Source: Isurus oxyrinchus (Eukaryota). From it: a stretch of 64,000 nucleotides of DNA. The notes under the pieces are model-generated. The model was not told where the DNA came from. It ran no database searches and saw only the letters and a program-made list of their open reading frames with translations. The DNA is taken from contig JANJGN010000021.1 of assembly GCA_026770705.1 (NCBI GenBank), positions 99,200,001-99,264,000 on the forward strand. The letters are read 5' to 3'. A program made the translations under genes and the position numbers. Each line of letters begins with the position of its first letter. Positions within the stretch are counted from its first letter, which is position 1. Shown here one piece after another: positions 1 to 64,000 of this stretch.

Positions 1-240
1 CCAATCGATTATTCAGTTAACTACTGCCCCGATAGCCTTGTAGTTTTTTCTTCTCCGAGAGCTTAAAAATTTCTGTCTTCTGTCTCTGACACACATGCTG
101 AATACCACAGTTGACAGATGCAACCAAAACAGATTCCATGGATTTCTCAACAATCCACCCAAACTGACGTTTGTCATATTGTGAGCCAACTAATCTCACT
201 GAAACTTTGTCTTTCTCATTAAGGTTTCCAGTCTCAGGAT

Positions 241-1430
241 TTGAAGATCACGTCTCTCACTGTGAATGCGGAAAACTTGGTCAAAACTGATTGGAACAAT
301 TGTTGCCCAGCTGATCTAGTGCATGCATATTGTGGGATTCCGAACAACCTGTCAAACTTTCACATGCAACGCGAATGTCTTACAGCATTGCGAGGACTTA
401 AGACCAACCCAGACATACACATTGGTAAACCTGACAAAGGGACAGGAATAGTCATCCTTAACAAGTGTGACTATATCAACAGGATACACCCCATTCTTAA
501 TGACAGGTCCAAATTCGTATCCATTGGACCTGCCGCTCAACATGACTGGACAGCCCTGCTCGAAAGTAAGCTAAAAAGAAAATGCCTGCTGGACTTGTGT
601 AAGAGTGATGAGCTGCCAGGTGATATATATTACAGAGCTTATCCTCACGGTTCGCTGTGTCCACGTATGTATGGGGTGCCTAAGACACACAAAGGTGATG
701 TCCCCCTACACACTATCTTATCTATGACTGGCTCCACACAACATGAATTGGCCAAATGGTTTGGTGAATTGTTACAATCAGTTTCGACCAGGTTTTCACA
801 TACATGGTGAGGGACTCCTTTGCATTTGCGAAGGCCATACAGGGCTTGTGTATTGATAGCAATGCTGTGCCCATGTGTTCATTGGACATTGCTAGTCTAT
901 TCACCAATGTTCCACTTAAGGAAGCCAGAGATATTTGCGATCTAGAACCACCACCATTGCATATTTCTGATGTGTAGCTGCTACATTTGCTTATTTAAAT
1001 CGGCAGCTCCATGTAACAATTTCCTTACATGTCTTAATGGACTCCATCCTGTTCTCAAGCTCACGTTTGAAATGGAACAGTCAAATGAACTCCCCTTTCT
1101 TGACATACTAGTTGAGAAATCTGTTGGGGGGGGCGGGTCTATACCAAGGTAGACTCATTCCTCAGGGGAATGCCTTGACCAATCAGTTTCAAGCTGCCTG
1201 GTTTAAATTTCAAACAATGCTTGGCAGTTAACTGTCAGTCGCCATCAGTGGTGCATTCTCCATGGTAATGCCACTTGTCAAAAAATCAGCACTCTCTTCA
1301 CATAATGTATAAATTGTTGTTTTCCCCCTTATCTCTGTATTCTTGCAAGTGTCCCGATGAGTGCAAGACAAAAAGCTTTGACATGTGTCTTTTTTCACTA
1401 AATCTCAAGCTCTGTGCTCCCAAACAATTA
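241..1430 (+). mobile_element. Decayed, internally deleted Penelope-like retroelement (RT fragments plus 3' tail)
   Basis: ORF 241-810 has PLE RT N-terminal motifs (KPDKGTGIVILNKCDY, PRMYGVPKTHKGDVPL). The frameshifted continuation reads SLDIASLFTNVPL (~886-920), and ORF 970-1152 has the thumb motif LHPVLKLTFEMEQSNELPFLDILV. The YxDD segment is missing. The tail carries a hammerhead-like motif. Confidence 0.85.
1350..1383 (+). ncRNA. Decayed minimal type-I hammerhead ribozyme motif in PLE tail
   Basis: TGTC-CCGATGA-GTGCAAGAC-AAAA-AGCTT-T-GACA. Stem I is TGTC/GACA, both core boxes (CUGANGA, GAAA) carry one mismatch, and stem III is a palindromic AAGCTT. Confidence 0.45.
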
Positions 1431-2299
1431 TTTGAAGGTCATTGATGAAGCAGAGGAAGATGGTTGGGCCTAGGACATTGCCCTGAGGAACTCCTGCCGT
1501 GATGTCCTGAGGCTGAGATGACTGACCTCAAACTACCACCACCATCTTCCTTTGTGCTAAGTATAACTCCAACCATTGGAAACTTTTCCCCCTGATTACC
1601 ATGGACTCCAGTTCTGCTAGGGCTCCTTGATTCCACACTCGGTCTAATGCTCCCTTGATGCTAATGGTAGAGTGGGGGATATGCTGGGCCATGACGTTAC
1701 AGATTGTGGTTGCTGCTGCTGATGGCCCACAGCATCTCCTGGGTGCCCTGATTTGAGTTGCTAGATCTGTTTTAAATCTATCCCTTTTAGCACAGTGGTA
1801 GTATCACACAACACGATGGAGAGTATCCTCAGTGTGAAGACGGGACTTCAGCTCCACAGTGACTGTGCGGTGGTCACTCCTAGCGATACTGTCCTGGACA
1901 GATGCATCTGTAGCAGGCAGGTTGCTGAAGACAAGGTCAAGTAGGTTTTTCCCTCTTGTTGGTTCTGTCACCACCTGTCACAGAACTGGTCCAGCAGCTA
2001 TGTCCTTTGAGACTCGGTCAGTAGTGGTGCTACTGAGCCACCCTTGATAATGGACATTGAAAGCCCCCACCCAGGATACATTCTGTGCCCTTCCCACCCT
2101 TAGTGCTTCCTCCAAGTGGTGTTCAACATGGAGGAGCTAATTCATCAGCCCAGGGTCAAGGGGGAAGGAGGAGGTCATCAGCAGGAGGTTTCCTTGCCCA
2201 TGTCTGACCTGATGCCATAAGACTTCATAGGGTCCGGAGTCGTTGTTGAGAACTCATGGGCAACTCCCTCCCAACTGTATACGACTGTGCCACCACCTC

Positions 2300-4314
2300 T
2301 GGGACAGGATCCATCCCGGGACAGTGACGGTGGGACCAGACTCACCCCGGGACAGTGACGGTGGGACCGGACTCACCCCGGGATGGTGACGGTGGGACGG
2401 GACTCACCCCGGGATGGTGACGGTGGGACAGGACTCACCCCGGGACGGTGACGGTGAGACAGGACTCACCCCGGGATGGTGACGGTGGGACAGGACTCAC
2501 CCCGGGACGGTGACGGTGAGACAGGACTCACCCCGGGACGGTGATGGTGGAACAGGACTCACCCCGGATCGATGGGATGGGACTCACCCCGGGACAGTGA
2601 CGGTGGGATGGGACTCACCCCGGGATGGTGACGGTGGGACAGGACTCACCCCGGGACGGTGACGGTGGGACTGGACTCACCCTGGGACGGTGACGGTGGG
2701 ACGGGACTCACCCTGGAACGATAGGACAGGACTCAACCCGGGACAGTGACGGTGGGACGGGACTCACCCCGGAACGATGGGACAGGACTCAACCCGGGAC
2801 AGTGACGGTGGGATGGGACTCACCCCGGGGCAGTGACAGTGGGACTGGACTCACCCCAGGACAGTGACAGTGGGACTGGACTCACCCTGTGACAGTGACG
2901 GTGGGACGGGACTCACCCCGGGACGTTGACGGTGGGACGGGACTCACCCCAGGACAGTGACGGTGGAACAGGACTCATCCCGGGACAGTGACGGTGGGAC
3001 GGGACTCACCCTGTGACGGTGACGGTGGGACAGGACTCACCCCGGGACGGTGATGGTGGGACGGGACCCACCCTGGGACAGTGACGGTGGGACGGGACTC
3101 ACCCTGTGACGGTGACGGTGGGACAGGACTCACCCCGGGACGGTGACGGTGGGACAGGACTCACCCCGGGACGGTGATGGTGGGACGGGACTCACCCCAG
3201 GACAGTGACGGTGGAACAGGACTCATCCCGGGACAGTGACGGTGGGACGGGACTCACCCTGTGACGGTGACGGTGGGACAGGACTCACCCCGGGACGGTG
3301 ATGGTGGGACGGGACCCACCCTGGGACAGTGACGGTGGGACGGGACTCACCCTGTGACGGTGACGGTGGGACAGGACTCACCCCGGGACGGTGACGGTGG
3401 GACAGGACTCACCCCGGGACGGTGATGGTGGGACGGGACTCACCCCAGGACAGTGACGGTGGAACAGGACTCATCCCGGGACAGTGACGGTGGGACGGGA
3501 CTCACCCTGTGACGGTGACGGTGGGACAGGACTCACCCCGGGACGGTGATGGTGGGACGGGACCCACCCTGGGACAGTGACGGTGGGACGGGACTCACCC
3601 TGTGACGATGACGGTGGGACAGGACTCACCCCGGGACGGTGACGGTGGGACAGGACTCACCCCGGGACGGTGATGGTGGGACGGGACCCACCCCGGGACA
3701 GTGACGGCGGGACAGGATTCACCCAGGACGGTGACGGTGGGACAGGATTCACCCCGGGATGGTGACGGTGGGACAGGATTCACCTGGGACGGTGACGGTG
3801 GGACAGGATTCACCCCGGGACGGTGACGGTGGGTCGGGACCCACCCCGGAACGATGGGACAGGACTCACCCCGGGACAGTGACGGTGGGAAGGGACTCAC
3901 CCCGGGACGGTGACGGTGGGACGGGACTCACCCCGGGACGATGACGGTGGAACAGGACTCACCCCGGGACAGTGACAGTGGGACTGGACTCACCCCGGGA
4001 CAGTGACGGTGGGACGGGACCCACCCTGGAACGATGGGACAGGACTCACCCCGGGACAGTGACGGTGGGACGGGACTCACCCCGGGACGGTGACGGTGGG
4101 ACTGGACTCACCCCGGGACGGTGACGGTGGGACTGGACTCACCCCGGGACGGTGACAGTGGGACGGGGCTCACCTAGGGACGGTGACGGTGGAATGGGAC
4201 TCACCCAGGGACGGTGACGATGGGATGGGACTCACCCCGGGACGGTGACGGTGGGACGGGACTCACCCCGGGACGGTGACGGTGGGAAGGGACTCACCCC
4301 GGGACGGTGACGGT
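2300..4314. repeat. 31-bp GC-rich minisatellite (~65 units; consensus GACTCACCCCGGGACRGTGACGGTGGGACRG, with 25-bp variants)
   Basis: Direct periodicity visible in the sequence; the array is embedded in the LINE endonuclease coding region. Confidence 0.97.
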
Positions 4315-4699
4315 AGTGTCTGGGCCAATATCTGTAAGGTATGATTCTGTGAGGATGACTATGTCAAGCTGTTGCATGACTAGTCTGTGAGACAGCTCTC
4401 CCAATTTTGGCACTAGCCCCCAGGTGTTAGCAAGGAGGACTTTGCAGGGAAAACAGGGTGGAATTTGCCATTGGCTTTTCCGGTGCCTCGGTCGATGGCG
4501 GGTGGTCTGTCTGGTTTCATTCCTTTTTTGAGGCTTTGCAGCAGTTTGATACAATCAAGGGACTTGCTTGGCCATTTCAGAGGGCATTTAACAGACAACC
4601 ACATTGCTGTGTGTCTGGAGTCACATGGAGGCCAGACCAGGTAAGGATGGCAGATTTCTTCCCCTGAAGGACATTAATGAACCAAATGGGTTTTTACAA

Positions 4700-4830
4700 T
4701 ACAAAAACAGAATTACCTGGAAAAACTCAGCAGGTCTGGCAGCATCGGCGGAGAAGAAAAGAGTTGACGTTTCGAGTCCTCATGACCCTTCGACAGAACT
4801 TGATTTCGAGTCCAAGAAAGAGTTGAAATA
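4700..4830 (-). mobile_element. Solo PLE 3'-tail fragment with hammerhead-like motif (4762-4800) inserted into the LINE 5' region
   Basis: Near-identical to the tails of the larger PLE copies at 11511, 17724 and 20846 (ACCTGGAAAAACTCAGCAGGTCTGGCAGCATC...). Confidence 0.8.
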
Positions 4831-4923
4831 AGTTGACAATGCTTTCATGGTCACTATTACCGAGACTAGCCTTTTAATTCCAGACTTATTCAATGAATCT
4901 AAATTCTAACTGTTGCTATGGTG

Positions 4924-4998
4924 GGATTTCAACCTGTGTACCCAGAGCATTAGCGTAGGTCTCTGGATTACTGACCTGGTGACATTACCACTACATCA
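4924..4998 (-). promoter_or_regulatory. tRNA-derived Pol III-type A/B boxes at the head of the LINE/SINE-like 5' region
   Basis: Minus strand has an A-box-like TGATGTAGTGG (4998-4988) and a B-box-like GGTTGAAATCC (4934-4924); both are imperfect. Confidence 0.55.
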
Positions 4999-5913
4999 CA
5001 ACCTCCGCACAAAGCTGCTGTAGGCAAGGCTTGTATTCACAAACTCAGCAATTCAGGCACCTCCTTACTGCCATATTGCAAACCGAATGCATCACTAGAA
5101 ACAAGTAAGTTTGTTTTTCTTTAAAAATGAGAAACCTTGTGGAGTGATTTCTTCACTGAATTTCTCTCTAAAATAAACAGTCTCTCTGGAGATTCTAACA
5201 AGACTAATACAATCAACTACATGCAGAGCTCATGATACTGATACCGAATGCACTCGTGAATTAAGAATCCATCATGGGTTTGTATTCTGTGTCCTCCAGA
5301 TTGCACAGGCTAGAACTTTGCAAGAGAATGTAGAGTTTCTAAAGTATCCAAAATCCACTATCTTGGTGAATGGTGAATCACGAGAAACAAACATTAGGTT
5401 AATACAGAATCACGTTTCCACTATCTGAGTGACTGTGTAAGTGGAAACAGTGAATCTACCATTGTGTGAGCAGGAACACTGAGGCCTCCTCCCTACACAC
5501 ACATGCTCAGTAGTGTTAATATCTGTTGATTGTTCTCCTCACCTTCTACATCCATGAGTGACGGCCTTTGTCCTCGATAATCCCCACTTCCTTACCTCAC
5601 GGGGATATTGATTACAGAGATTCCCATTCTCCTTTCACACTGCCTCCTGGATTCACACTGTTCCATTCTGGAATACTGGAGAAGATCCAGCTCACCCCCA
5701 TATATATGAAGATACATTGAGATACAGCAAGAGGACAGGAATTCGCCAACAAGCTGCCTTTTCCTGGATGATCTCAACCATCTCACCGTATTCTCAACTT
5801 GTTCAATCACAAACCCATCTCCTTATCTTCATCAATGTGAACACAACTTTGTAAATATCTCAATCAGAATAGGAAGAAGGTACAGAATAGCCCTCCATTT
5901 GTACATGATTCAT

Positions 5914-6496
5914 GGAACAGGAATTTCAGCAGTTCTCTCTCATTCTGTCCATAACAGTGTGTAAATGTTTATTAAGCTATCTTTAATTTTTTTGTTTTCC
6001 AGGCACCAATTCATTGACTACGATATATATGGCAGTCCCACACACTGTACACCTAGTGTCACAGTGCAATATAGCTATGGCTGGGGACCTATCCAGTCCT
6101 GATCAAACAAGACCATCAATGGATGATTCTACATCTCTGATCTTATCGGATGTCTGGTTTGTATTCTTCATTATTGTATTCAGATTCTCTCCCGCCATGT
6201 CCGATTTTGTGTTGCGGAGATCTGTGAGATGTTCCCAGAATTCCACATTGATAGCATCTGCCATGACCTGCAGCCTGGGGATGGTCTGTCGACCATTACT
6301 GTCATGATATTTAACTTGAACTCCATTGACCAGAGTAACTTTTGAAACCTCAGGAAATCCTGTGATTCCAGAGACTGCCATATATATCGTAGTCAATGAA
6401 TTGGTGCCTGGAAAACAAAAAAATTAAAGGTAGCTTAATAAACATTGACACACTGTTACGGACAGAATGAGAGAGAACTGCTGACATTCCTGTTCC
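5914..6496. repeat. 124-bp inverted repeat (arms 5914-6037 and 6373-6496, 335-bp spacer) duplicating the acceptor and first codons of the MHC alpha-1 pseudo-exon
   Basis: GGAACAGGAATTTCAGC...TTTTCCAGGCACCAATTCATTGACTACGATATATATGGCAGTC is the reverse complement of 6373-6496 with only a few mismatches. Confidence 0.95.
6147..6407 (-). pseudogene. MHC class I-like alpha-1 domain exon, paralogue with mutated splice donor
   Basis: 261-bp phase-1 exon after a ttttccag acceptor, encoding (G)TNSLTTIYMAVSGITGFPE...VNGVQVKYHDS...FWEH...TNQTS. It is 45/87 identical to the exon at 25727. The donor reads G|ATAAG rather than G|GTAAG. Confidence 0.85.
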
Positions 6497-7250
6497 TTTC
6501 CCAACTGTCTGTAATCAATAAGCTTTTGATAAGAAGATGTGTGTTTGTGTGTGTTTGTTTCACATCTTAGAGTGTGCACAATGTGAATAACCAGCAGCAA
6601 GCTTCCTGTGGGTTTAAATAAAGAAAGATGGTTGCAAGATTAATCATTTACCCTGAAATCTAACGCTATGGCAACAACTCACACATACACACACACAAAC
6701 ACACACAAGCAAAGTACAGTTGAAATGAATAGTGCACTTTTACAAGTTATAAACAAAAGAAATAGTTCATAATTCACATGATTGTCTTGTTCAGGAAAAC
6801 ATGTGTTACAAATCTGATAAAAAGATGTCCTGACTCTTGAAGTGTAGTTTGGTGAATTTAACAGATAAAGTGTAAGGCCACAGCTGTTTCAGGATTCTCT
6901 TGAGGACTTCCTGCAGGTCATGAAGCTGGTTACTTGTAGTTTCAGAACAAAGGAGGTCAGTACGCTGTATTTTTGATCCTAAAGTGGTACAGGTATGGAG
7001 ACCTCATGATGTTATAGCCTCCAGTTCTTAAGGCATAGATGTTATTGTCCTTTCTACCCTAACTTTCTGCAAACAGCAGATATAGATTAAAAGGAGATAA
7101 ACGTGACTGCCCGACCATGTGACTTCTCACTGTTCCTTTTTGAAATTGTGGTGGTGTCACCAGGTTAATAAGCCACATCCTGGTTTATTGTTTTAAGACA
7201 TTCATCCTGAGGAGGTTCAGACGATCACCTTCTTTATTTCAAAAAAAGAA

Positions 7251-7544
7251 ACTCACCAAGGCTCCTTCAACAGCACCTTCCAAACCCATGACCTCCACCA
7301 TCTAGAAGGACAAGGGCAGCAGACAAATGGGAACACCATCATCCTGACTTGGAAATATATCCCCGTTCCTTCACTGTCGCTGGGTCAAATTCCCTTCCTA
7401 ACAGCACTGTGCGTGTACCTATACCACATGGACTGCAGCGGTTCAAGAAGGCAGCACAGCACCACCTTCTCAAGGGCAATTAGGGGTGAGCAATAAATGC
7501 TGGCCCAGACAGCGACGCCCACATCCCGTGAATGAATAAAAAAA
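7251..7544 (+). mobile_element. 5'-truncated LINE 3' end (CR1/L2-group)
   Basis: Ends ...TTCAAGAAGGCAGCACAGCACCACCTTCTCAAGGGCAATTAGG...AATAAATGCTGG...GAATGAATAAAAAAA, a short-repeat/A tail typical of this LINE group. The family assignment is from recognition, not a search. Confidence 0.7.
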
Positions 7545-8478
7545 CATTGGGAATGCCTTTTGATGATCTCAGATTATTTGTAATTAACAACTTTTCACCT
7601 GGGATGTGCCCTATTGTCTCTATTAGACAGTGAGTCAGTTTTTAAGTTCACAGGGGAGGTCACCTTTGTAGCACATTGTAGCGCATTGCCCACTTTATAA
7701 AGGGAAAGTTAATTCCAAAGTATCCACATTGAATAAAGCACATACTTAAAAGTGAGGAAGGAACATGACACGATAGTGCTGAGCTGACATGTCCCAGCCA
7801 CACGGGAACAAAAAGGAACCTGGATTACATTTTTTCCCTGGTTTTCCTGGTGAAGCAAGAGAAACATGAACATCTCAAGCCCACACTCTGCTCTCATTCA
7901 GGTATCCACACATCCATCTTCCAACTGCTCCAGCTGCCACTGTCTGCAACAGCCAATCTTTCTGTTTCAGCTTTCAGTTCCTCATTGTCCTTTTTTGGAT
8001 GAGGTACGTTCTTAATGATTTTCTTTCGGGCCTTGAAGTTTGCCTCTTGAAAGGCTTTAGTTCAGGAACATTGTGCCTTCTATCCTTTTTCCATTTTGAA
8101 CTCCCTGTTATGTGTTCTCGAAATGTGTTGGATTTTCACTAGCTTCTGTTTATAGGAGTTTGGGCATTTTAATACCAATAGACATATTGACGTTCGTCCA
8201 GACATACAGCCTGAATTAGCGGGCAGACAGAGAGCCTCTCTGTTGTTATAGAAACAGCAGTGAAGGCCTGAATCTGGAAGTCCAGCCCCTGGACCCAGCA
8301 GTCGTAACTTTCATGGGGGCTGTTAGGTGTGGGGAAATGGGGGTAAGTTCTAAAACACACACCTGTGGTTCACAGAGGCAACTGCACTTAGTAAAGGCTG
8401 ATGTGATTAGTGGGATGTCCAAAACATGACTGGTGCAATTTAGACCTGGTTGGGGAAAGTCTAAAGCTGTCAGAGTGT

Positions 8479-8693
8479 TTTGGAAAAGTAAGGTACGCTT
8501 TCGGAGTGGTAAGGTACCCCTTTGCATATGATTCCAAGGCACCTTTTGGAAAGGTCAGGTGTCCTCTTGGAAAGGCCAGGTGTCCTTTGGGTGAGGTCAG
8601 GTGTCCTTTTGGAGAGGTCAGGTGTCCTTTTGGAAAGGTCAGGTGCCCTTTTGGAAAGGTCAGGTGTCCTTTGGGAGAGGTCAGGTGCCCTTT
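8479..8693. repeat. 21-bp minisatellite (~10 units, TTTGGAAAGGTCAGGTGTCCT)
   Basis: Direct periodicity; it generates the heptad ORFs PFGKVRC and KGHLTFP. Confidence 0.93.
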
Positions 8694-9293
8694 CAAATTT
8701 TTAAAAGTAGATGTGAATATGCACAAAAAGTGCATAAACTCATTGGAACTGTCAATCTCATTGGAGCTGGCAAGAGAACTGTTCAGTGAACTGTCAAGAA
8801 GACTGTGAAGCTCTCAAGGCATTTTAACCTCCTGCCCTTTCAATATTTGAAAAACACTCTGCCTTATTAGAAAATATCAGTTTTTGCTTTCTCTCTGTTG
8901 CCAATAGTCTGTGATCTATCATTACAGGGCTAGTGCTTCATGGCTGATTTCACAAGCTTCCATTATCACAGTGGGGTGCCTGTCAGTTCATAGTTTGATT
9001 GACAGCTGCAAGTGGTTATAAACTCTTTGAAGTGAGACTATGAATTCAAATGCCTGTTTTTATAATGAAATAAAGGAAGTTAAATCTAATGAATAGTTTC
9101 TTAACAATGCGAGTGCTTTTTGAAATACTGAATTCATCAATAGACACTTAAAAGCTTTAATTTCAGCATTAGTCCTGAGGACTACCCATAATGGATACTG
9201 GGTGGGTTGGCATGGTAGGTAAAAGAGAAATAGTTGCGGGGTGGGGGGGGCATGGGTTGGCACTAATCAACATTAATTTGGCACTTGAGTCTA

Positions 9294-9672
9294 AGGGGCC
9301 AAAGGGGTGAGTGAATGGCATTATTTGGTACAGAGGGTATGAGGGGCCATGTTGGGGTGAGTATATGGCATTAGTTAGTATAGAGGGTATGAGGGGCCAT
9401 GGTGGGGTGAGTGAATGGCATTAGTTAGTACAAAGGCAATGAGGGGCCATGGTGGGGTGAGTAAATGGCATTAGTTGGTACTGAGAATATGAGAGGCCAT
9501 GGTGGGGTGAGTAAATGACATTAGTTGGTACAGAAGGTATGAGGGTCCATGGTGGGATAAGTGATTGGCATTAGTTAGTACAGAGGGTATGAGGGTCCAT
9601 GATGGGGTGAGTGAATGGCATTGGTTGGTACAGAGAGTATGAGGAGCCATAGTGGGGGAGTGAATGGCATTA
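9294..9672. repeat. 50-bp minisatellite (~7.5 units, GGGGTGAGTGAATGGCATTAGTTGGTACAGAGGGTATGAGGGGCCATGGT)
   Basis: Units start at 9304, 9354, 9404 and so on; the array is cut off by the LTR at 9673. Confidence 0.93.
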
Positions 9673-10450
9673 TGTTGCCCAGGGGCTGCAACTGAACTGC
9701 TGACACAGGCAAAAGCAACTTTTGACCTGAAGCAACCAGAGTCCAGTCACTGGCCTGAGCTGGCTGGAACCGGTTTGAAGTAGCTGAGTTTCTTGAAAAA
9801 CAAAGGGAATGAGATAAGACACAAGTCCTTATTTAGGAAAGGAGTAATGAGGTAATGCTACCTAAGTCCTTGGGATAGAGCCAATGAGAAGATGCCACAG
9901 ACTAGGCAAGCAATGGGAGAGAGACAGCACCAGTTCTGTCGAAGGGTCATGAGAACTTGAAACATCAACTCTTTTCTTCTGCGCCGATGCTGCCAGACCT
10001 GCTGAGTTTTTCCAGGTAATTCTGTTTTTGTTTTGAAGAGATAAGATTCAGTATAAGAGTGGAGAATTTTGGGTGTGGACCCAGCGAGAACTCCTGAGTC
10101 CAACCATCGCAGAAGCAGAAGAATCTACATCAGCAACGTAGAGACGATGTCGCAAGAGAGAGAGAACGGAACGCCTGGCCAGCGTCAGCTCTCCTTTTCC
10201 GGTATTAGCTTTTATATTCTGTGACCACTCAGGGAGTTCAGAGAAAACTAGTGGGTGTGCGTTTTGATCCTAGTTTTGGGTATAAAACTGTATAACCTGC
10301 TGTAAACTGCATGTTTATATTTAACCAGACATATAAGCTACATGTAGATGATCTAACAAGGTGAATAAAGCAAATTTAGAGCTCAGAGAGAATTGACTCT
10401 TCTCCTCTTTGTACTAAGCCAATAACCGTTACTGGTGACCTCCAGCAACA
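9673..10450 (+). repeat. 5' LTR of the retrovirus-like element
   Basis: Termini TGTTGC...GCAACA (6-bp inverted repeat), AATAAA at 10364-10369, and PBS after a 4-nt spacer. Confidence 0.8.
9931..10036 (+). mobile_element. Solo PLE 3'-tail fragment inserted in the LTR (hammerhead-like 9932-9970)
   Basis: Reverse-complement match to 4700-4800. Confidence 0.8.
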
Positions 10451-10454
10451 TATC

Positions 10455-10476
10455 TGGCGTCCCTGGGTGGGCTCGA
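10455..10476 (+). promoter_or_regulatory. Primer-binding site complementary to tRNA-Asn(GTT) 3' end
   Basis: TGGCGTCCCTGGGTGGGCTCGA is the reverse complement of the vertebrate tRNA-Asn 3' end (...TCGAGCCCACCCAGGGACGCCA). Confidence 0.9.
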
Positions 10477-10563
10477 GGATAAATCTCTCCATTGAGTCAG
10501 TGGGAGACTCGCACCAAACCGAGTTGGCAAAGTAAACAGAGAACAGCAGTCTGGGTTAATTCA

Positions 10564-13500
10564 TAGCTATTAACATAAGATGACAAATCAAAAGGAATCC
10601 CCAAGCCCTGGATACTTGGTTTGTTTTGACTGGAAGGGACTCCTCAAAAATACTTAATAGGGAAGTGGCCGCAATACGGGGAGTATGCGGGTCACATTGG
10701 CGACAAGGGAAAACCCGCTGGGGAAGCCCTTTGGAGAATTGCACAAACAAAGATGTCAGATAAGAAATTTAAAAAGGTACAGAAGTCCGTAGCAATCGGA
10801 TGTTTATTTGAGGAATGGATAGAATGCCAACAGCAGGCTAGGAGAGAATGAGACAGACTAGAGGAAGAGAATAAAAAAGTCTGTGAGGAGATAGCCCACC
10901 TTAGTGAGAAGGTGACTTCTAAAGGGACAGAGAAGTGAAGATTAGATGCACATGAACCAATATCAGTTACAGTGCGAAAAATTGGTTAATGACAAGAGTA
11001 AGAGAGAGGGAGAAGCCCAGGCAGCTAGAGCTGAGGTGGAGGGATGGAAACAACAATGTAGTGATTTAGAAACTACATGAATGTGATTCACAGAGCAGCT
11101 CAGGAAAAGAGGAGTAGTACCGGTGATCAGACAAAGTGTCAGAAACTGATAGTGAGGCTGCAAGATCAGCTAGCCGCACAGAGGGGCATACTGTGTGCTT
11201 TCGCACCCGGAAGAGGTGAGGAAAGTGGTCAAGGGGATATAGATTGGGATGATTTAGCAGACGGGGCAGATAGATACAGCAGCGGTAACGGGGAACCTCC
11301 ACCAGATGATCCACCGGCGGCATATATTCCAGAGCCGGAAAAACCGTCTGCCCCAATGGCCCCCCCTTGTAACCACTAGAGCACAAGCAGGGACAGATGG
11401 CCAGGGGCAAGTCAGCCCGAATATGACATATTCCACCCCACTTGGGGAAAAGAATTGAGGGACATTGCGAAAGATATTGGGATGTTTATGCCTGGGGATA
11501 ATCCTAGGGAAAATAAAAATACCTGGAAGAACTCAGCAGGTCTGGCAGCATCTGCGGAGAGGAACACAGTTAATGCTTCAAGTCCGTATGACTCTTCAAC
11601 AGAACTAAGGAAAAATAGAATAGAGGTGAAATATAAGCTGGTTTAAGGGGGAGTGGGTGGGGTGGGACAGGTGGAGTGGATAGAGGGCCAGTGATAGGTG
11701 GAGATAACCAAAAGATGTCACAGACAAAAGGACAAAGAGGTGTTGAAGGTGGTGCTATTATCTAAGGAATGTGATAATTAAGAGTAGAAAGCAGGACGAG
11801 CAAGGTATAGATAGCCCTAGTGGGGGTGGGGTGACGTGAAGGGATCGAAATAGGCTAAAAGGTAGAGATCAAACAATGGATGGAAATACATTTAAAAATA
11901 ATGGAAATAGGTGGGAAAAGAAAAATCTTTATAAATTATTGGAAAAAAGGGGGATCGGAAAGGGGTGGGGATGGAGGAGAGAGTTCATGATCTAAAATTG
12001 TTCAACTCAATATTCAGTCAGGAAGGCTGTAAAGTGCCTATTTGGAAGATGAGGTGTTGTTCCTCCAGTTTGCATTGAGCTTCACTGGAACAATGCAGCA
12101 AGCCAAGGATGGACATGTGGACAAGAGAGCAGGGTGGAGTGTTGACATAGCAAGTGACAGGGAGGTCTGGGTCATGCTTGAGGACATACTGAAGGTTTTC
12201 CACAAAGCGGTCACCCAGTCTGTGTTTGGTCTCTCCAATGTAGAGGAGACTGCATTGGGAGCAGCGAATACAGTAGACTAAATTGAGGGAAGTGCAAGTG
12301 AAATGCTGCTTCACTTGAAAGGAGTGTTTAGGCCCTTGGACGGTGAGGAGAGGGGAAGTAAAGGGGCAGGTGTTGCACCTTCTGTGGTTACATGGGAAGG
12401 TGCCTTGGGAGGGTGTTGAGGTGTAGGGGGTGATGGAGGATTCGATCAGGGTGTCCCAGAGGGAACGATCCCTGCAGAATGCCACGGTGGGGGGAGGGGT
12501 TGGGGGGGCGGGGTTGTGGGGGGTGGTGAAGGGAAGATTTGTTTGGTGGTGGCATCATGCTGGAGTTGGCGGAAATGGTGGAGGATGATCCTTTGAATGC
12601 AGAGGCTGGTGGCGTGATAAGTGAGGACATGGAGGACCCTATCATGGTTCTGGGAGGGAAAGGAAGGTGTGAGGGCGGATGCGCGGGAGATGGGCCGGAC
12701 ACGGTTGAGGCCCTGTCAACCACTGTGTGTGGAAAACGTTGGTTAAGGAAGAAGGAAGACATGTCAGAGGAACTGTTTTAGAAAGTGGCATCATCAGAAC
12801 AAAAGATCCTCGGGAGTTGTTCCTAGCGGTCAGGGAACAGGGAGGGGTACACGACTTAGACGATGCTGAGGAAAGAAAAGTAATTCTAATGTGCCTACAC
12901 CCACATATACACTCCACCCTACTGGAGGAACAAACACTTGGTAGAAGCACTAATGAGACCTTAAAGAACCAGGTATTATCTGTCATTGGCGATAATAGAG
13001 GGGACCCAGCGGAGGCGCTGATGAAATGCTATCAAAGAAAAGGTGAACACCCCACCGCATTTTCGGCTCACATTTGGACAGTGTTTCAAGGGGTCTATGG
13101 CACAGGCCTATTTAGGGATAACTTACAGCCGGAGATTAGGAACCGATGGCTGAGAACGCTAGTGTCGCATGGCACTGAAGAGTTGAGGAAAGCACTAGAT
13201 CAGTTTGATCCCACTGATGACACACATACAAAGCCTTGGATAATTAGGAAGATGGTTAGAGTATGGGAAAAGGAAACACCAAAACTACCCAAGACATCCG
13301 GGGACAGAGCAATGCCTGTTAAGAATCAGGTGACAACCTGGAGAAATGAAGGGAGGGGACCTACTCAGAGGGAACCCTCTCCAGTTTATCAAACATTAGG
13401 AAGAGGTAGAGGCAGAGGAAAAGGAAACTTCTCGGGAACAGGGAGAACTCAGGGCGAGGTGCCCAGATGCTATAACTGTGGTCAAGAGGGACACTTTGCA

Positions 13501-13635
13501 AGGGACTGCCTGAACTCGAGACGAGAGAATGCAGGTCGAGGAGGTAACCAGAGCCTACCTGTGGAAGGACCGAGTCCTCAGTATGATATGATAGAAATAT
13601 CACCGAGTTCCGGGTTGTACCCCGAACTGCAATGA
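10564..13635 (+). pseudogene. gag: Coiled-coil + Gag polyprotein, disrupted by stops/frameshifts and a PLE insertion
   Basis: E/K/Q/R-rich helical segment at ~10820-11200, then a Pro-rich linker. Removing 11511-12805 and one TSD copy rejoins ...MPGDNPRE|LFLAVREQGG... in frame. Contains the zinc knuckle CYNCGQEGHFARDC; stop at 13633-13635. The start coordinate is approximate. Confidence 0.8.
11511..12805 (-). mobile_element. 5'-truncated Penelope-like element (GIY-YIG endonuclease plus 3' tail) inserted in gag
   Basis: ORF 12018-12485 has NLVYCIRCSQCSLLYIGETK (GIY-YIG) with Cys/His motifs. Flanked by ATCCTAGGGA (11501-11510) and ATCCTCGGGA (12806-12815), a 10-bp TSD with one mismatch. Confidence 0.92.
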
Positions 13636-16453
13636 CGGTCTCAGACTTCTCCGTTATGGGTGTGTGATATGCAGTGGGATGACATGGGGAGATTCCTAGT
13701 GAATGATGGGGTTGGAGGCCACCCTATTACATTCCTTTGGGACACAGGGGGGTCCCGCACCACCGTTAACGCCACTCAGATCAACGACATACATGGGAAA
13801 ATTCAAAACAAAATTATTCTAAGCGGATTCACAGGGCGTTCACAAGTAGGATATGTGAGTGTACCGTTGAAAGTCGGTGTGGGAGACATAGTGATAGAGC
13901 ATTCAGTATCAAATTACCCAGAGAACAAGAACATATATTAGGGAGTGACGATATGGCCAAAGCGGGACTCTGCTTTGACCCTGTTAATTGTATGATTTGG
14001 CAAATGCCTTTGGGCATAGGCAGTATAAATCACACACTTGTCCCAGTGGGGGAAAATCAGGATAGGATATGCACGATTGGGGAAAAGTGGATGGAACCAG
14101 GAGAAATGAGTGACGATCCTGAAGTACAACAAATTATCGCACAAAACTCAATAGTATTTGCCCGACATAAACATGATTGTGGGAAATGATCGAGAGTGTG
14201 TGTATACAAGGTCCAGACCCCAAACCACAAAAGCAGTACGGTTTCCCAAAACAAGCAGAAGAAGAGATAGGGAAGGTGATATAGAGTCTGCTGCAGCAAG
14301 GGATATTAAGACCAATAGCTTCTACTGACAACGCACCTATTTGGCCGGTGAGGAAACCTGATGGTGGCTGGCGACTAACGATAGACTACAGAGAATTAAA
14401 TAAAGTCATCCAGTTAACAGCCCCTACTGTAGCAACTAGCCCAGAGACAGTAGTTCAACAAAATGAGGATGTGCAGTGGTTTACGGTTTTGGACATAAGT
14501 AACGGTTTTTGGCCTATCCCACTGGAGAAAGAATGTCAATATAAATTTGCGTTTACTTTCCAAAGAAAACAATATACATGGACCGCCCTGCCGCAGGGAT
14601 TTCACAATTCCCCGTCCATATTTCACCAACGACTGAGGGAAGGGTTAAAAGGATTCTCGAGGCCCGAATGTCTAGTGCAGTATGTAGACAACTTACTCCT
14701 ACAAACTAAAACCAAAAAGGAACATTATCAACTGCGAAGTGAATTACTGCAGTTGTTACATGATTTGGTATTAAAGATTAACCCTAAAAAAGCACAGATC
14801 ATGAAACAAAAAGTTACTTACTTGGGAATAATTCTGACACCGGGGAAGAGGGACATTGACAAGCGAAGGATAGAGACGGTTGGCAGGCTCCCTGTTCTGT
14901 GTGGTGTAAAAGGGTTAAGGTCCTTCTTAGGCTTGGTGGGATATTGCAGGGACCACATTGAAGGATTCACCACAAAAGCGGCCCTGCTGATGGAGATATT
15001 AAAAAAGAGTGTGGCCAGGGAGTGGAAAACAGAACACACTCAGGCCATGCCCGCTCTAAAGCAAGCACTAGCTGCTGCGCCTGCTCTGAAAACCCCAAAT
15101 CCAACTGAGCCATTTTCTTTGGAGGTGGCTACCACAGACACCACCCTTTCGGCCGTTCTGTTACAGGAGACACATGGGAAATTACAACCAGTAGCGTACG
15201 CCTCACACATGCTCTCACCAGTAGAGCAGGGGTTTACGATACGTGAAAAACATTTGCTAGCTGTCTTTTGGGCATTGCAGCATTTTACCTATATAGTGGG
15301 ACTAAAACCACTTACAATATTAACAGAACACACCCCCGTACAGCTACTGTTAGACGGAAGGATTAAGGATGGTGCAGTTAGCCAAAATAGAATCGCTAGA
15401 TGGACATTGTTGCTGAAAGGGAGAAATATAACCGTAAAGGGGGTAAAAACCACCACCATGTTAGCAGACAACTTAGTTTATCAGGGAGACAAACATGAAT
15501 GTCAATTGATGATAGCAAATGACCCCAAGGGCCCATTTGTATCAAATAAAAAGGGAGGGAGTAAGACGGGGCCTGAAAGCAAAAAAACAAAGGAAACAGG
15601 AAAGGAAGAACCCTAGTTTAAAATGTTTGTGGATGGCTCTTCATCAGTACAGGATGGGGAAAGGCGAACTGGCTGTGGGATATACATGGAGGATGAACAT
15701 GGACAGGAAAGATATAGTGCGGCTTTGAAATTACCTAAAACCATGAGTGCGCAGGCAGCAGAACTAGCAGCCAACACATATGTGGTTGGCCACCCAGAAT
15801 ATTTTCCGCCTAGATTAGTCATATATTCTGATAGCATGTATGTTTGTAATAGCCTCACAGAACATTTGCCCCTATGAGAAGTGAGAAGATTTGTCTCAGC
15901 GGATGGAAGGCCCCTTCCTTCGGACCCGCTATTACGGTACATCTTTGAAGAAGCACAGGGGAAAGGATTTGGGGTCACAAAAGTGAAAGCTCATTCAAAA
16001 CTATCTCCCGAAGGCAACAGGAAAGCTGATGAACTCGCCAATCGAGGTGCTGTAAGTGGTCAGGAATGGCAGCCACTGATTGGGGAAATCGGGGGCCAGA
16101 AGGAGAAGCAGGTCAAAGTAATGAATTTAACGGAGGAGCAAAAGAAAGTTGGAGAATTGAAAAAACTAATAGATGGAGCAGAGTCAGACACATACAAAAG
16201 GCACGATGGGGTCTATATTCAAGATGGAGTGGTTTTATGTGAAGGAAAATTTGTGGTGCCAGAGGGAGGACGAAACCAAATTATCCACTGGTACCATGAC
16301 TTATGGGGACATAAAGGGATGAAGAGCACCCTGGATCAGATAAAGGAGGTGTGCTGGTGGCCCAGAATGAAAGGTGACGTGGAACACTACGTCAAGAATT
16401 GTTTGATCTGTGCACAACGCAACCTCAATAGACACAGTAAAAGAAGCAAATTA
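13636..16453 (+). pseudogene. pol: pro-pol: protease, RT, tether, RNase H, integrase N-terminus
   Basis: FLWDTGGS (PR); WRLTIDYRELNK, LDISNGFW, LPQGFHNSP, QYVDNLLL (RT, YxDD decayed to YVDN); FSLEVATTDTTLSAVLLQ...PVAYAS (tether); FVDGSS...SAQAAEL...IYSDS...KVKAH...GNRKADELA (RNase H); HDLWGH...CLIC (IN). Carries frameshifts and in-frame stops (15614-15616, 15875-15877). Confidence 0.92.
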
Positions 16454-17030
16454 TGTAGCTGCTCACCGACAGGGAAAGAAGAAACAGCAAAGCAAGGTTT
16501 ATTTCGATGCAAAAGCCAGCCCGATATAATTGAGACCCACACCCGGCACCTTGCGAACTCTTTCTAGGGTCACCCACCATGATACCCATTTTCACCCTCC
16601 CGCCAACATCTCCTCCCCTCTACTCCCTGGAACCAAAACCTTAGCTCCCAGGGCACTTTTCTCCAGATAGGATTTGTGGAGCAGGAAATTGTCCTGAGCC
16701 TGTGGTCATGTCACAGGACTGAAAATTCAAGCCATGGTCTTCAGTGCATTTTGGGCCACATGGAAACTCAAGTTTGACTCCTGAGTCCGTGAGGAATAGT
16801 GTTTGGGTACTTTCCCTGTCCTTGTTTAGATCATTAACACCGTTCCTGCCAACCAGACCTCTGGTACATTCCCTTTGACCTCTGCTGCTGTTACCTCAGC
16901 TCCTTTACATTCCTCTGCCTTGGCCTCCTTAAATCCTACTGGCTTTCCTTTAGCCTCTTTCACCTTTACTGGCCCTATCGTCCCCTGTCATATTTTTGGG
17001 ATCTCCTCAGCCCGAGTGGACTACTCCTGC

Positions 17031-17723
17031 CCTAAATTCATATGTTCATATGTAGAATGTAGCACAGCTCTGATGCCTTCAAGCTTTCTATCCATGTCTA
17101 TCTGCTCTCATGTGCCTAGTCTTAAGAAATACATCCACAACCTGTTTACCCAATCCCTTATCAGTGATTGCTGCCTTTATATCATTATCAAAACATGATA
17201 GTCATCACCATAAAATTAGTGGTGTGAGTGAATTTCGGATTGAAATGAAGAGAAACAAGAATATTTGGAAGGATGAAGTGTGATACCATAGAGGGGGGGG
17301 GAAACAGTCACTGTATGAACAGTCTGACTGTCAAACAGGGTGATGGACAATCCACAGCAGGATCTCCACTGTCCCTCACAGAGCTTTATAATCACCCCTT
17401 TATATAGGGTCAGGAGGATGTTGGTGGTCTGAGATAACCTGGTCTATTCAACCGTGAGGGCATCACAGCTGATCCTGGGGTGGGTTGAACATGGATTATC
17501 CTTCTCCTCTCCGTAGTGTTTTGAAGACTTTAGCCCAGGAGTGATGAAACTGTTTTGCTTCTCCCAATCGATGTGAAAATTAAAAGTGTCCATTTGAACC
17601 ATTTTCCATTTGCTCCAAGCTTCTCTGCTCTCGGTGTTTCTACATCCTGCTGTCAGGAGAGCTACACACAAATCCCATCAGAGTCTTACAGACGGTGCTG
17701 ACTTCAATGGTGTAAAATATCAG
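17031..17723 (-). repeat. Inverted paralogous copy of the 5' part of MHC intron 1 (matches ~21591-22264), including the Gypsy LTR end and CR1 tail
   Basis: Spurious ORFs 17444-17671(-) and 21649-21876(+) are nearly identical. Homology resumes for a few bases at 20847-20865 beyond the PLE insertion. Confidence 0.93.
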
Positions 17724-19272
17724 AACAAAACCAAAAATACCTGGAAAAACTCAGCAGGTCTGACAGCATCTGCGGAGAGGAGCACAGTTAACGTTTCGAG
17801 TCCGTATGACTCTTCAACAGAACTAAGGAAAAATAGAAAAGAGGTGAAATATAAGCTGGTTTAAGTTGGGGGGGGGGGGGGGGGGGTGTGGTGGGACAAG
17901 TAGAGCTGCATAGAGGGCCGGGGGGGGTGGGACAGGTAGAGCTAGATAGAGGGCCAGTGATAGGTGGAGATAACCAAAAGATGTCATAGACAAAAGGACA
18001 AAGAGGTGTTGAACGTGGTGATATTATCTAAGAAATGTGATAATAAAGGTACAGATAGCCCTAGTGGGGGTGAGGTGGGGGGCAGGGATCGAAATAGGCT
18101 AAAAGGCAAAGATAAAACAATGGATGGAAATACATTTAAAAATAATGGAAATAGATGGGAAAAGAAAAATCTATATAAATGATTGGAAAAAAGGGGGATC
18201 AGAAAGGGGGTGGGGATGGAGGAGAGAGTTCATGATCTAAAATTATTGAACTCAATATTCAGTCCGGAAGGCTGTAAAGTGCCTAGTCTGAAGATGAGGT
18301 GCTGTTCCTCCAGTTTGCGTTGAGCTTCACTGGAACAATGCAGCAGGCCAAGGACAGACATGTGGGCATGAGAGCAGGGTGGAGTGTTGAAATGGCAAGC
18401 GACAGGGAGGTTTGGGTAATGCTTGTGGACAGACCGAAGGTGTTCCGGAAAGCAGTCACCCAGTCTGCATTTGGTCTCTCCAATGTAGAAGAAACGGCAT
18501 TGGGAGCAACGAATGCAGTAGATTAAATTGAGGGAAGTTCAAGTGAAATGTTGCTTCACTTGAAAGGAATGTTTAGGCCTTGGACAGTGAGGAGAGGGGA
18601 AGTAAAGAGACAGGTGTTACACCTTCTGTGATTGAATGGGAAGGTGCCGTGGGAGTGTGCTGAAGTGTAGGGGGTGATGGAGGAGTGGACCAGGGTGTCC
18701 CGGAGGGAACGATCCCTGCGGAATGCCGCCACCGGGGGTGAAGGGAAGATGTGTTTGGTGGTGGCATCATGCTGGAGTTGGTGGAAATGGCGGAGGATGA
18801 TCCTTTGAATGCGGAGGCTTGTGGGGTGATAAGTGAGGGCAAGGGGGACCCTATCATGTTTCTGGGAGGGAGGAGAAGGCGTGAGGGCGGATGCGCAGGA
18901 TATGGGCTGGACACGGTTGTGGGCCCTGTCAACCACCGTGGGTGGAAAACCTCGGTTCAGGAAGAAGGAAGACATGTTATAGGAACAGTTTTTGAAGGTA
19001 GCATCATCAGAACAGTTGCGACGGAGGCGAAGGGACTGAGAGAATGGGATGGACTCCTTACAGGGAACGAGGTGTGAGGAGCTGTAATCGAGGTAGCTGT
19101 GGGAGTCGGTAGGCTTTTAATGAATATTGGTGGACAGTCAATCACCAGAAATTGAGACAGAGAGGTCAAGGGAGTGAAGAGAAGTGTCAGAGATGGACCA
19201 TGTGAAAGGGGAGTGGGTCGGAGTAGGACTGGAACAAGGAATGTTCCATATACCCCATAAAGAGACAGGCAT
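17724..19272 (-). mobile_element. Penelope-like element, left (minus) arm of palindromic insertion
   Basis: Reverse complement of most of the right arm; contains RT C-terminal and GIY-YIG segments with an internal deletion near 19208. 3' tail at 17724, hammerhead-like motif at 17786-17824. Confidence 0.92.
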
Positions 19273-20846
19273 GGCCCCCTCCTACAACTCTTTCTCCGGT
19301 ACATCGATGATTGCTTCGGTGCTGCTTCATGCTTCTTGTCTGGACCTGGAAAAATTTATTAATTTTGCTTCCGACTTCCACCCCTCCATCATTTTCACAT
19401 GGTTCATCTCTGACACTTCCTTTCCCTTCCTTGACCTCTCTGTCTCAATTTCTGGTGATAGACTGTCCATAAATATCCATTACAAGCCTACCATCTCCCA
19501 CAGCTACCTTGACTACAGCTGCTCACACCCCGCTTCCTGTAAGGACTCCATCCCATTCTCTCAGTTCCTTCGCCTCCGTCGCATCTGTTCTGATGATGCC
19601 ACTTTCAAAAACAGTTCCTCTGACATGTCCTCCTTCTTCCTGAACCGAGGTTTTCCAGCCACGGTCGTTGACAGGGCCCTCAACCATGTCCAGCCCTTCT
19701 CCTGCGCATCCGCCCTCACGCCTTCTCCTCCTTCCCAGAAACATGATAGGGTCCCCCTTGTTCTCACTTATCACCCCACCAGCCTCCGCATTCAAAGGAT
19801 CATCCTCCGCCATTTCCGCCAACTCCAGCATGATGCCACCACCAAACACATCTTCCCTTCACCCCCGGTGGCAGCATTCCGCAGGGATCGTTCCCTCTGG
19901 GACACCCTGGTCCATTCCTCCACCACCCCCTACACCACAGCCCCCTCCCACGGCACCTTCCCATGCAACCGCAGAAGTTGCAACACATGCCCCTTTACTT
20001 CCCCTCTCCTCACCGTCCAAGGGCCTAAACACTCCTTTCAAGTGAAGCAGCATTTCACTTGTACTTCCCCCAATTTAGTCTACTGTATTCGTTGCTCCCA
20101 ATGCAGTCTCCTCTACATTGGAGAGACCAAACGCAGACCGGGTGACTGCTTTGCAGAACACCTTCGGTCTGTCCGCAAGCATTACCCAGACCTCCCTGTC
20201 GCTTGCCATTTCAACACTCCACCCTGCTCTCATGCCCACATGTCTGTCCTTGGCCTGCTGCATTGTTCCAGTGAAGCTCAACGCAAACTGGAGGAACAAC
20301 ACCTCATCTTCCGACTAGGCACTTTACAGCCTTCCGACTGAATATTGAGTTCAATAATTTTAGATCATGAACTCTCTCCTCCATCCCCACCCCTTTCTGA
20401 TCCCCCTTTTTTCCAATCATTTATATAGATTTCTCTTTTCCCACCTATTTCCATTATTTTTAAGTGTATTTCCATCCATTGTTTTATCTTTGCCTTTTAG
20501 CCTATTTCGATCCCTTCCCCCACCCCACCCCCACTAGGGCTATCTGTACCTTTATTATCACATTCCTTAGATAATATCACCACCTTCAATACCTCTTTGT
20601 CCTTTTGTCAATGACATCTTTTGGTTATCTCCACCTATCACTGGCCCTCTATCCAGCTCTACCTGTCCCACCGCCTGTTAAACCAGCTTATATTTCAGCT
20701 CTTTTCTATTTTCCTTAGTTCTGTTGAAGAGTTATATGGACTCGAAGCGTTAACTGTGTTCCTCTCCGCAGATGCTGTCAGACCTGCTGAGTTTTTGCTT
20801 TTTGTTTCGGATTTCCAGCATCCGCAGTTTTTTGCTTTTATCTTGT
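19273..20846 (+). mobile_element. Penelope-like element, right (plus) arm: RT C-terminus, GIY-YIG endonuclease, 3' tail
   Basis: FLRYIDDCFG at ~19291-19320, frameshifted relative to ORF 19184-20341. That ORF has FPFLDLSV, YKPT..HSYLDY.CSHP..CKDSIPFSQFLRLRRICS and NLVYCIRC...YIGETKR. Hammerhead-like motif at 20717-20755. Confidence 0.95.
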
Positions 20847-21163
20847 TGTAAAATATCAGGCTGGCCAATGAGAAACATCAACAGGAACGACACCCACCCC
20901 CTCAATGTCCACCTGGTCTGTGACCAGAACAAGAGCTCCGTCCATGTAATATCTGTCGTGGGGAGTGTCAATCAGTCCCACACTTCTTCTGACCCAGCTC
21001 CATCCCCACCCCCACTGGCTCTAAGTGGACAGGGAACCTGTCTCCATTTCACTTACAGGGGCAACCCTGTGAAAATCTGAACTTTCATCAGTTTCCCACT
21101 GGAGGCAGGTTCCTGACCCCAAAACACACCCGGATCCTGCTTCCTGCTGAAATTTCAGCTTTT

Positions 21164-21275
21164 ACTTTCTGTTTCCCAGCCTGAATCTCACTGTGTCTGT
21201 GTTTGATCTTCCTGGTAATTGGTGACAAGTGACTGTTTATCCATTTCATTGGGTATTTTTCTGAGACTAACCAAT
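21164..21275 (+). promoter_or_regulatory. MHC class I-type promoter module: ISRE, X1/X2, Y box, CCAAT
   Basis: ISRE ACTTTCTGTTTC (21164-21175; GAAANNGAAA on minus), X1/X2-like CCTGGTAATTGGTGAC (21211-21226), Y-box ATTGG 21 bp later (21248-21252), and CCAAT (21271-21275). A second ISRE-like GTTTCGTTCC (21381) and CTGATTGG (21397) lie nearer the ATG. Confidence 0.7.
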
Positions 21276-21427
21276 CATTCACCATCTGGTTCTGGAATCA
21301 GGAAATTATCAAGTCTTGTGATAAACACACGTTTTGTTTTTCCCCAGTTTATGAACAGGATTAGTTTCCCCCCTCAGCGTGTTTCGTTCCCAGTCCCTGA
21401 TTGGAACAGGGACAGTGGATTCCCAGA

Positions 21428-21479
21428 ATGTTGCTGATCCTTTTCTCCATCTCCCTGTGTTTTTCCTGGGTCTCTCCCG
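21428..21479 (+). CDS. MHC class I-like gene, exon 1 (signal peptide MLLILFSISLCFSWVSP)
   Basis: ATG at 21428, 17 hydrophobic codons plus 1 nt, consensus donor G|GTAAGT. Phase 1 matches the alpha-1 exon (G+AC = Asp). Confidence 0.85.
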
Positions 21480-22103
21480 GTAAGTACAGAATTCAGCCCT
21501 CCATTCTCACTCTCTTTCTCTCTGGGGTTAATAGGAATCTTTGGGTGAGAGTTTGAAATGGGTGATGTTTGATCAGCCGCCTGTTATACAGCCAGCCTGA
21601 TATTTTACACCATTGAAGTCAGCACCGTCTGTAAGACACTGATGGGATTTGTGTCCAGCTCTCCTGACTGCAGGATGTAGAAACACCGAGAGCAGAGAAG
21701 CTTGGAGCAAATGGAAAATGGTTCAAATGGACACTTTTAATTTTCACATCGATTGGGAGAAGCAAAACAGTTTCATCACTCCTGGTCTAAAGTTTTCAAA
21801 ACACTACGGAGAGGAGAAGGATAACCCATGGTTAACCCAACCCAGGATCAGCTGTGATGCCCTCATGGTTGAATAGACCAGGTTATCTCAGACCACCACC
21901 ATCCTCCTGACCTATATAAAGGGGTGATTAAAAATCTCTGTGAGGGATAGTGGAGATCCTGCTCTGGATTGTCCATCACCCTGTTTGACAGTCAGACTGT
22001 TCATACAGTGACTGTTCCCCCATTATGGTATCACACTTCATCCTCCCAAATATTCCTCTTTCTCTTCATTTCATTCCGGAATTCACTCACACCACTTGTT
22101 CCC

Positions 22104-25100
22104 TATCATGTTTTGATAATGATATAAAGGCAGCAATCACTCAAAACGGATTGGGTAAAGACATTGGGGCTCATTTCTGAAGAGTTAGACACAGGAGAGC
22201 AGATAGACGTGGACAGAAAACTTGAAGACATCAGAGCTCTGCTACATTCTACATATGAATTTAGAGACTGGTCCCTCGAGCCTGCTTTGCCATTCAATAA
22301 GATCATGGCTTATCTGAATGTAACCTCAACCCCACATTCCTGCCTACCCCCAGTGATCTTTCACCCCCTTGTTAATCAAGAATCTATTTAGCGCTGCCTT
22401 AAAATATACACAGACTCTCCTTCCATCGCCTTTTGAGGAAGAGAGTTCTGAAGACTCGCTGCCCTCTGAGAGAAAATATTCTCCTCATCTCTGTCTTAAA
22501 TGAGCGACTCCATCTGCTCATAGCCAAGAGTGAAGTTAAAACTGTGACACACTTTCAGGTGATTTAGAGCAACTACCCCTTTTCTTTTTAAAGAGACTTT
22601 TCCCCCTTCCAAAGAAGTTGAACTATTTACAATACATGTTCATGTCTCGTTACCATTACATAAGTGTATAGAGCAGATGTATCTATCAGTCTCTAAAGTG
22701 TAGAGGTAATCTGCTCATACCTCCTGATCTTGTCATGGTCACCTTGTCTGGAGGTGTCTTTAATTGATCTCAGTGATCTGTGGGATTGTCATTATTGGAT
22801 GTTGATCCTGTTTGGATTCGGGATCTTGTTTCAGGTACAAAAGGACTGTACGCTGGTTGAGGAGCTGGAGTTGATCTGATTTGTTGTTGATTATGCTTCA
22901 TCATTGTGCCTGTGTGTGTAATGACTTCATAGGAATTTGGTTCTGAACAAATCCTTGTCACCTCGTCTGGTTGCCATGTACCTTCTGTGGGATCCTGGAT
23001 GCAAATCTGTTGTCCCAGCTGTAAACTTGACAATTCTGTACCTGCTTTTCATCTTCTACGTTGGTAATCTTCTCTTGCAGTTTTAATAGTTCAGCTCCAG
23101 TTTTTGAGAGGGTAGAATGGGTAAGAGTAGGTAAATTGGTACACATCGATCAATCAAACATGAGCAAACATGAGGTGTGACTCTCAGATGCGATATTGCA
23201 ATGTGTAGACCTTGCTTGGTCTGTCTACATTTGAGAATGAAGGATTTGACTGTGCAAATCATTTGTTGAGCTGGGCCATTAGAGGTGAAGAAGTAGTGTG
23301 ATTGATATTCCACTTCTCCACACATCCTGAAATGGCTTAGCATTAAATTGCAGACCGTTATCCAGAATGATCTCTCTATTCATACCAAATAAACTGAAAA
23401 TGGCATTTAGTGTGTGTGCTACAGTTGTGCTTGATGTATTGTGCAATTGTTCAATAATTGTGAAGCAGTTGACAATAACGAAAAAGTTGATGCCATAAAC
23501 ATGAAAGAGGTCGGAGGTGATTTTGGGCCAAGGATGGGTAGGAGCTTCATGTGGAATCAATGGTTCTCTGTGCTGACCTGGCACATGCTCTTAACATGCC
23601 TTGTACTGCTTGATGATAGCTTCAATGTCATTGTTCATACTTGGCCAATAAACGGTCTCTCTTCTCATCTGATCTATGCCCATGTGTGAGCGAGTGATGA
23701 AATCTATATAGTCCATGAGATTGACAGTGAGAAAACCGTGTTACTGATCTTCATCTCATCCGGCACATTGTCATTCTCTGGTTGTTAATCAGCTCATGTA
23801 TATGTTTCTGACAGGATACCAGATGGTCATTCTTATTGCTTGAAGATGCATGTTGTGTCCGGTCTGTTTGGATCTGTGCACGGCTCTTCACAGCTGCATC
23901 AGCCTTTGCTCTAGTGCACCACTGCTGCCAATGGCCCTTTCTGCCGAATGCCTTGCAGAATTGCCGGAAAGTGGGCATTTCCTGGGTGTCTGGAGAAGAC
24001 CACAGCTTCCACATGTCTTGCTAGGTTTAGATGGTCTAGTGAGTGCATCAACAACTGGGGATGTACTTAGGACCTGTCAGCTTTATTAACCTGCGAGGAT
24101 CGGTTAAAACTCACATCCATCCTTGAGTAGATCTCCAATGCTAAATGTTTTGGGTTTGTCTAACAGATCTTTCTGGAAGGTTTTCATGGGAGTGGATGTA
24201 ATCACAAAATCAACAATTCTGTCTGACAGCTCTGTGTTTGAAAAATTACAGTGCGTACTCTTTTCTCTATACTGCTGACCAGGTGGGCCATGGATTCTGT
24301 AGACTGTTGTCGAAATGACATGAACTCTCGTCGATGAATACCGAAGTTTAACCTGATTCTGAACTTGTCTTCCAATATTGTCCATATCTCTTGGGGACTC
24401 TTTAACTCTTCTGCTGTCAATCCTGATGTGTTCAGCCTGTGTAGACCTTCATTCCCAATTGCTAGGTGATTTTTTTATAGCTGGCTTGTCTGGTTCAGAC
24501 ACATGAATCAAGAAACCATTGCTCTGTACACTGTTTAAACATGTTTAATTCAGGCAGTGGGTCAGCTGCATCCCAATTCAATCTGGGGAATTTTGCGGAT
24601 ATTTTGACAATAACCCTTTGACCTTCCTTCCCCTATTGTACCCAGGATGAGTGTCACTCTAGCCACATTGACACACTTAGAATCACAACCTTCTCTGGCT
24701 GGTCTTTATGACATGTTTGGATTTTTTTGGTTTGACTTCCCCCACTCGCTATCAGCCCAGCCCACCCCCTGGACACTCCCCTTTCCTGACGGAGTGAACC
24801 CAGCGCTGGTCCTCTCGACGCACTGACCCACTCACTGAACTGACAGGCTTTGCACTGCAATCTCACCATGAGGGATCGGTCTGTTTCCCAGCTCTTTATT
24901 TGAGCACTATCCTGGCACTGTGCCTTCAAAGCTTATCTGTGCAGTCAGCACACTTTCAACACTCTCCAACGCCTCGACTTTGTTGCTGTCTGACCCAAAC
25001 ACCAAGGGTCATCTCACGCCATGTGGTACAATCTAAACTGTTCATCATGTCATACCTTAATCTTGCTGCCAGGCTATTTGACCACCACTGAACACCATGT

Positions 25101-25337
25101 TGTGTTTTGATAATGATATAATGGAACCAATCACTCATAAGGCATTGGGTAAACAGGTTGTGGATTTATTTCTTAAGACTAGGCACATGAGAACAGAGAG
25201 ACATGGATAGAAAACGTGAAGACATCAGAGCTGTGCTACGTTCTGCTCGTAGCCAAAAGTAACACTAAAACTAGATCACATGACACACTTCCTTTTTAGT
25301 GATGTAAGTTACTATCACTTAAAAATATATTACAACA
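22104..25337 (-). mobile_element. Old internally deleted Ty3/Gypsy LTR retrotransposon in MHC intron 1
   Basis: 5' LTR 25098-25337 (TGTTG...CAACA) followed on the minus strand by a PBS-like TGGTGTTCAGTGG. Gag fragments at 24600-23900 (EIWTILEDKF...RREFMSFRQQSTES; knuckle remnant CKAFGRKGHWQQWC). Integrase fragments at 23600-23100 (PWPKITSDLF, EIILDNGLQF, SNG). Polypurine tract at ~22576-22590 and a degenerate 3' LTR at 22104-~22575. No PR/RT/RH seen. Confidence 0.82.
22250..22512 (-). mobile_element. Short LINE (CR1-type) 3'-end fragment inserted into the Gypsy 3' LTR
   Basis: Splits LTR sequence that is contiguous (TTCT|GCTC) in the 5' LTR at ~25241. The CATATG-type tail is repeated in the paralogous copy at 17038-17052. 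Family assignment is by recognition only. Confidence 0.6.
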
Positions 25338-25726
25338 AAGATGCTAAACAACAGACTAGCCCAGAGTTACTCTGATTTCGGGTTTACTCCCTGTTCTGAG
25401 AGGCTGCAGCTTCTAATTCTGACCCAGTTTAATCAGATTCTGTTTATAATATCAGACAGGATTCTGACATTGTGATAATGTGGTGGATTATTGGAGATTG
25501 TCCCTGTGTGGATGGGCCTCACTTTGATCAGGTGGCCGTGTGTGGAAATGTTTATTAACTTGTCCCTTTAATTGTTTAATTGATTTACAGACACTAACAC
25601 ATTTACAATGATTTTCACACCATCAGTGATGTTCTCGACCTTTCTGATCAGAGAGGCTCAGGTGAGATTATTCTGATGCTCATGTTGGTGTTTATTAAAG
25701 TGTCCCTTTAACTGTTTGCTTCACAG

Positions 25727-25987
25727 ACACGAACTCACTAACTGTGATATACACTGTAATCTCTGGCATTGAAGATTTTCCTGAGATTACAAATGCTGCG
25801 ATGGTCAATGGAGTCCAAATCGGTCATTATGACAGTGATGTCCGTCGGTGCATCCCCAGGCAGCAGTTCATGGCTGAATATTTCAATGTGAAACACTGGG
25901 ACTATGTCTCAAATCTGATAAACTCACATTCACACCTGGCAAAGGAGAATCTGAATGAAATACTGAAGATGACAAACCAGACATCCG
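25727..25987 (+). CDS. MHC class I-like gene, exon 2 (alpha-1 domain), non-classical
   Basis: Acceptor ttcacag| and donor G|GTAAG flank a 261-bp open phase-1/1 exon: (D)TNSLTVIYTVISGIEDFPEITNAAMVNGVQIGHYDS...HWDY...KMTNQTS. It keeps the class I FPE, YDS, W60 and N86 (NQT) glycosylation landmarks. Confidence 0.9.
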
Positions 25988-28900
25988 GTAAGATCACAAT
26001 GTAAAAACTTGTTGTTGATTGACCCCATTATACCCAGTGCCACTCCACTCAGCCCAACCCCCAGCTCTGATCCCAGCCTCACTCCAATCAGTCCATCTGC
26101 CACTGCTGACCCATGGGCCACTCCACGCAGCCCATCTGCCAGGTCTGACCCCTGCCTCACTCCAATCAGTCCGTCTGCCAGTGCTGACCCCTGGGTCGCT
26201 CCACTCAGCCCATCCCCCAGCTCTGACACTGCCTCACTCCAATCAGTCCGTCTGCCAGTCTGCCAGTGCTGACCCATGGGTCACTCCACTCAGTCCATCT
26301 CCCAACACAGACTCCTGGGTCACTCCACTCAGTCCATCTCCCAACATTGACCTGTGGGTCACTCCACTCAGCCTGCCTCCTGGCACATATGCTTGGGTCA
26401 CTCCACTCAGACCATCGCCTAGTAATGACCCCTGAGTCACTCACTCAGTCCATCTCCCAGCACTGATGCCTGGGTTACTCCAGTCAGCCCATTTCCCAGC
26501 ACTGACCCCTGGGTAATTCCACTCAGTCCATTTCTCAGCACAGACCCCTGGGTCACTCCACTCAGTCCATCTCCCAGCACAGACTCCTGGGTCACTCCAC
26601 TCCGTCCATCTCCCAACATTGACCTGTGGGTCACTCCATTCAGCCCACCTCCCAGCACTGACCCCTGGGTCACTCCACTCAGACCACCTCCCAGTAATGA
26701 CCCCTGAGTCATTCCACTCAGCCCATCTCCCAGCACTGACCCCTGGGTCACTCGGCTCAGTCCATTTCTCAACACTGACCCCTGGGTCACTCCACTCAGA
26801 CCATCTCCCAGTAATGACCCCTGAGTCACTCCACTCAGCCCATCTCCCAACACTGACCCCTGGGACACTCCGCTCAATCCATCACCCAGCACTGACCCTT
26901 GCGTAATTCCACTCAGTCCATTTCTCAGCACTGACCCCTGGATCGCTCCATTCAGACCAACTCCCAATATCTGAACCCAGTGTGAACCACTCAGTACATC
27001 TCCCAGCCCTGACCTCTAGGTCACTCTACTCAGCCCATCTCTCAGCACTGACCCCAGGGTCACTCCACTCAGCCCATCGTCCAGCAGTAACTCCTGAGTC
27101 ACTCCACTCAGCCCATCTCCCAGCACTGACCTCATGGTCACTCCATTCAGCCAATCTCCCAGCAATGACCACTCAGTCACTCCACTTCATCCATCACACA
27201 GCACTGACCCCTGGGTCACTTCACTCAGCCCATCTCCCAGCACTGACTCCTGGTTTGCTCCACTCAGTCCATCTCCCAGCACTGACCCCTGGCTCACGTG
27301 ACTCAGTCCCATCTCCCAGCACTGACCCCTGGGTCACTCCACTCAGACCATTTCTCAGCACTGAGCCCTGGATAACTCCACTCAGCCCATCTCCCAGCAC
27401 TGACCCCTGGGTCACTCTGCTCAGTCCATTCCTCAGCACTAACCCCTGGGTCACTCCACTCTGACCATTCCCAAGCACTGTTGCCTGGGTCGCTCGATTC
27501 AGCCCAACTCCCAACATCTGACCCCAGGGTGAACATCTCAGTCCATCTCTCAACATTAACCCTCAGTGACTCCGCTCAGTCCATGTCTCAGCACTGACCA
27601 CTGGGTCACTCCGCTCAGTCCATCTCCCAGTGCTGAACCCAGGGTCACTCCACACAGTCCATTTCCCTGCACTGACGCCTGGGTCACTCCACTCAGTCCA
27701 TCTCCCAGCGCTGACACCTGGGTCACTCCACTCAGTCTATTTCTCAGCACCGACCCCTGGGTAACTCCATTCAGTCCATCTCCAAGCACTGACCCCTGGG
27801 TCACTCCACTCAGTTCATTTCCAAGCACTGACCCCTGGGTCACTGTATTCAGTCCAACTCCCAACATCTGACCCCAGCGTGAATCTCTCAGTCCATCCAC
27901 CAACACTGACCTCGAGGTCACTCCACTCAGTCCATCGCCCAGCACTAACCCCTGGGTCACTCTGCTCAGTCCAGCTCTCAGCACTGACCCCTGGGTCACT
28001 ACACTCAGCCCATCGCTAGCACTAACCCTTGGGTCACTCCACTCAGCCGATCTCCCAGCACTGACCCCATGGTTACTCCATTCGGCCAACTCCCAGCACT
28101 GACCTCTCGGTCACTCCACTCAGTCAATTTCCTAGCGCTGACGCCTGGGTCACTCCATTCAGCCCATCTCCCAGCTCTGACCGCTGGGTCACTGCGCTCA
28201 GTCCATCTCTCAGCACTGAGTACTGGGTCACTGCGCTCAGTCCATCTCTCAACATTAACCCTTGGTGACTCCGCTCAGTTCATGTCTCAGCAATAACCCC
28301 TGGGTCACTCCACTCAGCCCATCGTCCAGCACTGACCACTGAGTCACTCCACTCAGTCCATGTCCCAGCACTGACCCCTGGGTCACTCCACTCAGTCCAT
28401 TTCCCAGCACTGATGCCTGGGTCACTCCACTCAGTCCATCTCCCAGCACTGACCCCTGGGTCACTCCATTCTGCACAACTCCCAACAGCTGATCCCAGCG
28501 TGAACCTCTCAGTCCATCTCCCAACAATGACCTCTAGTCACTCCACTCAGTCCATCACCCAGCACTGACCCCTGTGTCACTCCACTCAGTCCATCTCCCA
28601 GCTCTAACCCCTGGGTCGCTCTATTCAGCCCAACTCCCAATATCTGACCCCAGCGTGAAACTCTCAGTCCATCTCCCTACACTAACCTCTAGTCACTCCA
28701 CTCAGTCCATCTCTCAGCACTGACCTCTGACTGACTCCACTGAGTCCATCTCTCAGCACTGACCCCTGGGTCATTCCACTCAGTCCATTTCCCAGCACTG
28801 ACCCCTGGATCACTGCGCTGAGTCCATCTCTCAACATTAACCCACTGTGACTCCGCACTAGTCCATGTCTCAGCACTGACCGCTGGGTCACTCTACTCAG

Positions 28901-29499
28901 CCCATCGCTCAGCACTGACCCCTGGGTCACTCCACTCAGTCCATGTCTCAGCACTGACCCCTGGGTCACTCCACTCAGCGCATCTCACAGCACTGACCCC
29001 TGGCTCACGTGACTCAGTCCATCTCCCAGCACTGACGACTCAGTCCATCTCCCAGCACTGACCGCTGGGTCACTCGGCTCAGTCCATTTCTCAGCACTGA
29101 CCCCTGGGTAACTCCACTCAGTCCATCTCCAAGCACTGACCCCTGGGTCACTCCACTCAGTCCATTTCCAAGCACTGACCCCTGGGTCGCTGCATTCAGC
29201 CCAACTCCCAACATCTTATCCCAGCGTGAAGCTCTCAGTCCATCTCCCAACACTAACCTCCAGATCACTCCATTCAGTCAATCTCCTGGCACTGACCACT
29301 GGGTTGCTCCACTCAGTCGATCTCCCAGCACTGTCCCCTGGCTCACGCCACTCAGTTCATCTCCCAGCACTGTCCCCTGGCTCACGCCACTCAGTTCATC
29401 TCCCAGCACTGACCCCTGGGTCACTCCACTCAGTCAATTTCCTAGCGTTGACCCCTGGGTCACTCCACTCAGCCCATCGCCCAGCACTAACCCCTGGGT

Positions 29500-32400
29500 C
29501 ACTCCAGTCAGTCCATCTCCCAGCACTGACCACTGGGTCACTCGGCTCAGTCCATTTCTCAGCACTGACCCCTGGGTAACTCCACTCAGTCGATCTCCCA
29601 GCACTGTCCCCTGGCTCACGCCACTCAGTTCATCTCCCAGCACTGTCCCCTGGCTCACGCCACTCAGTTCATCTCCCAGCACTGACCCCTGGGTCACTCC
29701 ACTCAGTCAATTTCCTAGTGCTGACCCCTGGGTCACTCCACTCAGCCCATCGCCCAGCACTAACCCCTGGGTCACTCCACTCAGTCCATCTCCCAGCACT
29801 GACCCCTGGGTCACTTCACTCAGTTCATCTACCAACACTGACCTCGAGGTCACTCCACTCAGTCCATCTCCCAGCACTGACCCCTGGGTCACTCCACTCA
29901 GTCCATTTCCCAGCACTGACACCTGGGTCACTCCACTCAGTCCATTTCCCAGCACTGACACCTGGGTCGCTGCATTCAGCCCAACTCCCAACATCTGATC
30001 CCAGCGTGAACCTCTCAGTCCATCTCCCAGCACTGACCCCTGGGTCACTCCACTCAGTCCATCTCCCAGCACTGACCCCTGGGTCACTCCACTCAGTCCA
30101 TCTCCCAGCACTGACCCCTGGGTCACTCCACTCAGTCCATCTCCCAGCACTGATCGCTGGGTCGCTCCATCCAGCCGAACTCCCAACATCTCATCCCAGC
30201 GTGAACCACTCAGTCCATCTCCCAACACTGACCTCTAGGTCACTCCACTCAGTCCATCCCACAGCACTGACCACTGGGTCACTTCACTCAGTCCATCTAC
30301 CAACACTGACCTCGAGGTCACTCCACTCAGTCCATCTCCAAGCACTGACCCCTGGGTCACTGCGCTGAGTCCATCTCTCAACATTAATCCACTGTGTCTC
30401 CGCACGAGTCCATGTCTCAGCACTGACCGCTGGGTCACTCTACTCAGCCCATCACCCAGCACTGACCCCTGGGTCCCTCTGCTCAGTCCAGCTCTCAGCA
30501 TTGACCCCTGGGTCACTCCACTCAGTCCATGTCTCAGCACTGACCCCTGGGTCACTCCACTCAGCGCATCTCCCAGCACTGACCCCTGGCTCACGTGACT
30601 CAGTCCATCTCCCAGCACTGACCACTGGGTCACTCGGCTCAGTCCATTTCTCAGCACCGACCCCTGGGTAACTCCACTCAGTCCATCTCCAAGCACTGAC
30701 GCCTGGGTCACTCCACTCAGTCCATTACCAAGCACTGACCCCTGGGTCACTGCATTCAGCCCAACTCCCAACATCTGAACCCCGCGTGAACCTCTCAGTC
30801 CATCTACCAACACTGACCTCGAGGTCACTCCACTCAGCCCATCGCCCAGCAAGAACCCTCGGTCACTCCACTCAGTCTATCACACAGCACGGACCCCTGG
30901 GTCACTCCACTTTGCCCATCAATGACGCCTGGGTCACTCCACTCAGTCCATCTCCCAGCACTGACCACTGGGTCGCTCCACTCAGTTCATCTCTCAGCAC
31001 TGACCCCTGGGTCACTCCACTCACTCCATCTCCCAGCAGTGACCACTGGGTCACTCCACTCAGTCCATCACCCAGCAATGATGCCTGGGTCACTCCACTC
31101 AGTCCATCTCCCAGCACTGACCACTGGGTCGCTCCACTCAGTCCATCTCTCAGCACTGACCCCTGGGTCACTCCACTCAGTCCATCTCCCAACACTGACC
31201 CCTGGATCACTCCACTCAGCGCACCTCACAGCACTGACCCCTGGGTCACTCCACTCAGTCCTGCTCTCAGCTCTGACCCCTGGGTCACTCCACTCAGCCC
31301 ATCGCCCAGCACTAACCCCTGGATTACTCCACTCAGCCGAACCCGCAGCACTGAACCCTTGGTCACTCTACTCAGTCCATCACACAGCACGGACCCCTGG
31401 GTCACTTCACTCTGCCCATCACCCAGCAATGACGCCTGGGTCACTTCACTCAGTCCATCTCCCAGCACTGATCCCTGGGTCGCTCCATCCAGCCGAACTC
31501 CCAACATCTGAACCCAGCGTGAACCTCTCAGTCCATCTACCAACACTGACCTCGAGGTCACTCCACTCAGCCCATCGCCCAGCAAGAACCCTCGGTCACT
31601 CCACTCAGTCTATCACACGGCACGGACCCCTGGGTCACTGCACTCTGCCCATCAATGACGCCTGGGTCACTCCACTCAGTCCATCTCCCAGCACTGACCA
31701 CTGGGTCGCTCCACTCAGTCCATCTGTCAGCACTAACCCCTGTGTCTCTCCACTCAGTCCATCTCCCAGCACTGACCCCTGGGTCACTCCACTCAGCGCT
31801 TCTCACAGCACTGACCCCTGGGTCACTCCACTCAGTCCATCTACCAGCTCTGACCCCTGGGTCACTCCACTCAGTCCATCTCCCAGCACTAACCTCTGGG
31901 TCACTCTGCTCAGCGCATCTCACAGCACTGACCCCTGGGAACACTGCGCTCAGTCCATCTGCCAGCACTGACACCTGGGTCACTCCACGCAGTCCGTCTC
32001 CCAGCACTGACCCCTGAGTCACTCCACTAAGTCGATTTCCCAGCACTGACCCTTGGATTACTGCACTCATTCCATCTCCCAGCACTGTCCCTGGGTCACT
32101 CTGCTCAGTCTGTCGCTCAGGACTGACCTCCGGGTCACTCCACTCAAAGCACGCCCCAGCACTGACCTCTGGGTCACTGCGTTCAGTCCATCTCTCAGCA
32201 CTGACCCCTGTGTAACGCCACTCAGTCCATTTCCCAGCACTGACGACTGGGTCACTCCACTCAGCCCATCTCCTGCAATGACCCCTTGGCTACTCCACTC
32301 AGCCCATCTCCCGCTACTGACCTCTGTGTCGCTCCACTCAGTCAATCTAACAGCATTGACCCCTAGGTTACTCCACTCAGTCCAGCACCCATTACTGACC

Positions 32401-35400
32401 CCTGGGTCACAGCGCTCAGTCCATCTCTCAGCATTAACCCTGGGTGACTCCACTCAGTCCATCTCTCAGAACTGACCCCTGGAATAACCCGCCCAGTCCA
32501 CCTCTCAGCAGTGAGCCCTGGGTCACTCACCTCCAGTACTGACCCCTGGGTCACTCCACTCAGTGCATCTTGCAGAACTGACCACTGGGTCACTCTGCTC
32601 AGTCCATCTCTCAGCACTGACTTGTGTATCACTCTGCTCAGTCCATCTCCCAACACTGACCCCTAGGTGACTCCGCTCAGTCCATCTCCCAGCACTGACC
32701 ACTGGGTCACTCCGCTCAGTCCATCTCCCAGCACTGACCACTGGGTCACTGCGCTCAGTCCATCTCCCAGCACTGACCACTGGGTCACTGCGCTCAGCCC
32801 ATCTCCCAGCACTGACCCCTGGGTCACTGTGCTCAGTCCATCTCCCAGCACTGACCACTGGGTCAATCCACTCAGCCCATCTCCCTGCACAGACCGCTGG
32901 GTCACTGTGCTCAGCCCATCTCCCAACACTGACCCCTGTGTCGCTCCATTCAGCCCAACTCCAAACATCTGATCCCAGCGTGAACCTCTCAGTCCATCTG
33001 CGTTCAGTCCATCTCTCAGCACTGACCCCTGAGTCGCTTCACTCAGCCCATCTCCCAACACTGAAACCTGGGACACTCCACTCAGTCCATCACCCAGCAC
33101 TGACCCCTGGGTAATTCCACTCAGTCCATTTCTCAGCACTGACCCCTGGGTCACTCCACTCAGTCCATCTCCCAGCACAGACCCCTGCCACTCTTCAATC
33201 AGTCTGTCTGCCACTGCTGACACATGGGTCACTCCACTCAGTCCATCTCCCAGCACAGACTCTTGGGTCACTCCGCTCAGTCCATCTCCCAACATTGACC
33301 TGTGGGTCACTCTATTCAGTCCATCTCCCAGCACTGACCACTGGGTCATTCCGCTCAGTCCATCTCCCAGCACTGACCACTGGGTCACTGCGCTTAGCCC
33401 ATCTCCCAGCACTGACTCCTGGGTCACTGCACTCAGTCCATCTCCCAGCACTGACCACTGGGTCAATCCACTCAGCCCATCTCCCAGCACAGACCGCTGG
33501 GTCACTCCGCTCAGCCCATCTCCCAGCACTGACCACTGGGTGAATCCACTCAGCCCATCTCCCAGCACAGACCCCTGGGTCACTGCGCTCAGTCCATCTC
33601 CCAGCACTGACCACTGGATCAATCCACTCAGCCCATCTCCCAGCACAGACCGTTGGGTCACTGTGCTCAGTCCATCTCCCAGCACTGACTCCTGGGTCGC
33701 TCCATTCAGCCCAACTGCCAACATCTGATCCCAGCGTGAACCTCTCAGTCTATCTCCCAACACTAACCTCCAGGTCACTCCTCTCAGTCCATTTCCAAGC
33801 ACTAACCCCGGGACACTCCGCTCAGTCCATCTCTCAGCACTGACCCGTGGTTCACTCCACTCAGCCCATCACCCAGCAATGACACCTGGGTCACTCCACT
33901 CAGTCAATCTCCCAGCACTGACCCCTGGGTCACTCCACTCAGTTCATCTCCCAGCACTGACCCCTGGGTCACTCCACTCAGTCAATTTCCTAGCGTTGAC
34001 CCCTGGGTCACTCCACTCAGCCCATCGCCCAGCACTAACCCCTGGGTGACTCCAGTCAGTCCATCTCCCAGCACTGACCACTGGGTCACTCGGCTCAGTC
34101 CATTTCTCAGCACTGACCCCTGGGTAACTCCACTCAGTCGATCTCCCAGCACTGTCCCCTGGCTCACGCCACTCAGTTCATCTCCCAGCACTGTCCCCTG
34201 GCTCACGCCACTCAGTTCATCTCCCAGCACTGTCCCCTGGCTCACGCCACTCAGTTCATCTCCCAGCACTGACCCCTGGGTCACTCCACTCAGTCAATTT
34301 CCTAGCGCTGACCCCTGGGTCACTCCACTCAGCCCATCGCCCAGCACTAACCCCTGGGTCACTCCACTCAGTCCATCTCCCAGCACTGACCCCTGGGTCA
34401 CTTCACTCAGTTCATCTACCAACACTGACCTCGAGGTCACTCCACTCAGTCCATCTCCCAGCACTGACCCCTGGGTCACTCCACTCAGTCCATTTCCCAG
34501 CACTGACACCTGGGTCACTCCACTCAGTCCATTTCCCAGCACTGACACCTGGGTCGCTGCATTCAGCCCAACTCCCAACATCTGATCCCAGCGTGAACCT
34601 CTCAGTCCATCTCCCAGCACTGACCCCTGGGTCACTCCACTCAGTCCATCTCCCAGCACTGACCCCTGGGTCACTCCACTCAGTCCATCTCCCAGCACTG
34701 ACCCCTGGGTCACTCCACTCAGTCCATCTCCCAGCACTGATCGCTGGGTCGCTCCATCCAGCCGAACTCCCAACATCTCATCCCAGCGTGAACCACTCAG
34801 TCCATCTCCCAACACTGACCTCTAGGTCACTCCACTCAGTCCATCCCACATCACTGACCACTGGGTCACTTCACTCAGTCCATCTACCAACACTGACCTC
34901 GAGGTCACTCCACTCAGTCCATCTCCAAGCACTGACCCCTGGGTCACTGCGCTGAGTCCATCTCTCAACATTAATCCACTGTGTCTCCGCACGAGTCCAT
35001 GTCTCAGCACTGACCGCTGGGTCACTCTACTCAGCCCATCACCCAGCACTGACCCCTGGGTCCCTCTGCTCAGTCCAGCTCTCAGCATTGACCCCTGGGT
35101 CACTCCACTCAGTCCATGTCTCAGCACTGACCCCTGGGTCACTCCACTCAGCGCATCTCCCAGCACTGACCCCTGGCTCACGTGACTCAGTCCATCTCCC
35201 AGCACTGACCACTGGGTCACTCGGCTCAGTCCATTTCTCAGCACCGACCCCTGGGTAACTCCACTCAGTCCATCTCCAAGCACTGACGCCTGGGTCACTC
35301 CACTCAGTCCATTACCAAGCACTGACCCCTGGGTCACTGCATTCAGCCCAACTCCCAACATCTGAACCCCGCGTGAACCTCTCAGTCCATCTACCAACAC

Positions 35401-38400
35401 TGACCTCGAGGTCACTCCACTCAGCCCATCGCCCAGCAAGAACCCTCGGTCACTCCACTCAGTCTATCACACAGCACGGACCCCTGGGTCACTCCACTTT
35501 GCCCATCAATGACGCCTGGGTCACTCCACTCAGTCCATCTCCCAGCACTGACCACTGGGTCGCTCCACTCAGTTCATCTCTCAGCACTGACCCCTGGGTC
35601 ACTCCACTCACTCCATCTCCCAGCAGTGACCACTGGGTCACTCCACTCAGTCCATCACCCAGCAATGATGCCTGGGTCACTCCACTCAGTCCATCTCCCA
35701 GCACTGACCACTGGGTCGCTCCACTCAGTCCATCTCTCAGCACTGACCCCTGGGTCACTCCACTCAGTCCATCTCCCAGCACTGACCCCTGGGTCACTCC
35801 ACTCAGCGCATCTCACAGCACTGACCCCTGGGTCACTCCACTCAGTCCTGCTCTCAGCTCTGACCCCTGGGTCACTCCACTCAGCCCATCGCCCAGCACT
35901 AACCCCTGGATTACTCCACTCAGCCGAACTCGCAGCACTGAACCCTTGGTCACTCTACTCAGTCCATCACACAGCACGGACCCCTGGGTCACTTCACTCT
36001 GCCCATCACCCAGCAATGACGCCTGGGTCACTTCACTCAGTCCATCTCCCAGCACTGATCCCTGGGTCGCTCCATCCAGCCGAACTCCCAACATCTGAAC
36101 CCAGCGTGAACCTCTCAGTCCATCTACCAACACTGACCTCGAGGTCACTCCACTCAGCCCATCGCCCAGCAAGAACCCTCGGTCACTCCACTCAGTCTAT
36201 CACACGGCACGGACCCCTGGGTCACTGCACTCTGCCCATCAATGACGCCTGGGTCACTCCACTCAGTCCATCTCCCAGCACTGACCACTGGCTCGCTCCA
36301 CTCAGTCCATCTGTCAGCACTAACCCCTGTGTCTCTCCACTCAGTCCATCTCCCAGCACTGACCCCTGGGTCACTCCACTCAGCGCATCTCACAGCACTG
36401 ACCCCTGGGTCACTCCACTCAGTCCATCTACCAGCTCTGACCCCTGGGACACTCCACTCAGTCCATCTCCCAGCACTAACCTCTGGGTCACTCTGCTCAG
36501 CGCATCTCACAGCACTGACCCCTGGGAACACTGCGCTCAGTCCATCTGCCAGCACTGACACCTGGGTCACTCCACGCAGTCCGTCTCCCAGCACTGACCC
36601 CTGAGTCACTCCACTAAGTCGATTTCCCAGCACTGACCCTTGGATTACTGCACTCATTCCATCTCCCAGCACTGTCCCTGGGTCACTCTGCTCAGTCTGT
36701 CGCTCAGGACTGACCTCCGGGTCACTCCACTCAAAGCACGTCCCAGCACTGACCTCTGGGTCACTGCGTTCAGTCCATCTCTCAGCACTGACCCCTGTGT
36801 AACGCCACTCAGTCCATTTCCCAGCACTGACGACTGGGTCACTCCACTCAGCCCATCTCCTGCAATGACCCCTTGGCTACTCCACTCAGCCCATCTCCCG
36901 CTACTGACCTCTGTGTCGCTCCACTCCGTCAATCTAACAGCATTGACCCCTAGGTTACTCCACTCAGTCCAGCACCCATTACTGACCCCTGGGTCACAGC
37001 GCTCAGTCCATCTCTCAGCATTAACCCTGGGTGACTCCACTCAGTCCATCTCTCAGAACTGACCCCTGGAATAACCCGCCCAGTCCACCTCTCAGCAGTG
37101 AGCCCTGGGTCACTCACCTCCAGTACTGACCCCTGGGTCACTCCACTCAGTGCATCTTGCAGAACTGACCACTGGGTCACTCTGCTCAGTCCATCTCTCA
37201 GCACTGACTTGTGTATCACTCTGCTCAGTCCATCTCCCAACACTGACCCCTAGGTGACTCCGCTCAGTCCATCTCCCAGCACTGACCACTGGGTCACTCC
37301 GCTCAGTCCATCTCCCAGCACTGACCACTGGGTCACTGCGCTCAGTCCATCTCCCAGCACTGACCACTGGGTCACTGCGCTCAGCCCATCTCCCAGCACT
37401 GACCCCTGGGTCACTGCGCTCAGTCCATCTCCCAGCACTGACCACTGGGTCAATCCACTCAGCCCATCTCCCTGCACAGACCGCTGGGTCACTGTGCTCA
37501 GCCCATCTCCCAACACTGACCCCTGTGTCGCTCCATTCAGCCCAACTCCAAACATCTGATCCCAGCGTGAACCTCTCAGTCCATCTGCGTTCAGTCCATC
37601 TCTCAGCACTGACCCCTGAGTCGCTTCACTCAGCCCATCTCCCAACACTGAAACCTGGGACACTCCACTCAGTCCATCACCCAGCACTGACCCCTGGGTA
37701 ATTCCACTCAGTCCATTTCTCAGCACTGACCCCTGGGTCACTCCACTCAGTCCATCTCCCAGCACAGACCCCTGCCACTCTTCAATCAGTCTGTCTGCCA
37801 CTGCTGACACATGGGTCACTCCACTCAGTCCATCTCCCAGCACAGACTCTTGGGTCACTCCGCTCAGTCCATCTCCCAACATTGACCTGTGGGTCACTCT
37901 ATTCAGTCCATCTCCCAGCACTGACCACTGGGTCATTCCGCTCAGTCCATCTCCCAGCACTGACCACTGGGTCACTGCGCTTAGCCCATCTCCCAGCACT
38001 GACTCCTGGGTCACTGCACTCAGTCCATCTCCCAGCACTGACCACTGGGTCAATCCACTCAGCCCATCTCCCAGCACAGACCGCTGGGTCACTCCGCTCA
38101 GCCCATCTCCCAGCACTGACCACTGGGTGAATCCACTCAGCCCATCTCCCAGCACAGACCCCTGGGTCACTGCGCTCAGTCCATCTCCCAGCACTGACCA
38201 CTGGATCAATCCACTCAGCCCAATTCCCAGCACAGACCGTTGGGTCACTGTGCTCAGTCCATCTCCCAGCACTGACTCCTGGGTCGCTCCATTCAGCCCA
38301 ACTGCCAACATCTGATCCCAGCGTGAACCTCTCAGTCTATCTCCCAACACTAACCTCCAGGTCACTCCTCTCAGTCCATTTCCAAGCACTAACCCCGGGA

Positions 38401-38520
38401 CACTCCGCTCAGTCCATCTCTCAGCACTGACCCGTGGTTCACTCCACTCAGCCCATCACCCAGCAATGACGCCTGGGTCACTCCACTCAGTCAATCTCCC
38501 AGCACTGACCCCTGGGTCAC
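29500..38520. repeat. 4587-bp tandem higher-order duplication within the satellite
   Basis: Near-identical ORFs at a constant offset of 4587 (29707/34294, 30235/34822, 30922/35509, 32663/37250, 33540/38127). Boundaries are approximate. Confidence 0.93.
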
Positions 38521-41500
38521 TCCACTCAGCGCAAATCCCATCATTTGAAATCAGGTGAACATCTCAGTCCATCTCTCAGCACTGACCCCTGGGTCACTCC
38601 ACTCAGTCCATCTCCCAGCACTGATCACTGGGTCACAGCACTCAGTCCATCTCCCAGCGCTGAACCCTGGATCACTCCACTCAGTCCATTTCTCAGCACT
38701 GACCCCTGGGTCACTCCTCTCATTCCAGTTCCCAGCGCTGAACCCTGGATCACTCCACTCAGTCCATTTCCCAGCACTGACGCCTGGGTCACTCCACTCA
38801 GCACATCGCCCAGCACTGACCACTGGGTCACTCCACTCAGTCTATCTCTAAGCGGTGACCCCTGGGTCACTCCTCTCAATCCATTTCCCAGCACTGACAC
38901 CTGGGTCACTCCACGCAGTCCATCTCCCAGCACTGACCGCTGGGTCGCTCCATCCAGCCGAACTCCCAACATCTGATCCCAGCATGAACCTCTCAGTCCA
39001 TCTCCCAACACTGACCTCTAGATCACTCCACTCAGTCCATCTGCCAGCACTGATGCCTGGGTTACTCCATTCAGCTCATCTACCAGCACTGACCCTTGGG
39101 TCACTCCGCTCAGTCCATTTCTCAGCACTGACCCCTGGGTCACTCCACTCAGTCCATCTCCCAGCATTGACCCCTGGTTCGCTCCATTCAGCCCAGCACC
39201 CAACATCTGACCCCAGCGTGAACCTCTCAGTCCATCTCCCAGCACTGACCTCTAGGTCACTCCAATCAGTCCATCACCCGGCACTAACCCCAGGGCCACT
39301 CCGGTCTCTCCATCTCTTAGCACTGACCCCTGGGCCACTCCACTCAGTCCATTTCTCAGCACTGACGCCTGGGTCACTCCACTCAGCACATCGCCCAGCA
39401 CTGACCACTGGGTCACTCCACTCAGTCTATCTCTAAGCGGTGACCCCTGGGTCACTCCTCTCAATCCATTTCCCAGCACTGACACCTGGGTCACTCCACG
39501 CAGTCCATCTCCCAGCACTGACCGCTGGGTCGCTCCATCCAGCCGAACTCCCAACATCTGATCCCAGCGTGAACCTCTCAGTCCATTTCCTAACACTGAC
39601 CTCTAGGTCACTCCACTCAATCCATCCCACAGCACTAACCCCTGGGTCACTCCACTCAGTCCATCTCTCTGCACTGACCACAGGTTCATTCCACTCAGTC
39701 CATCTCCCAGCACTGACCCCTGGGGCACTCCACTCAGCCCATTGCCCAGCCTTAACCCCTGGGACACTCCTCTCAGCACATTGCCCAGCATTAACCCCTG
39801 GGTCACTCCATTCAGCCCATCTCCCAGCACTGAACCCATGGTCACTCAATTCAGCCAATCTCCCAGCACTGACCGCTGGGTCACTCCACTCAGCCCATCT
39901 CCCAGCACAGAACCCATGGTCACTCAATTCAGCCAATCTCCCAGCACTGACCCCTGGCTCATGCCACTCAGGCCATTTCCCAGCACTGATGCGTGGGTCA
40001 TTCCACTCAGTCCATTTCCCAGCACTGACCTCTGGGTCACTCCATTCAGCCCAACACCCAATATCTGATCCCAGCGTGAACCTCTCAGTCCATCTCCCAG
40101 CACTGATCACTGGGTCACTCCACTCAGTCCATCTGCCAGCACTGATGCCTGGGTTACTCCATTCAGCTCATCTACCAGCACTGACCCTTGGGTCACTCCG
40201 CTCAGTCCATTTCTCAGCACTGACGCCTGGGACACTCCATTCAGCCCATCTCCCAACATCTGAGCCAGCGTGAAGCTCTCAGTCCATCTCCCAGCACTGA
40301 CCTCTAGGTCAGTCCACTCAGTCCATCTCCCAGGACTGACCCCTGGGTCTCTCCACTCAGTCCATCTCCCAGCACTGACCTCGGGTCACTCCACTCAGTC
40401 CATTTCCAAACACTGACCCCTGGGACACTCCACTCTGTCCATTTCTCAGCACTGACGCCTAGGTTGGTCCATTCAGCCCATCTCCCAACATCTGACCCCA
40501 GTGTGAATCTCTCAGTCCATCGCCCAGCACTGAACTCTAGGTCACTCCACTCAGTCCATCGCACAGCTCTAACCCCAGGGACACTCCACTCAGTCCATCT
40601 CTCAGCACTGACCCCTGGGTCACTCCGCTCAGTCCATCGCCCAGCACTGACCCTGGGTCAGTCCGCTCATTCCATTTCTCAGCACTGACCCCTGGGTAAC
40701 TCTGCTCAGTCCATTTCTCAGCACTGACACCTGGGTCTCTCCACTCATTCCATCTCCCAGCACTGACCCCTGGGTCACTCCGCTCAGTCCATCGCCCAGC
40801 ACTAACCCCTGGGTCACTCCGCTCATTCCATTTCTCAGCACTCACCCCTGGGTCACTCCACTCAGTCCATTTCCCAGCATGGATGCCTGGGTTGCTCCAT
40901 TCAGCTCAACTCCCAACATCTGACCCCAGCGTGAACCTCTCAGCCCATCTCCCAGCACTGTCCCCTGGGTCAGTCCACTCAGCCCATCTCCCAGCACTGA
41001 CCCCATGGTTACTCCATTCAGACAATCTCCCAGCACTGACCCCTGGGTCACTCCATTCAGCCAATCACCCAGCAAGTATGCTTGGGTCACTCCATTCAGC
41101 CCATCTCCCAGCACTGGTGACTGGCTCACGCCACTCAGTCCATCTCCCAGCACTGACCTCTGGGTTGCTCCACTCAGCCCAACACCCAACACCTGACACC
41201 AGGGTGAACATCTCAGTCCATCTCTCAGCACTGAGCCCTGGGTTATTCCACTCAGCCCATCTCCCAGCACTGATGACTGGCTCACGCCACTCAGTCCATC
41301 TCCCAGCACTGACCTCTGGGTCGCTCCACTCAGCCCAACACCCAACACCTGACCCCAGGGTGAACATCTCAGTCCATCACACAGCAATGACCCCTGGGTC
41401 ACTTCACTCAGCCCATCACCCAGCACTCACCCCTGGGTCACTCTGCTCATTGCTCTCCCAGCACTGACTCCTGGTTCGCTCCACTCAGTACATCTCCCAG

Positions 41501-44500
41501 CACTGAACCCGGTCTCAAGTGACTCAGTCCATGTCTCAGCACTGACCCCTGGATTACTCCGCTCAGACCATTTCTTAGCACTGACCTCTGGGTCACTCCG
41601 CTCAGACCATTGCTCAGCACTGACCCCTGGGTAACTGCACTCAGCCCATCTCCCAGCACTGACCCCTGGATCACTCTGCACAGTCCATTTCTCAGCACTG
41701 ACCCCTGGGTCACTCCACTCTGACCATTCCCAAGCACTGTCGCCTGGGTCGCTCGATTCAGCCCAACTCCCAACATCTGACCCCAGGGTGAACATCTCAG
41801 TCCATCTCTCAACATTAACCCTCGGTGACTGCGCTCAGTCCATGTCTCAGCACTGACCACTGGGTCACTCCACTCAGTCCAATTCCCCGCACTGACGCCT
41901 GGGTCACTCCACTCAGCCCATCGCCCAACACTGACCCCTGGGTCAATCCACTCAGTCCATCTCCCAGCACTGACCCCTGGGTCACTCCACTCATTCCATT
42001 TCCCAGCACTGATGCCTGGGTCACTCCACTCAGTCCATTTCCCAGCACTGACCCCTGGGTCGTTCCATTCAGCCCAACTCCCAACATCTGATCCCAGCGT
42101 GAACTTCTCAGTCCACATCCCAACACTGACCTCTAGGTCACTGCACTCAGTCCATCGCCCAGCACTAAGCCCTGAGTCACTCCGCTCAGTCCATCTCCCA
42201 GCACTGACCGCTGGGTCATTCCACTCAGCCCATCGCCCAGCATTAACCCCTGGGTCATTCCACTCAGACCATTGCCCTACACTGGCACCTGGATCACTCC
42301 ACTCAGCCCATCTCCCAGCAATGACCTCATGGTCACTCCATTCAGCTAATCTCCCAGCAATGACCCATTGGTCACTTCACTCCATCCATCACACAGCAAT
42401 GATCCCTGGGTCACTCTACTCATCGCTCTCCCAGCACTGACTCCTGGTTCGCTCCATTCAGTCCATCTCCCAGCACTGACCCCTGGCTCACGTGACTCAG
42501 TCCATCTCCCAGCACTGACCCCTGAGTAACTCGGCTAAGTCCATTTCTCAGCACTGACCCCTGGGTAACTCCACTCAGTCCATCTCCAAGCATTGACCCC
42601 TGGGTCACTCCACTCAGTTCATTACCAAGCACTGACCCCTGGGTCGCTGCATTCAGCCCAACTCCCAAATACTGACCCCAGCGTGAACCTCTCAGTCCAT
42701 CTCCCAACGCTGACCTCGAGGTCACTCCACTCTGTCCATTTCCCAGCACTGACCCCTGGTTCACTCCACTCAGCCAACTGCCAACATCTGACGCCAGTGT
42801 GAACATCTCAGTCCATCTCTCAGCACTGACCCCTGGGTCACTCCACTCAGTCCATCTCCCAGCATTGACCCCTGGCTCACATGACTCAGTCCATCTCCCA
42901 GCACTGACCCCTGGGTCACTCGGCTCAGTCCATTTCTCAGCACTGACCCCTGGGTAACTCCACTCAGTCCATCTCCAAACACTGACCTCTGGGTCACTCC
43001 ACTCAGTCTATTTCCAAGCACTGACCCCTGTGTCACTCCACTCAGTCCATCTCCCAGCTCTGACCCCTGGGTCGCTCAATTCAGCCCAATTCCCAATATC
43101 TGACCCCAGCGTGAAACTCTCAGTCCATCTCCCAACACCAACCTCTAGTCACTCCACTCAGTCCATCTCTCAGCACTGATCTCTGACTGACTCCACTGAG
43201 TCCATCTCTCAGCCCTGACGCCTGGGTCACTCCACTCAGTCCATCTCCCAGCACTGACCCCTGGGTCACTGCGCTCAGTCCATCTCTCATCATTAACCCT
43301 CGGTGACACCGCTCAGTCCATGTTTCAGCACTGACCCCTGGGTCACTCCACTCAGTCCATTTCCCAGCACTGACGCCTGTGTCACTCCACTCAGCCCATC
43401 GCCCAGCACTGACGCCTGGGTCACTCCACTCAGTCCATCTCCCAGCACTGACGGCTGGGACAATCCACTCAGTCTAACTCCCAGCACTGACCCCTGGGTC
43501 ATTCCATTCAGCCCAACTCCCAACATCTGATCCCAGCGTGAACCTCTCAGTCCACATCCCAACACAGACCTCTAGGTCACTCCACTCAGTCCATCGCCCA
43601 GCACTAAGCCCTGGGTCACTCGACTCAGCCCATCTCTCAGCACTGACCCCAGGGTCACTCCACTCAGCCCATCATCCAGCACTAACCCCTGGGTCACTCC
43701 ACTCAGCCCATCTCCCAGCACTTACCTCATGGTCACTCCATTCAGCTAATCTCCCAGCAATGACAACTCAGTCACTGCACTTCATCCATCACACAGCACT
43801 GACCCCTGGGTCACTCCACTCTGCCCATCACCCAGCAATGACGCCTGGGTCACTCCACTCAGTCCATCTCCCAGCACTGACCACTGGGTCGCTCCACTCA
43901 ATCCATCTCCCAGCACTGATCCCTGGGTCGCTCCATCCAGCCGAACTCCCAACATCTCATCCCAGCGTGAACCTCTCAGTCCATCTCCCAACACTGACCT
44001 CTAGGTCACTCCACTCAGTCCATCCCACAGCACTAACTCCTGGGTCACTCCACTCAATCCATCTCTCAGCACTGACCACTGGGTCACTTCACTCAGTCCA
44101 TCTACCAACACTGACCTCGAGGTCACTCCACTCAGTCCATCTCCCAGCACTGACCCCTGGGTCACTGCGCTGAGTCCATCTCTCAACATTAACCCACTGT
44201 ATCTCCGCAGTAGTCCATGTCTCAGCACTGACCGCTGGGTCACTCTACTCAGCCCATCGCTCAGCACTGACCCCTGGGTCACTCCACTCAGTCCATGTCT
44301 CAGCACTGACCCCTGGGTCACTCCACTCAGCGCATCTCACAGCACTGACCCCTGGCTCACGTGACTCAGTCCATCTCCCAGCACTGACGACTCAGTCCAT
44401 CTCCCAGCACTGACCGCTGGGTCACTTGGCTCAGTCCATTTCTCAGCACTGACCCCTGGGTAACTCCACTCAGTCCATCTCCAAGCACTGACCCCTGGGT

Positions 44501-47500
44501 CACTCCACTCAGTCCATTTCCAAGCACTGACCCCTGGGTCGCTGCATTCAGCCCAACTCCCAACATCTTATCCCAGCGTGAAGCTCTCAGTCCATCTCCC
44601 AACACTAACCTCCAGATCATTCCACTCAGTCGATCTCCCAGCACTGTCCCCTGGCTCACGCCACTCAGTTCATCTCCCAGCACTGACCCCTGGGTCACTC
44701 CACTCACTCAATTTCCTAGCGCTGACCCCTGGGTCACTCCACTCAGCCCATCGCCCAGCACTAACCCCTGGGTCACTCCATTCAGTCCATCTCCCAGCAC
44801 TGACCCCTGGGTCACTTCACTCAGTTCATCTACCAACACTGACCTCGAGGTCACTCCACTCAGTCCATCTCCCAGCACTGACCCCTGGGTCACTCCACTC
44901 AGTCCATTTCCCAGCACTGACACCTGGGTCACTCCACTCAGTCCATTTCCCAGCACTGACCCCTGGGTCGCTGCATTCAGCCCAACTCCCAACATCTGAT
45001 CCCAGCGTGAACCTCTCAGTCCATCTCCCAGCACTGACCCCTGGGTCACTCCACTCAGTCCATCTCCCAGCACTGACCCCTGGGTCACTCCACTCAGTCC
45101 ATCTCCCAGCACTGACCCCTGGGTCACTCCACTCAGTCCATCTCCCAGCACTGATCCCTGGGTCGCTCCATCCAGCCGAACTCCCAACATCTCATCCCAG
45201 CGTGAACCACTCAGTCCATCTCCCAACACTGACGTCTAGGTCACTCCACTCAGTCCATCCCACAGCACTGACCACTGGGTCACTTCACTCAGTCCATCTA
45301 CCAACACTGACCTCGAGGTCACTCCACTCAGTCCATCTCCAAGCACTGACCCCTGGGTCACTGCGCTGAGTCCATCTCTCAACATTAACCCACTGTGTCT
45401 CCTCACGAGTCCATGTCTCAGCACTGACCGCTGGGTCACTCTACTCAGCCCATCACCCAGCACTGACCCCTGGGTCCCTCTGCTTAGTCCAGCTCTCAGC
45501 ATTGACCCCTGGGTCACTCCACTCAGTCCATGTCTCAGCACTGACCCCTGGGTCACTCCACTCAGTCCATCTCCCAGCACTGACCACTGGGTCGCTCCAC
45601 TCAGTCCATCTCTCAGCACTGACCCCTGGGTCACTCCACTCACTCCATCTCCCAGCACTGACCACTGGGTCACTCCACTCAGTCCATCACCCAGCAATGA
45701 TGCCTGGGTCACTCCACTCAGTCCATCTCCCAGCACTGACCACTGGGTCGCTCCACTCAGTCCATCTCTCAGCACTGACCCCTGGGTCACTCCACTCAGT
45801 CCATCTCCCAACACTGACCCCTGGATCACTCCACTCAGCGCACCTCACAGCACTGACCCCTGGGTCACTCCACTCAGTCCTGCACTCAGCTCTGACCCCT
45901 GGGTCACTCCACTCAGCCCATCGCCCAGCACTAACCCCTGGATTACTCCACTCAGCCGAACTCGCAGCACTGAACCCTCGGTCACTCTACTCAGTCCATC
46001 ACACAGCACGGACCCCTGGGTCACTTCACTCTGCCCATCACCCAGCAATGACGCCTGGGTCACTTCACTCAGTCCATCTCCCAGCACTGATCCCTGGGTC
46101 GCTCCATCCAGCCGAACTCCCAACATCTGAACCCAGCGTGAACCTCTCAGTCCATCTACCAACACTGACCTCGAGGTCACTCCACTCAGCCCATCGCCCA
46201 GCAAGAACCCTCGGTCACTCCACTCAGTCTATCACACGGCACGGACCCCTGGGTCACTGCACTCTGCCCATCAATGACGCCTGGGTCACTCCACTCAGTC
46301 CATCTCCCAGCACTGACCACTGGGTCGCTCCACTCAGTCCATCTGTCAGCACTAACCCCTGTGTCTCTCCACTCAGTCCATCTCCCAGCACTGACCCCTG
46401 GGTCACTCCACTCAGCGCATCTCACAGCACTGACCCCTGGGTCACTCCACTCAGTCCATCTACCAGCTTTGACCCCTGGGACACTCCACTCAGTCCATCT
46501 CCCAGCACTAACCTCTGGGTCACTCTGCTCAGCGCATCTCACAGCACTGACCCCTGGGAACACTGCGCTCAGTCCATCTGCCAGCACTGACACCTGGGTC
46601 ACTCCACGCAGTCCGTCTCCCAGCACTGACCCCTGAGTCACTCCACTAAGTCGATTTCCCAGCACTGACCCTTGGATTACTGCACTCATTCCATCTCCCA
46701 GCACTGTCCCTGGGTCACTCTGCTCAGTCTGTCGCTCAGGACTGACCTCCGGGTCACTCCACTCAAAGCACGTCCCAGCACTGACCTCTGGGTCACTGCG
46801 TTCAGTCCATCTCTCAGCACTGACCCCTGTGTAACGCCACTCAGTCCATTTCCCAGCACTGACGACTGGGTCACTCCACTCAGCCCATCTCCTGCAATGA
46901 CCCCTTGGCTACTCCACTCAGCCCATCTCCCGCTACTGACCTCTGTGTCGCTCCACTCAGTCAATCTAACAGCATTGACCCCTAGGTTACTCCACTCAGT
47001 CCAGCACCCATTACTGACCCCTGGGTCACAGCGCTCAGTCCATCTCTCAGCATTAACCCTGGGTGACTCCACTCAGTCCATCTCTCAGAACTGACCCCTG
47101 GAATAACCCGCCCAGTCCACCTCTCAGCAGTGAGCCCTGGGTCACTCACCTCCAGTACTGACCCCTGGGTCACTCCACTCAGTGCATCTTGCAGAACTGA
47201 CCACTGGGTCACTCTGCTCAGTCCATCTCTCAGCACTGACTTGTGTATCACTCTGCTCAGTCCATCTCCCAACACTGACCCCTAGGTGACTCCGCTCAGT
47301 CCATCTCCCAGCACTGACCACTGGGTCACTCCGCTCAGTCCATCTCCCAGCACTGACCACTGGGTCACTGCACTCAGTCCATCTCCCAGCACTGACCACT
47401 GGGTCACTGAGCTCAGCCCATCTCCCAGCACTGACCCCTGGGTCACTGCGCTCAGTCCATCTCCCAGCACTGACCACTGGGTCAATCCACTCAGCCCATC

Positions 47501-50500
47501 TCCCTGCACAGACCGCTGGGTCACTGTGCTCAGCCCATCTCCCAACACTGACCCCTGTGTCGCTCCATTCAGCCCAACTCCAAACATCTGATCCCAGCGT
47601 GAACCTCTCAGTCCATCTCCCAACACTAACCTCCAGGTCACTCCACTCAGTCCATTTCCCAGCACTGACGCCTGGGTCACTCCACTCAGTCCATCTCCCA
47701 GCACTGACGCCTGGGTCACTCCACTCAGTCCATCTCCGAGCACTGACCCCTGAGTCACTTCACTCAGCCCATCTCCCAACACTGAAACCTGGGACACTCC
47801 ACTCAGTCCATCACCCAGCACTGACCCCTGGGTAATTCCACTCAGTCCATTTCTCAGCACTGACCCCTGGGTCACTCCACTCAGTCCATCTCCCAGCACA
47901 GACCCCTGCCACTCTTCAATCAGTCCGTCTGCCACTGCTGACCCATGGGTCACTCCACTCAGTCCATCTCCCAGCACAGACTCTTGGGTCACTCCGCTCA
48001 GTCCATCTCCCAACATTGACCTGTGGGTCACTTTTATTCAGTCCATCTCCCAGCACTGACCACTGGGTCATTCCGCTCAGTCCATCTCCCAGCACTGACC
48101 ACTGGGTCACTGCGCTTAGCCCATCTCCCAGCACTGACTCCTGGGTCACTGCACTCAGTCCATCTCCCAGCACTGACCACTGGGTCAATCCACTCAGCCC
48201 ATCTCCCAGCACAGACCGCTGGGTCACTCCGCTCAGCCCATCTCCCAGCACTGACCACTGGGTGAATCCACTCAGCCCATCTCCCAGCACAGACCACTGG
48301 GTCACTGCGCTCAGTCCATCTCCCAGCACTGACCACTGGATCAATTCACTCAGCCCATCTCCCAGCACAGACCGTTGGGTCACTGTGCTCAGTCCATCTC
48401 CCAGCACTGACTCCTGGGTCGCTGCATTCAGCCCAACTGCCAACATCTGATCCCAGCGTGAACCACTCAGTCTATCTCCCAACACTAACCTCCAGGTCAC
48501 TCCTCTCAGTCCATTTCCAAGCACTAACCCCGGGACACTCCGCTCAGTCCATCTCTCAGCACTGACCCGTGGTTCACTCCACTCAGCCCATCACCCAGCA
48601 ATGACGCCTGGGTCACTCCACTCAGTCAATCTCCCAGCACTGACCCCTGGGTCACTCCACTCAGCCCAAATCCCAACATTTGATCCCAGGTGAACATCTC
48701 AGTCCATCTCTCAGCACTGACCCCTGGGTCACTCCACTCAGTCCATCTCCCAGCACTGATCACTGGGTCGCAGCACTCAGTCCATCTCCCAGCGCTGAAC
48801 CCTGGATCACTCCACTCAGTCCATGTCTCAGCAATGACCCCTTGGTCACTCCACTCATTCCATGTCCCAGCGCTGAACCCTGGATCACTCCACTCAGTCC
48901 ATTTTCCAGCACTGACGCCTGGGTCACTCCACTCAGCCCATCGCCCAGCACTGACCACTGGGTCACTCCACTCAGTCTATCTCTAAGCGGTGACCCCTGG
49001 GTCACTCCTCTCAGTCCATTTCCCAGCGCTGACACCTGGGTCACTCCACGCAGTCCATCTCCCAGCACTGACCGCTGGGTCGCTCCATCCAGCCGAACTC
49101 CCAACATCTGATCCCAGCATGAACCTCTCAGTCCACCTCCCAACACTGACCTCTAGATCACTCCACTCAGTCCATCTGCCAGCACTGATGCCTGGGTTAC
49201 TCCATTCAGCTCATCTACCAGCACTGACCCTTGGGTCACTCCGCTCAGTCCATTTCTCAGCACTGACCCCTGGGTCACTCCACACAGTCCATCTCCCAGC
49301 ATTGACCCCTGGTTCGCTCCATTCAGCCCAGCACCCAACATCTGACCCCAGCGTGAACCTCTCAGTCCATCTCCCAGCACTGACCTCTAGGTCACTCCAA
49401 TCAGTCCATCACCCGGCACTAACCCCAGGGCCACTCCGGTCTCTCCATCTCTTAGCACTGACCCCTGGGCCACTCCACTCAGTCCATTTCTCAGCACTGA
49501 CGCCTGGGTCACTCCACTCAGACCATCGCACCGTTCTAACCCCTTGGTCACTCTGCTCATTCCATCTCCCAACGCTGACCCCTGGGTCACTCCACTCAGT
49601 CCATTTCCCAGCACTGACACCACAGGGTCATTCTACTCAGACCACCTCCCTGCACTGACCGCTGGGTCGCTCCATCCAGCTGAACTCCCAACATCTGATC
49701 CCAGCGTGAACCTCTCAGTCCATTTCCCAACACTGACCTCTAGGTCACTCCACTCAATCCATCCCACAGCACTAACCCCTGGATCACTCCACTCAGTCCA
49801 TCTCTCTGCACTGACCACAGGATCATTCCACTCAGTCCATCTCCCAGCACTGACCCCTGGGGCACTCCACTCAGTCCATCTCCACGCGCTGTCCCTGGGT
49901 CACTCTGCTCATTCTGTCTCTCAGGACTAACCGATGTGTCACTCCACTCAGCCCATTGCCCAGCCTTAACCCCTGGGACACTCCTCTCAGCACATTGCCC
50001 AGCATTAACCCCTGGGTCACTCCATTCAGCCCATCTCCCAGCACTGAACCCATGGTCACTCAATTCAGCCAATCACCCAGCACTGACCGCTGGGTCACTC
50101 CACTCAGCCCATCTCCCAGCACAGAACCCATGGTCACTCAATTCAGCCAATCTCCCAGCACTGACCGCTGGCTCATGCCACTCAGGCCATTTCCCAGCAC
50201 TGATGCGTGGGTCACTCCACTCAGTCCATTTCCCAGCACTGACCCCTGGGTCACTCCATTCAGCCCAACACCCAATATCTGATCCCAGCGTGAACCTCTC
50301 AGTCCATCTCCCAAAACTGACCTCTGGGTCACTCCACTCAGCCCATCTCCCAGCACTGACCCCTGGTTCATGTGACTCAATCTATCTCCCAGCACTGATC
50401 ACTGGGTCACTCCACTCAGTCCATCTGCCAGCACTGATGCCTGGGTTACTCCATTCAGCTCATCTACCAGCACTGACCCTTGGGTCACTCCGCTCAGTCC

Positions 50501-50849
50501 ATTTCTCAGCACTGACCCCTGGGACACTCCACTCAGTCCATTTCTCAACACTGACGCCTGGGACACTCCATTCAGCCCATCTCCCAACATCTGAGCCAGC
50601 GTGAAGCTCTCAGTCCATCTCCCAGCACTGACCTCTAGGTCAGTCCACTCAGTCCATCTCCCAGGACTGACCCCTGGGTCTCTCCACTCAGTCCATCTCC
50701 CAGCACTGACCTCGGGTCACTCCACTCAGTCCATTTCCAAACACTGACCCCTGGGACACTCCACTCTGTCCATTTCTCAGCACTGACGCCTAGGTTGGTC
50801 CATTCAGCCCATCTCCCAACATCTGACCCCAGTGTGAATCTCTCAGTCC

Positions 50850-53800
50850 ATCGCCCAGCACTGAACTCTAGGTCACTCCACTCAGTCCATCGCACAGCTC
50901 TAACCCCAGGGACACTCCACTCAGTCCATCTCTCAGCACTGACCCCTGGGTCACTCCGCTCAGTCCATCGCCCAGCACTGACCCTGGGTCAGTCCGCTCA
51001 TTCCATTTCTCAGCACTGACCCCTGGGTAACTCTGCTCAGTCCATTTCTCAGCACTGACACCTGGGTCTCTCCACTCATTCCATCTCCCAGCACTGACCC
51101 CTGGGTCACTCCGCTCAGTCCATCGCCCAGCACTAACCCCTGGGTCACTCCGCTCATTCCATTTCTCAGCACTCACCCCTGGGTCACTCCACTCAGTCCA
51201 TTTCCCAGCATGGATGCCTGGGTTGCTCCATTCAGCCCATCTCCCAACATCTGACCCCAGCGTGAACCTCTCAGCCCATCTCCCAGCACTGTCCCCTGGG
51301 TCAGTCCACTCAGCCCATCTCCCAGCACTGACCCCATGGTTACTCCATTCAGACAATCTCCCAGCACTGACCCCTGGGTCACTCCATTCAGCCAATCACC
51401 CAGCAAGTACGCTTGGGTCACTCCATTCAGCCCATCTCCCAGCACTGGTGACTGGCTCACGCCACTCAGTCCATCTCCCAGCACTGACCTCTGGGTTGCT
51501 CCACTCAGCCCAACACCCAACATCTGACCCCAGGGTGAACATCTCAGTCCATCTCTCAGCACTGACCCCTGGGTTATTCCACTCAGCCCATCTCCCAGCA
51601 CTGATGACTGGCTCACGCCACTCAGTCCATCTCCCAGCACCGACCTCTGAGTCGCTCCACTCAGCCCAACACCCAACACCTGACCCCAGGGTGAACATCT
51701 CAGTCCATCTCTCAGCACTGACTCCTGTGTCACCCCACTCAGTCAATTTCCTAGCCCTGACGTCTGGGTCAATCCACTTAGCCCATCTCCCAGCACAGAC
51801 CCCTGGATCACTGCGCTTGTCCATCTCTCAACATTAACTCTCGGTGACTCCGCTCAGTCCATGTCTCAGCACTGACCCTGGGGTCACTTTCCTCAGTCCA
51901 TCTCCCAGCGCCGAACCCTGGGTCACTCCACTCAGTCCATTTCCAAGCACTGACGCCTGGATTACTCCACTCAGCCCATCGCCCAGGACTGACCCCTAGG
52001 TCACTCCACTCAGTCTATCTCTCAGCAGTGACCCCTGAGTCACTCAGCTCGGTCCAACTTCCAGCACTGACCCCTGGGTCACTCCACTCAGCCCATCTCC
52101 CAGCACTGACCACTGGGTCACTCCACTCAGTCCATTTCCAAGCACGGATGCCTGGGTTACTCCATTCAGCCCATCACCCAGCACTGACCACTGGGTCACT
52201 CCACTCAGCCCATCTCCCAGCACTGACCCCTGGGTCACTTCGCTCAGTCCATTTCCCAGCACTGAACCCTGGGTCTCTCCACTCAGTCCATCTCCCAGCA
52301 CTGATCCCTGGGTCGCTCCATTCAGCCCAACTCCCTACATGTGATTCCAGCGTGAACCTCTCAGTCCATCTCCCAACACTGACCTTTAGGTCACTCCACT
52401 CAGTCCATCGCCCAGCACTAACCCCTGGGTCACTCCGCGCTGTCCATCTCTCAGCACTGACCCCTGGGTCTCTCCACTCATTCCATCTCCCAGCACTGAT
52501 GCCTGGGTCAGTCCACTTAGTCCATTTCTCAGCACTGACCCCTGGGTGTCTCCACTCATTCCATCTCCCAGCACTGACGCCTGGGTCAGTCCACTCAGTC
52601 CATCTCCCAGCACTGACCCCTGGTTCATGTGACTCAATCTATCTCCCAGCACTGATCACTGGGTCACTCCACTCAGTCCATCTGCCAGCACTGATGCCTG
52701 GGTTACTCCATTCAGCTCATCTACCAGCACTGACCCTTGGGTCACTCCGCTCAGTCCATTTCTCAGCACTGACCCCTGGGACACTCCACTCAGTCCATTT
52801 CTCAGCACTGACGCCTGGGACACTCCATTCAGCCCATCTCCCAACATCTGAGCCAGCGTGAAGCTCTCAGTCCATCTCCCAGCACTGACCTCTAGGTCAG
52901 TCCACTCAGTCCATCTCCCAGGACTGACCCCTGGGTCTCTCCACTCAGTCCATCTCCCAGCACTGACCTCGGGTCACTCCACTCAGTCCATTTCCAAACA
53001 CTGACCCCTGGGACACTCCACTCTGTCCATTTCTCAGCACTGACGCCTAGGTTGGTCCATTCAGCCCATCTCCCAACATCTGACCCCGTGTGAATCTCTC
53101 AGTCCATCGCCCAGCACTGAACTCTAGGTCACTCCACTCAGTCCATCGCACAGCTCTAACCCCAGGGACACTCCACTCAGTCCATCTCTCAGCACTGACC
53201 CCTGGGTCACTCCGCTCAGTCCATCGCCCAGCACTGACCCTGGGTCAGTCCGCTCATTCCATTTCTCAGCACTGACCCCTGGGTAACTCTGCTCAGTCCA
53301 TTTCTCAGCACTGACACCTGGGTCTCTCCACTCATTCCATCTCCCAGCACTGACCCCTGGGTCACTCCGCTCAGTCCATCGCCCAGCACTAACCCCTGGG
53401 TCACTCCGCTCATTCCATTTCTCAGCACTCACCCCTGGGTCACTCCACTCAGTCCATTTCCCAGCATGGATGCCTGGGTTGCTCCATTCAGCCCATCTCC
53501 CAACATCTGACCCCAGCGTGAACCTCTCAGCCCATCTCCCAGCACTGTCCCCTGGGTCAGTCCACTCAGCCCATCTCCCAGCACTGACCCCATGGTTACT
53601 CCATTCAGACAATCTCCCAGCACTGACCCCTGGGTCACTCCATTCAGCCAATCACCCAGCAAGTACGCTTGGGTCACTCCATTCAGCCCATCTCCCAGCA
53701 CTGGTGACTGGCTCACGCCACTCAGTCCATCTCCCAGCACTGACCTCTGGGTTGCTCCACTCAGCCCAACACCCAACATCTGACCCCAGGGTGAACATCT

Positions 53801-55220
53801 CAGTCCATCTCTCAGCACTGACCCCTGGGTTATTCCACTCAGCCCATCTCCCAGCACTGATGACTGGCTCACGCCACTCAGTCCATCTCCCAGCACTGAC
53901 CTCTGGGTCGCTCCACTCAGCCCAACACCCAACACCTGACCCCAGGGTGAACATCTCAGTCCATCTCTCAGCACTGACTCCTGTGTCACCCCACTCAGTC
54001 AATTTCCTAGCCCTGACGTCTGGGTCAATCCACTCAGCCCATCTCCCAGCACAGACCCCTGGATCACTGCGCTTGTCCATCTCTCAACATTAACTCTCGG
54101 TGACTCCGCTCAGTCCATGTCTCAGCACTGACCCTGGGGTCACTTTCCTCAGTCCATCTCCCAGCGCCGAACCCTGGGTCACTCCACTCAGTCCATTTCC
54201 AAGCACTGACGCCTGGATTACTCCACTCAGCCCATCGCCCAGGACTGACCCCTAGGTCACTCCACTCAGTCTATCTCTCAGCAGTGACCCCTGAGTCACT
54301 CAGCTCGGTCCAACTTCCAGCACTGACCCCTGGGTCACTCCACTCAGCCCATCTCCCAGCACTGACCACTGGGTCACTCCACTCAGTCCATTTCCAAGCA
54401 CGGATGCCTGGGTTACTCCATTCAGCCCATCACCCAGCACTGACCACTGGGTCACTCCACTCAGCCCATCTCCCAGCACTGACCCCTGGGTCACTTCGCT
54501 CAGTCCATTTCCCAGCACTGAACCCTGGGTCTCTCCACTCAGTCCATCTCCCAGCACTGATCCCTGGGTCGCTCCATTCAGCCCAACTCTCTACATGTGA
54601 TTCCAGCGTGAACCTCTCAGTCCATCTCCCAACACTGACCTTTAGGTCACTCCACTCAGTCCATCGCCCAGCACTAACCCCTGGGTCACTCCGCGCTGTC
54701 CATCTCTCAGCACTGACCCCTGGGTCTCTCCACTCATTCCATCTCCCAGCACTGATGCCTGGGTCAGTCCACTTAGTCCATTTCTCAGCACTGACCCCTG
54801 GGTGTCTCCACTCATTCCATCTCCCAGCACTGACGCCTGGGTCAGTCCACTCAGTCCATCTCCCAGCACTGACCCCTGGTTCATGTGACTCAATCTATCT
54901 CCCAGCACTGATCACTGGGTCACTCCACTCAGTCCATCTGCCAGCACTGATGCCTGGGTTACTCCATTCAGCTCATCTACCAGCACTGACCCTTGGGTCA
55001 CTCCGCTCAGTCCATTTCTCAGCACTGACCCCTGGGACACTCCACTCAGTCCATTTCTCAGCACTGACGCCTGGGACACTCCATTCAGCCCATCTCCCAA
55101 CATCTGAGCCAGCGTGAAGCTCTCAGTCCATCTCCCAGCACTGACCTCTAGGTCAGTCCACTCAGTCCATCTCCCAGGACTGACCCCTGGGTCTCTCCAC
55201 TCAGTCCATCTCCCAGCACT
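50850..55220. repeat. 2256-bp tandem higher-order duplication within the satellite, with a further partial copy near 57.8-59.0 kb
   Basis: ORF pairs 50868/53124, 51173/53429, 52028/54284 and 52656/54912 (offset 2256), plus 50868/57908 (offset 7040). Confidence 0.9.
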
Positions 55221-58200
55221 GACCTCGAGGTCACTCCACTCAGTCCATCTCCAAGCACTGACCCCTGGGTCACTGCGCTGAGTCCATCTCTCAACATTAT
55301 CCCACTGTGTCTCCGCACTAGTCCATGTCTCAGCACTGACCGCTGGGTCACTCTACTCAGCCCATCGCTCAGCACTGACCCCTGGGTCACTCCGCTCAGT
55401 CCAGCTCTCAGCATTGACCCCTGGGTCACTCCACTCAGTCCATGTCTCAGCACTGATCCCTGGGTCACTCCACTCAGCGCATCTCCCAGCATGACCCCTG
55501 GCTCACGTGACTCAGTCCATTTCCCAGCACTGACCACTGGGTCACTCGGCTCAGTCCATTTCTCAGCACCGACCCCTGGGTAACTCCACTCAGTCCATCT
55601 CCAAGTACTGACCCCTGGGTCACTCCACTCAGTCCATTACCAAGCACTGACCCCTGGGTCGCTGCATTCAGCCCAACTCCCAACATCTGACCCCAACGTG
55701 AACCTCTCAGCCCATCTCCCAGCACTGACCCCTGGGTCACTCCACTCAGCCCAACTCCCAGCACTGACCCCATGGTTACTCCATTCAGACAATCTCCCAG
55801 CACTGACCCCTGGGTCACTCCATTCAGCCAATCACCCAGCAAGGACGTTTGGGTCACTCCACTCAGCCCATCTCCCAGCACTGATCACTGGCTCACGCCA
55901 CTCAGTCCATCTCCCAGCACTGACCTCTGGGTCGCTCCACTCAGCCCAACACCCAACACCTGACCCCAGGGTGAACATCTCAGTCCATCTCTCAGCACTG
56001 ACCCCTGGGTTATTCCACTCAGCCCATCTCCCAGCACTGATGACTGGCTCACGCCACTCAGTCCATCTCCCAGCACTGACCTCTGGGTCGCTCCACTCAG
56101 CCCAACACCCAACACCTGACCCCAGGGTGAACATCTCAGTCCATCCTCAGCACTGACTCCTGTGTCACCCCACTCAGTCAATTTCCTAGCCCTGACGTCT
56201 GGGTCAATCCACTCAGCCCATCTCCCAGCACAGACCCCTGGATCACTGCGCTTGTCCATCTCTCAACATTAACTCTCGGTGACTCCGCTCAGTCCATGTC
56301 TCAGCACTGACCCTGGGGTCACTTTCCTCAGTCCATCTCCCAGCGCCGAACCCTGGGTCACTCCACTCAGTCCATTTCCAAGCACTGACGCCTGGATTAC
56401 TCCACTCAGCCCATCGCCCAGGACTGACCCCTAGGTCACTCCATTCAGTCTATCTCTCAGCAGTGACCCCTGAGTCACTCAGCTCGGTCCAACTTCCAGC
56501 ACTGACCCCTGGGTCACTCCACTCAGCCCATCTCCCAGCACTGACCACTGGGTCACTCCACTCAGTCCATTTCCAAGCACGGATGCCTGGGTTACTCCAT
56601 TCAGCCCATCACCCAGCACTGACCACTGGGTCACTCCACTCAGCCCATCTCCCAGCACTGACCCTTGGGTCACTCCGCTCAGTCCATTTCTCAGCACTGA
56701 CCCCTGGGACACTCCACTCAGTCCATTTCTCAGCACTGACGCCTGGGACACTCCATTCAGCCCATCTCCCAACATCTGAGCCAGCGTGAAGCTCTCAGTC
56801 CATCTCCCAGCACTGACCTCTAGGTCAGTCCACTCAGTCCATCTCCCAGGACTGACCCCTGGGTCTCTCCACTCAGTCCATCTCCCAGCACTGACCCCAG
56901 GTCACTCCACTCAGTCCATTTCTAAACACTGACCCCTGGGACACTCCACTCAGTCCATTTCTCAGCACTGACGCCTGGGTTGGTCCATTCAGCCCATCTC
57001 CCAACATCTGACCCCAGTGTGAATCTCTCAGTCCATCGCCCAGCACTGAACTCTAGGTCACTCCACTCAGTCCATCGCACAGCTCTAACCCCAGGGACAC
57101 TCCACTCAGTCCATCTCTCAGCACTGACCCCTGGGTCACTCCGCTCAGTCCATCGCCCAGCACTGACCCTGGGTCAGTCCGCTCATTCCATTTCTCAGCA
57201 CTGACCCCTGGGTAACTCTGCTCAGTCCATTTCTCAGCACTGACACCTGGGTCTCTCCACTCATTCCATCTCCCAGCACTGACCCCTGGGTCACTCCGCT
57301 CAGTCCATCGCCCAGCACTAACCCCTGGGTCATCCGCTCATTCCATTTCTCAGCACTCACCCCTGGGTCACTCCACTCAGTCCATTTCCCAGCATGGATG
57401 CCTGGGTTGCTCCATTCAGCTCACCTCCCAACATCTGACCCCAGCGTGAACCTCTCAGCCCATCTCCCAGCACTGTCCCCTGGGTCAGTCCACTCAGCCC
57501 ATCTCCCAGCACTGACCCCTGGGTCACTCCACTCAGCGCATCTCACAGCTCTGACCCCTGGGTCACTCCACTCAGTCCAGCTCTCAGCTCTGACCCCTGG
57601 GTCACTCCACTCAGCCCATCGCCCAGCACTAACCCCTGGGTCACTCCACTCAGCCGATCTCGCAGCACTGAACCCTCGGTCACTCCACTCTGTCCATCAC
57701 ACAGCAATGACGCCTGGGTCACACCACTCAGTCCATCTCCCAGCACTGACCTCGGGTCACTCCACTCAGTCCATTTCCAAACACTGACCCCTGGGACACT
57801 CCACTCAGTCCATTTCTCAGCACTGACGCCTGGGTTGGTCCATTCAGCCCATCTCCCAACATCTGACCCCAGTGTGAATCTCTCAGTCCATCGCCCAGCA
57901 CTGAACTCTAGGTCACTCCACTCAGTCCATCGCACAGCTCTAACCCCAGGGACACTCCACTCAGTCCATCTCTCAGCACTGACCCCTGGGTCACTCCGCT
58001 CAGTCCATTGCCCAGCACTGACCCTGGGTCAGTCCGCTCATTCCATTTCTCAGCACTGACCCCTGGGTAACTCTGCTCAGTCCATTTCTCAGCACTGACA
58101 CCTGGGTCTCTCCACTCATTCCATCTCCCAGCACTGACCCCTGGGTCACTCCGCTCAGTCCATCGCCCAGCACTAACCCCTGGGTCACTCCGCTCATTCC

Positions 58201-61200
58201 ATTTCTCAGCACTCACCCCTGGGTCACTCCACTCAGTCCATTTCCCAGCATGGATGCCTGGGTTGCTCCATTCAGCCCATCTCCCAACATCTGACCCCAG
58301 CGTGAACCTCTCAGCCCATCTCCCAGCACTGTCCCCTGGGTCAGTCCACTCAGCCCATCTCCCAGCACTGACCCCATGGTTACTCCATTCAGACAATCTC
58401 CCAGCACTGACCCCTGGGTCACTCCATTCAGCCAATCACCCAGCAAGTACGCTTGGGTCACTCCATTCAGCCCATCTCCCAGCACTGGTGACTGGCTCAC
58501 GCCACTCAGTCCATCTCCCAGCACTGACCTCTGGGTTGCTCCACTCAGCCCAACACCCAACATCTGACCCCAGGGTGAACATCTCAGTCCATCTCTCAGC
58601 ACTGACCCCTGGGTTATTCCACTCAGCCCATCTCCCAGCACTGATGACTGGCTCACGCCACTCAGTCCATCTCCCAGCACTGACCTCTGGGTCGCTCCAC
58701 TCAGCCCAACACCCAACACCTGACCCCAGGGTGAACATCTCAGTCCATCTCTCAGCACTGACTCCTGTGTCACCCCACTCAGTCAATTTCCTAGCCCTGA
58801 CGTCTGGGTCAATCCACTCAGCCCATCTCCCAGCACAGACCCCTGGATCACTGCGCTTGTCCATCTCTCAACATTAACTCTCGGTGACTCCGCTCAGTCC
58901 ATGTCTCAGCACTGACCCTGGGGTCACTTTCCTCAGTCCATCTCCCAGCGCCGAACCCTGGGTCACTCCACTCAGTCCATTTCCAAGCACTGACGCCTGG
59001 ATTACTCCACTCAGCCCATCGCCCAGCACTAACCCCTGGGTCGCTCCATTCAGCCCAACTCCCTACATGTGATTCCAGCGTGAACCTCTCAGTCCATCTC
59101 CCAACACTGACCTTTAGGTCACTCCACTCAGTCCATCGCCCAGCACTAACCCCTGGGTCACTCTGCGCTGTCCATCTCTCAGCACTGACCCCTGGGTCTC
59201 TCCACTCATTCCATCTCCCAGCACTGATGCCTGGGTCAGTCCACTTAGTCCATTTCTCAGCACTGACCCCTGGGTCTCTCCACTCATTCCATCTCCCAGC
59301 ACTGACGCCTGGGTCAGTCCACTCAGTCCATCTCCCAGCACTGACCCCTGGGTCACTCCTCTCAGCCCATCTCCCAGCACTGACCCCATGGACACTCCAT
59401 TCAGCCAATCTCCCAACACTGACCCCTGGGTCACTCCACTCAGCCCATCTCCCAGCATTGACCCCATGGTCACTCCATTCAGCCCATCGCCCAGCACTGA
59501 CCTCTGGTTCACTCTGCTCCATCCATTTCTCAGCACTGACCCCTGGGTAACTCCACTCAGTCCATCTCCCAGCAGTGACCACTGGCTCACGCCACTCAGT
59601 CCGTCTCCCAGTACTGATCACTGGGTCACTCCACTCAGCCCATCGCCAAGCACTGACCCCTGGGTCACTACACTCAGCCCATCAGCCAGCACTGACCTCT
59701 GGGTCGCTCCACTCAGCACAAATCCCAACATCTGACCCCAGGATGAACATCTCAGTCCATCTCTCAGCACTGTCCCATGGGTCACTCCACTCAGTCCATC
59801 TTGCAGCACTGACCCCTAGGTCCCTCCACTCAGTACATCACCCATCACTGACCCCTGGGTCACAGCGCTCAGTTTATCTCTCAGCATTAACCCTGGGTGA
59901 CTCCGCTCAGTCCATCTGTCAGCACCGAGCCCTAGATCACTCCACCCAGCCCATCGCCCAGCATTAACCCCTGGGTCACTCCACTCAGACCATTTCCCAG
60001 CATGGATGCCTGGGTTGCTCCATTCAGCTCAACTCCCAACATCTGACCCCAGCGTGAACCTCTCAGCCCATCTCCCAGCACTGTCCCCTGGGTCAGTCCA
60101 CTCAGCCCATCTCCCAGCACTGACCCCATGGTCACTCCACTCAGCGCATCTCACAGCTCTGACCCCTGGGTCACTCCACTCAGTCCAGCTCTCAGCTCTG
60201 ACCTCTGGGTCACTCCACTCAGCCCATCGCCCAGCACTAACCCCTGGGTCACTCCACTCAGCCGATCTCGCAGCACTGAACCCTCGGTCACTCCACTCTG
60301 TCCATCACACAGCACGGACCCCTGGGTCACTCCACTCTGCCCATCACCCAGCAATGACGCCTGGGTCACTCCACTCAATCCATCTCCCAGCACTGACCGC
60401 TGGGTCGCTCCACTCAGTCCATCTCCCAGCACTGAACCCTGGGTTACTCCACTCAGTCCATCTCCCAGCACTGACCCCTGGGTTACTCCACTCAGTCCAT
60501 CTCCCAGCATTGACACCTGGGTCACTCCACTCAGTCCATCTCCCAGCACTGATCCCTGGGTCGCTCCATCCAGCCGAACTCCCAACATCTCATCCCAGCA
60601 TGAACCACTCAGTCCATCTCCCAACACTGACCTTTAGGTCACTCCACTCAGTCCATCCCACAGCACTGACCACTGGGTCACTTCACTCAGTCCATCTACC
60701 AACACTGACCTCGAGGTCACTCCACTCAGTCCATCTCCAAGCACTGACCCCTGGGTCATTGCGCTGAGTCCATCTCTCAACATTATCCCACTGTGACTCC
60801 GCACTAGTCCATGTCTCAGCACTGACCGCTGGGTCACTCTACTCAGCCCATCGCTCAGCAATGACCCCTGGGTCACTCCGCTCAGTCCAGCTCTCAGCAT
60901 TGACCCCTGGGTCACTCCACTCAGTCCATGTCTCAGCACTGACCCCTGGGTCACACCACTCAGCGCATCTCCCAGCATGACCTCTGGCTCACGTGACTCA
61001 GTCCATCTCCCAGCACTGACCCCTGGGTAACTCCACTCAGTCCATCTCCAAGCACTGACCCCTGGGTCACTCCACTCAGTCCATTACCAAGCACTGACGC
61101 CTGGGTCACTCCACTCAGTCCAATACCAAGCACAGACCCCTGGGTCACTGCGCTCAGTCCATCTCCCAGCACTGACCACTGGATCAATCCACTCAGCCCA

Positions 61201-64000
61201 TCTCCCAGCACAGACCGTTGGGTCACTGTGCTTAGTCCATCTCCCAGCACTGACCCCTGGGTCGCTCGATTCAGCCCAACTCCCAACATCTGATCCCAGC
61301 GTGAACCTCTCAGTCCATCTCCCAACACAAACCTCCAGGTCACTCTACTCAGTCCATTTCCAAGCACTAACCCCGGGACACTCCGCTTAGTCCATCTCTC
61401 AGCACTGACCCGTGGGTCACTCCACTCAGCCCATCACCCAGCAATGACGCCTGGGTCACTCCACTCAGCCCAAATCCCAACATCTGATCCCAGGTGAACA
61501 TCTCAGTCCATCTCTCAGCACTGTCCCCTGGGTCACTCCACTCAGTCCATCTCCCAGCACTGACCACTGTGTCACTGCGCTCTGCCCATCTCCCAGCACT
61601 GACCCCTGGGTCAATCCACTCAGCCCATCTCCCGCACAGACCGCTGGGTCACTGTGCTCAGTCCATCTCCCAGCACTGACCACTGGATCAATCCACTCAG
61701 CCCATCTCCCAGCACAGACCGTTGGGTCACTGTGCTTAGTCCATCTCCCAGCACTGACCCCTGGGTCGCTCCATTCAGCCCAACTCCCAACATCTGATCC
61801 CAGCGTGAACCTCTCAGTCCATCTCCCAACACAAACCTCCAGGTCACTCTACTCTGTCCATTTCCAAGCACTAACCCCGGGACACTCCGCTCAGTCCATC
61901 TCTCAGCACTGACCCGTGGGTCACTCCACTCAGCCCATCACACAGCAATGACTCCTGGGTCACTCCACTCAGCCCAAATCCCAACATCTGAACTCAGGTG
62001 AACATCTCAGTCCATCTCTCAGCACTGACCTCTGGGTCACTCCACTCAGTCCATCTCCCAGGACTGACCACTGGGTCACTGCGCTCAGCCCATCTCCCAG
62101 CACTGACCCCTGGGTCACTGCGCTCAGTCCATCTCCCAGCACTGACCACTGGGTCAATCCACTCAGCCCATCTCCCGCACAGACCGCTGGGTCACTGTGC
62201 TCAGTCCATCTCCCAACACTGACCCCTGTGTCGCTCCATTCAGCCCAACTCCAAACATCTGATCCCAGCGTGAACCTCTCAGTCCATCTCCCAACACTAA
62301 CCCCTGAGTCACTTCACTCAGCCCATCTCCCAACACTGAAACCTGGGACACTCCACTCAGTCCATCACCCAGCACTGACCCCTGGGTAATTCCACTCAGT
62401 CCATTTCTCAGCACTGACCCCTGGGTAACTCCACTCAGTCCATCTCCCAGCACAGACCCCTGCCACTCTTCAATCATTCCGTCTGCCACTGCTGACCCAT
62501 GGGTCACTCCACTCAGTCCATCTCCCAGCACAGACTCTTGGGTCACTCCGCTCAGTTCATCTCCCAACATTGACCTGTGGGTCACTCTATTCAGTCCATC
62601 TCCCAGCACTGACCACTGGGTCATTCCGCACAGTCCATCTCCCAGCACTGACCACTGGGTCACTGCGCTCAGTCCATCTCCCAGCACTTACCACTGGGTC
62701 AATCCACTCAGCCTATCTCCCAGCACAGACCGCTGGGTCACTCCGCTCAGTCCATCTCCCACCACTGACCACTGGGTCAATCCACTCAGCCCATCTCCCA
62801 GCACAGACCCCTGGGTCACTGCGCTTAGTCCATCTCCCAGCACTGACCACTGGATCAATCCACTCAGCCCATCTCGCAGCACAGACCGTGGGTCACTGTG
62901 CTCAGTCCATCTCCCAGCACTGACTCCTGGGTCGCTCCATTCAGCCCAACTGCCAACATCTGATCCCAGCGTGAACCTCTCAGTCTATCTCCCAACACTA
63001 ACCTCCAGGTCACTCCTCTCAGTCCATTTCCAAGCACTAACCCCGGGACACTCCGCTCAGTCCATCTCTCAGCACTGACCCGTGGTTCACTCCACTCAGC
63101 CCATCACCCAGCAATGACGCCTGGGTCACTCCACTCAGTCAATCTCCCAGCACTGACCCCTGGGTCACTCCACTCAGCCCAAATCCCAACATTTGATCCC
63201 AGGTGAACATCTCAGTCCATCTCTCAGCACTTACCCCTGGGTCACTCCACTCAGTCCATCTCCCAGCACTGAACCCTGGATCACTCCACTCAGTCCATGT
63301 CTCAGCACTGACCCCTTGGTCACTCCACTCATTCTATCTCCCAGCGCTGAACCCTGGATCACTCCACTCAGTCCATTTCCCAGCACTGATGCCTGGGTCA
63401 CTCCACTCAGCCCATCGCCCAGCACTGACCACTGGGTCACTCCACTCAGTCTATCTCTAAGCGGTTACCCCTGGGTCACTCCACTCAGTCCATTTCCCAG
63501 CACTGACACCTGGGTCACTCCACGCAGTCCATCTCCCAGCACTGACCGCTGGGTCGCTCCATCCAGCCGAACTCCCAACATCTGATCCCAGCATGAACCT
63601 CTCAGTCCATCTCCCAACACTGACCTCTAGATCACTCCACTCAGTCCATCTGCGAGCAGTGATGCCTGGGTTACTCCATTCAGCTCATCTACCAGCACTG
63701 ACCCTTGGGTCACTCCGCTCAGTCCATTTCTCAGCACTGACCCCTGAGTCACTCCACTCAGTCCATTACCAAGCACTGATGCCTGGGTCACTCCACTCAG
63801 TCCATTACCAAGCACTGACCCCTGGGTCGCTGCATTCAGCCCAACTCCCAACATCTGAACCCCGCGTGAACCTCTCAGTCCATCTACCAACACTGACCTC
63901 GAGGTCACTCCACTCAGCCCATCGCCCAGCAAGAACCCTCGGTCACTCCACTCAGTTCATCTCCCAGCACTGACCCCTGAGTCACTCCACTAAGTCGATT

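Follow-up and report, generated by a model that had tools for sequence, protein, structure and literature searches.

Introduction

Two parts of the picture given below were already known: SnRV-related ERVs of cartilaginous fish since 2015 (Han 2015, PMC4422223), and the F-type core of foamy virus Env since 2024 (Fernandez et al. 2024, PMC11468914). In the 2015 paper, CmiERV lineage I of the elephant shark clusters with SnRV. SnRV-related Pol combined with a gamma-type Env has been reported in anamniotes (10.1101/2021.11.23.469661). Some lokiretroviruses carry an smc-like coiled-coil gene, and none of six chondrichthyan genomes was positive for lokiretroviruses in the paper describing them (PMC7947760). 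This agrees with the initial annotation of the locus studied here, which had stated that cartilaginous fishes were not prominent among the originally reported hosts. In the same paper, four scenarios are listed for the origin of retroviral env, which is left open with no choice among them.

The window is a stretch of 64,000 nucleotides from a probable shark genome. An element in it had been annotated as a Loki- or Odin-related lineage. It is described here as a dead, 3'-truncated copy of a multi-copy ERV of a probable shark. The reverse transcriptase (RT) of this ERV is canonical and groups with frog and coelacanth elements, likely within the SnRV-related 'Huo'/class III assemblage, and the Env of its sister copies is predicted to have an F fold. 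A probability of about 0.88 is assigned to this reading.

Organization of the element in the window

The following features were delineated.

9304–9677: 50-bp tandem array; the LTR is inserted at its end
9673–10450, + strand: 5' LTR (TGTTG...CAACA); 83–94% match to both LTRs of sister copies
9932–10035, − strand: short Penelope-type tail inside the LTR; missing from sister-copy LTRs, with an inverted match to the Penelope ends of the window
10455–10476, + strand: PBS, tRNA-Asn(GTT), 4 nt past the LTR; 22/22 nt identical to the 3' end of the host tRNA-Asn plus CCA
10580–11509, + strand: 5' part of gag, with helical N-terminal domain, long coiled coil and proline-rich linker (translations and sister-copy model); stops and frameshifts
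11510–12801, − strand: Penelope-like retroelement fragment in gag; short target duplication, sister copies resuming gag beyond it
12802–13635, + strand: 3' part of gag, with capsid and a single CCHC zinc knuckle at 13468–13509 (Pfam zf-CCHC, E 5e-8)
13633–13635, + strand: terminal TGA of gag, in frame with the protease
13636–14230, + strand: aspartic protease and linker; DTG near 13741, frameshift near 13940 (Pfam Asp_protease_2, E 5e-5)
14231–15019, + strand: RT; stop at 14282, catalytic motif damaged at 14681–14692 (Pfam RVT_1, E 3e-33)
15020–15490, + strand: tether, a degenerate Gypsy-type RNase H; Gypsy catalytic Asp absent from the alignment (Pfam RT_RNaseH_2, E 1e-24)
15617–16066, + strand: second RNase H (Pfam RNase_H, E 4e-11 and 0.003 on two stop-split pieces)
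16295–16432, + strand: integrase HHCC zinc finger, ending at a deletion of about 600 bp (Pfam Integrase_H2C2, E 2e-18)
16433–16540, + strand: integrase C-terminal remnant, at whose end the element is truncated; 86–94% match to a stretch lying about 600 bp downstream in sister copies

The Pfam matches follow one another in the order zinc knuckle, protease, RT, tether, RNase H and integrase zinc finger. RT, tether and second RNase H thus stand as the initial annotation had it, with all four acidic catalytic residues of the second RNase H kept in the alignment, but this domain is complete in length only, being broken by stops at 15614 and 15875. Integrase does come after it, as far as the zinc finger is concerned; the catalytic core is part of the roughly 600 bp that junction mapping showed to be deleted at 16432/16433, with a short microhomology at the junction. 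The PBS was read correctly, its 22 nt being matched in full by tRNA-Asn(GTT) genes of the same genome. The end of the element, which had been placed at 16453, lies at about 16540.

The Penelope-type insertion that splits gag measures about 1.3 kb, and related pieces are found at 17720–20814. As already noted in the annotation, the copy is cut off before any env; neither env nor a 3' LTR is present within the first 26.5 kb of the window, the remainder of which is a 39-bp satellite. A search for a detached 3' LTR beside leftover 50-bp array gave a single exact pattern match, on another contig, which equals the control count. With its stops, frameshifts, two Penelope insertions, integrase deletion and truncation at about 16540, the window copy is dead.

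Sister copies in the same genome

Retrieval by the LTR, which the initial annotation had suggested, yielded 427 candidate matches. A search with pol gave at least 80 candidates; 40 were scored, at 90–95% identity, and the 20 best were fetched for copy analysis. In 14 of these 20, a pair of LTRs was located within 10 kb, with a spacing of about 8.4 kb. Divergence within LTR pairs ranges from 0.039 to 0.119 (K2P; 12 copies, in one of which the 5' LTR was partly mislocated). This corresponds to 9–27 My at a mammalian rate, or to 90–270 My at the tenfold lower shark rate that figures as an assumption in PMC4422223, so that the age is not fixed. The target site duplication (TSD) of 4 bp is exact in 5 of 10 copies, and a further 3 differ from this by a single mismatch.

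Of 26 copies examined, 22 could be aligned at the end of gag; 21 of these have TGA as the stop, and 16 read TGA-CGG. UGACGG is a type II readthrough context in alphaviruses and coltiviruses, and retroviruses of fish and frogs have been described as having UGA readthrough sites as well (PMC13517186). A readthrough stem-loop after the gag stop of the window copy scored no better than shuffles (z 0.32).

A tree built from the pol of 25 copies has a star-like shape. The window copy joins two env-deleted copies at 100/100, and for this reason may have been without a whole env already before its truncation.

Loss of env and probable exchange between copies

Among the 20 copies picked by pol, env is full-length in 2, internally deleted in 16, and interrupted too early to be judged in 2. 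All 16 deletions remove the furin site. Six breakpoints were distinguished, of which three are shared by 6, 5 and 2 loci and the other 3 occur once each. Splicing was rejected as the source of the deletions, since the junctions are short microhomologies and not GT-AG. The deletion classes do not form clades in the 25-copy pol tree (9 changes), which leaves the shared breakpoints as the sole argument that deleted lineages were amplified.

In each of the six most similar of the 300 pol pairs, both copies share a contig (20 pairs of this kind; 0/100,000 permutations). Four of the six lie within 5 Mb, and identity drops with distance. The similarity of close pairs is patchy, and three such pairs differ in their env deletion. 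Ectopic gene conversion among proviruses that lie near one another is suggested by this pattern; a duplication may instead explain the closest pair.

Position of the reverse transcriptase

The careful RT tree was computed with LG+C20 from the 48 of 87 rows left after thinning of redundant and long-branch rows. The foamy, lenti, beta, gamma and epsilon labels of its rows are presumed from motifs and genome sizes. Unlabelled proteins with a single RNase H, taken as Gypsy, served as outgroup. Loki references were database proteins labelled by motif agreement with Dataset S2 of PMC7947760; the SnRV reference was a database protein matched to the SnRV row of the same paper, for which the matching genome was then fetched. 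The trees are without ERV-L, ERV4, OVEX1, Odin and CGIN1, and the published Loki, Odin and CmiERV sequences are not among their rows.

In the 48-row tree, Loki is one clade (100/99), and its sister is the clade of canonical retroviruses, both spuma- and orthoretroviruses (100/99). The RT of the window copy belongs to the latter, where it joins frog and coelacanth elements in an 11-row clade (98/97), and the same split is found in the 87-row quick tree. A clade uniting the family with Loki was rejected (AU p=0.000114). Grouping with canonical retroviruses is the outcome of the RT trees that the initial annotation had itself named as contradicting a Loki/Odin-related lineage. Set against the PMC7947760 alignment, the window RT is without the motifs of nearly all Loki rows and resembles the SnRV row. 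A Loki pol query against viral contigs gave no match.

The RT is 52–55% identical to the frog and coelacanth elements, 47% to SnRV, 36–38% to Loki and 28% to the Gypsy-type reference. The top database matches are frog and coelacanth proteins (50–53%), and SnRV is the nearest named virus by RT identity. In the best RT tree SnRV is sister to the clade of the family at only 70/45. Because this sisterhood is weak, and ERV-L, ERV4, OVEX1 and Odin are absent from the trees, the likely assignment to the SnRV-related 'Huo'/class III assemblage is a loose one.

The element could also be envisaged as an errantivirus or an ordinary Ty3/Gypsy retrotransposon that had gained an RNase H and an F-type env, given that errantiviruses have an F-type env and that some relatives are named 'Gypsy integrase-like' in databases. 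In the RT tree, two 100/99 branches nevertheless lie between the family and the Gypsy-type outgroup, the RT identity to the Gypsy-type reference is low, and a second RNase H is present where Ty3/Gypsy (Metaviridae) has a single one. Such an origin is scarcely credible, and the annotated layout of retrovirus rather than Gypsy type holds.

Tether and integrase

The tether scores 101 bits to Loki versus 60 to SnRV, and the integrase likewise scores higher to Loki. The integrase tree (37 rows, a single family copy, 223 columns, unrooted) joins Loki with frog and coelacanth members of the clade at 91/93, and places SnRV with foamy viruses. A clade with SnRV was rejected for the integrase (AU p=0.026); a clade with Loki was not rejected (p=0.21), though it is absent from the best tree. 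The Loki affinity that had been annotated is thus recovered as similarity in the integrase and tether, but not in the placement of the RT, which is canonical.

These data could reflect a recombinant, in which a canonical SnRV-like RT was combined with the integrase, and possibly the env, of a lokiretrovirus. The integrase grouping and the rejection of SnRV are as expected from such an event, and domain replacement is common among retroviruses. The same pattern would however result if the clade had kept an ancestral integrase near the Gypsy/Loki root while SnRV diverged, and the trees in question are short and unrooted. In addition, Env aligns with SnRV Env and its fold is also found in foamy and epsilon viruses, as described below, so that no Loki donor is needed. 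A recombinant origin is considered unlikely.

Gag

In the model of the N-terminal Gag of a sister copy, a small bundle of helices precedes a single 107-residue helix (61–167). The coiled coil annotated before the capsid is supported by this model; as to its SMC-like character, Pfam returned only generic sub-threshold coiled-coil matches on the Gag pieces, and no SMC family. SnRV Gag gives the same kind of generic matches, and the Gag coiled coil is therefore no Loki marker. The dual RNase H, the other character used in the annotation, is common to all retroviruses. A Heterodontus francisci protein is 67–75% identical to Gag, which favours a shark as host, as do the Env relatives present in several sharks. 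Homology to SnRV Gag is confined to the zinc knuckle.

Env of the sister copies

An env of about 2.3 kb follows pol in sister copies and encodes a signal-like start, a furin site, a fusion-peptide-like stretch and a TM helix. The F-core region of one copy was modelled in a single frame, with X at four internal stops, from an alignment of 33 relatives (26 of 42 matches and 7 genome loci). The pLDDT of the model is 71. Among the matches listed by Foldseek on the PDB, only paramyxovirus and pneumovirus F proteins are found (best E 7.7e-10, TM 0.25–0.38). With VIA-align, ranks 1–9 are F proteins (Z 8.9–10.5, 266–328 aligned, rmsd 5–27) and rank 10 is foamy Env (Z 7.5, rmsd 4.7, 261 aligned). Matches in BFVD include paramyxovirus F, lispivirus, baculovirus F, WEHV-1/WDSV Env and feline foamy Env. 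TM-scores are low across the searches, at 0.25–0.46. The Env of sister copies is predicted from this model to have the paramyxovirus/pneumovirus F fold. The Mononegavirales-like fusion protein that the initial annotation proposed to look for after the integrase is accordingly carried by full-length relatives, as a predicted fold.

The Env profile is collinear with SnRV Env over 278 columns (E 1.1e-4, hhalign probability 56%), while pairwise BLAST between the two Env gave no significant match. When SnRV Env and 18 pieces of Env and Gag were run against Pfam, no fusion-protein family and no PF00523 came up; the Env profile against PDB sequences gave nothing below E 0.16, and a word-based homologue search with an Env fragment none among 3816 candidates. 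Eight of the 10 clusters of Env relatives looked up (9 named) are from sharks and frogs. For a stored shark homologue, the atlas gave one chordate cluster at 0.82, a lead only.

An F-type Env is not Loki-specific: foamy Env has the same fold, and the Env of walleye epsilonretroviruses is matched by the same model. If the family were a lokiretrovirus or of an Odin-related lineage, which would be the first such case from cartilaginous fish, this would explain the dual RNase H, the Gag coiled coil and the F-type Env with its RXKR site; the Env motifs look like those of Loki-Xtr Env by eye, and a Loki affinity of the integrase is compatible with the data (p=0.21). However, all of the shared characters also occur outside Loki, the RT lies outside Loki at 100/99 (AU p=0.0001), and it is missing the motifs of nearly all Loki rows. 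This explanation is very improbable. The family is accordingly read as a canonical ERV of a probable shark, likely related to SnRV and with an Env predicted to be of F type, and not as a lokiretrovirus.

Comparison with described elements

CmiERV lineage I, also from a cartilaginous fish, was compared by reading only, its sequences being outside the trees. Inspection of its scaffold-2 provirus by eye showed the RT motifs of the family, a coiled coil in Gag, and TGA-C where gag meets pro (PMC4422223). It differs in its PBS and in its Env, where a gamma-type immunosuppressive domain and CX6CC are seen, with no F-type core. CmiERV lineage I is the closest published relative, its gamma-type Env implying an env swap; from the gamma-type Env of SnRV-related relatives it follows that env was exchanged within the assemblage.

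With SnRV (clade Huo, PMC6001957) the family shares the in-frame gag stop, the Gag coiled coil, one zinc knuckle and the profile-aligned Env, but the SnRV stop is TAG, its Env has 1134 codons, and its integrase groups with foamy viruses and not with the family. Common to lokiretroviruses (PMC7947760) are the dual RNase H, an F-like Env with RXKR, an N-terminal coiled coil and a similar integrase and tether; the RT placement and the absence from the six chondrichthyan genomes set them apart. Foamy viruses (PMC11468914) share the F-type core of Env, but form a separate RT clade (100/100), and differ from the family in that its Gag has a zinc knuckle and its pol is in frame with gag. No env gene is described for Odin (PMC9040795), whereas env is present in the sister copies. 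ERV4/ERV3 (Chong et al. 2014, PMC4299795) have a 5-bp TSD and no Gag zinc finger, in contrast with the 4-bp TSD and CCHC knuckle found here. No report of an F-type Env in SnRV-related ERVs was found in open-licence full text.

Discussion

The following history is proposed for the family. Its genome had the 8.4-kb LTR-gag-pro-pol-env-LTR arrangement seen in sister copies. Reverse transcription was presumably primed by tRNA-Asn, as suggested by the PBS, and Pol may have been produced by readthrough of the conserved UGA-CGG stop after gag, to judge from its type II context. Integration left the 4-bp duplications. Env, of about 750 codons, had a signal peptide and a further N-terminal domain, then a Pro/Thr linker, the F-type core and a TM helix; the core, with its furin site and fusion peptide recognized as motifs and its fold predicted, would have mediated fusion. 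The star-like tree indicates that the family expanded in one burst. In most surviving copies the middle of env was lost by microhomology deletions, and much of the spread was therefore likely intracellular or complemented in trans. The window copy, itself only a decayed fragment, later received its two Penelope insertions, integrase deletion and truncation.

Sharks and frogs thus have elements in which a canonical RT is combined with an F-type Env, beside a relative with a gamma-type Env, and the F type can no longer serve as a marker of Loki. This combination suggests that the F-type Env is old and widespread among aquatic retroviruses, and scenarios with an ancestral F-type Env are favoured. 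The family may represent an early-branching canonical line that retained an ancestral kit also present in Loki, in which Env is of F type, the tether is little eroded and the integrase resembles that of Loki/Gypsy. This view is tentative, and held at somewhat less than even odds. If it is true, the common ancestor of Loki and canonical retroviruses would already have had an F-type Env, which foamy viruses, walleye epsilon viruses and SnRV would have kept as well. The gamma-type Env would then be a later replacement, even inside the same clade, as in CmiERV lineage I.

Sequence surrounding the provirus

The provirus of the window lies at the end of a 50-bp tandem array. Downstream, the stretch adjoining its truncation is unrelated to it and, from its sequence, reads like decayed gag from a different retroelement.

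Features flanking the provirus (window positions)
2300-4314: tandem array, 31-bp unit
8542-8693: tandem array, 21-bp unit
9304-9677: tandem array, 50-bp unit
16541-17040 (minus strand): gag-like stretch
17720-20814: two Penelope-like fragments, head to head, forming long inverted repeats
26041-64000: C-rich satellite, 39-bp unit, at least 38 kb, unit-to-unit identity about 76-85%

Related Env proteins

Several further ERV families with related Env (25-45% identity) are present on other contigs of the same genome (loci L081-L093). In some of them the frame stays open over a long distance, reaching 727 codons, and the members with scorable RT were placed with Heterodontus and Mustelus proteins, separate from the family of the window copy. 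Outside sharks, the predicted F-type Env model matched the Env of two walleye epsilonretroviruses in BFVD, WEHV-1 (E 1e-9) and WDSV (E 1e-7); epsilon Env is classed as neither gamma- nor beta-type in one paper. An Env relative of 677 aa (cluster P0208) was found in the frog Mantella aurantiaca as 16 near-identical records, which suggests that a family with this Env was recently active there.

Similar proviruses on shared contigs

The top six pol pairs by similarity among the copies of the shark genome each lie on one contig, mostly no more than 5 Mb apart.

Same-contig groups
C21: L001, L002 and the window copy
C6: L005 and L015
C4: L006 and L074
C2: L008 and L017

In such pairs, high pol identity is confined to patches, and the env deletions differ. 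Together with the proximity on the same contig, this makes ectopic gene conversion between proviruses, dependent on distance, the likely process.

Follow-up and report, generated by a model that had tools for sequence, protein, structure and literature searches.

The 39-bp tandem array described here is a non-coding satellite in intron 2, which parts the two binding-groove exons of an intact nonclassical MHC class I gene (g11) of a lamniform shark. It probably grew in place from an old minisatellite of ~600 bp through recurring unequal exchanges inside the array, and it probably persists because the intron is still spliced, not for a function. The initial annotation had placed a satellite of more than 38 kb in this intron; the array proved to be real and bigger than stated, with 66.5 kb of the 39-bp unit and another 10 kb of a 28-bp unit. 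The stretch analysed (the window) measures 64 kb, and its position n corresponds to position 99,200,000 + n of contig C21 (G000:C21), a numbering continued past the end of the window.

The satellite and its host gene

Within the window, TRF reports a single 39-bp array at 26041-63996 with 976 copies, and with the flanking genome added it ends at 92531, comprising ~1,710 copies (1,709 by TRF) in 66.5 kb that contain no N. The gene and its intron are made up as follows:

21428..21479, + strand, leader exon from ATG to GT donor; RNA-type contigs show its splice to alpha-1 (21478-25726, GT..AG)
25727..25987, + strand, alpha-1 exon of 261 nt with an open frame and AG/GT, Pfam MHC_I E 5e-5, 99% to white shark P0001
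25988..26040, + strand, unique head of intron 2, common to g1 and g4
26041..64000, + strand, part of the 39-bp satellite array within the window (TRF), continuing to 92531
92524-102690, + strand, 28-bp array of ~360 copies and ~10 kb, abutting the 39-bp array, in the neighbouring genome
to 106340, + strand, unique tail of intron 2, 89-92% colinear with the g4 tail
106341-106616, + strand, alpha-2 exon, beyond the window
106734-107012, + strand, alpha-3 exon, beyond the window
113160-113276, + strand, TM exon, beyond the window
near 113956, 114454 and 114800, + strand, cytoplasmic exons, beyond the window

Intron 2 of g11 is 80,351 bp long without an N anywhere, the two arrays account for 76,568 bp of it (95%), and the intronic satellite makes up 82% of the span from ATG to stop. 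The array had been described as starting about 30 bp past the alpha-1 donor, where the actual distance is 45-53 bp. It has the make-up of a satellite array, with uninterrupted head-to-tail units over tens of kilobases, growth by block duplication and non-coding sequence. It is covered by 1,711 units, only four of which fall below 60% identity, and in the rest of the 564-kb region it finds just two matches of at most 46 bp each; the tiling and this comparison both uphold the earlier statement that no transposon insertion or exon is visible in it. The array lies 19 Mb from the contig end.

That the array is intronic is borne out by the downstream exons, as alpha-2, alpha-3, TM and tail were all located and the gene does not lack its 3' half. 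The class I architecture (leader, alpha-1, -2, -3, TM, tail) is complete, and every exon has an open frame and canonical splice sites; the Pfam MHC_I score of alpha-1 stays under the curated cut-off because just half the domain is present. Three runs, presumed to be RNA (their type is guessed), served as expression source, and their contigs (373 nt) have no difference to the alpha-1 exon, include the leader joint and depart from the genome exactly at the donor. In one DNA run the summed contig depth on the array was far above that on the exon, a value that is not a measure of copy number.

When compared with bird class I chains, the white shark orthologue P0001 has the positions Y59, R/Y84, Y159, W167 and C101/C164 replaced and Y7, T143, K146, W147 and Y171 retained, in class I numbering, and the same residues are found in the focal exons. 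With both alpha-2 cysteines and several peptide-end anchors replaced, and with an alpha-1 that is 99% identical between species, g11 does not have the features of a classical, highly polymorphic locus. Loss of invariant peptide-anchoring residues reportedly marks the UEA lineage, as Almeida et al. are said to have described in 2021. Judged from its sequence, g11 is an intact nonclassical class I gene of putative UEA lineage, and the database names are generic.

There are 12 class I copies in C21:98.96-99.33 Mb, with further class I/II-like matches along C21, and this multicopy cluster on the MHC chromosome resembles the elasmobranch MHC-Ib cluster of multicopy nonclassical class I genes (UEA), which likewise lies on the MHC chromosome (PMC10751288). 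For white shark the published list counts 13 MHC-Ib genes within 0.6 Mb, their order matching that of the g11 cluster (PMC10751288, supplementary file 1), and the 99%-identical white shark protein lies on a 115.8-Mb contig. The UEA cluster is flanked by brd2 and beta-2-microglobulin according to the same source (PMC10751288). Bromodomain matches on C21 occur only at 80.26 Mb, 19 Mb from the cluster; white shark BRD2/B2M lie 1.3 Mb from theirs.

Probable growth of the array from a seed

Four related paralogues have the 39-bp unit close to where their intron 2 begins, in 5.6, 15.5, 20.6 and ~1,710 copies. Three of the carriers (g1, g3, g4) are broken and g11 is the sole intact one. The closest copy to g11 is g4 (alpha-1 93.5%, intron tail 89-92%, alpha-2 94.9%), which is inverted relative to it and whose intron 2 contains, in this order, 15.5 copies of the 39-bp unit, a stretch of degenerate 28-bp sequence and the same unique tail as g11. 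Elsewhere in the genome the 28-bp unit matches g4 alone. The seed of ~0.75 kb in g4 and the 77-kb product in g11 are 190 kb apart. The parts of the array that bear on its growth, and the neighbouring paralogue g10, are as follows:

26041..26646, + strand, ancestral seed part of the 39-bp array, 95.2% over 660 bp from the donor, colinear with the whole 15.5-copy g4 array
29234..38529, + strand, largest block duplication within the array, a tandem pair of 4.7-kb copies with 98.3% identity
50295..55293, + strand, young tandem duplication of a block within the array, at an offset of 2,257 bp and with 99.2% identity
6147..6407, - strand, alpha-1 exon of g10, with AT in place of GT as donor; its intron 2 lacks the 39-bp unit
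2300..4314, - strand, unrelated minisatellite (31-bp x 66) inside g10 intron 2 (TRF)

Given that g4 keeps the same intron in seed form, expansion of the array in situ is well supported. The array had been proposed to be both of local and of recent origin. The first part stands and the second needs amending: the 39-bp unit is no recent arrival, being shared by four paralogues with alpha-1 exons 65-94% alike, and the block twins are 93-99% identical. The array is a patchwork of block duplications of ~1-5 kb (the twins listed measure 0.9-4.7 kb at 93-99.3%). Among 132 segments of 500 bp, the best twin reached at least 99% identity in 49, 97-99% in 18, 94-97% in 24, 90-94% in 21 and less than 90% in 20, a spread that marks an expansion of mixed age. 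The most diverged monomers were said to lie at the array's edge, which is so to a slight degree: in identity to the consensus the first 10 monomers stand at 0.84 vs a mean of 0.87, within the lowest 7% of windows, and the first 50 at 0.869. The true mark of the edge is its first 2.5 kb, which have no close twin elsewhere in the array (80-87%), together with the 95% colinearity of its first 659 bp with g4.

An intronic VNTR or minisatellite can grow into a euchromatic satellite via block duplication. The g11 array is like such growth in its head-to-tail units, higher-order blocks, old conserved edge and younger interior, and unlike its usual course in that paralogues still display both the seed and the giant state, and in that the expansion took in a pair of neighbouring units with no relation to each other. 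The blocks would have been copied by unequal sister-chromatid or homologue exchange, or by replication template switching. Growth may have begun after the g4/g11 duplication and may still continue, and the adjoining 28-bp unit would have been amplified by the same local instability. Alpha-1 would be spliced to alpha-2 across 80 kb, with selection indifferent to the length of the intron.

The absence of the 39-bp unit beside the paralogous exon at 6147 was confirmed (score 24 vs a shuffle mean of 22.6 and maximum of 28). The g10 intron 2 is not free of repeats, as it has its own 31-bp array, and three other paralogues do have the 39-bp unit. On a genome-wide scale, the idea that the monomer is confined to class I introns holds for the exact 39-mer (23/23 exact matches in the g11 intron) and fails for the wider family, which forms giant arrays on contigs C32 and C18, so that one observation named beforehand as counting against the initial annotation has in part been made. 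Their consensus is identical to the g11 unit at 33/39 and 34/39 positions, respectively, and no class I exon was found in the flanks examined. The C32 array comprises 2,330 units in 90.6 kb; in its flanks (~50 kb left, 85 kb right) the ORFs listed are just retroelement-like ones, accompanied by other satellites, and tblastn of 130 kb gave no class I match, a search that small exons of other genes could escape. The C18 array is about 150 kb long, as judged from both ends and one middle stretch. Its placement in a PHLDB1 intron was rejected, the two adjoining exons being a partial duplicate of a fuller gene at C18:27.28 Mb, as was kinship of the 39-bp unit with a 33-bp dispersed shark repeat, the score of which was equalled by 6% of 300 shuffles. 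An unrelated array of at least 54 kb lies 117 kb downstream. Tandem-repeat-dominated regions have been described for shark genomes (PMC10620051; bioRxiv 2025.06.08.657570). Giant arrays are a common background.

These related arrays, together with the 49/132 segments that have a twin of at least 99% (8/132 at 100%), would fit an assembly artefact, with a dispersed satellite wrongly joined or inflated at this site, and given such twins the exact array length may be off. We nevertheless regard an artefact as very doubtful: the intron is without N, both of its ends run colinear with g4 and keep its order, 846 distinct monomers occur among the 1,711, the longest duplicated blocks differ by 0.7-3%, and the C32 and C18 arrays have a different consensus.

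Coding, regulatory and recombinational readings

The unit length is a multiple of three (39 bp = 13 codons), one frame is Pro/Ser/Thr-rich and mucin-like, and open frames extend to 406 codons in the g11 array and beyond 4,000 codons in its sister on C32. A hidden coding or mini-exon array, to which we would give next to no chance, is contradicted by the length variants (25% of the g11 units are not 39 nt, mostly 38 and 40), by a pN/pS of 0.78 without third-position bias, by the stop variants (37 among 2,150 changes, about the neutral rate) and by the C32 array, in which 94/2,330 units have another length, mostly frame-shifting, and were carried along when blocks duplicated, in the company of other satellites. 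In the closest organism, RNA-type contigs also have no depth on the array start. Neither AATAAA/ATTAAA nor GTAAG occurs on the sense strand of the 66.5-kb array, a lack that is permissive at most because it is expected from the monomer make-up. The strand bias of GT-type donor words as a sign of selection was discarded, as the monomer make-up explains it.

A length-dependent regulator or insulator, in which the 80-kb intron slows or weakens transcription, attracts heterochromatin or protects the gene from its neighbours' gene conversion and decay, seems unlikely to us. The giant array does sit in one of the 3/11 C21 copies with open alpha-1 to alpha-3 exons and canonical splice sites, but the introns of the other two intact copies (3.1 kb and 24.9 kb) have almost no minisatellite. 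The white shark gene at the matching position, presumed orthologous by gene order, spans 58 kb vs an array-free span of 16.8 kb in g11, a hint that the long intron may be old and kept, and the CpG observed/expected of 0.25 would fit past methylation. Satellite-filled giant introns of Drosophila have a dedicated expression programme (PMC6508621). A shield from conversion does not extend downstream, however, as alpha-3 of g11 is as homogenised as that of the rest of the family (96.8-98.6%).

The initial annotation had further proposed a crossover platform, for which the salmonid precedent of class I alpha-1 shuffling via a long intron 2 is indeed in print (PMC1971071, PMC6523485). That the array promotes unequal or allelic crossover recombining alpha-1 with alpha-2/3, as in salmonid UBA, we consider quite improbable for g11. 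By length alone an 80-kb intron would have to lift allelic crossover between the exons, and homology for ectopic exchange exists in the 39-bp unit common to four paralogues. The proposed check for tree incongruence came out differently at two levels. Family-wide, the protein trees of alpha-1 and of alpha-2 reject each other (AU p 5e-18 and 3e-4; 20 sequences, leaving aside g2 with its frame-shifted alpha-2 and one duplicate isoform), and the trees of 15 lamniform sequences are likewise incongruent (p 2e-6 and 0.009). A g1+g3 grouping is allowed by alpha-2 (p 0.65) and rejected by alpha-1 (p 0.005), and the g1 intron ends in a 59-bp unit, as that of g3 does. Within the four 39-bp carriers, by contrast, a single topology suits both exons: alpha-1 and alpha-2 accept (g1,g4,g11) with p 0.74 and 0.48 and (g4,g11) with p 0.13 and 0.66, respectively, and triplet scans reveal no switch between exons for g11/g4.

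The alpha-1/alpha-2/TM pairing is moreover identical in three lamniform species, and alpha-1/alpha-2 identities of g11 are 99/97% to the white shark orthologue and 93/95% to that of basking shark. No exon swap is apparent at g11 because these identities match and because g4 is nearest in alpha-1, tail and alpha-2 alike. The clearest discordances within the genome concern pairs that have no 39-bp unit (g5/g10, 99.2% vs 92.4%; g2/g7, 99.6% vs 94.5%), and all three partner paralogues are pseudogenes, the nearest, g4, being inverted. The gene is nonclassical with an alpha-1 nearly invariant between species, in contrast to salmonid UBA, and the salmonid pattern of one alpha-2 with divergent alpha-1 was not found among orthologues or array-bearing paralogues, g1 being ambiguous.

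Comparison with known systems and significance

Salmonid UBA and also zebrafish and medaka classical class I genes have a long intron 2 (PMC6523485, PMC1971071), and g11 with its 80.35 kb shares with them an intron 2 of more than 10 kb. The teleost intron belongs to a classical polymorphic locus with documented alleles that have swapped alpha-1, whereas that of g11 spans 80 kb, is 95% tandem satellite and lies in a nonclassical gene that has kept one alpha-1/alpha-2 pairing in three species. Drosophila kl-3 and kl-5 are likewise functional genes whose length is mostly intronic satellite, though there the satellite consists of simple repeats, reaches megabase size, lies on the Y and has RNA-binding proteins dedicated to it (PMC6508621), unlike the g11 satellite with its 77 kb made of 39-bp and 28-bp units in the MHC cluster, where a regulatory role is at most putative. 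Our literature search, which did not reach the Almeida papers that may describe UEA introns, turned up no publication that deals with satellite sequence in class I introns of sharks, and the word 'intron' occurs 0 times in the main text of PMC10751288.

In the nonclassical class I genes of sharks, intron 2 may alternatively be a recurrent site of satellite gigantism, where unrelated units (39 and 28 bp; 59, 54, 32 and 31 bp in neighbouring class I copies) inflate the groove-splitting intron, with selection favouring the uncoupling of a diverse alpha-1 from the conversion-homogenised alpha-3 half or the tuning of expression by intron length; there is some chance of this, albeit a small one. With g11 excluded, the minisatellite share is 14.6% in intron 2 vs 7.5% in intron 1, 0% in intron 4 and 5.3% in the rest of the cluster, an excess not made of independent cases because the seeds are partly shared by descent. 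This richness beyond g11, and the wider-family trees that reject each other, do not sit easily with in-place growth without function. The occurrence of the giant array in the sole intact carrier of four is not predicted by neutrality either, in a sample that is tiny.

We contend that the array, likely a satellite grown in place, is extreme but probably without function on present evidence. Together, g4 and g11 represent a natural before-and-after of satellite birth within a working gene, and the order and tempo of block duplication are directly readable because seed and product are preserved 190 kb apart. In assemblies, introns of this kind can break up or conceal class I genes of sharks, and they can also thwart typing by genomic PCR. 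Should the recurrence in intron 2 exceed the shark background, the teleost long-intron-2 story would come to include nonclassical genes and the oldest lineage that has an MHC.

The host gene and its second intron

The 39-bp satellite lies in intron 2 of g11, one of the class I gene copies numbered g1 to g12 along contig C21 of the Isurus oxyrinchus assembly (G000); the window spans C21:99200001-99264000.

Exons of g11 (window numbering, continued past the window's end)
21428: leader exon, open
25727-25987: alpha-1 exon, class I alpha-1, 5' of the array, open
106341-106616: alpha-2 exon, open
106734-107012: alpha-3 exon, open
113160: TM exon, open; tail exons likewise open

Splice sites are canonical wherever printed. 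Both cysteines of alpha-2 and several of the peptide anchors are missing from the protein, which is therefore nonclassical. Its alpha-1 shares 99% identity with white shark XP_041069592 and 93% with a protein of the basking shark, identities that place the source among the lamniform sharks. The family has 12 copies within 0.37 Mb of C21, which bears the MHC, and its lineage is likely UEA, judging by the published cluster description (PMC10751288); in a check of synteny with brd2, the only bromodomain hits on C21 fell at 80.26 Mb, 19 Mb from the cluster. Contigs of presumed RNA from two samples contain the leader/alpha-1 joint; those of the closer organism show no difference from g11 alpha-1, and their match to the genome stops at the donor, where another 85 bases of non-intron sequence follow, as would be compatible with splicing to alpha-2. 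Of 11 C21 copies three are intact, and g11 is the only intact carrier of the 39-bp unit.

In the window, Tandem Repeats Finder returned a single 39-bp array from 26041 to the window's end; with 200 kb more downstream sequence it ends at 92531 (1,709 copies, 66.5 kb, no N), directly abutted 3' by a 28-bp array of approximately 360 copies. Intron 2 measures 80.35 kb and is 95% tandem repeat. This confirms the satellite of the initial annotation, with alpha-2, alpha-3, TM and tail exons downstream, but places its start 45-53 bp after the alpha-1 donor instead of about 30 bp. Tiling gave 1,711 units, 846 of them distinct, with a mean of 87% identity to the consensus; since merely 4 of the 1,711 fall below 60%, no space is left for an insertion, in agreement with the initial annotation. 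The 5' edge is indeed more diverged, albeit slightly (0.84 over the first 10 units). A coding reading of the unit as 13 codons was ruled out, because 25% of the units deviate from 39 nt in length, pN/pS is 0.78 and stops occur at about the neutral rate.

Origin, growth and relatives of the array

The 39-bp unit also occurs in intron 2 of g1 (20.6 copies), g3 (5.6) and g4 (15.5), while scores in seven further paralogues fall inside the shuffle range, with g9 equalling the shuffle maximum. In g4, a broken sister paralogue, the opening 651 bp of intron 2 have 95.2% identity to the initial 659 bp of the g11 intron, compared with only about 82% to the giant array's interior, and the old seed is therefore the 5' edge. 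The 39-bp units of g4 are followed by degenerate 28-bp units over approximately 150 bp, outside g11 the sole match to the 28-bp unit in a genome search, and by a tail 89-92% identical to that of g11. By its sequence the g4 intron reads as a miniature of the g11 intron; the colinear seed, the degenerate 28-bp units and the shared tail together indicate that the 39-bp and the 28-bp array of g11 both grew in place. Colinearity at both ends also makes an assembly artefact unlikely, although the array may be some kb longer or shorter than assembled.

The array grew by block duplication: a 4.7-kb tandem duplication is 98.3% identical, 2.1-2.7-kb blocks reach 99.2-99.3% and older ones 93-97%. Of 132 segments of the array, each 500 bp long, 49 are matched by another at ≥99% and 20 lack any such twin at 90%. 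The expansion was drawn out over time from an old seed. The proposed origin in situ is well supported (g4 seed, both edges) but its recency is not (old seed, block ages mixed at 93-99%). The gene at the corresponding place in white shark, a putative orthologue by gene order, spans 58 kb, against an array-free span of 16.8 kb in g11, which hints that a long intron predates the split of white shark and Isurus.

All 23 genome-wide occurrences of the exact consensus lie in g11 intron 2. Among 38 of 300 candidates scored, related arrays at 69-79% identity were found on contigs C32 (90.6 kb; consensus 33/39 identical) and C18 (approximately 150 kb; 34/39), and no class I exon was found in the flanks examined at either. 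Confinement to class I introns therefore applies to the exact consensus but not to the wider family. The C32 array stands in a row of neighbouring giant satellites (C32:2829527-3005000) whose other members have units of 51 bp (5 kb), 28 bp (24 kb), 11 bp (8 kb) and 22 bp (25 kb or more); its own open frames reach 4,312 codons and could mislead gene callers. The C18 array directly adjoins a two-exon partial PHLDB1 duplicate (C18:25461254-25463196), 1.8 Mb from the fuller gene. An unrelated 39-bp satellite (17/39 identical) runs from C21:99410039 to beyond 99464000 (at least 54 kb), starting 117 kb past the focal array and downstream of zinc-finger-like 84-bp repeats.

Exon shuffling and the class I cluster

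The initial annotation proposed the array as a platform shuffling alpha-1 against alpha-2/3. At g11 this was not borne out: alpha-1 and alpha-2 keep the same pairing in white shark (99/97% identity) and basking shark (93/95%), and triplet scans detected no switch between the two exons. The copy closest to g11 is g4 for both exons, alpha-1 (93.5%) and alpha-2 (94.9%), and for the intron between them. In AU tests on 12 copies (g1-g11 and g13, the copy on contig C16), the best alpha-2 tree was rejected by alpha-1 data (p 0.0075), whereas the best alpha-1 tree was not rejected by alpha-2 (p 0.078); the groupings (g1,g4,g11) and (g4,g11) were accepted by both exons, alpha-2 being unable to place g1. 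Across species, and counting against this reading, the domain trees (20 and 15 sequences) rejected each other, on 86-91-residue alignments of automatic gene models and with selection as a further caveat, indicating that recombination or conversion takes place between these domains in the family. The expected incongruence is thus family-wide and spares the g4/g11 grouping; the sharpest discordances in the Isurus genome are between pairs without the 39-bp unit. Salmonid shuffling is a matter of alleles at a polymorphic classical locus (PMC6523485, PMC1971071), and the test at g11 covers one haplotype. In layout the g11 intron is similar to the long intron 2 found in class I genes of teleosts, but it does not behave as a shuffling intron in the defining tests at its locus.

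Along C21:98.95-99.33 Mb, the leader exons found in the 12 copies are 98-100% identical and alpha-3 95-99%, compared with 54-99.6% for alpha-1 and 75-95% for alpha-2; leader and alpha-3 show strong concerted evolution, pseudogenes included. Leader exons form divergent head-to-head pairs (C21:98955096/98965376, 99045011/99047073, 99150525/99153749), and the cluster has therefore seemingly grown by duplication of inverted gene pairs. Both g10 (window 6147) and g5 (C21:99054100), which are 99.2% alike in alpha-1, have lost the alpha-1 donor, which reads AT in place of GT; in g10 alpha-3 is truncated as well. Next to the cluster (C21:98935467-98942324) lies a class I gene from another lineage, with a 54-bp array (6.9 kb) taking up nearly all of its intron 2. 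A 59-bp unit stands at the end of intron 2 in g1, g3 and g6, within that of g7, and in 85 copies in g2.

Locations of the 59-bp unit (C21)
98983526-98988541
99014318-99015294
99113732-99113938

The copy g13 (C16:53762651-53780000) has open alpha-1 to alpha-3 frames, and its intron 2 contains 42 tandem copies of a 32-bp unit. Elasmobranch class Ib genes are said to map to the MHC only (PMC10751288); the position of g13 on a second large contig may reflect translocation or mis-scaffolding. At C21:66128408-66134199, class I-like matches to alpha-1 and alpha-2 share one 845-codon open frame, an unusual layout.

Possible role of the giant intron

Tandem-repeat-dominated regions and long introns are described in sharks (PMC10620051, bioRxiv 2025.06.08.657570); no report of satellite-filled class I introns in sharks was found in the literature searched, the coverage of which excluded key lineage papers. 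By analogy with the giant introns of Drosophila (PMC6508621), the g11 intron may have a regulatory role: the giant array sits in the sole intact carrier of the unit, and minisatellites, counted without g11 and not as independent events, make up 14.6% of intron 2 against 7.5% of intron 1, 0% of intron 4 and 5.3% of the rest of the cluster. The focal array itself behaves as an ordinary intronic minisatellite turned satellite; it is real, extreme and well explained in origin, and probably without a function.
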